DNA of 62,984 nucleotides, counting the filler, from Reclinomonas americana ATCC 50394 (taxonomy: Eukaryota): the NCBI GenBank assembly GCA_048213135.1. It is 6 parts of 2 records of this genome, joined end to end, with 100 filler letters (N's around TTAATTAATTAA, not from the genome) between each part and the next. Parts side by side here need not be neighbours in the genome. Positions count along the whole stretch, not along the records: positions 37,256 to 50,519 come from PS015182.1; 5 more parts are not named here. One strand, given 5' to 3'. The position numbers and the translations under genes were made by a program. Below are positions 1-62,984 of this stretch, in pieces. The notes beneath the pieces were generated by a model, which ran no database searches, had not been told where the DNA came from, and saw only the letters and a list, made by a program, of their open reading frames with translations. Numbering within the stretch: the first letter of the stretch is position 1; each line of letters starts with the position of its first letter.

Positions 1-2922
1 TGGCCACCATGTCGAAGGATGGTCGTCGCCACTGTCGGCGCAGCCGAGCACGCCAATGGCCGCCGACCGCCATTTGCCGGAGGCGCTTTCCACCAATGAG
101 GCTCTGTTGGATCAAGATGTTCAGGCACCATACCCGAGGTCAATGTCGCTGGCCGAGATGCCAACTGGTGTCATGATGGCGCCAGTAGCGGGCAAGCCGA
201 GTTCGCCAGTGGCAGGTGACGGCCCGTGTGCCGACGTGATCGTGAACTCGCCTTTGGCTCTCGAGCTGTCGCCGCCGCCGCAGAGCGAGGCGCTGATGGT
301 GGTCATGACGCTCTTTTCACCGTCGGCGGCAGTGCCCAGCACACCACACGGTAGCCTGGTGGAGCATGACGCGGAACCGCTGTTGGCACTGGCTGGATCG
401 AGCATGTCGTCGCCACCGCACACTCCAGCGGCGGTGGATGTGCCCAAGTTCACCTCGCCGACGTCGGCGGTGCCAAGTACTCCACTGGCCAACGAGCTGA
501 TCAGACGGCCGACGGTGCAGGCCATTGCCGTGGCGCCGTTCTTTGGAGACCCGTCGCTCGTCGACAATGAACGGCCGCCAGGCGACATGGACGTGGAGCG
601 CCTGCTGCCGCTTGCCAATCCCAACGACACTGACGAGGTGGCTGGCACCGACGTGCAGATGTGCGAGCCGCCGGGCAGCTTGCGCCCGACCTCTGCACAG
701 TCGACAATTCCGTGGGTGGATATTCGCGGAGATGAGGAGAAGGAGGAGGTGGGAGACGATGAGAAGGGGGAGCAGCAAGAGGAGGCAGAGGAGGAGGAGG
801 AGAAGCGCAAGCATCGTGCTCACGGCGGAGCTTTCGGAGTATCTGGCGGTGGGATTGCCACAGGCCACGAACAGGTCGCTGCAGAAGCAGCCGACATGGT
901 TGGCCGCAGTGCCGCCATTGCGGGCCAGGTGCCTTCTGGAGCTGCTGACGCTACGGCTGCTGTGGACGCCGCCGTTGCGGAGGCGGCCCTGAGGTCCGGC
1001 GACGTGGAGGCCGATGGTGGCGTTGATGGAGCGGAGCCGCAGCAAGGAGATGAGGGTGGCGATGGTGATGGCAATGACAACGGCGAATCGCTCGAGTCGC
1101 CACTGGCCATGTCGCCGTGGTTGTCGGGCGAGAGCGATGCAGTGCCGGCGACTCCGCACGCCTTGGAGGTGGATGAGGACGTGGTGGACAGAACTGTAGG
1201 CGGCATGGATGGCGACGAGGCGGCTCCGGAGGCTTCCGATTACGAGATCCCCTCGCAGGATGCACTCGACAGGCAGAGTTCAGTGGCGCCTGCAGACGCT
1301 CCGTCGACCCCGTTACCGGCGTCGGCACGCGATGTGATGGCCGAAGCAGACGATGGCGAGCTTATTGTGGCAGACCCGGCACCTGAAGATCACGGCGCTC
1401 CATGTTGCGTGACACAGTTGGAAGAGAGGGGAGTCACGCAAATGTGTCGTTACCATGTCTCATGCTCCTCCTCCTCTTCTTTCGCAGCGGTCGCCATTCC
1501 AGCACTACAGATCGATCGAGTGCCAACCATAGCGTGAGTACCACGCAGAATAGCGCGATTCCTTTGTGTGCTTCTACTAGACTCATGTGTGCACTCGCAG
1601 TAAACCCCCACCGCCTCCGCCGGTCTCGCTCAAGGAGCTGCTGCAGCCGCGCTCGACCATTGACTCGGTGAATCTCCTGCGCCTGGATGAACACGGCGAG
1701 ACGATGCTCACCGAGGCCGACGACGACATTTTGGTGGTGGCGACCAAGTTTATCAACACGGTGTTCCACATGGGCCAGGCGACCCTGGAGCGCAACCGAA
1801 GTACGTCCAGATGTAGGAGAGTCACTTACCTCTGTGCTTTTTCTCATGATTGGTGTCATCTCGTGCAGCACTGGACGACTTGTCGTCGTGGTTCATGTCG
1901 GTGTTTGATATCTCCATGGACTTTGTCAAGGTGATGGAGTCGCACGTGGTGGACTGCGACTTCTTCATGGAGCCGATGACACCGCGCACGTATGGTTTCG
2001 ATTTCCTGAACGAGTACTTGAGGGTGCGTGCCCACGGGAGCCGTCTTTTCACACGCATTCGCACACTCCCACTCTTGCATCGTGCTCACGATGTGTGTGC
2101 GTTTTTGTTTCAAACAGGATCTGCCGGCCATTGTGGAAGACATGTCGACTTTGCTGTCGACCGCTCTGGTGGCGGTGGCCGATCGGTACTCGCAGATCAT
2201 GGACGCTCAGACGACCGAGAGTTGCGTGCAAAAGGCATGGGAGACACAATATGGAGACTGGCGTGTAACGCTGTGCAATCGCGCAGAGTTGAGCGACAGC
2301 GAGTTTGATGCGCGAGTCGACGAGATGTTGAAGCGAACCATCATTCGCTACCTGTACATCACCATCCGTCCGATGGCCATCGCATTCGTGAGCACCAACC
2401 ACGACAACATCCTCAGCGGGCGTGTCTTTGGCAAGTGCCCCGGCGTCTACAGTTCGATGAATCTGCTGGCCACTGCGCTTGCCGACGGCATCCACTGGGT
2501 ATGTTCGGATCAAGGCGACGCCGATGTGTGGGATATTTTCGACATGGGCCCCGGTGGCTCCAAGCAGGGCATCAGCACGCCAAAGCCCGCCAGGCGGCAA
2601 CCGTTCCACGTCAAGCTGCCGTACTTTTTGCACGCGTACATGATTAATGTTGCGTGATGGTGGCGGAGGAGAGCGAGACGTGGAGATTTCCGAGTTCTCA
2701 CATGTTTCATTTGTACAGCTAATGTGGTTCTTCTGTTTGCTGGGCGAGGACGACGCTGAGAATCGAATGTGTATTCAAGACATCTTTGCCCCGACGCGCC
2801 GGCGCGGCTCACGCATGCATACTTCGGGTGGCAGTGGCCGCCACAGCACGTCTCCGTCGCCTTCGGCGTCGCAGCGGTCACCAGCCAGCTCCCATCTCGA
2901 GCCGGGCAGCCCGTGGGCGTGA
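1..2922 (+). CDS. Unknown protein, 5'-partial: acidic/Pro-rich low-complexity N-terminus and globular-looking C-terminal region (multi-exon)
   Basis: The frame is open from the window start. Phase-consistent GT-AG introns lie at 1404-1487, ~1534-1600, ~1801-1868, ~2024-2117 and 2649-2718. The last exon reads LMWFFCLLGEDDAEN...PGSPWA* (TGA ends 2922). No family recognised. Confidence 0.6.
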
Positions 2923-3922
2923 GAGGAAGAGGAGGAGGAGAGAAAATAAGGAGAGTAGGAATGTGTATAACGATGCAATGTCTCGTAAACACGAACTGAG
3001 CACGCAATTTTTCCTTTACTACTCCAAGAGTAGAGAACCGGGGTGGGGAGAAGCATAATACAGGGACGAGACGGGTGCGTGTGTGTGTGTGAGAGAGAGA
3101 GGNNNNNNNNNNNNNNNNNNNNNNNNNNNNNNNNNNNNNNNNNNNNNNNNNNNNNNNNNNNNNNNNNNNNNNNNNNNNNNNNNNNNNNNNNNNNNNNNNN
3201 NNNNNNNNNNNNNNNNNNNNNNNNNNNNNNNNNNNNNNNNNNNNNNNNNNNNNNNNNNNNNNNNNNNNNNNNNNNNNNNNNNNNNNNNNNNNNNNNNNNN
3301 NNNNNNNNNNNNNNNNNNNNNNNNNNNNNNNNNNNNNNNNNNNNNNNNNNNNNNNNNNNNNNNNNNNNNNNNNNNNNNNNNNNNNNNNNNNNNNNNNNNN
3401 NNNNNNNNNNNNNNNNNNNNNNNNNNNNNNNNNNNNNNNNNNNNNNNNNNNNNNNNNNNNNNNNNNNNNNNNNNNNNNNNNNNNNNNNNNNNNNNNNNNN
3501 NNNNNNNNNNNNNNNNNNNNNNNNNNNNNNNNNNNNNNNNNNNNNNNNNNNNNNNNNNNNNNNNNNNNNNNNNNNNNNNNNNNNNNNNNNNNNNNNNNNN
3601 NNNNNNNNNNNNNNNNNNNNNNNNNNNNNNNNNNNNNNNNNNNNNNNNNNNNNNNNNNNNNNNNNNNNNNNNNNNNNNNNNNNNNNNNNNNNNNNNNNNN
3701 NNNNNNNNNNNNNNNNNNNNNNNNNNNNNNNNNNNNNNNNNNNNNNNNNNNNNNNNNNNNNNNNNNNNNNNNNNNNNNNNNNNNNNNNNNNNNNNNNNNN
3801 NNNNNNNNNNNNNNNNNNNNNNNNNNNNNNNNNNNNNNNNNNNGCAGGAGAGGCGTGAGCGGAAATGGAGCGCAGAAAAACGGTTCCTCTCTCTCTCTCT
3901 CTCTGTCTCTCTCGGTGCGTAC

Positions 3923-6900
3923 CTGGAGGCACGTTGACGACCACGCGGGACAGCCGCCGGGCCGGCGGGACCATCGGTGGCAGTGGTACCTGGTGAACCG
4001 GCACTCGGCGGTGACATGGCGCCAGTTGGGGGTGACGATGGAAGGTTGGACGGCGGCGGCAGAGCACCCGAACGGTGCGGAGGAATTTCCGGTATGGCAA
4101 TGCGCTTCTTGGCCTGATCACAACAAGCAACGCAAAGATGAGTTGGGTGAAATGGCGTGAGACGTGAGTGAGAAGGGCAATCCCCAACAAACCGGCTGTG
4201 CTGGAGCACTCGGCTGTTGGGAGGGAATGGGGAGGAACGAAAAGTGCTTCACATGAGCAACACACTGACATGCAATGCAAAACAGGCATCATCAACAAGA
4301 CTCCCACCTCGTTGCTGTCAGCGTCGGTGGAAGATGTCGGGGCATCGGCGGCGGCGGCGGGAGGAGTAGCAGGCGCTGACACGGGGAACGGATTCATGAG
4401 CTTGATGGACACATCACACACACATATGCCATCACACACACCTTCCTCGACAGTGACATCCGAACTGAAGGCGACGCGAGGGCGAGCACGCTTCGGGGAC
4501 TACGCAAGAAAACAATGATTAGTCATGCATCATCGGGCAGCCCACAAACACACTTGGATGGACACACACCACAGCAGAGTTGGGCGAGCTGGCCAGATCG
4601 CCAGCGTGCACACGGTGTGGTGAGCTGGCGGCAGGCGGTGGCGACTTGGCGGCGGCGACTGGCACCGTGTCGTCCTCGGCACGAATGTTCTTGGCCTGCT
4701 GCAAAATCTCGTCCAGCTGCAATCCAGGATCGACTCCCTCGGGCAAATCCAGCAGCGAGCGCAGCGACATGCCAGACACCATGGAGGCCGAGCCGGAGCC
4801 CGACAGCGCATCGTCGTCGCCCTCGTACAGACGCATCATCATCTCGAACTCCTCCTGGTCTGACTTGATCTTCTGGCGCAACTCGTCCACCACACGGCGG
4901 TGCTCCAGCAGGCGGCCCTCCAGAGCAGAAGTCGACTCAGACTGCCGACGAGAGAGAGAGAGAGAGACACGATGAGAACACTGCGTTGCACAATCACAGT
5001 GCTTTCCGCGATACGCACCTCCTTCAGCTGACGCTTCTCCATGTCAGTGCTGCTGTCGCCCAATGCAGCGGCCAACTTTTCCAGTGTGGCGCGCGCCTGG
5101 TCCGACACTGCATGGTAGTGCTTGACCGTGTCGGCCTCCTCGTCCAGCGCGTGGTGCATGAACTCGCGATTGCGGGCATACTTTTCCTCCGTGGCCTCGC
5201 AATGGTGCACGGTGCTGTCCAGCTTTTGACGAATGGCCAGCAGCTGCAGTGACAGCAGCGTGAGCTATCCAACGCAGAGACGCAGCACACGACTGTTCGT
5301 ACCGTTCGCTCAAAGCCCTTCTTCATGGTGAACCGGTCGGCAATGTTCTTCGTGGCCAACTCCGACAGTTCGCGGTCGACAAACGCACGAACAGCGGCAA
5401 CCTGTTCGCGGTTCCGATGCATGCAATCGACCGACGGCTGGAAGTCGTCGTACTGCTGGCGCGTCTTGTTCTCCCACTGTTAAAAAAAAACAGGTGACGA
5501 GTGAGAAATTATGCAATCTTGCTGGGAAGTGAAAGCACGACGTTCGCAACAGCTTCACGCTCGGCCTGCTGCACACGCTTCATCTCCGAGACGTCCACTT
5601 GTGCGGCACGCACGAGGTCAATGAGGCGCTGCGAAGACATGCGTTCCTCGTCGTGCACGAGCTTTTGCTCTTGAAGCGAATGCTGCAGAGGTGGAANNNN
5701 NNNNNNNNNNNNNNNNNNNNNNNNNNNNNNNNNNNNNNNNNNNNNNNNNNNNNNNNNNNNNNNNNNNNNNNNNNNNNNNNNNNNNNNNNNNNNNNNNNNC
5801 GAGAGAACAATGAGACGGGGGAGGGAGGGAGGGAGGAAGAGGGAGGGAAGGAGGGAAGGAGACGAGGGAGGGAGGGAAGGAGATGAGAGGGAGGGAGGGA
5901 GAGAGGAGGGAAGGAGACGAGGGAGGGAAGGGAGAGGAGGGAGGGAAGGAGGGAAGGAGACGAAGGACGGAGGGAAGGAGACGAGGGAGGGAGGGAGGGA
6001 AGGACAAGGAGGGAGGGTCGCACCTTGAAGCATCGCAGAGTCAACTCGCGCATGCGCAGCGAGTACCACAGATCGGCACACTGCGACTGTGAGTGCTCCA
6101 CCAGCTTCAAAAAGTCCTCACGCATGCCCTGTGAAACAAACAAGAGTGAGTCGAGGGGGAAAGGTGGTTGGACGGGAGAAAACGAGACTGACACACCTCA
6201 AGCATGTCATTGCGCTTCTCGATCTCGGTGAACTCCTGTCGGTAGAAGAGCAGCTCCTTCTCGAGACGCTCGACCTTGAGCAGGAAGCGCATCTTCAAGT
6301 CGGCATTCTGTGACGAAAATGATAATGATGAGCACCGCTCGCTCAACTCATTTCGGTGCCCGCTCGCCGCAAAACATGCACACACACACACGCACCTCCT
6401 CCTCCAACGAGACACGCGTGCGCTCAATGTCGTGGCGCTTGACGGACTCGTGGGCCAGGCGCTTCTTCAGAGCCTCCACTTGCGCCACGAGCGCAGTCAT
6501 CTGCAACAGACGTGTGTGAGCCGACAAGAGGAACCGAGAGAGCAACGATGAGCGCGCGCGTGCGCAACGTTGCGGCGCACGACCAGGTCCATGCCACCGA
6601 GCACCACTGGCGACTCGCTCACACGACCCGGCGAGGNNNNNNNNNNNNNNNNNNNNNNNNNNNNNNNNNNNNNNNNNNNNTTAATTAATTAANNNNNNNN
6701 NNNNNNNNNNNNNNNNNNNNNNNNNNNNNNNNNNNNTGGCGTTCTGCACACCAACAACGACAAGCTCAGCGAACAAGAGAGGAGGGAATCCAGCGCGCGC
6801 GCACAAAGACGCACCCTTCCCGCCGCAGAAGCAGCAGCAGCCGCACGTCGCGGGGTGACTCGCCCACTCGCCCGTCCCGAATCTCCCACACGAAACAGCT

Positions 6901-7709
6901 CGGCATCGTCGCCGGGCCCGCCGGCTCCACCCGGCGTCTGAATGCCCGTGGCACTCATCATCATCATCACCCCATCAAACTCCGCATCGCCCTCGCCCGT
7001 CAGCGTGCCGCCACCGCCGAGAACTCCGACTGGTGCAGACGAGTACTGCGGAGGAGCAGGTGCCTGTTGCAGTTGCGGTTTTGTTGCAATCGTCTGATGC
7101 ATAAACGCTCCCGAGTCGAAGCCGCCTGAAGAGGTGGGTTTCACGACGGGAGGTGCGCTGTAGCCGTTGCCAAGGCCACCGCCGCCACCGCTATCGTGTT
7201 CACGCACAAAGCTGTAAGAGAGAGAGAGAGAGAGGTAGTGTGAGTGTGTGTGTGTGTGGCGCGCGCGGAGAATATCGTCTGACTTTTACGTCTCTTCTTC
7301 TTTCTTCTTTCACAGNNNNNNNNNNNNNNNNNNNNNNNNNNNNNNNNNNNNNNNNNNNNNNNNNNNNNNNNNNNNNNNNNNNNNNNNNNNNNNNNNNNNN
7401 NNNNNNNNNNNNNNNNNNNNNNNNNNNNNNNNNNNNNNNNNNNNNNNNNNNNNNNNNNNNNNNNNNNNNNNAAGGCACACATACGCATATCGCGCGTGTA
7501 CAGATAGCACTGTGCGTGCATGTGGCAAGTGTAAAGGAGAGGAGGCAACGTGCAAGTGCTGCGTGCAATGACCGCGGACATGCGCGCGCTCTCTCTCTCT
7601 CTTGTGTGTTTGTGTTTTGTGCATGCACATTGCACATGCGCGTGTGCGTGTGTGTGTGTGAGTGTGTGTACCTGAGAAGCTGCGCGGTCGAGGCCGCGCG
7701 GTGCTCCAT
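3923..7709 (-). CDS. Coiled-coil protein of unknown function (multi-exon; 3' end lost in or near the N gap 3103-3843)
   Basis: ATG at 7709 splices as MEHRAASTAQLLS|FVREHDSGGG. Heptad-like E/K/R/L exons (LKVERLEKELLFYRQEFTEIEKRNDMLE; VDELRQKIKSDQEEFE) are bounded by GT-AG sites, followed by Pro-rich C-terminal exons. Confidence 0.6.
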
Positions 7710-8009
7710 TGATGTTTTTAAAAGCGCACTTCAGCAGCTCTATCACGGGACAGATAGAGCTCGCGCGACTGCATCTGTCCCTTCGTTCTTTCTTGGCGCG
7801 TTCTTCATTCCTCTCTTCCTCTGCGCGCGTGCCCTCTGCCATCGCTTTCTGTGTATTGACAACAACGCCTCCCTCTCCCTCCCTCTCTCTTTCTTTCTCG
7901 ATCACGGAGTTCATTGCCACTTGTCAACTCCGCTATCATGGTCTTTTTCCGTTCTCTCTCTGTGTGTGATCTCTCGAGTGCTGATCGTATGTCGTAGGGA
8001 AACACGATT

Positions 8010-10014
8010 ATGAACGGGCATGAGCTGGAGCAGTTGCGCAACTCATACACTCAGTGGCATCCTCCATCTGATCATGACAGCTTTTGATAGGACTCCGGCC
8101 AATCGTTGGCGATTCTCAGTCGACACTGACTGTTGCGGTCTCTCTTTCACTCATGTATCTTATGATCTGTGAGAGTATGACGTTTATGTGTATGCAGCTG
8201 GCGTGGCCACTCGCGACGATGACTTGTACGACGAGGCGGAGATTGTCATTGGCACGAGGCGGTTCTTTTACCGGCACATGCGGACAGCTGATAAGCCGCG
8301 GTTTGTGTATGGCGCCTTTAGTGCTGTTCTCTGTGCTTACATAGCTGCGTTTACAGCGCCGTGGTGTTCATCCTGCATCCGTTCTCCGTGGTGCGCGCGC
8401 GCGTGATGCAAATATTCCGATTTGGGTTTTCTTGTTGTAGTGACATGTGTGTGGTGTGCGCAGTCGTCGTTTGAGCAAGGCCAGACTGCGCGCTGGTTCC
8501 AGCAGCGAGGTATGTGCGCTGGTGATTGTCGATAGCCTCTTAGTGCGTGATTCTGACTCTCTTGTCAGGCTGCGAGGTGTGTTGTCATGCGGCTGCATGA
8601 TTTCCGTCAGCACTCCTCACATGTCACGGCGTGCAGTGCTTCTCCTTGGACTCCATCGGACATGGGCGAACGGTTCGTCTCTTGCACAACGCTGGTGATG
8701 GTTGCCATGGCTCACTTGCACGTTGCAGGAGGGATGGGTGCAGATGATCCGCAACTGGCGCGAGCTGCGTGATGCGCACTGTGCGTTTGCAGAGGCACGA
8801 CTCGTTGAACGTTGCGTTGAGGAGGAGAAGAGGCCTGTCGCACTCTTCTGATCGTGTCTCTTGCGCGCAGACGCCGACCGCCTGAACGTGCCCGTGTTCG
8901 TCTACGGGTTTGTGTCTTTCTGTCTGTCTCCCTCCCTCTTGCATTCGTACTGCCAGCTGACGTCTCTTCTCAGCGCGTCCATGGGTGGTGCGCTGACGTT
9001 TCAAGTGAGCGCACACCTGGAGGCCATTGGTTGCGTGATGCGTCCTTATTTATGGTGCCTTGCTGCTGCATCGGAGCTGACTGTTCGTGCGCAGGTACCT
9101 TTGCGTCTCGGGGCGGTGGTGCCATCATGGCATCGCCGGCCTTCCGGCTGCCTGGTGCCCCGCGCGGATGCGTCTTGTCGACTCTGCGGTGAGCAAATGG
9201 ACGTGTGTGTTGTGCCTCCCTCGCTGTACGTGCGCCAACATTGACATCGTCGGTCAGTGCTGTGGCCGCCTGCTGTCCGTGCTGCGTGGTCACGCGCGAG
9301 AGCAACAGCAATCTGACACGCGATGCCGACAAGCTGGAACGCTTGCCCGACGTGTGGTACGCTCCGACCGCCGCTGCATGTGTACTGTAGAATGTGATTC
9401 TCACTCGTACACGCAGGGGCTACAAGATCAGCGGCGGTGCGTCCCACCTCCACCCCCGTCGGAAATAATAACTCACTCAAATCACGCAGGCGTCAAGGCC
9501 AGCACGGGCGCCTCGCTGATGGACATGGGTGCGGATTGCGTGAGCCGCTTCCACGAGTACACCTCTCCCTTTTTGATCTTTCACGGCACCGGTACGACGG
9601 TATCTTCTTGTCTGCCGCGCACTACATGAACTGAAGAACGCCGTGAATGACACAGGTGACCTCATGACGACCGCCACGGCATCGCAGGTGAGACAGGGCA
9701 AGGTTGTCACTGCGAGCCACTCTCGGGAGAAGCTCACAGTCGCACGCTGCCACAGGAAATGTTCGAGCAGGCGCGAACGCCCGCCGACGACAAACGCATC
9801 GTGCTGTTTGACGGCGCCTACCACGTGCTGTCCATTGAGCTGGACGAAGTCACCGATGTTGCGATGGCGGGCCAGGCGCAATTGGAAACGCCAACGACAC
9901 ACACTGACCTTGCTTGCCACGCAGGTGTACTGGCGAGAGATCGAGGAATTCATCGACAGACGAGTGGCAGCCGCACCGCCACCCACCGCCGGCGGAGATA
10001 GCGTAATCGAGTAA
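8010..10014 (+). CDS. Alpha/beta hydrolase, monoacylglycerol lipase/lysophospholipase (Hydrolase_4) family
   Basis: The spliced product contains AVVFILH, LDSIGHGRTEG, the nucleophile elbow VFVYGASMGG, LIFHGTGD and FDGAYHVL, giving a Ser-Asp-His triad. TAA at 10012-10014. The start codon is tentative. Confidence 0.85.
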
Positions 10015-10133
10015 TGCCGACATCTCATCACATCATCATCTTCGTTATGCAAACGGCGGGCAGCAGTGTGTAATATGAAGCCTACAAATTGTGAACATCT
10101 AACGCGCAAATCGATTTCCCCCCACAAGTCTCC

Positions 10134-11153
10134 TCAGTGCGACTCATCCATGCCAGCCGCAGCGCTCTGCTGACCGAGCTGCGCCACATGCTGAATAGTG
10201 TCCCAGTACCTGCAAATAGAAGAGATCAACATTCGAGAAGCACACACAGACGACGCCAGCTCTCTCCTCTCCGTTTGAGTCTGACACATTGATCTGCTTC
10301 ANNNNNNNNNNNNNNNNNNNNNNNNNNNNNNNNNNNNNNNNNNNNNNNNNNNNNNNNNNNNNNNNNNNNNNNNNNNNNNNNNNNNNNNNNNNNNNNNNNN
10401 NNNNNNNNNNNNNNNNNNNNNNNNNNNNNNNNNNNNNNNNNNNNNNNNNNNNNNNNNNNNNNNNNNNNNNNNNNNNNNNNNNNNNNNNNNNNNNNNNNNN
10501 NNNNNNNNNNNNNNNNNNNNNNNNNNNNNNNNNNNNNNNNNNNNNNNNNNNNNNNNNNNNNNNNNNNNNNNNNNNNNNNNNNNNNNNNNNNNNNNNNNNN
10601 NNNNNNNNNNNNNNNNNNNNNNNNNNNNNNNNNNNNNNNNNNNNNNNNNNNNNNNNNNNNNNNNNNNNNNNNNNNNNNNNNNNNNNNNNNNNNNNNNNNN
10701 NNNNNNNNNNNNNNNNNNNNNNNNNNNNNNNNNNNNNNNNNNNNNNNNNNNNNNNNNNNNNNNNNNNNNNNNNNNNNNNNNNNNNNNNNNNNNNNNNNNN
10801 NNNNNNNNNNNNNNNNNNNNNNNNNNNNNNNNNNNNNNNNNNNNNNNNNNNNNNNNNNNNNNNNNNNNNNNNNNNNNNNNNNNNNNNNNNNNNNNNNNNN
10901 NNNNNNNNNNNNNNNNNNNNNNNNNNNNNNNNNNNNNNNNNNNNNNNNNNNNNNNNNNNNNNNNNNNNNNNNNNNNNNNNNNNNNNNNNNNNNNNNNNNN
11001 NNNNNNNNNNNNNNNNNNNNNNNNNNNNNNNNNNNNNNNNNNNNNNNNNNNNNNNNNNNNNNNNNNNNNNNNNNNNNNNNNNNNNNNNNNNNNNNNNNNN
11101 NNNNNNNNNNNNNNNNNNNNNNNNNNNNNNNNNNNNNNNNNNNNNNNNNNCCG

Positions 11154-11204
<51 letters not shown>

Positions 11205-11644
11205 CTCTCTCTCTCTCTCTCTCTCCATGCATTCCTCCTCGAGTCTGCATCTGCCTATTTGATTGCCTTTCCACATTCCCTTCTTCCTCCCCCCTCCCCA
11301 CTCCCTCTCTCTCTCCTCTCCCTCTCTCTCTCCCTACACACTCACCGCTTCGTGCACGTCTGCAAGCACTCAGTCTCCGAGCTGCTCAATCGCGATCCCA
11401 CCTTGCCCACGCACCGCTTCCAGCACGTCTTGGTAAACTGCAACTGCGCCATGTGATTCTGCTGCGCAACCTGCAACTGCATGCTCAGCTGCTGCAGCTC
11501 CTGCAAAAAAGAGAGGAGGGCGAAATGTTCAGCAAAACAAAACAAACACACACGCACGCACACGCGCGCAAACAACATGCATGTGTGTGAGTGTGAGAGA
11601 GTGTGCGCAACTCGCATGTCGCGTTCTGCTTGTGCGTTTGCCAT
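10134..11644 (-). CDS. Mitochondrial small Tim chaperone (Tim8/Tim13-like, twin CX3C)
   Basis: Three exons (11612-11644, 11346-11500, 10134-10209) give MANAQAERDMRELQQ...TKTCWKRCVGKVGSRLSSSETECLQTCTKRYWDT...ESH*. Confidence 0.85.
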
Positions 11645-11709
11645 TGTGTGACTGTGTGTTTATGTGTGTGTGTGTGTAAATTTCAGTGCCTTTGTGATTG
11701 TGTTGGATT

Positions 11710-11854
11710 ATGTCGTGGCGAGGTCGCTTGTCGCAAGGCTTGCAAGAGCTGCGCTTTGTGGCGTGTGGAGAGGGTGCGAGCAGCAAGGGCGTGAGGTGAG
11801 TGCACAGAGAGAGAGACGCTCAATGATGCGCAGTTACACACGCACAGAGGGAGG

Positions 11855-11941
<87 letters not shown>

Positions 11942-12477
11942 GACGACGTNNNNNNNNNNNNNNNNNNNNNNNNNNNNNNNNNNNNNNNNNNNNNNGAGAG
12001 AGGGAGAGAATGCGCGCAACTGTGACGCATGAACGGCACCAATGAAGGTGCACCCACGCACTCTCTCTCTCTCTCTCACTATCGCACACATCTTTGACAG
12101 TGATGCTTTCATTCACACTCACGTTTGTTGTTTTGTGTGTGCGTGTGTGTGTGCACGCGCGAAGGGACTTTGTGCAAAAGAACTACTCTGAGCTGCGGCT
12201 TCTCAACCCGGGAATGGGCCTGCGTGTGCGTGAGGCGGCAGGTGCTTCGCCGCAGGTGGTGGCCACGTTCAGTTGCGTTTGTGTGTGTGTATGAGAGAGA
12301 AAGAGAGAGCTCTGCACGCATGCGTCATCTGGATGCAGTCTCTGTGTTCTGCAGCCGTGCTGATTCTGCTGTGCCTTTGTTGCAGAGTCGGGCGATGAGC
12401 GTGCCGTCAGCCTGGCGAACCTGTCGGACGCCGAGGTCGGCGGTGTCATCAAGGGCTTTGCCGATGGCAAGGAATGA
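11710..12477 (+). CDS. NDUFA2: NADH:ubiquinone oxidoreductase subunit A2 (CI-B8)
   Basis: Three exons give MSWRGRLSQGLQELRFVACGEGASSKGVRDFVQKNYSELRLLNPGMGLRVREAAGASPQVVATFKSGDERAVSLANLSDAEV...GKE*, matching the CI-B8 pattern. Confidence 0.9.
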
Positions 12478-12606
12478 GTGTGTCCACTCGCTGGCTTCGT
12501 TGTTTGTGTGTGCATGTGTGCGTCGCAGTGAAGCGCATGTCGCCCACGTTTGCACTTCATTGTTTGCTCGTGTTCCCTGCATCATCATCATCGCCACCGT
12601 TGCATC

Positions 12607-21133
<8,527 letters not shown>

Positions 21134-21216
21134 TGTGCGATGATGATGGTGATCAATGGATGGATTTTTCACTCGTCGCTTCCATCTTGTCTCTCGCCTC
21201 TGTGTGTCTCTTGTCT

Positions 21217-25594
<4,378 letters not shown>

Positions 25595-26185
25595 TCTCCG
25601 CGATGTGATTGGGTGTTGAAATTGCAAAACGAAATGGCAATGGCGTGTACGGAAACGCACGTGGAGTAGAGGAGGGGCCTAGAGGAGTACGTGATTGTGT
25701 GCGTAGGATCTGCAGGGACGCGAGGGCAATCGAGAAGCAGGAACTGAATTCGACAGCTACCAGTGCAGCAATTGTTCGAATTCACCTTGCAACTGCACGC
25801 GCTGGGCGGCATGTACAGCGCAGAGAAGGTCTTGGTGTATCCTGTGTGCTCAAGGCTCGCCTTGTGCCTGCAGCTCGGGGAACAACAGGCATGCGACAAA
25901 GCACACTTTTTCCGATATCGAACTGGAGAGAATTCAAACTCAAGAAACTGGTTCAGCTCCGCTTTTGCGATCGTTTGTAATTCGGAACCATTTGCCATCA
26001 GTGAAACAAGTACTGGTGGCTTGAGTACAAGTTTGCACGGGGGAGAATATTCGCCCGCGGTTAGAACTGGCTTATCGCGCGCTGCTGGGGCTGGCCCGTC
26101 CACAAGCAGTCAACGCCAGCATTAGCCATCTCGACTTTCTCTCAGTGTTCACGTGATGTCTGAGTTTCTGGTGCTCACTCAAGAT

Positions 26186-26297
26186 GGTGATCATCATGCA
26201 GCTGCTGCTGTTTGGATTAGTAAAGTTGCTGTTGTTGTTGAGGGTGATCATCATGCAGCTGTGTTGCTGTTTGGATTAGTAAAATTGTTGTTGTTGT
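26186..26297. repeat. Two-copy ~57 bp direct repeat in the calnexin-CDK10 intergenic region
   Basis: ggtgatcatcatgcagctg...tgctgtttggattagtaaa...gttgttgt occurs at ~26186 and ~26243. Confidence 0.7.
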
Positions 26298-37255: not shown

Positions 37256-40203
37256 TCTCCTCCGTCAGCCTCCTCGCCCTCGACCTCATCAGTGAACGAC
37301 TTCCATGCGTCTCCGTCGGCCTCGGACTCGCGTTCCATCTCCTCCAGCACGCGGATCACGTGCTCTGGTCGTGCATCACCGCGGCGCCAGAACAGATACA
37401 AGCGGTACGTCTCTGTCGCCTGCCCCGTGATGGCGTGCAGGCCGCGACGCAACCGAATCGGCACTCGCGCAATCAACCGTTCCCATCCACTCTCCTGCAT
37501 GCGATCGAGGAAGAACATGACGCCGTCGCGGTCGTCCGACAAGATCTCCAGGAACCACCCATTCGGCTCCAAGAACGCCTCAATGACGCGGATCAGGCAG
37601 GCAATGTGCGTACGATCCAAGCTGTACGTGAGCTCACTACCAATCACAATCTCGGCCGGCCGCAGATCAGTGCCGGAAAAGTCGTTCCAGTCGAGCATTC
37701 TGTGCACAGCCGTCAGCCATCTCTCCCTCTTCCACCTCCATGCAGGAGTCACGCAACAGGGCTCGTGCCGACTCGCCCACATGCAGCATGCGCCGGCGAC
37801 GTGCCTCCTCCATCACAACGTCGTCTTCCGGCTGGCTGTTGACCTCGATGTTGTAGGCGATGTTGTCGATGATTTGCGGAATGTAGTCGGTGATGAAGCA
37901 GCGCTGGGCAAAGCGCGCCGCCATGACGCCCGGCAGTCCGACACCGGCGCCCAACTCAATCACCACGCGATCGGCAAACAACGCTTCACCGTGCTCACGA
38001 ATCCACCGAGCTGTGGAGGGGAGAAGAGAGTGAGAGAGGGAAAAGGGACAGAGAGAGAGAGAGAGAGACGGAAGAGGAGTGCGAGAGACAAGGGAAGAGA
38101 GGAAGACAACAGAGACGAGAGGATGGGAAAAAAGGAAGGATAAGAAGAAGAAGAAGAATAACAACAAGACGAGAATGAGAGAAAGACGGCACAGAACCCG
38201 AAGAACGAGGAAGAAAGCAAGAAGAAGAACAAGAAGAATGAGAAGAAGAACAAGACTAAGCATTGGAGAAACCAGCGACGAAGAAGAAGGAGAAGGAGGA
38301 GGAGAATAATAGCAACAACAACAAGCAGAACACGAAGAACGGAAGGCAACAAGTTGGCTTGTGGAAACAAGATGACGAAGGAGAAGGAAAAACAAGGAGA
38401 ATAAGAAGAACACGGAGAAGAGCAGCAACAACAAATACAAGAAGGGAAGCAAGAAAAAAGAGAACAGAAACAGGAGGAGAGGAGGAAGAATAAGATGGAG
38501 ATCAAAATGAAGAAGGACAGCGAAGAGAACATCGACAACATAAGAACAAGAAGAAGAACAAGAACAAGGAGGAGCGATAGAAGGAGGAGAACAACAGCAA
38601 CAACAACAACAAGAACAAGAAGAAATGGAAGAAAGAGAAGAGAAACACGACGACGAATAAGTGCAAGGAGGAGCAGAAGAAGAAGAAGTTGCAAGAAGAA
38701 GAACAAGATCAACAGCTCCAACAACAACGACAACAAGGAGGAGAAGAAGACGAAGAGGAAGAAAGCAACAGCAATTCCAACAACAAGTAGAAGAAGGAAA
38801 AGCAGCAGCAGTAGCAACAAGAACGAAAAGGAAGGCAAGAAGAAGAAGAAGAAGAGAAACAACAAGACGACGAAAGAAGCGTCATGCCCTCCCTCCTTCT
38901 CTCCCCCCTCCCTCTNNNNNNNNNNNNNNNNNNNNNNNNNNNNNNNNNNNNNNNNNNNNNNNNNNNNNNNNNNNNNNNNNNNNNNNNNNNNNNNNNNNNN
39001 NNNNNNNNNNNNNNNNNNNNNNNNNNNNNNNNNNNNNNNNNNNNNNNNNNNNNNNNNNNNNNNNNNNNNNNNNNNNNNNNNNNNNNNNNNNNNNNNNNNN
39101 NNNNNNNNNNNNNNNNNNNNNNNNNNNNNNNNNNNNNNNNNNNNNNNNNNNNNNNNNNNNNNNNNNNNNNNNNNNNNNNNNNNNNNNNNNNNNNNNNNNN
39201 NNNNNNNNNNNNNNNNNNNNNNNNNNNNNNNNNNNNNNNNNNNNNNNNNNNNNNNNNNNNNNNNNNNNNNNNNNNNNNNNNNNNNNNNNNNNNNNNNNNN
39301 NNNNNNNNNNNNNNNNNNNNNNNNNNNNNNNNNNNNNNNNNNNNNNNNNNNNNNNNNNNNNNNNNNNNNNNNNNNNNNNNNNNNNNNNNNNNNNNNNNNN
39401 NNNNNNNNNNNNNNNNNNNNNNNNNNNNNNNNNNNNNNNNNNNNNNNNNNNNNNNNNNNNNNNNNNNNNNNNNNNNNNNNNNNNNNNNNNNNNNNNNNNN
39501 NNNNNNNNNNNNNNNNNNNNNNNNNNNNNNNNNNNNNNNNNNNNNNNNNNNNNNNNNNNNNNNNNNNNNNNNNNNNNNNNNNNNNNNNNNNNNNNNNNNN
39601 NNNNNNNNNNNNNNNNNNNNNNNNNNNNNNNNNNNNNNNNNNNNNNNNNNNNNNNNNNNNNNNNNNNNNNNNNNNNNNNNNNNNNNNNNNNNNNNNNNNN
39701 NNNNNNNNNNNNNNNNNNNNNNNNNNNNNNNNNNNNNNNNNNNNNNNNNNNNNNNNNNNNNNNNNNNNNNCCCTCCCTTCCCCCTTCCCCTTTCCTGCCA
39801 CTCACCCAGAATGACGGCCGCATCCCACAACGCACACCCAATACCCCCATCAATGATCGACAGCTCCCGAATGTACATCTCATCCTCCTCCCATCGCCGC
39901 TCCTGCCGATCATACCGACCCCATCCCACAGTCTTGCGCCTCTTCTTGCCAATGCCAAGCGCAGCCTAACAAAGACACAGAGAGAACACACACAGTCTGA
40001 GCATGCATGTGTGCGAGTGAGAGAGAGAGCGGAGAAACACAATGCTCACTGTGCGCCAGTCGATGCCCGATGAGCCTGCACACACACACATACACACACA
40101 CACACACACAGACACACACACAACGTGTGAGGCACTGTGCGCCCATCACTTGCACACACACACAGAGACACTCACCGAGTCGTTCGCGCACCACCGAAGT
40201 CAT
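37256..40203 (-). CDS. METTL21/Methyltransf_16-family lysine methyltransferase; 3' end runs into a scaffold gap
   Basis: Spliced MTSVVRERL...GGIGCALWDAAVILARWI, VIELGAGVGLPG, ITDY, LDW, IVIGSELTY. No stop codon before the gap at 37255. Confidence 0.85.
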
Positions 40204-40266
40204 CGGAAGAGAGAGTGAGTGAGTGAGTCACACTGTTTGTCTCTCTTTCGTCTTCACACACAACGA

Positions 40267-42568
40267 ATGGCATTACCGTTTGCACTGGTGCTCTTCCTCG
40301 AGGGCGCTTCATCAGTGCTGGTGAGTGCCTTTTCCCAGTTGTTTGTCACTGATCACTTGCTCATTCTCCGACACAGTTGACAGTGATGCTTGCGCTTGCT
40401 GGTCAGCAGTCGTTTTTGTGTCACTCTGTGCTCTCATTGTTAACTCTCACTACTCATGCACAGGCATGTATCTCGTGTGGCGTCGATTGGTGCCCGATAA
40501 TCTGCCCAGCATCCTCTCAAAGCTCACTGTTGAAGGCATGCAATGCATGCGTTCATTGTTGTTCTCTTCGTGCGTCGTCCACTCATTCCTCTTGTGTAGT
40601 CACGTTGCCGTGCTTTGCTTTTGTAAAGGTTTCGCGCTCTTCTTATTCGGCATTGTCGTCGTCGTTGCCTCATGAACATGCATGCAGCTCGGTGCCAGTA
40701 TCAATCTCGACGAACTGCTGCGATTATGGGCCGTCTTTATCGCGCCACTGGTCGTGTGGGGTGAGGCAGCAGCAACACGATTGTTGTTCTGCTCGTTGGA
40801 TCGCTTTTTCACCTCATGCCACTGCACAGGTGTCACGTATGTGCTGGTGGCGCTAATCTTTCGCGTGTTCTGCCGCGTGCCCGATCGTGGACTGCAGAGC
40901 ATTCTCATGTGCAGTGTGCTGATGACCAACAATGGTGTGGCGACTGTGCTCGCCAACAGTCGTTCCAGTCGTTTTCTGTTTCTGATGTCGAGTGCGTCTC
41001 CACGCAGGCAATGTGCCGTTCGCCATGGTCGAGGTGATTGTCACCTCGGAGGTGTTCACCAGCGTCTTTGATCCCAGCCTGAATCTGCGCGATGTGGCCG
41101 CCGGCTACATCTCGTGCGTTGACTGTTGGCCACACGTGCACTCTGCGGTAGTTGTCTCACTTCTGTGTGCATGGCAGGGTTTATGTCATTCTCGGCGCTG
41201 TGGTCTGTGTGTCTGCGTGCCGTCTCCGTGTACCTCCATCGCTCGCCTCACGCGCTTCATCAGATGTACTGGACCATCGGTCTGAAGATGTTCAACAGCG
41301 GGGCCCCTCCGTCGAATGCGCCTCCCATCTCCTCGACTCTGCAAATGTCGCCGTCGATGCGGTACATTCGCGACAACGTGATGCCGACCATCAAGCTCAT
41401 TTTCAACGCACCCAACATTGGCCTCCTGACGGGCATTGTAGCGTTACGTCACTCCACCATCACGCAGTCGGAGATTGGGAGTTTACATTGAGATACAACA
41501 GGGGATGCATTGCTCCCGTTCGACAGTTCCTGTTTGTCAAGCCGCCGTACATCATCTCGGGCATCATGGGTGGTGTTCGGCTGGTGAGTCCGTGTCTTCT
41601 CTTGCCTCAAACGACTTGGTCTCACGCGCGAGAGAACCAGTTGAGCGATGCGATGATTGCGGTCGCCACGGTCAGCACAGGCGCAGGTACATACTTGCCT
41701 CCACGCCCCTTCCGCCTCCGTTACTCATCACTACCCCCCTTTCAGCACTGGCCCTCACTCTCCGACGACAGGCCGAAGAGCGGCGACACAAGCGAACGCA
41801 GGTTTGGATATTCAGCCAGGCGGTGTTTCCCTATCGCCTCTTGCTGATTTGCCTCTGTGAGCAGTCCTTTGTCAGCCAGCTGCCGGAGGTGGACGAAGTG
41901 GAGTTGACAGAGGTTGACTCGGAGCGGCCACAGCACGATGGCGAGGACCAGCATCACCACAGCGAGGACGACAAGAAGGATCTGCTTGCTCGCAGCCAGT
42001 CGGGGGCGAGTGTTGCCGCTCCGGCGACCGCCACAGCGCCGGCAGTTCTCCTCCTGTCGACTCGCGACATTTTCTGGAGCGTATTCGCCAAGCAGGTGCT
42101 CGTGCCCCTCGTCTTTGCACCGCTCGTGTATGGTACGTACTGTCGATCGGCAGCTGCTCCCTGTGTCGTACCTCGCTCACTCACTCACTGGAGCAGGGGT
42201 GTGGTGGCTCGGGGTGCTGCCGAGCGATCGGCTGCTGGTCTTCACGCTCATGCTGCAGGGAGCGGTGCCGAGTGCTGTTGCGTCTCGTTTGCTACCATTG
42301 TTCCATGCACACGTTTCTTCATTCATTCACTGACGTGTTGAGCGCAGGTCGTGCTGACCATCATGGCCGAGTTTGCTGGCTTTGGTCGCGCCGAAGTCTC
42401 GGTGCTCATGTTGTGGCAATATGCATCCACAGTTGTGTGTCCCTCCATGCGCATCTCATCTGCTGTAGAGAGATTGCCGACCTCACACTTCCTCCCTCCA
42501 TGCAGGTGATCCTGCTGCCGATCTGGTCTGCTGTGTTCCTCGCCATTGTGTCCACCATTCCGGCATGA
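40267..42568 (+). CDS. Auxin-efflux-carrier (AEC/Mem_trans) family transporter, PILS/ECM3-like
   Basis: About 15 exons with multiple TM helices. Motifs LSKLTVEVTLPCFAFVKLG, NNGNVPFAM, MYWTIG, FNAPNIG and LQGAVPSAVVL...EVSVLMLWQY. TGA ends 42568. Confidence 0.85.
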
Positions 42569-42638
42569 TGAGATCGCCACCAAGCGTAAGCGACACGCGA
42601 TAAGGCAAGACGGAGATGTCTGTAAGGCCTCGAGTCGA

Positions 42639-44557
42639 TCATGGCTGCTTTCGTGCGCGGCGAGCCTGAAGAAAAGCAGCAGCAGAGTAGAGTGCGTGCT
42701 GACAAAGTGAGCACACAGTGCCACGAGCGCGATCACAATGTAGATGCGGAACCTCTTTTGCAGCGGCCGCTTCCTCCTTCAGGAACTCGCGGCGCGTGTT
42801 CGACCGTGGCCCGGCATTGAAAACGCGACCGAACGACGGAAGCCACATGGGGTCGTCTTCGCCGCTGGTCGGTACACCCGCTGCGCGTGCACACTCCTTG
42901 TTCACACCACAAAATGCATCCACACATGAGAGCAGACAGCTGCACGCAACTGGCCTCCGCGAGCCTCTTGGCGCGCAGAAAATCGGCGCCGACGCGATTC
43001 GGCGGCAGCCTGGCTTGCCGCTCGGCCTGTTTCGCTGACGGTACGCGCGAGCCGAGACGCACACCACGTGGGGGCATGGTCGGTCCAATGACGGGTTGCT
43101 AACACGAAGAACGAAAAAAACACAGTCGCACGTGGGTTTAGGAACGAGTTCATCGACCACATTGCGTGTGGTAGGCAGGGTACGGTGGAAGAACGAAAAC
43201 AACAATCAAAAGGATACATCACGCGGCGTGGACGCACAATGGCGGAGGCCGGACGAAGCCACGGTGGTACTGAATCAGCGTCGTACACATTCTTCTCGCC
43301 GGAACCCAACTGGCGCGGACGCAGAGCAAACAGGCCTGGCCCTGAAGCACGCTGCGTGACCTTGCGCACGACTCCGTCTGTTGCGGCACGAAGGGGTCAG
43401 GTGTATGCGACGTTGGTGGCACTGAAACGCCACGCAACTCGCTGAGACACGAGGAGTGTATCGCTGGAAAATGCGCGTGCCCATGATCTCGGCCCCGCGA
43501 AAGTCATCCGACTGGTCGTCCAGGTCCAGCTCCCACGGGATCCACTGCGACTGTGTGGCCCCGTGATACTTGACCACACCTCCGCCCCACACACGCCGTC
43601 CCTCGTGCCAGCCAGTGGGGTTCTGCACCACGCCGTGCTCGTTGGTCACCGTATAGTACACTGCGTCGCAGTGAGCATGCCGCGGTGGGAAGAGATGAGG
43701 CAAGTACTGACCTATGGGAGCACGTCTGATGATCGGAGGGATGGCAATCGTGGTGGCCGTCGTCGTCGTCGTCGCAGTGGTGGTGGTGGTCGTCGTCGTC
43801 TTCCTGCTGTCCATCTCCTCACGCTGTTTCTCCTCGCGCTGCTTCTCCTCGTACTCCTCCACGGCCAGCAAGTACTGCAACGTCGGTGGGTGAGTCCCTG
43901 CCTCCCACCTCTCACCAAAACACACGGACCTCCACCCACTCGTCATCGTTCAAGTACTGCGCCTGTGCCCGATGCGAGCGTGGCTTGTTCTCCTTCCAGA
44001 ACGCATGCACCGAGGCCACATGCATCGCCGACGCCAAATGCTCCACAAAAGCAAAGCCAGGCACACGCTCCTGCTGCGTCGTCTTCTTCTCGTTCTTCTT
44101 GACCACCTTCATCTTCTTTTCCCCTTCCTCGTCCTCGTCCTCGTCTTCCTCTTCCTCGTGATCATCCAGTGCAGAGGCGTGCCGAAACACATCGCGTGCA
44201 CAAAACACGCAGTAGAATCGCTCACGAGCGCCATCGCCAGTCACCACTGGACCCTCTGCATTCCAATCATCATCATCAATCTCCGCCACTCTCTCTCACA
44301 CACACAGCGGCACTTTGGCGTCACTTGCCTGCACTGCGGAGAGCCTCGGTGCCCCACATGCGCAGAAAGTGCTGCGTGCGAGCCTCGTGCTTGCCGAGTA
44401 CACGCTCGACGGCGGCAACATGTGATGGAGTGAAGGCATGACCGCGCTCGGCAAAGCTCAGGCGACACACACTGCAGTAGACCAGTGCACCACCGCCACT
44501 GCCACCACGTTTTCGCACTCGTTTGCGTCGTTTCTTGGTCGCCTCGCCCTCGCTCAT
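42639..44557 (-). CDS. CENATAC: CENATAC (CCDC84), minor-spliceosome zinc-finger protein
   Basis: Two zinc fingers (CSVC...GHAFTPSH; FYCVFC...HLASAMH...FWKENK) and C-terminal motifs NV..DSVPPWL, VIGPT, LPPNRVGADF and WLPSFGRVFNAGPRSNTRREF. Confidence 0.9.
43208..43217 (-). promoter_or_regulatory. U12-type 5' splice-site consensus (GTATCCTTTT) inside a CENATAC intron
   Basis: Exact RTATCCTTT match 20 nt downstream of the GTGCGT donor at 43237. A branch-like TTCCTAAAC lies at 43144-43136. Function is inferred. Confidence 0.5.
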
Positions 44558-44616
44558 CGCATGTGTTTTCGCAGAGGGGGACAACTAACTCACTTCGCAA
44601 CACAAGCCTTTGTACA

Positions 44617-47600
44617 TTATGAGTGCTGATCATCATCGTCATCTTCCCTGGCAGTGAGGCGACTGGCTGGGGGTTCCACCACATGCACTGCACCGTGTTT
44701 CTTCCGCCTGCAGCAAGTGAAGGATGGTGAGACGCGCGCCAGCACGGTGAGGGATCACAAAGAAGCCGGGCGCAACATGAATGGTCTGCCGAGCTCATCG
44801 ACCACGTCCACGTGCTGCGCCAGCAGAGTGTGCAGATGACCGGGCGAGTGTTCGTGTCTCCGCCGTGTGCATCGGCACACCTTCGAGAACGCCCACTGCG
44901 ACACGACTCGGACGACCTCGATCAGGTCCTTCAAGCCTGCGGTCGAAAAACAACGATCAGCCTCCGCCGCTACCATCATTCGCAAGCCCACCGACTCCAC
45001 GTACCAATCACAAGCAACAGCAGCAGCACGAGAACCTCGCCCACTGTCAGGTGGTGACCCACATTGATGCGGCGGAGCAGTGTGCTCTTGGTCAGGTCGA
45101 TGCGCAGTTGCAGGTCGCCGCGCGACGGCACCGTGTTGCGATCGTAGAATGCGTCAGCGTGCATCAACCGCGTTGAGCTGGTAGTCACCGACCACATGCG
45201 ATACGAGCGCGAGAGCACTATGGCACAGCAGTGGTGAGTGCAAAGGACCGTGACATTGCAAACGAGCACGATGGAGACGTACTTGCACGGCACACCAACT
45301 TGTCGAGTCGAACAATGCTGCTGAGGAAGCCGGAGTTGCTGACCGCAGTGCACTGCTCGACAATGCTCGGCAGGAGCAGCATGCTCACTGCCAGCTCACC
45401 ACGCAGCAGCTTGCCGGGCGGCGGCTCAAACACGCCGCGCGTCCAACTACTCAACCAGTCAGTGTCACGCTTGCCCATGAAAGAGTGAGTGGGTTCGCTT
45501 ACCTTTCGACGCCATTCTTCTCGCTCTCCACCGCCGTCACGTTCAGCACCAAGCGCTGCACGTAGAGCGGCACCAGAGAGTCCTGACTGTGCATGTCCAT
45601 GACAAAGGAGCTGGCGGTGGCCAGAGCGTAGCCCTCCGAGAACGTCGTCAGCACATCACACGTGAAGGGACCTTCGCCTTCCACGGTTCGAATTACTGTG
45701 ACGACGCACGTGAGTGAATTCGGTAAACTCACAGAGCAAGCATTGCGGCGCAACTCTGTTCGGGTCGACAGTCGTCGGCCGATTGCACGCCCTCTCTACA
45801 CCCCGTCGTCTGCAACTGCACTGTGATGGACGAGCATGGAACATTCACGCCCTCCAGACGCAGTCGGATCTGCCACGGCAAACTCTCCACGTCGTGCACG
45901 ACCTCGCGAGGCTCCTGCGAGGAGGAGGATGGTCAGCGTGGCCATCACAACCAAGAGCAAGACACCGACAAGGTGCGACTCACAAACTCAGACACGGTGG
46001 CCAGCGAGGCCGACACCGAGTCATTGGCACCGCTCAGCATAAACGCCAGCATGAAAATGGCCAAGAAGAGCACAGAAATGTAAAACAGCAGGCTGGCCAG
46101 CGAGCCGCACACCGAGCTCCACTTGTACTTGCGGCGATTGGCAAACTCGGGCGTCTCGCCAATCTCGTCGTGCTCCGACTCCTGCACACCAACAACAACG
46201 AGTGAGAACACAAAGCATGCTTCGCAACAGGTGGGCGACCGTGCACACCTCGGACATGATGTTCATGGCCAGCAGAACGCTTTGCGTGCCCAGTTGCACG
46301 TTACGCAGCGTGCCGTCACGCCAGCGGAACGCAAACACACTGCAAGCCTTTCTCATGAGAGAGAGTTTTCCGCACACGACAGGCAAAGGCATGGTCGACG
46401 AAACGTAATCGTAAACATGGCCAGCCCCATCAGTGCAAACGAGAGCACGGGCAGGAAGCTGAGGAAGAAACTGTCTTCCACATTGACCTCTTCGGTAGGC
46501 TCCAACGGCTCTTCCGCATACTCAAAGCCCTCCTCCTCGATATCTAGCGGCTGCGCGCTGCCGGCAGGGCACGAATGCGAGTTGGGTGTGCACGCCAGGC
46601 ACGAGTCGGTGTACGACGAGCCCGTCGCCGGGTTGTAGGTGCCTTCGGGACACAGCTGGCATGCATCGAAGCCACTAGTCGGTTTGAATGTGCCCTGTCC
46701 ACATGGCACACACGAGTTCGCCAGCAGCTGCTGTCCCTTGGGGCACGCCTCTGCACATTCTGCGTGAGTCTTCCTCCCCTTCGTGCCCCCACGATGAGCA
46801 AAACGCAACGGAAGAACTTGACATCGTACAGCGACAGCGTAGCGTCTTGCGAGGTGACGAGGAATGTGTCGGAGAGGCCGCTGGTGGAGGCACGCACATT
46901 GTACGGGGACTGGAAGTAGGCCGGATAGTTCTGGCTGGGCGCCGAAGCATCGAGCTCCACCCATCGCCGCGCCTCGCCACGCGAGAATAGCCGCAGTTGC
47001 GCAGACTTGCCCTGCTGTACCGAGCCCGTAGAGCTGACCAGCAGCGTATCGTATGGTTCCGAGTAGGACAGCTGCGAGCCGAAATTCACGAGTCCGTGGT
47101 CGCGCGACGTGAAATTCTGCACCAAAGTACCGGCCGGATTCTGCTCAATGGTGTAGGCCAGCACAGAGTTTTGCGTGGCGAACCCCACAGCAATGTCGGA
47201 GGTGCCAACCAGTTCCACCGACGTGGCGCAGGCGGTGGCGTTGGTGCGAATCTGCGCGGCCACCGACAGCGACCCGTCGGCCGCCACATCCAGCACCATG
47301 ACCTCGGAGACCACGATGAAGCTGCGATACGAGGCCTGCTTCGGCGCGCAATACGTGCACTGCGCATAGGCCGTGCGACTGCCACGCGCCGTCAACGCCG
47401 TGATGACGGTCTGGCCCTGGCAGAAGCGCGGCGGCACACTTTGCAGTCGCGCCTGCAAACGAGCCTGCGAGCGCGCAGTCGCTGCTGCCACTGTCGTGGT
47501 CGTGCCGAGAGTGGTCGAAGTGGACGAAGTTGTCTGTGTCGAGTTGGTGACGGCGACGAGTGCCTGCACGTAACCGTCAGTGATGCACAACTAAAGGGGA

Positions 47601-49228
47601 ATCCGTGCGCACACACCTCTGCGGCAACAGCGGGCTGCTTCACATGTGCGGTGGCGGCCGGCGCCTTGAACAGAGGCTTCTTGAGCTGGTCGGCGCGCGA
47701 CTCGTGGCACCGCAACTGAGGGCGTGCACAAGGGCGCGTAAGGGGGTGATGACGATCGGCGACAGGTGCGGTGAAACGACGCAACTCCCGACGAGGTCAC
47801 CGAGCACACACACAATGGCCATTGATTCGTGTCGTACACTTGGCGCACGTCGCCAGCACACGAGCTGACCGCAAATGAATCGCCAAGTTTTACGTGCAAT
47901 CCCAGAGTGCAGTTGGCGGCCGCCAATCCACAGTCCGCCTCCTGTCATTGTCAGCCAGTGTTTAGCACCCCTTACAATCATCACTCCAGGAAGCAGGCGC
48001 CTCGCAACTGTGAACGAATACGAAGCCGAGCACGCCTTTTCCGCGTCGTGGTTCATGGCCGCTCGCGGTTCGGCACTCACCAACTCGGCAAAGTCCTCCG
48101 TCATGGCATTGTAAAAGTCGTCGTCGTCTTCGTCATCGTCTGTCGCATCGGCGCCGTTCGCGTGCGGACTGGCGGAGGAGGACGACACGGTCAGTGGCGA
48201 CGCCGAAGTGACCGACACGGCAGTGGCACACAGGCTGGTGTCGATCAGCTGCAAATGGCCAAGTGAGAATACAGGGAGCATGGATGTTTGATGCCTCGCA
48301 CGTACCTCGACGTAGCCGTAGGCACCGGCGCTGCCTGTGAGTCCATGCTGCGAACCGACTGCCGCAAGTGCCAGTGGCGCCGAGCCACCCACCGGCGTCA
48401 CCTTGTGCACGTGCACCGACACGCCATACGTGGGATCGCCGGGCTTGCGCAACACCGTGCGCCATTTCCACACATCGGGCGTGCCAGCCACACCCGCCAC
48501 CCGCCGCACCGTGGTCGGCGATGTCTCCGTTTCCACCGCCGCCTCCACCGCGGTGGACACTGCCGGAGTCGATACCGGCATGGCCACAGTTCTCAAATCC
48601 TCATCCACTCGCTGCTTGCCACTCGTCGGCGGCGGCGGTGGTGGTGACGACGACGATGGCTGCTGCTGCTGCTGTTGCATGACTGGCATGTCCAGCATAT
48701 CAGCATCGGCCACAGCCGGCGACTGCACCGCCAGCACCGGACTCGGCGCCGAAGCTGCCGCAGACGACGCAGCAGCCGTCGTACGACTATGCTGATGATC
48801 GCCACTCATCTCACCCACGCGATCCGCCTGCTCCTCCTCCTCAAACGACACCTGCAACAGCACCGCCGGCGACAACTCATTCTCCGTCGCGCCTCGTCGC
48901 TGCTGCTGCTGATCATCACTATCCGAGTCACGCGACGACAAGGGCGGGGCGGTGGGCGGAGGCGCCACCACACGCTGATAGAGAATCACTTGCCCGCCGA
49001 GTCGCAGCTGATTGTTGACCGATTCAGCCGCCGTCACACCAATTACTGCGAATTCGTCGCCCACACTCGCCGCCACGTGTTCCCCTGTGCAATTCATTGC
49101 TGAGAACAAGCGCGAGTGTGACTATGAGTGTGTGTTGATCACTCACCACTCACACACACAATCATCGACAAGAACAGCATCAAAAGAAGCCATGTTGGCG
49201 CGCAAACTTGACTTCTTGTCTCTCTCAT
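44617..49228 (-). CDS. Large membrane protein: signal peptide, beta-rich ectodomain, Cys-rich GCC2/GCC3 (ephrin-receptor-like) repeat, about 3 TM helices
   Basis: Signal peptide MRETRSQVCAPTWLLLMLFLSMIVCVSG; CVPCGQGTFKPTSGFDACQLCPEGTYNPATGSSYTDSCLAC; hydrophobic segments near 46400-46470, 46040-46110 and 45010-45045. Some internal boundaries are uncertain. Confidence 0.7.
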
Positions 49229-49781
49229 GATTCTGTGTGCGCACGTGCGTGCTGTGTGTCTTGCCACACACTGTGTCTCTCAATGTGCGCCACACACGCA
49301 CTCTCCCGCGCGCAAAACACACCGGCGGATATGGACAGAGGACAGACAGATGGCTCGCGCGCGCCAAAAATCACTTGGACGTTAATCGCGAGTGCGCGAC
49401 ACAAAGTGACTGTGAGAGTGTGAGTGCAAGTGTCAGTGTGGTGGATCCTCAGTGCACAGCTCGTGCTTGCAACACACACATCTTCACAGAGAGAGAGAGC
49501 GAACGAACGAGGTGCGTAACACATAGGCGGCCACACTCACTCTCTCTCTCTCACACACGCACACACACACGCGCTGTCTCATCACGCGTGCACACATGCA
49601 CACACATGCACTGTACGCACACACATATGTGCACGTTGAAGAGCGCGCTCAGAGATGTCGATGACACTCGCTTCTCCCGATATCGGATGATACAGTTCCT
49701 CCTCGCATTCACACTCCTCCGCCATTGTTCTTCCTCATCCCTCTCTCTCACACGCACTGTCTCTTCTTTCTACACCAGATC

Positions 49782-50519
49782 ATGCGGTGGACGAAGCGTG
49801 AGCCGCGCATTGCGTCACGCAAGGCGTCGGAACGCGCTCGGCTTGCGCGCGCCTGCCAGCTCATGTGCCCTCTCAACGATCACGAGGTGTTCATGTACTC
49901 GGGGCATCGCAACGACCTCGCCGAGCTGTACACGGATGCGGTGCTGCTTGACACAGGTGCGGGCATGTGAGAATGCATGACAGGGCAGTTTGTGCATCAA
50001 TCATGACTGTATTTTTTTCGTGCTAGTCTCTGGCAAGGCCGAGTTTGTGTGGACCAGTGGAGTATCGGTGGGCTTCCGCAGCGATACGCACTTGGTTCGT
50101 GTCGGCGACAATCGGCTCTTCATGTACGGTGGCAAGACGGCCAAGTCTGGCTTTGGTGGCAGTTTATACGTGGCCAATGCGGCGTTGGCCGATGCGTTTG
50201 TCTTGCGGCGTGTGGTGAAGGAGGAAGGTGATGAGGAGGACGAAGAGGAGGAGGAGGGCGCGGAGGGCGGCGAGGATGCGGGCAAGCCACAGTGGGTGTG
50301 GGAGGCTGTCGAGTTTTCGGGTGACTCCCCAGGGCCGCGTCGTGGTCACTCGCTGACGGCACTCGACGATCATCGTGTGGTGCTGTTTGGTGGCGACAAT
50401 GTGCCTGCCGATGTCTTCTTGTTTGACTTGAGTTGCGCCAAGCCACCCCGCCGACTGTGTGTGATGTCGCAGCTGACCGCTCATGATCGACAGACACCAT
50501 GAGGTGTGAACGCAAGGTT
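49782..50519 (+). CDS. Kelch-repeat protein, 3'-truncated by a scaffold gap
   Basis: Motifs EVFMYSG, NRLFMYGG and PGPRRGHSLTALDDHRVVLFGG...FLFDLNTMR. The start is tentative. Confidence 0.8.
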
Positions 50520-50619
50520 NNNNNNNNNNNNNNNNNNNNNNNNNNNNNNNNNNNNNNNNNNNNTTAATTAATTAANNNNNNNNNNNNNNNNNNNNNNNNN
50601 NNNNNNNNNNNNNNNNNNN

Positions 50620-53600
50620 CACGCCTCCAGCACTCGGAGCGCGTGCGGCGCTTCCAGGTGGAGGTGGTGGCGGCGGTGGAGGCGGAGGAGGCGGCGGTGG
50701 CACTCCCTGCGCGTTGACATGACCCGGCGCAGATGGTGGTGGTGGTGGCGGTGGTGGTGGCGGCGGTGGGGGTGGTGGAATCGACTGATCCGAACCTCCC
50801 GGTGGTGGAGGCGGTGGTGGAGGGGGTGGCGGTGGTGGTGGCGGAATCGAATCGTCCGAACCTCCAGGTGGTGGTGGTGGCGGTGGTGGCGGTGGAGGAG
50901 GTGGTGGAGGAGGCGGCGGCGGTATGTCGTCTCCATCGACGCCAATGGGTGGTGGCGGCGGCGGTGGTGGAGGTGGAGGCGGGATGACCGAGCCCGATGC
51001 CATGGCAACTGCTGCGGCAGTAGCCGGCGTGCCAGACATGGGCGGCGGCGGAGGCGGAATGGCGGCACCCGACGGCGACGGCGGCACGACTGATGAAGGA
51101 ATCATGAATAAAAATCGTCGTACAACCAGACAATCAATGAAAGACTCACGTGAGTGCAAGAAAGATGGCGCCGTGCGGCGACCCTCTTCAATTCCGGCTT
51201 CGTAGGCCAGCCTCGTCACCAGCGTAATGGCATCGCGCGCCAATTGTCCAAGCTGCGAGAATACTCAGTCATGCGATCTTTCGAGGGGAGGGAAGGCGAA
51301 CGAAACTTGGCTCTTGACTTGCAAACGCTGCAGCATTTCGCAAGTCTCACTGAATTCATGCTTGAACTTGTCCATCGTCAGCTGCTGCAGGCGCTCCATA
51401 ACAATGCGCTCCTGCGCGTTGACAATGTCCAGCTCCTGCACCTTCTTCCGCTCGTCATTCAACGCCTGCTCCAGCTCCTCAATGCGCACAGTGCGATCGT
51501 CCATGTCGTCGACATCGTCACCATCGCCGCTGCTCAGCGTCTTGCCGATGAAGCGGCCGATCACCTTCAGGCGGCCCATGCGCTCCTCTTCCCGACTGGC
51601 AGTGAGAGGGAGGAGAAGAAATGTGAGATGGGGGGTGAAGAGGATGGAATGGGAAGGGAGAAAAGATGATGGAAGAAAGAAGATGAGAGAGAGAGAGAGA
51701 GAGACACACACACACACAGATTGAGAGAGAGAGAGAAGGAAAAAGATGAGATCGGCAAGAAAAAAGAACGAGAGAAGAGAGCACGAAGAAAGAGAGAACG
51801 AGAGAAGAAGCGCGAATGAGAGTGACCCACACAGACAAAGAGAGGAGATCGGAAAGGATGAAGACGAAAGTGAGAGAGAGAGAGAGAGAAAGAGAGAAGA
51901 AAGAGAGAGAGGGAGGAGAGACACACACATAGACAAAGAGAGGAGACCGGAAAAACGATGAAGGAACGAGAGAGAGAAGAACGCACCAGAGAGAGAGAGA
52001 GAAAGCACGACAGAGAGAGAGAGACACACACACACACACAACAAAAGAGAGGAGACCGGAAAAAACGATGAAGGAAACGAGAGAGAGTGAAGACCGCATC
52101 AAAGAGAGATTGAAAAAGAGACACACATACACACACTCTGCTCGAAAGAGAGAGAATGGCTATTCTCATTTCATCCACGCAACTCATAATCCGTCTGCGA
52201 CAACTGGTAGATGCCCTGCAGGATGTCCAAGAACACACCGCGTGCCTCGCGCGACTGCTCGAAACGGCGAGCAATCACTTCACTGATTTGCACGGGGTCC
52301 TCCACGTCGACCTCGTCCTCGTCCTCTTCCTCCATCAGCTCGTCTTCCAGCGCGTCCAAATGACTCTCGAACGCCTGGCCAGCATCCTCAATGGCTCGGA
52401 GGCTCTGCACGACAGCAACAACGGATCAGTCTTGCGGGGAGATGCAAGCGACTGCAAGGAAAAGACGCAACCCCGATAATGTCCATAATGTCGAGCTTCT
52501 CAAACTCCTTCTTCAGCTTGCCACGCATATTGCCGCTGACGTTGATGAACACGTTGATGAATGTCATGCAGGCGATCTTGAACTCGGCGTCGTCCACACT
52601 CTTGAGCGCGTTCAGCAGCGTCTGGAACCGGAACTTTTCGCGCTTCACCAGCGCAAAATGATCAATGGCATCCAGGGCCAGCCAAAAGATGCCCTGTCCC
52701 TCGTCCTTCTTGCGCCTATGCAAAAATGGTAGAGCGAGTGAATACGCCATCCAGCAAGAGAACGACGAGAGAGCGGAGACACACCAGATGACGACAAAGA
52801 GCAGGCGGAGCACTTGCGTCTTGACGCGGACGTTGGGGTAGTCGAACACGAGGAAGAGCTTTTGAAGACTCTTGGAGTAGGCCAGGAACTTTTCGAGGCC
52901 CGACTGCGTGTCGACAATCTGCTGAATGCAGGAGACGGCGCCGAGAAGCACTCCGCGGTCCTCCTCACTGTGCGGCGCCGTTGGTGAGACATGCCGACAA
53001 GGAGACAGAAAAGGCAACACAAGAACGCAACATGGGCTTCATCTCCTCGTCGCCCATGACGTGGAACAGTTCCTCGAGACCTGCGGGCGAGTGAGTCAAT
53101 GCTGAGGAAGGGAGGCAAAGTGATAGAGGAAAACACAAACCACCGGCATCCAGGAACTGGTTGACCCAGGAGAGCGGACGACTGCGAAGCTCCTGTTGCA
53201 CAGGGAGGTGAGGCATGAACAGGGNNNNNNNNNNNNNNNNNNNNNNNNNNNNNNNNNNNNNNNNNNNNTTAATTAATTAANNNNNNNNNNNNNNNNNNNN
53301 NNNNNNNNNNNNNNNNNNNNNNNNTGGATGGGAGACAGGAAAGGTCAAACGCACCTGGTGCAAGGCCTGCACTGTTTCCGCCGGCACCGGGCGCTGACGC
53401 AGCGAGTTGAGGAAGAACTCGGGGCGCTTCTTCACCGACGAGTTATCCTCGGCTGTCTGCTTCCGCTGCAGCTTCATCATTGTCATCTTCCTGGTGGTGT
53501 GCACGGGGGGGACCAGGCGGCGTCAGACAATAGGAGAAGGGTAGCGAAGGGAAGGAGATGAATTCTTCAGAGCACTACTTCTACGAGCATGTGAGCGTCA

Positions 53601-54706
53601 GGAACAGACAGTGGCGGACGAGTGTCAGATGAGCGTCAGCTCACTGTATGCGAGGAGATAAGAGCAGAGAAGTAATTGAGTAAGAGAAGTTCTTCACAGC
53701 ATGCATTCTATGAGCATGTGAGTGGCAGGAACAGACAGGGAGAGACAGGGATGGAGTGGCGGACGATTGTCAGATGAGTGTCAGCTCTCTGTGCGCGAGG
53801 AGATCGGAGCTGAGAGCAATGGAGGAAGAGGAGTTCATCAAAGCACTGCCTTCTGTGAGCATGTGAGTGACAGGAACAGACAGGGAGAGACAGGGATGGA
53901 GTGGCGGACGATTGTCAGATGAGTGTCAGCTCACTGTGCGCGTGAGAGAGAGAGAGAGAGAGCGAGAGAGAGCAAAGGAGGAGGAGGAGGAGGAGGAGGA
54001 GAGGAGTTCATCACAGCAATGCCTTCTATGAGCATGTGAGTGTCAGGTGCAGACAAGAGACGGAGTGGCGGACGAGTGTCAGACGGGCCCTCGTTTCCAT
54101 CCACCCTCTATATATATCACACCTCTCTGTGCACAAGTGCGTATGTGTGTGAGAGAGAGGATGAGAGGAAGAGAGGAAAGCAGAAGTCGGAAAAAGGCAG
54201 TTGATGCATGATGAGATCCTTCCTGTCAGAGTCTCTCTTCCCCTTTGCTCCCTCCTTCTCTCACTTTCTCTCTCTCTCACACACACACTCACTCTCTCTC
54301 TCTCTCTCTCTCTCCACACTTCGCAGTCATCCCTCTCAAATTTTCTCTCGCACATTGACGCAACTCAGACATGGGCAATTGACGCATTCTTTCACGCGCT
54401 TCCTCCTTCACAACGCCCATATCATCCTACAAACAAGAACAAACAAACACAAACAAACAACAAACAAACCACACACAAAAACTATAAAAATCCTCACTCC
54501 AACACACGCGCGTGCACACAGCAATGCACACTCACCATAAACTGAAGAGAGACGGAGAGTGTGTGTGTGTGTCAGTGTCAGTGTCAGTGAGAGTGAGAGA
54601 GTGAGCCATGTCAGACAGGCCCGCACACCTTCTCAAACGATTCGTTGATGTTTCCGGCACCGCCTCCGCCACCAGTGGGCGTGCCTGGTGTTCCCGGCGT
54701 TGCCAT
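50620..54706 (-). CDS. Diaphanous-related formin (GBD/FH3, coiled coil, FH1); FH2 lost beyond a gap
   Basis: INESFEKFMDDMGV...RMRQLPMSEK, ELRSRPLSWVNQFLDAGGLEEL, RFQTLL, EFKIACMTFINVF, then a coiled coil and poly-proline FH1 at 50620-51090. Confidence 0.85.
53570..54085. repeat. Intronic minisatellite (~130-170 bp unit, ~4 copies) in the formin gene
   Basis: gagcatgtgag..caggaacagaca...gtggcggacga.tgtcaga recurs at ~53585, 53712, 53857 and 54029. Confidence 0.75.
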
Positions 54707-55071
54707 GTTGCCGCTGCTTGCTGAGTGTGTGTGTTGAGAGTGGCGTGGACAATGTGGGTGTCCTGTGCGTGTCATGCGGCTCGAAGTCTCTCCATTTCCA
54801 AGTTTTGCGAAGATCAACACGAAGCAGACAAAACGACGCACCCCAGCATCAATAAATTCATTGACGATCTGTGACATTTTCCTCGGATTTTGGGAACTTT
54901 GCTCACTTCAACATGTTCGTCGTGATTTACAAAGCCATGCAGCAAGCCAGCGGGTACTGTGCTTGACCCCTCCCACTGCCCATCACGGTGTGTGCCTGTA
55001 TGGTACGACTCTCCGCTTGCTCGCAGTCGAAACTGCGAGAACTTACCCCTTTCCCGCAATTGCGACTGTCG

Positions 55072-58000
55072 TCATCTCTCCGCCTCCACCGTCACCGAAA
55101 ACGGCACTGCCTCCCCGGCGCGGAACTGCAGTGGAATCTCCACGAACCGCTTGCCACTGGCGGCGGTGACTGACAACGCCGAGGACCGCACACGGACCGT
55201 AACCACCCTCACTGTCGGCGTGTCGACAGCCACATGCACCGTCAGCGTGCCGTCCAACACTGCTCGATAGACGCCGTCGACACTGCCGTGTGCGCCAGTG
55301 ACCTCCAGCGACAAGAGCGGCGAGTCGAAACGAGCACCAATCGCCACCACTTGTGTGACATCCACACGAAAGCCGTCGCCCTCCGGCGCCGGTTCCACGC
55401 CGAACGAACGCTGCAGTGCCAGCAGAAACATGGCGTCGGGGTTCATGTTGGCCACGGGAAAATCCGTCATTGGCGTCACCGGGCTGGCCCACGTGCCGCC
55501 CGGATAGCACTTGGGTGCTGGAGTGCACGAGCTTATCGAACCGTCGGGCCCGCCCAGCACGCTGACCCACACAGTGGGGAACGCGGTGGCGTGCGTCGCA
55601 TACAGGTGCTTGACGAGAGTGGGGAAGAACAGCGCCGGGCGCAGGGCAGACAGGCTCCACGTCAGCAACTGGCTGATGGCCGGCCACACCTGCCCGCCGG
55701 GACTGCACGCACGAAAAGGTGAGGAAGTGCGTGTGAATGCACCGTGACTGCAAAAACATGAAGACGCACGCTAATCTTGGTCCAATCGGAGAGTCAGCGT
55801 CGAGTTGCTGCACGACAATGTCGACCAGCTGCTGCGCCTGCGCCTCGGTGAGCAGCGAGAATTCCTCGTCCTGGCTCATGGCCAACAACAGCGGCCACAC
55901 TTGACTCTCGAGCGACACGAATGACTTGCTGTCGTTGAGATCGTCAATGCCGTACAGGTAGGCACGGTCGAGGGCATTGTAGAGCCACGCCCGGCCGAAC
56001 CAGCGGCCACCAAAAGTGGCGCGTACGGGATCAAGGAGGGTGCGACAAAAGTCCACCATCGACGAGGCCAATTGTTGCGCATCTGCGCGAGGAGAGCGAC
56101 GAAGAATGGCGGCCATGCGCGGCAACACCCACAATGCCATTTGCGTATTCGGCATCGACTCGCCGTGCTCTTCGGTGAAGGCCACAGCCAGCGGATCGGG
56201 GTCGGTCAGCGAGATCGCATCGTTCCAATCACCGCTGCGCACTCGCAAACAGCCGTGAGGTCCTCGCCCCACCACCTCCGTGAGGTGCGCAAACGCCGCC
56301 TTGACGTGACTAAGCACGGTGTAGTCGGTGGCGCCGGGCGGTAACTCTGTGGAGTTGGCCGGATAGAACGGAACCTCGGTGGTATACAAGAATGCCGAGT
56401 CGCCCGTCATGCTGATCCACTGCGACACTGGCGATGAGTGCGACAATCATGCAAAGGAGGAGAACTGCTTCTTGGCACCTCAGTCAGCGCCCACAACACG
56501 TAAATGTCGAGGTCGGACGGCGTCGCGTGCAAGCCGAGAGCATCCGATGTCACGCCGTGGCCGTGATACGAGTAGGCAACTTTGCATCACGATGTGAGCG
56601 CTTGAGATTTCACACGCACACACGCAAGCAATGACGGCACCACAGACCTTGGCCGGTGCGCGCATCTCGCACACTCATGATGAGCTGGAGGCTCTCGCGC
56701 GCCAACTGCGGCATCATGGTGATGGTCGGCAAGATAAACAAGGCCACATCGCGCGGCACACCGTCGACTCCGTGCAAGTACAGATATGCGCTGCCTTGGG
56801 TGATGGAATGCAGTTGCGAGTAGTCGTGAAAGACGGACGCGGCGAGCAGCGAGTGTGAGCGCCACAATGCCTCGGCCTGAATGCGCTCGCTCTCCTGTTT
56901 GGCGAGCCACATTGGGTGATGCAAGACGTTGCGGAAGTCAGAGAAGGAGCGACGAAACTTGCGGCGTGAGCGACGGGGTGGCGGGTAGCGAGACGCGCAG
57001 CAGTACCGACTTCCACTCAGCAAGGCAGTCGGGCAGGGAGTAGGAGCGATACCGATTCGCCAGCGCGTCGATCGCCCCTATCGTGTACCCTTCAGGCAAA
57101 TACCCAAACAGGAAGCGCAAGACGACGCGTTGTCCGGGGGCCAGCGTGACACGATGCCGCACGGCAAGCATGGCCGGCTGACCCATCGCAGGCGTGTCAG
57201 CAGGGAGCAGGCGCGACGGGCGGCGGTCGCGCACGGCCACGGGACTGGCGGGTGTGGAGCCGCGATCGAAAAAGTAGCGCTGGTCACCAAACACCGCATC
57301 GACGGGCACCTGCTCCGATAGCAGCGTGAGGAAGATGTCGGGTGGATAGTAATCCTCGCCGCTGATCTCCTCGCGACCTGGCGGCGGCGGCGACAGACCA
57401 GGACGCGGCCGCATGGAGGCCACGAGCGTGGCGTTGTTGTTGCTGGCCTCCACCGACTGAACGAAGCGATCGTTGAAGCGATCACGCAGCAGGTTGCCGG
57501 GCTCAGCAGCCTCGCCCGTTCGTATCCACTGCGTGGGGAGGAGTCGCCTGGTGAGAAGCACGGTGGTGGAGTGGGTGGGGAGGAGTGGCGGCGCGCAACT
57601 TCAGCCTGCAACTGGTGTCGATTGACATCAAAGTACTCGTAGTGGTCAAACGACAACTCGCGCTGCCCGTCCGTGTTGACCAGCTCGACCTCGTCGAGAA
57701 GCACCGGGTCATCGCCATACACCGGATACAGCGTGTGCGACACTGTCAGCGGCACTTCGCCGCCGAAAGCCGTGCTGGTGCGGAAGTAACCCAGGCCAAA
57801 GCGCCTCGAGGTGGTCGCATTGAGCGGAGCATAACTGCAGCACCGATGAGATCAAGTGGTCAACGAAGAAAGAAGTTGGTACGCGGTGAGAGAGACGCAA
57901 CATGTGCGCCGAGCACAGCACGCGGTCGTTCACATGCAAGTAGCTGAATCCACCGGCGAGGTTGAACTGTGCCTCGTCGAAGCGATTGGCCCACGTGGGT

Positions 58001-58470
58001 CCGCGCTCGCCGAACAACACTTGCACATAGCCCTTGTCCACAGCCATCATGTTCAGACGCTGATTGCCCAGCATATGGAAGTGATCTGTGTGAAGGAGAT
58101 GGGGGTTTATCAGGAATGAGAAAGGAGGGAGCAAGGGAGAAGGAGAGAGCGCGGGGCACCATTGCGCTTGAGAAACTCGGGGAAAATGTCTTGCGAGTTT
58201 GGCCAGAATGCACGCGGATCGACGCGTTCATCCAGAGTCCACTCAAAGGCGGGAAGATCGCCCTCTGACAGTGCGTGCGTGCGAAGAGGGTGTGTGAGAT
58301 GAAAGGAGACAAACACACACACACACACACAAGAGAGACAAGAGACCATCGGTGATCCATGCGCCAAAGATGCTGTTGTTGTCTCCGTGTGCGTGACATG
58401 ATGATAATGATGATGCAGAGAGAACGAGGAGCGAGAGGAGAGCAACGATAATGGCAAGCTGTCGCTGCAT
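55072..58470 (-). CDS. GH94-like (alpha/alpha)6 glycoside phosphorylase/hydrolase with a signal peptide
   Basis: Signal peptide MQRQLAIIVALLSLLVLSASSLSSCHA; motifs HMLGNQRL, RRFGLGYF, PRDVAL, SDLDIYVLWALTEWISMTGDSAFL, GPHGCLRVRSGDWND, HGES, GRWFGRA and LESQVW. Confidence 0.8.
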
Positions 58471-58517
58471 TCACTCGGCAATCACAATCACAGTTGTCGG
58501 GTTTGTCCGGGCCTCTG

Positions 58518-61500
58518 TCACCGCTCGTCGTCAATGCGACGGATCTTGTGCTGGTGTCGCATGCGGTATGGGTCGTTGGCAGAGGATCCTGACGCGGAGT
58601 GGCGTGAAGGGCCGAATTCGTCAATGGCGTCTTCGTCGGCACGACGCTTGCGATCTGTGCGTCGAGTGCAGTCAGGCATCTGTCGATGCATGCACGATGA
58701 AAAGGCGACGCAACTGTCACGTCCGCTGGAGGAGCGTGAGGAGGTGGGCGATCGACTCCGAGAACGCGAGTGCTGCGACGATGAACAATAAGTGAAGGGG
58801 AGGGAGGGAGCGACAAGAGAAAGCAAGTGACGCACCGATCCGCGTGTGTATGCCGACCCAGACGAGGCGGCAGGAGCATTTGCCGATGGTGGTGGCGGGT
58901 GCGGTGGGTGAACAGCGGCAGCGCTGCTCGGGCCGGCGGCTGTGGGGAATTGTGGCTGAATGTTGAGGCTGCGCAGCGTGGCCACCAGCATGCCCACGTT
59001 GGCCGTCGGTCCGCCGTACATGCCCGACGGAGGCAGAGCGCGCAGCAGGCGGGCCACAGCGTCTGGCAGCGGCAGTGGTTGTCGCCCCGGAGGTCCGCCA
59101 GCGGCCTGCAGAAGCAATGAGCAAAGGAGGAAGAGAACAAGATGTGAGGAAGAATGTCTTTGTGCGCAACTGGCTGGCGCACGGAGGCTCCAACTGTTGA
59201 TGGGGGTGCACCAGCAGGTGCTATGGCCGGTCGACCGAGCTCTCCCGGTCGTGCGAGGGTGAGTCTGTGTGAGTGCACGCAGCGAAGAGGGTAAGCAGGT
59301 CAAGAACAAGGAAAAGCAAGGATCTCAGCAAAAGCGAGAGAGAGAGAGAGCACCAAGAACCCGCACACACGCACGCACACAGGAATGGCAACTGAGGAGA
59401 CAACACACCACACAAAGAGTCTCTGTTCCCACACCCTTCCTCTCCCTCTGCCTCAACTTGGCGGCTGTTCGACTGTCCACAAACGTCAGGAGCGAGAAAT
59501 CCGGCTTTATCACTGAGCGCAGAGGCGGTCGAATGATGGCCGCCTCCTCTTGTCGCAACACTGTCCACACCACAGTGAGTTTGCGAGAATACAGGATTGC
59601 ACGCCCGATCGCAACACACCTTCCTCGGGGCGACGAGAGCGCCACGAGTCCGCCAGGTCTGGAAATGCGCAAGTTGAATGTCAGAATTCACCAACACACA
59701 CTGGCAGTGTCCACGAACATACGCTCACCCATGACGCGCAGCTGCGCAGCACTGGTCGGCCACAACTCGTGATAACGGAGACGATGAATCACGCTGCGGA
59801 TGCCGCTTGGAGCTGCAGTGCGGTGAGACAATCATACAAGCGGCGCAGACCAGCGACCAAAACAAACACACACCAAGTTGTGGGAAATCACGAGCTCGAC
59901 GCGCCTCCAACCGCGCCACCGCCGTCGGGTCGTTGCTACACATGCGTTCCAGATCAATGTATCGATTCCACAGCGGCAGCGAGTGCTCTCGTGGCATGGT
60001 CTTCAACACGCTCTCAAACAAGGCACGGGCATCTGCAAAAGAAAAAATGAGATGCGTACAGAGACAAGAGAGAGTGTGAGAAACAAAAGTGCACGAAACT
60101 CTGATCGTTGGCTGTGCGGATGAGAAAATCCGCATATTGCAGCACATATTCCGGATCGGCGCCGTGCGTCTTCATGCCGGCCTCGAACACGTTGGTGGCT
60201 GCTTGCACATCCTTGTTGATGTTGACCTCCATCAACGCTGCGCAGAATTGGAGAATGAGGGGCCACGAGAAGATGATGACAACGAGGAGTTGAGGCATAC
60301 CCGCGGCGACATATACATCGGGTGATTTGCACACTTTCCTTGCCTGCACAAACACCTTGCGCGATGCCGTAACTCCCTGCATGACAGTCGCAGGAACATG
60401 TGAGACAGCGTGCATCATGGCAACGAAGACGGCGGTCTCACCTCTGTCCGCAGCGTGAAACGCTGGAAATGAATGTACATGAGCGGATCGGGGGCGTCTT
60501 CGGCCTTGACAAAGTACCTCGTGAACACGTTTTTCGCTTTCTGCGCGACATGGCATTAGCACAGATGACAATTGCACTTGTAGCAAGTCCGCCACACCTC
60601 ATTGGCACGCTCGGTCTCGAAGAATTCCACAGCGGCCAAGTGCAGCAGCACGTTGGTTGGGTGTGCCACAAGCGCTCGCTCAAAGATCTGTTCGGCTTCG
60701 TCACGCGACGACTGTCGCATGGCGGCGGCGTACCTGGTAGGAGGGGGGCAGGAGAGGGGAGGGAGAAGGAGGAAAGGGGAGAAGGAGAGGGGGAGGGGGA
60801 GGGAGAAGGGGAAGGAGAAGGGGAGGGAGAAGAGGAATGCGAAGGGGGGAGAAGGGTGAGAAGGAGGGAAAAGAGGTAAGTGGATTGACAAGGAGACAGA
60901 GTCGTGTGCAAAGAATATGGATGAGAGAGACACAAGGTGTGCATGTGGTCGAAGACAGATAGTAGCGCAGTGTGTTGGTGTGGGATTCGAGAGGTGAGCG
61001 TGCACGGGAGCAGAGACCAGCGTGCTGCGAATGAGAGGCAGCAAGATGCTAGAGAGTGTTGTGGAGACGATGTACGCAGTACGCAAGAGCCGTGTGTTGC
61101 AAGCGCAATGAGCAACAGAATTGAGTGCGTAGTGCGTGGAAGCAAAAGAGCTGGGTGCTGGACACGGTACGAGCGAGAGGCGTGCAGTGTACCAGAGACA
61201 GCGAGATGTCAGCAGATGGTTCGAGAAAGTAAGCAGAATTGAGTGCGTAGTGCGTGGAAGCAAAAGAACTGGGTGCTGGACACGGTACGAGCGAGACAGC
61301 GAGTAAGTCAGCGGAAGGTTCGAGAAAGTACGCAAAGTTGAGTGCGCAGTGTGTGGAAGCAAACGAGCTGTGTGCTGGACAGGTGCGACCGAGACAGCGA
61401 GTAAGTCAGCGGAAGGTTCGAGAAAGTAAGCAGAGTTGGGTGTGAAATGTGAATCAGGCTCGAGAATAGACAACAAGCGCAATATGGTGGCGAGGGCTTC

Positions 61501-62931
61501 AAGAAGTGAGCAGAGAGAGATCTGAGAGCACCGCGGAGACAATGCACACAGAATGCAAGACAGAGTTCGAAGCGCCTTGGAGAGGCGACAGGAGCAATAG
61601 AGTTGAGAAGTGGAAGCAAACGAGCTGTGTGCTGGACACGGTATCAAAGACAGCGAGAAATCAGCGGATTGAGACATAAGCAGAGTGGAATCAACAAAGT
61701 GTGAGGCTCAAGAAGTGCAGCATGTAGGTGGGATTCGAGAGGTGGGCAGCGAGAGAAGTGCAGTACAAAGAAGTGGTTTAGACGATGTGTGAAAAACTGT
61801 GATACGCACCAGATATCCGGGTAGTGGTACAGGCTGGCCAACGCTTGGTTGTACGCAAAGTTGACGCGAATCTTGTGCTCTTCGGGTTTGAGGTTTTGCG
61901 GGTTGGACTCCTCCAGTGTCAGCCACGATTTCCACAAAAAGTACTGTGCGAAGACGTCAGAAACACTTCATCATTATCTCTCTCTCTCTCTCGGTATCTC
62001 TCTCCCTCCAATGTGTACCTGAATGCAGTCTTTACGTGAACCCGTCGGTGGCCTCGGCAGCAACTGCGTGAGCATGTGCGCACGCAGTGCCCGCTTGTCC
62101 TTTAGTGCCTGCAGCGCAGCATTGTAGATGGGCCGCCATTGTGCCAGCATTGGTGTCGCCTATCGACCACACAGCAGCGTCAGCATGCGCGTGTCGCCAG
62201 ACTACAACCACACACGCACGGACGCACCAAGTCTGGCGACTTGGACGTCTCGAAATCCTCGTACTGCCGCCACAAGACCTCCAAGCCGTTGACAGGCACC
62301 TGAATCACACTCTGAAACACTTTGCGCACACTCGAGGTCTTGGCGCTCTCCGACGTGATGTCCACCGGCTGTGCGGGGTCGGGGTTAAGTTATTTTGTCA
62401 CACCACCACTCTCTTCTTGACACACACACGGCGCACCCGCTCTTCGTCCAAGAACTGCAAGTAGTCACGCCACAGCGGCATGGACATCATGTCCAAGCCG
62501 ACCTGAAACACGGCATACTCGTACGCCGCAGCCACACTCTGCAGACACGTACGCATCAGCCGTAATCCTCCTCTCCTCTCCCTCTCCGCCATCGCACGAC
62601 GCAACACTCCGGTCGTGGCCGCGCATCTGCCGAATGAACGACACATACAGCGTCCACAGCTCGACATGCAACGTCTGCGGCAAGCAGCGCTGGAACAGCT
62701 GCTCTGCACGATCCATGAAACCCAGACGCATCTCCATCTCAATGTATCGCGCCCAGAAGCGACCCTGCAGGTGCTGTTGAGCACAGAACCTATCGCGAGG
62801 CAAGACAGGAAGAGCACACTGACCGCCAGTGGGAAGGTGGCCAAGAACTTGTCGTAAATGGCCCGAGCATCGTCGATCGGCAACCCCGGCGACGACTGGC
62901 CCATGATGACCGCCAGGTTCTCCATCAGAAT
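58518..62931 (-). CDS. CSTF3: Cleavage stimulation factor 77 kDa subunit (CstF-77/Rna14), 5'-partial
   Basis: HAT repeats: ARAIYDKFLATFPLAGRFWARYIEME, LFQRCL..LHVELWTLYV, LWRQYEDFE, WKSWLTLEESNP, RVNFAYNQAL..LYHYPDIW, DPLMYIHFQRF, NARALFE. C-terminus DPYRMRHQHKIRR. Confidence 0.92.
61080..61670. repeat. Intronic minisatellite in a ~1.07 kb CSTF3 intron
   Basis: gtggaagcaaa..agctg.gtgctggaca.ggt...gagacagcgag...tcagcgga recurs at ~61136, 61254, 61353 and 61610. Confidence 0.75.
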
Positions 62932-62984
62932 CTGCGCAAACGCGCATGAGACTCACTGCATGTGCAGGCGAGAGAGAGGATAAA

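Follow-up and report, generated by a model that had tools for sequence, protein, structure and literature searches.

In human genes, donors read in a shifted register are a rare exception. That human cells do use the shifted register is well established (Tan et al. 2016, PMC4856993), in a paper that describes the shifted-register (+1) 5' splice sites of Roca and Krainer 2009 and gives ACA|GUCAAGUAUA as a shifted-register test oligonucleotide. As described there, these sites keep GT at the point of cleavage, carry the remaining motif one base downstream and end the exon in a base other than G, and intron G+1 is proposed to pair with C9 of U1. The same paper cites Roca et al. 2012 for the bulge (+2/+3) register, which likewise places one additional nucleotide between GT and the conserved core, although it keeps the exon-final base (-1) opposite C9, favoring G. 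Altered U1 5' ends are also on record (bioRxiv 10.1101/2022.06.08.495308): that source lists ACAAAC in Entamoeba, paired with the donor GUUUGU, ACGUAC in Mastigamoeba, and standard plus modified ends in Physarum.

Here we describe donors of the form N|GTTGCGT, for which the already known shifted register is the likeliest of the explanations considered. They too keep GT at cleavage with the downstream motif displaced by one base, and their -1 position behaves as position -2 does in canonical donors (G in 2 of 32). Their core is GCGU, whereas that of the human sites, as described, is AAGU, and the class reaches about 19-24% of predicted donors in the window.

Every count given here derives from a single 63-kb window (the whole stretch of DNA analyzed) and from predicted gene models rather than RNA-verified introns. 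The window is intron-rich eukaryotic DNA with introns of about 67 nt. We used an in-house gene finder whose donor model includes an explicit 'GTT + matrix' option and takes no account of exon positions -3 to -1. Donors were classed as firm at a posterior of at least 0.5 inside strand-consistent gene models, and as probable where a good branch site and acceptor were present but the site lay in a UTR, was flanked by a gap or was rivaled by an in-frame alternative.

Across its two strands the window contains 71 copies of GTTGCG where 48.9 would be expected, a count reached in 1 of 100 shuffles, and 30 copies of GTTGCGT where 10.8 would be expected. Predicted donors account for 22 of the 30 GTTGCGT occurrences, versus 19 of 110 for GTGCGT. 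The 71 GTTGCG sites divide into 30 firm donors (-1 base A9 C7 G2 T12), 11 probable donors (A6 C2 G0 T3) and 30 non-donors (A11 C6 G3 T10). The firm donors, with strand and -1 base, are as follows.

1404..1409, plus: GTTGCG donor, -1 T; posterior 1.0, intron 84 nt
2221..2226, plus: GTTGCG donor, -1 A; posterior 0.95
2649..2654, plus: GTTGCG donor, -1 T; posterior 1.0
6563..6568, minus: GTTGCG donor, -1 C, less certain; posterior 0.67
8132..8137, plus: GTTGCG donor, -1 T, less certain; posterior 0.70
9030..9035, plus: GTTGCG donor, -1 G exception, Gly codon base 1, lipase-like gene; posterior 1.0
9858..9863, plus: GTTGCGA donor, -1 T; posterior 0.99, monoglyceride lipase alignment reaches nearly to the upstream exon's end
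16171..16176, minus: GTTGCG donor, -1 C; posterior 0.96
19218..19223, minus: GTTGCG donor, -1 C, intron 201 nt including a microsatellite; posterior 0.99
21944..21949, minus: GTTGCG donor, -1 T, tail of calnexin gene; posterior 0.99
30297..30302, plus: GTTGCGC donor, -1 A; posterior 0.98
30926..30931, minus: GTTGCG donor, -1 C, last intron of AIF gene; posterior 1.0, past the end of the homologue alignment
31280..31285, minus: GTTGCG donor, -1 T, AIF gene; posterior 1.0, gapless against P0004, P0005, P0006
33508..33513, minus: GTTGCG donor, -1 C, AIF gene; posterior 1.0, LPYMR|PPLSKELW gapless against homologues
36388..36393, minus: GTTGCG donor, -1 C; posterior 1.0
37752..37757, minus: GTTGCG donor, -1 T; posterior 1.0
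42277..42282, plus: GTTGCG donor, -1 T; posterior 1.0
42945..42950, minus: GTTGCG donor, -1 A; posterior 0.99
43433..43438, minus: GTTGCG donor, -1 A, less certain; posterior 0.78
44771..44776, minus: GTTGCGC donor, -1 T; posterior 0.93
45749..45754, minus: GTTGCGC donor, -1 A, less certain; posterior 0.66
46804..46809, minus: GTTGCG donor, -1 C; posterior 0.99
47780..47785, minus: GTTGCG donor, -1 A; posterior 0.97
48003..48008, minus: GTTGCGA donor, -1 A; posterior 0.95 with intron-length model, in-frame competitor GTGAGT at 48080
52466..52471, minus: GTTGCG donor, -1 G exception, formin gene; posterior 1.0
53026..53031, minus: GTTGCG donor, -1 T, formin gene; posterior 1.0, Pfam GBD positions continue across the junction
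57594..57599, minus: GTTGCGC donor, -1 A, GH94-like gene; posterior 0.99, HQLQAE|WIRTG gapless against P0001
57896..57901, minus: GTTGCG donor, -1 T, GH94-like gene; posterior 1.0, gapless against P0001
58709..58714, minus: GTTGCG donor, -1 A; posterior 0.87
62600..62605, minus: GTTGCG donor, -1 T, CstF77 gene; posterior 0.97

The probable or possible GTTGCG donors, and the sibling motifs GTTTCGT (which shares the offset) and GTTGTGT, are these.

5545..5550, minus: probable GTTGCGA donor, -1 T; strong branch site and acceptor 74 nt downstream, posterior 0.11
8811..8816, plus: probable GTTGCG donor, -1 C; signal score 11.0, posterior 0.03, in-frame competitor GTGCGT at 8781
11606..11611, minus: probable GTTGCGC donor, -1 A; signal score 7.7, directly 3' of ATG CGA in a small Tim-like ORF
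12272..12277, plus: probable GTTGCG donor, -1 A, outside kept gene models; posterior 0.72
20869..20874, minus: probable GTTGCG donor, -1 A; signal score 7.3
34698..34703, minus: probable GTTGCG donor, -1 C; posterior 0.39, signal score 8.2
46223..46228, minus: possible GTTGCGA donor, -1 T; signal score 11.6, posterior 0, model favors GTGTGC at 46248
50432..50437, plus: probable GTTGCGC donor, -1 A, adjoins N run; signal score 8.3
52178..52183, minus: probable GTTGCG donor, -1 A, formin; Pfam FH3 match stops here, signal score 9.1
59165..59170, minus: probable GTTGCGC donor, -1 A; signal score 10.8, posterior 0.10
59610..59615, minus: possible GTTGCGA donor, -1 T; signal score 10.0
16882..16888, minus: GTTTCGT donor, -1 T; posterior 0.99
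46398..46404, minus: GTTTCGT donor, -1 C; posterior 0.99
51300..51306, minus: GTTTCGT donor, -1 A; posterior 0.96
56952..56958, minus: predicted GTTTCGT donor, -1 A, GH94-like gene; posterior 0.99, adjoins an 8-residue gap in the homologue alignment
60093..60099, minus: GTTTCGT donor, -1 A; posterior 0.99
22566..22572, minus: GTTGTGT donor, -1 C, intron 218 nt; posterior 0.99
42432..42438, plus: GTTGTGT donor, -1 A, less certain; posterior 0.60

Homologue alignments run without gaps, at residue resolution, across four GTTGCG junctions (57901, 57599, 33513 and 31285), and three further junctions (62605, 53031 and 52471) agree to within a few residues. At 62605 the flanking exons correspond to chain 2ooe_A up to residue 94 and from residue 103, with a loop three residues shorter, and at 52471 the Pfam FH3 match stops at the exon end and picks up in the following exon. 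When every GT was given a uniform donor score, GTTGCG was still the top hexamer, with a posterior mass of 19.3 versus 11.7 for GTGCGT. The GTTGCG donors are real and make up about one-fifth of all donors; a conserved G lies at +6 rather than +5 in 38 predicted donors, and the offset class comprises 37 of 157. The first-pass annotation had counted 35 GTTGCG donors between 8033 and 58714 (A14 T11 C8 G2), where we find 33 (A13 T10 C8 G2; 25 firm and 8 probable), and the two exceptions that it saw following G, at 9030 and 52471, are the identical pair that we recovered.

These are ordinary major-spliceosome introns: median length is 67 in either class, the acceptor is CAG in 30 of 30 GTTGCG introns, and the CTSAY branch site is that of the remaining introns. 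U12-type introns carry the donor [AG]TATCCTT and a branch site of the TCCTTAAC type, and we rejected a minor-intron reading for a class with donor GTTGCG and with CTSAY and CAG as elsewhere. It is also very unlikely that the GTTGCG introns are mobile introner copies that carry their own 5' end, with the -1 base reflecting an insertion-site preference. The donor heptamer is unusually uniform, and the GH94-like gene, whose seven introns must be gains since the gene is apparently bacterial in origin, uses GTTGCG as the donor in two of them and GTTTCGT in one. However, when the 157 predicted introns were compared with one another by blastn, no two different GTTGCG introns matched at E<=0.01, so the along-intron similarity that defines introner elements was not found among them; the sole matches were microsatellites, and GTTGCG intron lengths and acceptors equal those of other introns.

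The exon-final base separates the donor classes. At a posterior of at least 0.8, G stands at -1 in 46 of 63 ordinary (GTNNGT) donors and 23 of 28 weak donors, versus 2 of 26 GTTGCG donors (Fisher p=1e-8) and 0 of 6 GTTTCGT/GTTGTGT (GTTKYGT) donors (p=1.7e-10 with these six added), bearing out the earlier observations that ordinary donors mostly follow G and that GTTGCG donors rarely do. The contrast persists inside every intron phase, and among donors that begin with GTT, -1 is G in 10 of 10 with G at +5 versus 2 of 37 with G at +6 (p=1.3e-8). That the association is a gene-prediction artefact is extremely unlikely. Although the introns are predicted, with the GTT option built into the donor model, and a first model miscalled at least one weak donor (58213 for 58159), exon bases -3 to -1 lie outside the donor score, and a donor-blind run, with an equal score for all GT, repeats the contrast (-1 G in 20 of 27 vs 2 of 17, p=1.2e-4). 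The 16 homology-checked junctions (11 of 12 vs 0 of 4, p=0.003; one of the 12, 32818, on the donor side only, since its intron enters an N run) and the independent first-pass count agree. The -1 G preference is absent from the GTTGCG class.

U1-type exon pairing does operate in the host organism, as the weak donors demonstrate, with A at -2 in 15 of 28 and their excess of G at -1. The other donors here conform to canonical U1 pairing with exon compensation, a weaker intron side going with more AG at the exon end, whereas the GTTGCG class breaks this rule despite deviating from the canonical intron motif. A bulged U can be drawn in GUUGCGU, but a bulged T with normal exon pairing would favor G at -1, and because that preference is missing (2 of 37 vs 46 of 63) we reject a bulge in the normal register. 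The -1 bases of 32 shifted donors have a log-likelihood of -70.1 under the canonical -1 profile, -51.2 under coding background and -42.2 under the canonical -2 profile; their profile differs from canonical -1 (p=2e-10) and is indistinguishable from canonical -2 (chi-square p=0.44), as the shifted register already known for U1 would have it. We put at somewhat under an even chance the reading that GTTGCG donors are read by U1 in that register, one base off normal; both the role of U1 as reader and its shifted binding are inferred.

On this shifted-register reading, the donor motif would lie one base deeper in the intron, N|GTTGCGT as against G|GTGCGT, and the U1 5' end would pair a single position further upstream than usual. 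Opposite C9, intron G+1 would stand in for exon G-1, as proposed for the human sites, and exon -1 would take the weakly constrained -2 place opposite U10. U+2 would form the single mismatch, U+3 to U+7 would pair like the normal +2 to +6, and cleavage would stay at GT. We propose that the mismatch lowers stability and that these sites therefore demand the strongest core, GCGT.

Alternatively, exon-side pairing may be absent altogether, with the extra T bulged or looped, or GCGT read by U6 or a protein, so that -1 is simply background; we consider this unlikely, if worth weighing in detail. Positions -2 and -3 of the shifted donors do not separate the shifted register from no exon pairing, and fit background as well or better (log-likelihood -43.7 shifted vs -42.6 coding background at -2; -46.4 vs -40.4 at -3). 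The -1 bases of firm donors resemble both those of non-donor GTTGCG sites, which likewise seldom follow G (3 of 30), and those of non-donor GTTG (A109 C115 G60 T205, with G in 60 of 489, or 12%). T, which pairs with neither C9 nor U10, is the most frequent -1 base (12 of 30 firm donors). On the other hand, GT and GTT microsatellites inflate this k-mer background (GTGTGTG 235 times, GTTGTTG 32 times), all other donor classes lean on -1 G (canonical GTT donors in 10 of 10), and a bulged donor should need -1 G support more, not less. Against codon-position composition, moreover, G is depleted (35% expected vs 2 of 32, p=1.7e-4).

Whether -1 G falls below background hinges on the null chosen, and active avoidance is unproven: G precedes non-donor GTTG in 17 of 96 exon-interior occurrences (18%), and G nulls of 10-15%, near the k-mer background, give p of about 0.04-0.2 for 2 of 41. 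Enrichment of A at -1 is significant against some nulls only (p=0.06-0.57 for 9 of 30 firm donors; p=0.002-0.22 for 15 of 41 firm plus probable). The first-pass annotation had argued for register shifting over a bulged T, for A|GTTGCGT as a mimic of AG|GTGCGT, and for a last coding base freed from the need to be G. In the first case the bulge with normal pairing is gone, while -2 and -3 are uninformative; the mimicry holds in so far as -1 matches canonical -2, but A enrichment varies with the null and T is commoner; and the release from G stands as a lost preference, but not as avoidance.

The conserved core is harder to reconcile with the shifted register. Positions +4/+5 are GC in 30 of 38 offset donors, and C occupies +5 in 36 of 38, whereas canonical donors are less uniform, with C at +4 in 40 of 92 (core dinucleotides GC 25, GA 19, AC 12, GT 12). 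None of the GTTGAGT (0 of 3), GTTACGT (0 of 2) or GTTAAGT (0 of 1) occurrences in the window is a donor. The standard U1 5' end is ACUUACCU. A one-base shift of it does not predict the near-invariant C at +5, since this C would face pseudouridine 5; A would pair better, and the near-invariance of the GCG core is not explained by standard U1. Nearest-neighbor duplexes of that 5' end with GUUGCGU reach only -1 to -3 kcal/mol in any register, with -1 G unpenalized. With A at -1 the shifted register gives the most stable duplex, though at only -2.2 kcal/mol, and with G at -1 a canonical GGU stem outcompetes it, although the host U1 may differ.

It is worth considering that the organism has a U1 5' end peculiar to its lineage, or an additional U1 variant, that pairs with GUUGCGU without mismatch, for example one with A in place of C8 or with G/C bases opposite the GC core. 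The shift would then be that snRNA's normal register, with a base opposite -1 that does not favor G. We consider this rather unlikely. In its favor, offset donors abound (37 of 157) and are far more uniform at their C than canonical donors are, at a base that standard U1 mismatches, and in a toy duplex calculation matching the 5' end hypothetically to GC brings A|GUUGCGU level with A|GUGCGU (-10.1 vs -10.0 kcal/mol). Altered U1 5' ends have precedent in the lineages described in bioRxiv 10.1101/2022.06.08.495308, and as in Entamoeba and Mastigamoeba an unusual donor motif is in wide use here; but in those cases, as described, one motif replaces the standard in the normal register, whereas here two motifs offset by one base share genes. 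The canonical consensus here, GTGCGT, has C at +4 like the +4C lineages of the same source, among which Thecamonas and Mamiellales are given a standard U1, and a variant retaining C9 and C8 would favor -1 G again. An Rfam scan of the window gave no match.

More speculatively, and improbably in our judgment, two donor codes may coexist within the same genes, N|GUUGCGU being read by a dedicated or remodeled U1-type 5' end or by U1 and U6, each bound one base out of register. If true, this would account for the near-invariant core, for C where standard U1 mismatches, and for the exon's final base being freed from G.

GTTGCG sites in the window are donors. The hexamer occurs 71 times against 48.9 expected, and 30 copies of the heptamer GTTGCGT are present where 10.8 would be expected. 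We called introns with a small, self-written hidden Markov model trained on the window itself, which describes coding sequence with three-base periodicity and introns with explicit GT...AG edges and with branch-site and acceptor matrices; an intron-length model was added later. Donors were scored on intron positions +3 onward only, by whichever scored best among a canonical matrix, that matrix displaced by one base behind GTT, and a floor; exon positions -3 to -1 were never used. Posteriors were computed by forward-backward on each strand separately, and the sites we counted lie inside the gene models of the higher-scoring strand. Training yielded CTSAY as the branch site and CAG as the acceptor, and the median length of the introns was 67 nt. 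A signal-only scan of every GT was overwhelmed by GT microsatellites and was left out of the final counts. All results come from one 63-kb window and its predicted introns, with 16 donors checked by homology at the residue level, 15 of them as full junctions.

When every GT was given an equal score (the donor-blind run), GTTGCG carried more posterior mass than any other hexamer (19.3, followed by GTGCGT with 11.7 and GTGAGT with 8.6). Of the 30 GTTGCGT occurrences, counted over both strands, 22 served as donors in the final model, as did 19 of 110 GTGCGT, 14 of 71 GTGAGT, and 8 of 21 GTACGT. The 157 donors with a posterior of at least 0.5 included 30 GTTGCG donors and 7 that read GTTTCGT or GTTGTGT (GTTKYGT); together these form what we call the offset class, in which the intronic core lies one base further downstream than in canonical GTNNGT donors. 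Sorting all 71 GTTGCG sites gave 30 firm donors (last exon base, -1: A9 C7 G2 T12), 11 probable donors (A6 C2 G0 T3), and 30 non-donors (A11 C6 G3 T10). The first-pass annotation had counted 35 GTTGCG donors (A14 T11 C8 G2); within its range (8033-58714), firm and probable donors here total 33 (A13 T10 C8 G2), and the two G-preceded donors, 9030 and 52471, are the same.

That annotation had also proposed that ordinary donors mostly follow an exon-final G and GTTGCG donors seldom do, and our counts confirm this. At a posterior of at least 0.8, -1 was G in 46 of 63 GTNNGT donors and 23 of 28 weak donors, versus 2 of 26 GTTGCG and 0 of 6 GTTKYGT donors (Fisher, p=1e-8; p=1.7e-10 with both offset classes pooled). 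Split by intron phase, the counts were 27/33, 11/17, and 8/13 for canonical donors versus 1/16, 1/10, and 0/6 for offset donors. An artefact of prediction is an unlikely source of this association, given the independent first-pass count, the donor-blind run (20/27 versus 2/17 offset, p=1.2e-4), and the homology-checked junctions (11/12 versus 0/4 offset, p=0.003). The contrast is sharpest within donors that begin with GTT. Those with a conserved G at +5 (GTTTGT, GTTCGT, GTTAGT, GTTGGT, and others) had G at -1 in 10 of 10 cases, examples of such canonical-register donors being 8301, 8908, 29804, 53140, and 15830; three odd GTT-starting donors had it in 3 of 3, and those with G at +6 in only 2 of 37 (p=1.3e-8 versus the +5 group). 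The canonical GTT set is a mirror image of the GTTGCG class, and G at -1 therefore follows the position of the intronic core and not the T at +3.

The genes of the window are multi-exon and eukaryotic, and Pfam searches of its long ORFs identified the following:

calnexin
AIF-type oxidoreductase
two Methyltransf_16 ORFs
CCDC84-like ORF
ephrin-receptor-like repeat protein
Kelch protein
formin (GBD/FH3)
GH94-like enzyme
CstF77
monoglyceride-lipase-like hydrolase

Once spliced, the GH94-like gene aligned end to end with its metagenome homologue P0001 (47% identity, about 900 residues), without gaps at the junctions of donors 58159, 57901, 57599, 56647, 56478, and 55769; donor 56958 (GTTTCGT after A) adjoins an 8-residue alignment gap and so falls outside the gapless set. 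The AIF gene aligned with its homologues P0004, P0005, and P0006 at 44-57% identity, with gapless junctions at 33513, 33279, 32944, 31853, 31675, 31550, 31478, 31285, and 31106. Donor 32818 of this gene is backed on the donor side only because its intron enters an N run, and donor 30931 lies outside the span of the homologue alignment. When five AIF homologues were looked up in clusters, one named source emerged, a choanoflagellate transcriptome protein. The GTTGCG donors at gapless junctions are as follows:

57901, minus strand, GH94-like gene, GTTGCGT after T
57599, minus strand, GH94-like gene, GTTGCGC after A
33513, minus strand, AIF gene, GTTGCGT after C, joining LPYMR to PPLSKELW
31285, minus strand, AIF gene, GTTGCGT after T

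The AIF gene also contains a 7-nt micro-exon, TGTGGAG (31479-31485, minus strand), flanked by two 65-nt introns (donors 31550 and 31478), both of them equipped with a separate branch site and CAG acceptor; after splicing, the protein reads GRRRVEHHDHA and is gapless against three homologues.

Support elsewhere was coarser. Pfam searches of 150 exon-sized ORFs informed on junctions only roughly. Around CstF77 donor 62605, the flanking exons align with chain 2ooe_A as far as residue 94 and again from residue 103, which indicates a loop 3 residues shorter and not a 22-residue read-through. Pfam profile positions continue over the junctions of formin donors 53031 and 52471. The exon upstream of donor 9858 terminates in the conserved C-terminal lipase motif, and a single-exon PDB search with the downstream exon gave no lipase match. 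A word-indexed protein search matched three GH94-like proteins and returned no match for the CstF77 exon or a 493-aa exon, and two scans of metagenomes turned up no related locus.

We considered whether the GTTGCG introns might be a separate kind of intron. A blastn comparison among them gave 0 matches, with no sequence in common beyond the donor, and their length and acceptor are as in other introns; they are therefore neither a mobile intron family (introners) nor minor-spliceosome (U12) introns.

How U1 snRNA may read these donors is a further question. U1-type exon-side pairing clearly operates in R. americana, where weak donors carry A at -2 in 15 of 28 cases and G at -1 in 23 of 28. If GTTGCG donors were read in the normal register with a bulged T, at least the usual need for G would be predicted because -1 stays opposite C9; the offset -1 bases have a log-likelihood of -70.1 under the canonical -1 profile, and we reject the bulge. 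A shifted U1 register, in which -1 takes the place of -2, is known from a few sites in human, each tested singly. The offset -1 profile (A10 C8 G2 T12) departs strongly from the one seen at -1 of canonical donors (p=2e-10) and does not differ significantly from the canonical-plus-weak -2 profile (A32 C25 G12 T22; p=0.44). A -1 that behaves like the canonical -2 is what the shifted register predicts, as set out in Tan et al. 2016 (PMC4856993), which cites Roca and Krainer 2009. We tentatively take the shifted register to be the best-fitting model for GTTGCG donors.

Several results sit less comfortably with this model. Positions -2 and -3 of offset donors show no preference for the shifted arrangement over coding background, as would be expected if these donors had no exon-side pairing at all, a reading we consider less likely. 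The avoidance of G at -1 depends on the null chosen: p=1.7e-4 against codon-position composition (35% G), and about 0.04-0.2 against a k-mer background of GGTTG that is itself skewed by GT and GTT microsatellites. GGTTG is scarce throughout the window (12% of non-donor sites, 18% in exon interiors), and G precedes 3 of the 30 GTTGCG non-donors. The most frequent -1 base of GTTGCG donors is T, and A is enriched against some nulls only.

The core of the offset class is nearly invariant at +4/+5 (n=38: GC 30, TC 5, GT 2, CC 1), compared with canonical donors (n=92: GC 25, GA 19, AC 12, GT 12, and others). In the window, GTTGAGT, GTTACGT, and GTTAAGT served as donors in 0/3, 0/2, and 0/1 occurrences. 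The class is confined to GTT[G/T]CG, and shifted versions of the common GTGAGT and GTACGT are unused. The standard U1 5' end is ACUUACCU, and a plain shift leaves the need for C unexplained because that C faces pseudouridine 5. With this 5' end, nearest-neighbor energies came to -1 to -3 kcal/mol and G at -1 was not penalised; with a hypothetical GC-matched 5' end, devised by us as an illustration, the shifted duplex was as stable as the canonical one. Some amoebae have altered U1 5' ends, and U1 is standard in further lineages with a preference for C at +4 (bioRxiv 10.1101/2022.06.08.495308). A variant or remodelled U1 5' end therefore remains a serious, if less likely, rival. At gathering thresholds, Rfam found zero RNA families in the window, hence no snRNA. 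The shift of register favored in the first-pass annotation is thus partly supported: the bulge is rejected and -1 resembles the canonical -2, the avoidance of G depends on the null, and the C of the core is not explained by a plain shift.

The GH94-like gene (55072-58264, minus strand) has 7 spliceosomal introns, including two with GTTGCG donors and one with GTTTCGT. The N-terminus of P0001 looks like a lipoprotein-type signal, and the sequences suggest that the gene is of bacterial origin; with such an origin, its introns, offset donors included, must be gains.

A full-text literature search returned no paper naming GTTGCG or GUUGCG as a donor (logos in figures are unsearchable, and a genome paper may describe it), and, among papers on shifted-register splice sites and snRNA, none that describes a genome with many of them. 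If the register is indeed shifted, the GC-type core would be new, as would the use of this known register by about a fifth of donors. If about one intron in five does use it, this genome would be a natural large-scale experiment that could reveal how U1, then U6, set the cleavage site, and how far splicing constrains the last base of the exon. The offset donors here come after codon bases for which G is impossible or not required. The spread of new donor motifs might be followed in it as well, with offset donors present in the apparently gained GH94-like introns. Gene finders with a single donor matrix will mis-call GTTGCG introns, as our first model did at several sites by favoring longer in-frame alternatives.

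The window contains 22 N runs (6,489 N in total). The 100-base joins at 6637-6736, 21653-21752, 37156-37255, 50520-50619, and 53225-53324 (44 N, TTAATTAATTAA, 44 N) are assembly linkers with stop codons in all frames, and N runs of 740-890 bases also break up genes, such as the AIF gene at 32244-32605. Two adjacent ORFs of the Methyltransf_16 lysine methyltransferase family (36446-38881, minus strand), with an assembly join between them, may be a tandem pair. The match of the ORF at 42642-43205 (minus strand) covers the end of the CCDC84 family, a human member of which acts together with the minor spliceosome. A small ORF with a cysteine motif, Tim9/10-like by eye (about 11300-11611, minus strand), may have a GTTGCGC intron immediately after ATG CGA, and GTTGCG sites 12020 and 54364 are preceded by comparable contexts of ATG plus a few bases.

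What the first reader, a model, noticed from the sequence alone, without database searches (positions are those of the whole stretch)
43099..43237. Perfect U12-type donor nested in a U2 intron of the minor-spliceosome gene CENATAC: candidate feedback switch
Seen (minus strand): the productive intron is att|GTGCGT (43237) to TAG|caa (43099), giving PPWLRPASAI-QPVIGPT. GTATCCTTTT (43217) lies 20 nt inside it, and TTCCTAAAC (43144-43136) is one mismatch from the U12 branch consensus TTCCTTAAC. Using the inner donor with the same AG adds 20 nt and frameshifts away the conserved LPPNRVGADF and WLPSFGRV motifs. It is the only such U12 donor I noticed in the window. Known: CENATAC acts in minor splicing, and SNRNP48 and RNPC3 are feedback-regulated through U11 binding to U12-type 5' splice-site motifs. 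Inference: high minor-spliceosome activity could divert CENATAC mRNA to an unproductive isoform.
Basis: partly seen in the sequence, partly recalled or inferred. Interest (0 to 1): 0.75.

Follow-up and report, generated by a model that had tools for sequence, protein, structure and literature searches.

The report
Minor-splice decoy site in CENATAC gene
A gene for a minor-spliceosome protein in an unidentified microbial eukaryote carries a perfect minor-type intron start just inside an ordinary intron, a self-limiting layout already published for vertebrate and plant versions of this gene, so this is a probable new example, not a new principle.

Summary
On the minus strand a CCDC84/CENATAC gene (CDS 44557-42639) has a 139-nt GT-AG intron (43237-43099). 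GTATCCTTTT lies 20 nt inside it, and TTCCTAAAC lies 73 nt further on. It is the only RTATCCTT in the window. One hit is not above chance for the window (0.49 expected), but I estimate about 0.008 expected inside this gene's pre-mRNA.

Using the inner donor with the same AG shifts the frame, removes the IGPT, RVGADF and WLPSFGRV motifs, and ends at a TGA (42781-42779).

The feedback idea is already in print. De Wolf et al. 2021, Cologne et al. 2019 and Akinyi and Frilander 2021 describe competing U2 and U12 5' splice sites with a shared 3' site in vertebrate CENATAC intron 5. A plant variant is also described.

I found the same layout in three metagenomic lineages, always in the intron before the NPTGW exon. 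Here it sits in a later intron.

Main weakness: the branch-like motif is 38 nt from the AG, against a published optimum of 11-13 nt. No RNA data, whole genome or close relative could be reached.

Verdict: candidate new variant of a known circuit.

The parts
42639..44557 (-). CCDC84/CENATAC coding span, from ATG 44557-44555 to TGA 42641-42639, interrupted by several short introns
   Evidence: Pfam PF14968 matches the exon pieces: E 8.3e-8 for the C-terminal piece, 0.0013 and 0.00046 for the N-terminal pieces. The best database hit is a 338-aa PF14968 protein, E 1.9e-13. Motifs are aligned in A1. tblastn of P0001-P0003 hits the gene.
43451..43721 (-). Open frame encoding the family's most conserved block (VQNPTGWHEGRRVWGGGVVKY). 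A possible 51-nt intron lies just upstream of it.
   Evidence: The 51-nt intron is read by eye and is not tested.
43238..43377 (-). Exon ending ...NVYDADSVPPWLRPASAI (the PPWL motif)
   Evidence: P0002 residues 290-322 align here.
43232..43237 (-). U2-type donor GTGCGT of the productive 139-nt intron (43237-43099)
   Evidence: GTGCGT occurs 110 times in the window against 54 expected, and 0 of 100 shuffles reach that. This fits it being the organism's usual donor.
43218..43237 (-). The 20 nt that become exon if the inner donor is used
43208..43217 (-). Nested U12-type 5' splice-site motif GTATCCTTTT
   Evidence: It is the only RTATCCTT in the window.
43136..43144 (-). Branch-like motif TTCCTAAAC. 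It has one mismatch to the recalled U12 consensus and ends 36 nt before the AG dinucleotide (38 nt from its last A to the exon junction).
43125..43126 (-). AC dinucleotide 12 nt after the branch-like motif. It is a possible alternative 3' end of a 93-nt GT..AC minor-type intron (43217-43125). Using it is also unproductive.
   Evidence: GT-AC pairs are called disfavoured in PMC3584512.
43101..43124 (-). T-rich tract without any A, a typical U2-type polypyrimidine tract
43099..43100 (-). The AG 3' splice site. It is the first AG after the branch-like motif, so it would be shared by both donors.
42951..43098 (-). Exon QPVIGPT...LPPNRVGADFLRAKRLAEA (GPS/T and RVGADF motifs)
   Evidence: BLASTP to P0004 gives E 0.003 and to P0001 E 0.004 over the RVGADF block.
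42881..42950 (-). 70-nt intron with a GTTGCGT donor
42753..42880 (-). Exon with WLPSFGRVFNAGPRSNTRREF. It holds the premature TGA (42781-42779) of the inner-donor isoform.
42666..42752 (-). Last intron, 87 nt

Best explanation
The site is a sensor of minor-spliceosome activity built into the CENATAC gene, of the kind published for vertebrates.

U1 at GTGCGT (43237) and the U11/U12 di-snRNP at GTATCCTTTT (43217) compete for one intron. The outer (major) donor gives the full protein. The inner (minor) donor is joined to the shared AG at 43099, or failing that to the AC at 43125. Either product is a frameshifted message that lacks the three C-terminal motifs.

When minor-spliceosome activity is high, more transcripts would be wasted and less CENATAC made.

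Shown here: the motifs, their geometry and the reading frames. Taken from the literature: the mechanism in vertebrates and plants. Inferred: that it operates in this organism.
For: 1. The gene is CCDC84/CENATAC.

2. The inner motif is a perfect 10-nt match and the only RTATCCTT in 63 kb. About 0.008 are expected in this gene by chance (my arithmetic).

3. No acceptor ending in AG is in frame with the inner donor. With the shared AG the frame shifts and stops at 42781-42779.

4. Published precedent in the same gene family:
- Vertebrate intron 5 has conserved U2 and U12 5' splice sites, a U12 branch site and a shared 3' site. U12 use gives a premature stop.
- In control human cells the two isoforms run at about 65/35. 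This shifts to about 15/85 in favour of the U2 sites when U4atac is mutated.
- In plants, TTL has a U12 intron whose removal is unproductive, with experimental signs of feedback.

5. My own comparison. Three metagenomic lineages (L004, L023, L027 types) have a U2 donor, a U12-type donor 8, 35 or 40 nt downstream, a shared 3' site and an in-frame stop in the extension. Two contigs (L002, L024) carry the sequence joined exactly from the U12-type donor to the shared 3' site.

6. Earlier notes of this scan report textbook AT-AC introns on other pieces of the same assembly (not checked by me).
Against: No transcript evidence exists for this locus.

The branch-like motif has a mismatch and lies 38 nt from the AG. 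A T-rich tract typical of major introns lies between them. The review passage gives an 11-13 nt optimum and says U12 introns lack such a tract. In the animal-like loci the branch motif TTCCTGAAT sits 10-16 nt from the AG.

The nearer AC would make a GT-AC intron, a combination called disfavoured.

The intron is not the one that carries the module in the metagenomic loci. There it is the intron before the NPTGW exon.

The premature stop lies only 26 nt before the last exon junction, so nonsense-mediated decay may not apply.

No U11, U12, U4atac or U6atac gene could be looked for. The window has no Rfam hit and no genome is held.

14 of the 28 related loci show no [AG]TATCCT on the sense strand of the stretch held. 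Some are short pieces, and one (L024) is the joined form. The module is not shown to be universal in this family.
Confidence: 0.5

Rival explanations
1. Chance motif or decayed relic. The 10-mer arose by chance in a T-rich intron, or it is left over from a former minor-type intron or module. It has no present effect on splicing.
For: One RTATCCTT in the window is within chance: 0.49 expected, and 39 of 100 shuffles have at least one. The branch-like motif is off-consensus and 38 nt from the AG. The intron's 3' end looks fully U2-type. 14 of the 28 related loci show no such motif on the sense strand of the stretch held.
Against: The single hit falls on the sense strand, inside an intron, out of frame, in the one gene family for which this layout is published. 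About 0.008 are expected by my arithmetic. A branch-like motif follows in the same intron, with about 0.004 expected.
Confidence: 0.27
2. Occupancy without catalysis. U11/U12 binds the inner motif but cannot complete splicing because of the poor 3' geometry. Its bulk, 20 nt from the U2 donor, blocks U1, so the 139-nt intron is retained. Retention also shifts the frame, so the feedback sign is the same.
For: The two donors are only 20 nt apart. Retention of 139 nt loses the motifs. U11-bound elements that act without being spliced are known from the USSE of SNRNP48 and RNPC3. The long distance from branch motif to AG argues against efficient U12 catalysis.
Against: No data. USSE elements are tandem copies and act as enhancers of an upstream 3' site, not as blockers. 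Here there is one copy.
Confidence: 0.12
3. Nested true minor intron (twintron). A 93-nt GT..AC minor-type intron (43217-43125) lies inside the 139-nt major intron, with the branch motif at the optimal 12 nt from its 3' end.
For: The branch-to-AC distance of 12 nt matches the published optimum. Its 93 nt is close to the 81-89 nt of four AT-AC introns that earlier notes report elsewhere in this assembly, two of them called minor-type (not checked).
Against: GT-AC termini are called disfavoured. An AC or AG within a few bases of the right distance is common by chance. The product is unproductive as well, so for function this is a sub-case of the main explanation.
Confidence: 0.08

Closest known systems
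[quoted passage not shown] Sources: de Wolf et al. 2021 (PMC8280824 passages and preprint Fig. S10 legend), Cologne et al. 2019 (PMC6800510 passages), Akinyi and Frilander 2021 (PMC8329584 passages).
   Same: Same gene family. A GT-type U12 5' splice-site motif and a U2 donor serve one intron. The U2 donor is productive, and the U12 donor shifts the frame to a premature stop. The proposed role is negative feedback on a minor-spliceosome protein.
   Different: Here the branch-like motif is 38 nt from the AG and is followed by a pyrimidine tract. The intron lies between the PPWL and GPS/T motifs. In the animal-like metagenomic loci I examined, the module sits in the intron before the NPTGW exon. 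I could not see the human exon map or Appendix Fig. S9 (file too large), so the position of human intron 5 in the protein is inferred, not checked. Usage is shown by RNA-seq in humans and is untested here.
Metagenomic CENATAC loci found here: L023/L001/L021, L027/L016/L018/L019/L026 and L004/L005/L006
   Same: U2 donor first, U12-type donor nested 8-40 nt downstream (20 nt in the window), one 3' site, and an unproductive reading from the inner donor.
   Different: The module is in a different intron. The extension itself contains an in-frame stop, which the window's does not. Where a branch motif is visible (TTCCTGAAT) it lies 10-16 nt from the AG. L004 has a second U12-type donor 80 nt after the first.
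Plant TTL (Arabidopsis CENATAC homologue): an AT-AC U12 intron inside a coding exon (10.1101/2025.02.25.639993 passages; preprint Fig. S10B legend)
   Same: Minor-spliceosome action on the gene's own transcript destroys the reading frame, giving negative feedback.
   Different: In plants the retained form is the productive one and the intron is AT-AC. Here retention is unproductive and the motif is GT-type.
USSE of SNRNP48 (U11-48K) and RNPC3 (U11/U12-65K) (Turunen et al. 2013 review, PMC3584512 passages)
   Same: A U12-type 5' splice-site sequence is used as a gauge of U11/U12 level in a gene for a minor-spliceosome protein.
   Different: The USSE is a tandem repeat that is not itself spliced and that activates an upstream U2-type 3' site. 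The window has a single copy inside an intron.

Membership tests
CCDC84/CENATAC protein family (Pfam PF14968) | Match to the family profile | tested here: met
   The C-terminal piece scores 32.7 bits, E 8.3e-8, above the 25.3 cut-off. Two N-terminal pieces score below the cut-off (E 0.0013 and 0.00046). Only exon pieces could be scanned, not the spliced protein.
CCDC84/CENATAC protein family (Pfam PF14968) | Conserved blocks in order: NPTGWHEGRRVWGGG, PPWL, GPS/T, RVGADF, W.P.FGRVW | tested here: met
   Alignment A1, in-silico splice, BLASTP E 0.003 and 0.004 for RVGADF, tblastn.
U12-type (minor) intron | 5' splice site RTATCCTT at the intron start | tested here: met
GTATCCTTTT at 43217-43208.
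U12-type (minor) intron | Branch-site consensus TTCCTTAAC | tested here: inconclusive
   TTCCTAAAC has one mismatch, at a paired position. The organism's own U12 snRNA and branch consensus are unknown.
U12-type (minor) intron | Short distance from branch site to 3' splice site (optimum 11-13 nt) and no marked pyrimidine tract | tested here: not met
   The distance to the AG is 38 nt, across a T-rich tract. The standard is from PMC3584512. The distance is met only for the AC at 43125, which gives disfavoured GT-AC ends.
U12-type (minor) intron | Removal by the minor spliceosome (junction reads, sensitivity to loss of U12 or U6atac) | not testable with these tools
   No RNA run was listed and no genome is held.
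CENATAC competing-5'-splice-site module (vertebrate type) | A U2-type donor gives the productive mRNA; a U12-type donor in the same intron gives a premature stop | tested here: met
   In silico only.
CENATAC competing-5'-splice-site module (vertebrate type) | A U12 branch site placed to serve the shared 3' splice site | tested here: not met
   38 nt here, against 10-16 nt in L020, L023 and L027.
CENATAC competing-5'-splice-site module (vertebrate type) | Same intron position as in animals | tested here: not met
   In L004, L023 and L027 the module is in the intron before the NPTGW exon. In the window it lies between the PPWL and GPS/T motifs. The human exon map was not seen.
CENATAC competing-5'-splice-site module (vertebrate type) | Both motifs conserved in related species | not testable with these tools
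   No close relative was found: 28 metagenome loci, 1 uninformative genome locus, and no look-alike window.
USSE (U11 snRNP-binding splicing enhancer) | Tandem repeat of U12-type 5' splice sites | tested here: not met
   A single copy in the gene and in the window.
Plant TTL-type module | U12 intron inside a coding exon whose retention is productive | tested here: not met
   Retention of the 139 nt shifts the frame and loses the motifs.

The most novel reading that the evidence does not exclude
Self-limitation of CENATAC through a U12-type 5' splice site may be a feature of the gene across eukaryotes that is either very old or repeatedly re-invented, with the sensor site moving between introns. 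It sits before the NPTGW exon in animal-like and one AT-rich lineage, inside an exon in plants, and after the PPWL motif in this unplaced protist. In this organism it would work with a distance from branch motif to 3' site about three times the optimum known from animals, or by U11/U12 occupancy without splicing. Either would widen what is thought possible for minor-spliceosome recognition.
Probability: 0.3. Interest if true: 0.55.

Novelty: new variant of a known kind. Interest (0 to 1): 0.35.

Why it matters
The feedback principle is already known for this gene, so the finding does not open a new question.

If the site is used, it would show that the circuit exists outside animals and plants, in a different intron. 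That bears on whether minor-spliceosome homeostasis through CENATAC goes back to early eukaryotes or has arisen repeatedly.

It would also give a natural test case for how far a U12-type branch site can lie from its 3' splice site.

In practice, gene predictors that meet such nested donors can pick the wrong one and report a truncated CENATAC. The closest database protein (P0001) stops right after the RVGADF motif and lacks the last block.

Tried and rejected
- RNA evidence: no RNA holder was listed for 42600-44600, so no reads could be laid.
- Whole genome: none is held, so U11, U12, U4atac and U6atac could not be sought. The window alone has no Rfam match at gathering scores.
- Close relatives:
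  - The metagenome scan gave 28 loci, none close. The best short segments are 77% identical.
  - The prokaryote genome collection gave one contig, 35% identical, with no useful motif.
  - No look-alike window exists in the scan's index.
- Organism placement:
  - The best CENATAC hit is a EukProt entry with the prefix Ihof. I think this is Ichthyophonus, from recall and unverified.
  - A calnexin exon finds only 44-69% identical pieces in animals, fungi, plants and algae alike.
  - 6 of the 10 longest frames and other ORFs I scanned matched calnexin, formin, GH94, AIF, Kelch or HAT-repeat families.
  - The organism stays unplaced.
- A productive use of the inner donor: rejected. No in-frame acceptor ends in AG. 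The only in-frame AC is 58 nt past the branch motif and would delete the IGPT motif.
- A hairpin that might shorten the branch-to-AG distance: a weak CACG/CGUG stem of -4.1 kcal/mol is no better than shuffles (z 0.30). The whole intron region gives z 0.96.
- The paper's Appendix Fig. S9 could not be read because the file is too large. Searches of the other supplementary files found nothing on it. I used the preprint's Fig. S10 legend instead.
- One literature search with loose settings returned nothing relevant.
- Of the 52 papers that hold the word CENATAC, I read passages of six (Cologne 2019, uses the older name CCDC84). None mentions a protist case. That is not proof that none is in print.
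- An early script used an exon boundary 4 nt off and gave wrong frames. One search corrects it, and only one search is used.

Full report
WHAT IS THERE

The window is a eukaryotic scaffold with 22 runs of N, 6,489 N in all. The dips in G+C are these gaps, not AT-rich DNA.

On the minus strand between 44557 and 42639 lies a gene whose exon pieces match Pfam PF14968 (CCDC84, now called CENATAC). The C-terminal piece gives E 8.3e-8 and the N-terminal pieces give 0.0013 and 0.00046.

The most conserved exon finds a 338-aa PF14968 protein at E 1.9e-13. An alignment with five family members (A1) shows the family blocks in order: NPTGWHEGRRVWGGG, PPWL, GPS, RVGADF and W.P.FGRVW.

Every coordinate in the finding is right:
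- donor ATT|GTGCGT at 43237
- GTATCCTTTT at 43217-43208
- TTCCTAAAC at 43144-43136
- AG at 43100-43099

GENE MODEL AROUND THE SITE

With exon boundaries taken from frames and homology, I joined the exons in a script. An earlier version had one boundary 4 nt off and is discarded.

The outer donor with the AG at 43099 gives a continuous reading through PPWL, IGPT, NRVGADF and WLPSFGRVFN to a stop at 42641-42639. The RVGADF exon frame is supported by BLASTP to two family members, E 0.003 and 0.004.

The four introns fixed this way are 73, 139, 70 and 87 nt long. The one in question is the longest. One neighbouring intron starts GTTGCGT.

GTGCGT itself is twice as frequent in the window as in shuffles: 110 against 54, and 0 of 100 shuffles reach that. 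This fits it being the usual donor, as earlier notes of this scan say for other pieces of the assembly.

WHAT THE INNER DONOR WOULD DO

- Joined to the same AG, it adds 20 nt. The frame shifts, all three later motifs are lost, and translation stops at TGA 42781-42779, 26 nt before the last exon junction.
- No acceptor ending in AG is in frame with it.
- The only in-frame AC lies 58 nt past the branch-like motif.
- Retention of the intron is equally unproductive.
- Removal of a 93-nt GT..AC stretch ending at 43125 is also unproductive.

IS IT MORE THAN CHANCE?

As a count, no.
- RTATCCTT occurs once, with 0.49 expected. 39 of 100 shuffles have at least one.
- The one-mismatch branch motif occurs 6 times, with 3.77 expected.

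As a location, yes.
- By my arithmetic about 0.008 donor hits are expected on the sense strand of this one gene.
- About 0.004 branch-like hits are expected in the 118 nt that follow the donor.
- Among 7 looser donor matches in the window, this is the only one followed by a branch-like motif.

The gene is not an arbitrary one, as the next section shows.

WHAT IS ALREADY KNOWN

De Wolf et al. 2021 (PMC8280824, section 8 passages) report conserved competing major and minor 5' splice sites in animal CENATAC. These are predicted to give productive and unproductive mRNAs. The authors call this an autoregulatory circuit like that of the 48K and 65K proteins, and they note a similar circuit in plants.

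The preprint's Fig. S10 legend gives detail:
- The intron is vertebrate intron 5.
- It has U2 and U12 5' sites, a U12 branch site and a 3' site used by both.
- U12 use gives a premature stop in exon 6.
- The alignment covers 43 vertebrate species.
- In plants, a U12 intron sits inside exon 3, and its retention is the productive form.

Cologne et al. 2019 (PMC6800510 passages) measured about 65/35 U12/U2 use in control cells. This shifted to about 15/85 in patients with U4atac mutations.

Akinyi and Frilander 2021 (PMC8329584 passages) describe it as a feedback mechanism with a shared 3' site.

A 2026 preprint on Arabidopsis TTL (passages) adds experimental signs of feedback.

It did not cite that model.

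COMPARISON WITH RELATED LOCI

A scan of metagenome contigs gave 28 loci. None is a close relative.

By eye I sorted them into about ten sequence groups. This was not a formal clustering.

In three groups the intron just before the NPTGW exon has the published layout.
- Groups: L001/L021/L023; L016/L018/L019/L026/L027; L004/L005/L006. That is 11 of the 28 loci.
- Each has a U2-type donor and a U12-type donor 35, 40 or 8 nt further in.
- Each has one 3' site and an in-frame stop in the extension.
- The frames were checked by script for L004, L023 and L027. The L018 check used a bad offset and is not counted.

L004 has a second U12-type donor 80 nt after the first.

L002 and L024 carry the sequence joined exactly from the U12-type donor to the shared 3' site, while still holding other introns. 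I cannot tell whether they are partly processed RNA or DNA copies.

The branch motif in these animal-like loci is TTCCTGAAT, 10-16 nt from the AG (L020, L023, L027).

Fourteen loci show no [AG]TATCCT on the sense strand of the stretch held. They include L003, which holds the whole gene (its start, the NPTGW block and the end all align). L024, the joined form, is also among them.

Sense against antisense counts are 19 against 11. Many loci are near-duplicates, so this is not a test.

HOW THE WINDOW DIFFERS

Its nested donor is not in the intron before the NPTGW exon. The candidate intron there is 51 nt and plain. The nested donor lies two introns further on, between PPWL and IGPT.

Its branch-like motif is 38 nt from the AG, and the last 26 nt of the intron before the AG hold no A at all. 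The review by Turunen et al. (PMC3584512 passages) says three things that bear on this:
- The optimum distance is 11-13 nt.
- U12 introns lack a marked pyrimidine tract.
- GT-AC combinations are disfavoured.

No RNA fold brings the motif closer. The z-scores are 0.96 and 0.30.

The site therefore passes the 5' test for a minor intron and fails the 3' geometry test. I do not file it as a proven U12-type intron, nor as a positional counterpart of the animal module.

MOST LIKELY MECHANISM

I give about 0.5 to a working sensor in which the U11/U12 di-snRNP and U1 compete over donors 20 nt apart, and the inner choice yields a dead message.

Rival readings:
- About 0.12 for occupancy without catalysis, which blocks U1 and causes retention. 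The feedback sign is the same.
- About 0.08 for a nested 93-nt GT..AC minor intron.
- About 0.27 for chance or a decayed relic.

The premature stop is close to the last junction, so loss of the protein motifs is the surer consequence, not mRNA decay.

WHAT COULD NOT BE DONE

- No RNA run was listed.
- No genome is held.
- No minor snRNA lies in the window.
- The organism could not be placed. The calnexin exon is at most 69% identical, over half its length, to proteins of animals, fungi, plants and algae alike.
- Earlier notes of this scan report textbook AT-AC introns elsewhere in the same assembly. I did not check them.

VERDICT

I class it as a candidate new variant of a known circuit, with moderate to low interest (0.35).

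Noticed in passing
L002 1134-1260 and L024 32-160: Two metagenomic contigs carry the CENATAC sequence joined exactly from the U12-type donor to the shared 3' splice site, that is, the unproductive isoform with its in-frame TAA. They still hold other introns. They are either partly processed transcripts or DNA copies of the spliced form.
   Followed up: partly
L004 2859-2998 (also L005, L006): An AT-rich eukaryote (26% G+C) has a CENATAC intron with a weak U2-type donor (GTTGAC) followed by two perfect U12-type donors at +8 and +88. The tandem arrangement recalls the USSE. The first extension contains an in-frame TGA.
   Followed up: partly
L020 1714 and 1777; L012 1386; L002 558: Further sense-strand U12-type donor motifs occur in CENATAC loci at other places. 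L020 has two, 63 nt apart, in the intron after the WGGG exon. L012 has ATATCCTTAAC about 50 nt before the first coding match. L002 has ATATCCTTTAA inside intron 1. Their frames were not analysed.
   Followed up: no
window 42881-42950 (-): The intron after the RVGADF exon starts GTTGCGT after an exon ending in A. This is the one-base-shifted donor class that earlier notes describe for this assembly.
   Followed up: partly
window 43740-43800 (-): The CENATAC frame holds a run of about 25 residues that are almost all threonine, with a few alanines, between the coiled-coil region and the NPTGW block. The aligned family members have no such run.
   Followed up: no
window 44560-44562 (-): A three-codon upstream reading frame (ATG CGA TGA) overlaps the CENATAC start codon region.
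   Followed up: no
window, 22 stretches such as 3103-3843, 10302-11150 and 38916-39770: Runs of N total 6,489 bases. Several come as paired 44-base runs 12 bases apart. They explain the apparent low-G+C blocks and the ORFs open in all six frames.
   Followed up: yes
window 21914-24135 (-): A calnexin/calreticulin gene in several exons (Pfam PF00262, best piece E 3.1e-48). Its closest database proteins are only about 45-69% identical, so the organism has no sampled close relative.
   Followed up: partly
P0001: The closest database protein ends right after the RVGADF motif and lacks the W.P.FGRVW block that the other aligned members and the window have. Its gene model may be truncated at its 3' end.
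   Followed up: no
L029: A contig filed under a bacterial metagenome-assembled genome encodes a weak CENATAC-like WGGG block (35% identity). It may be a eukaryotic contaminant.
   Followed up: partly
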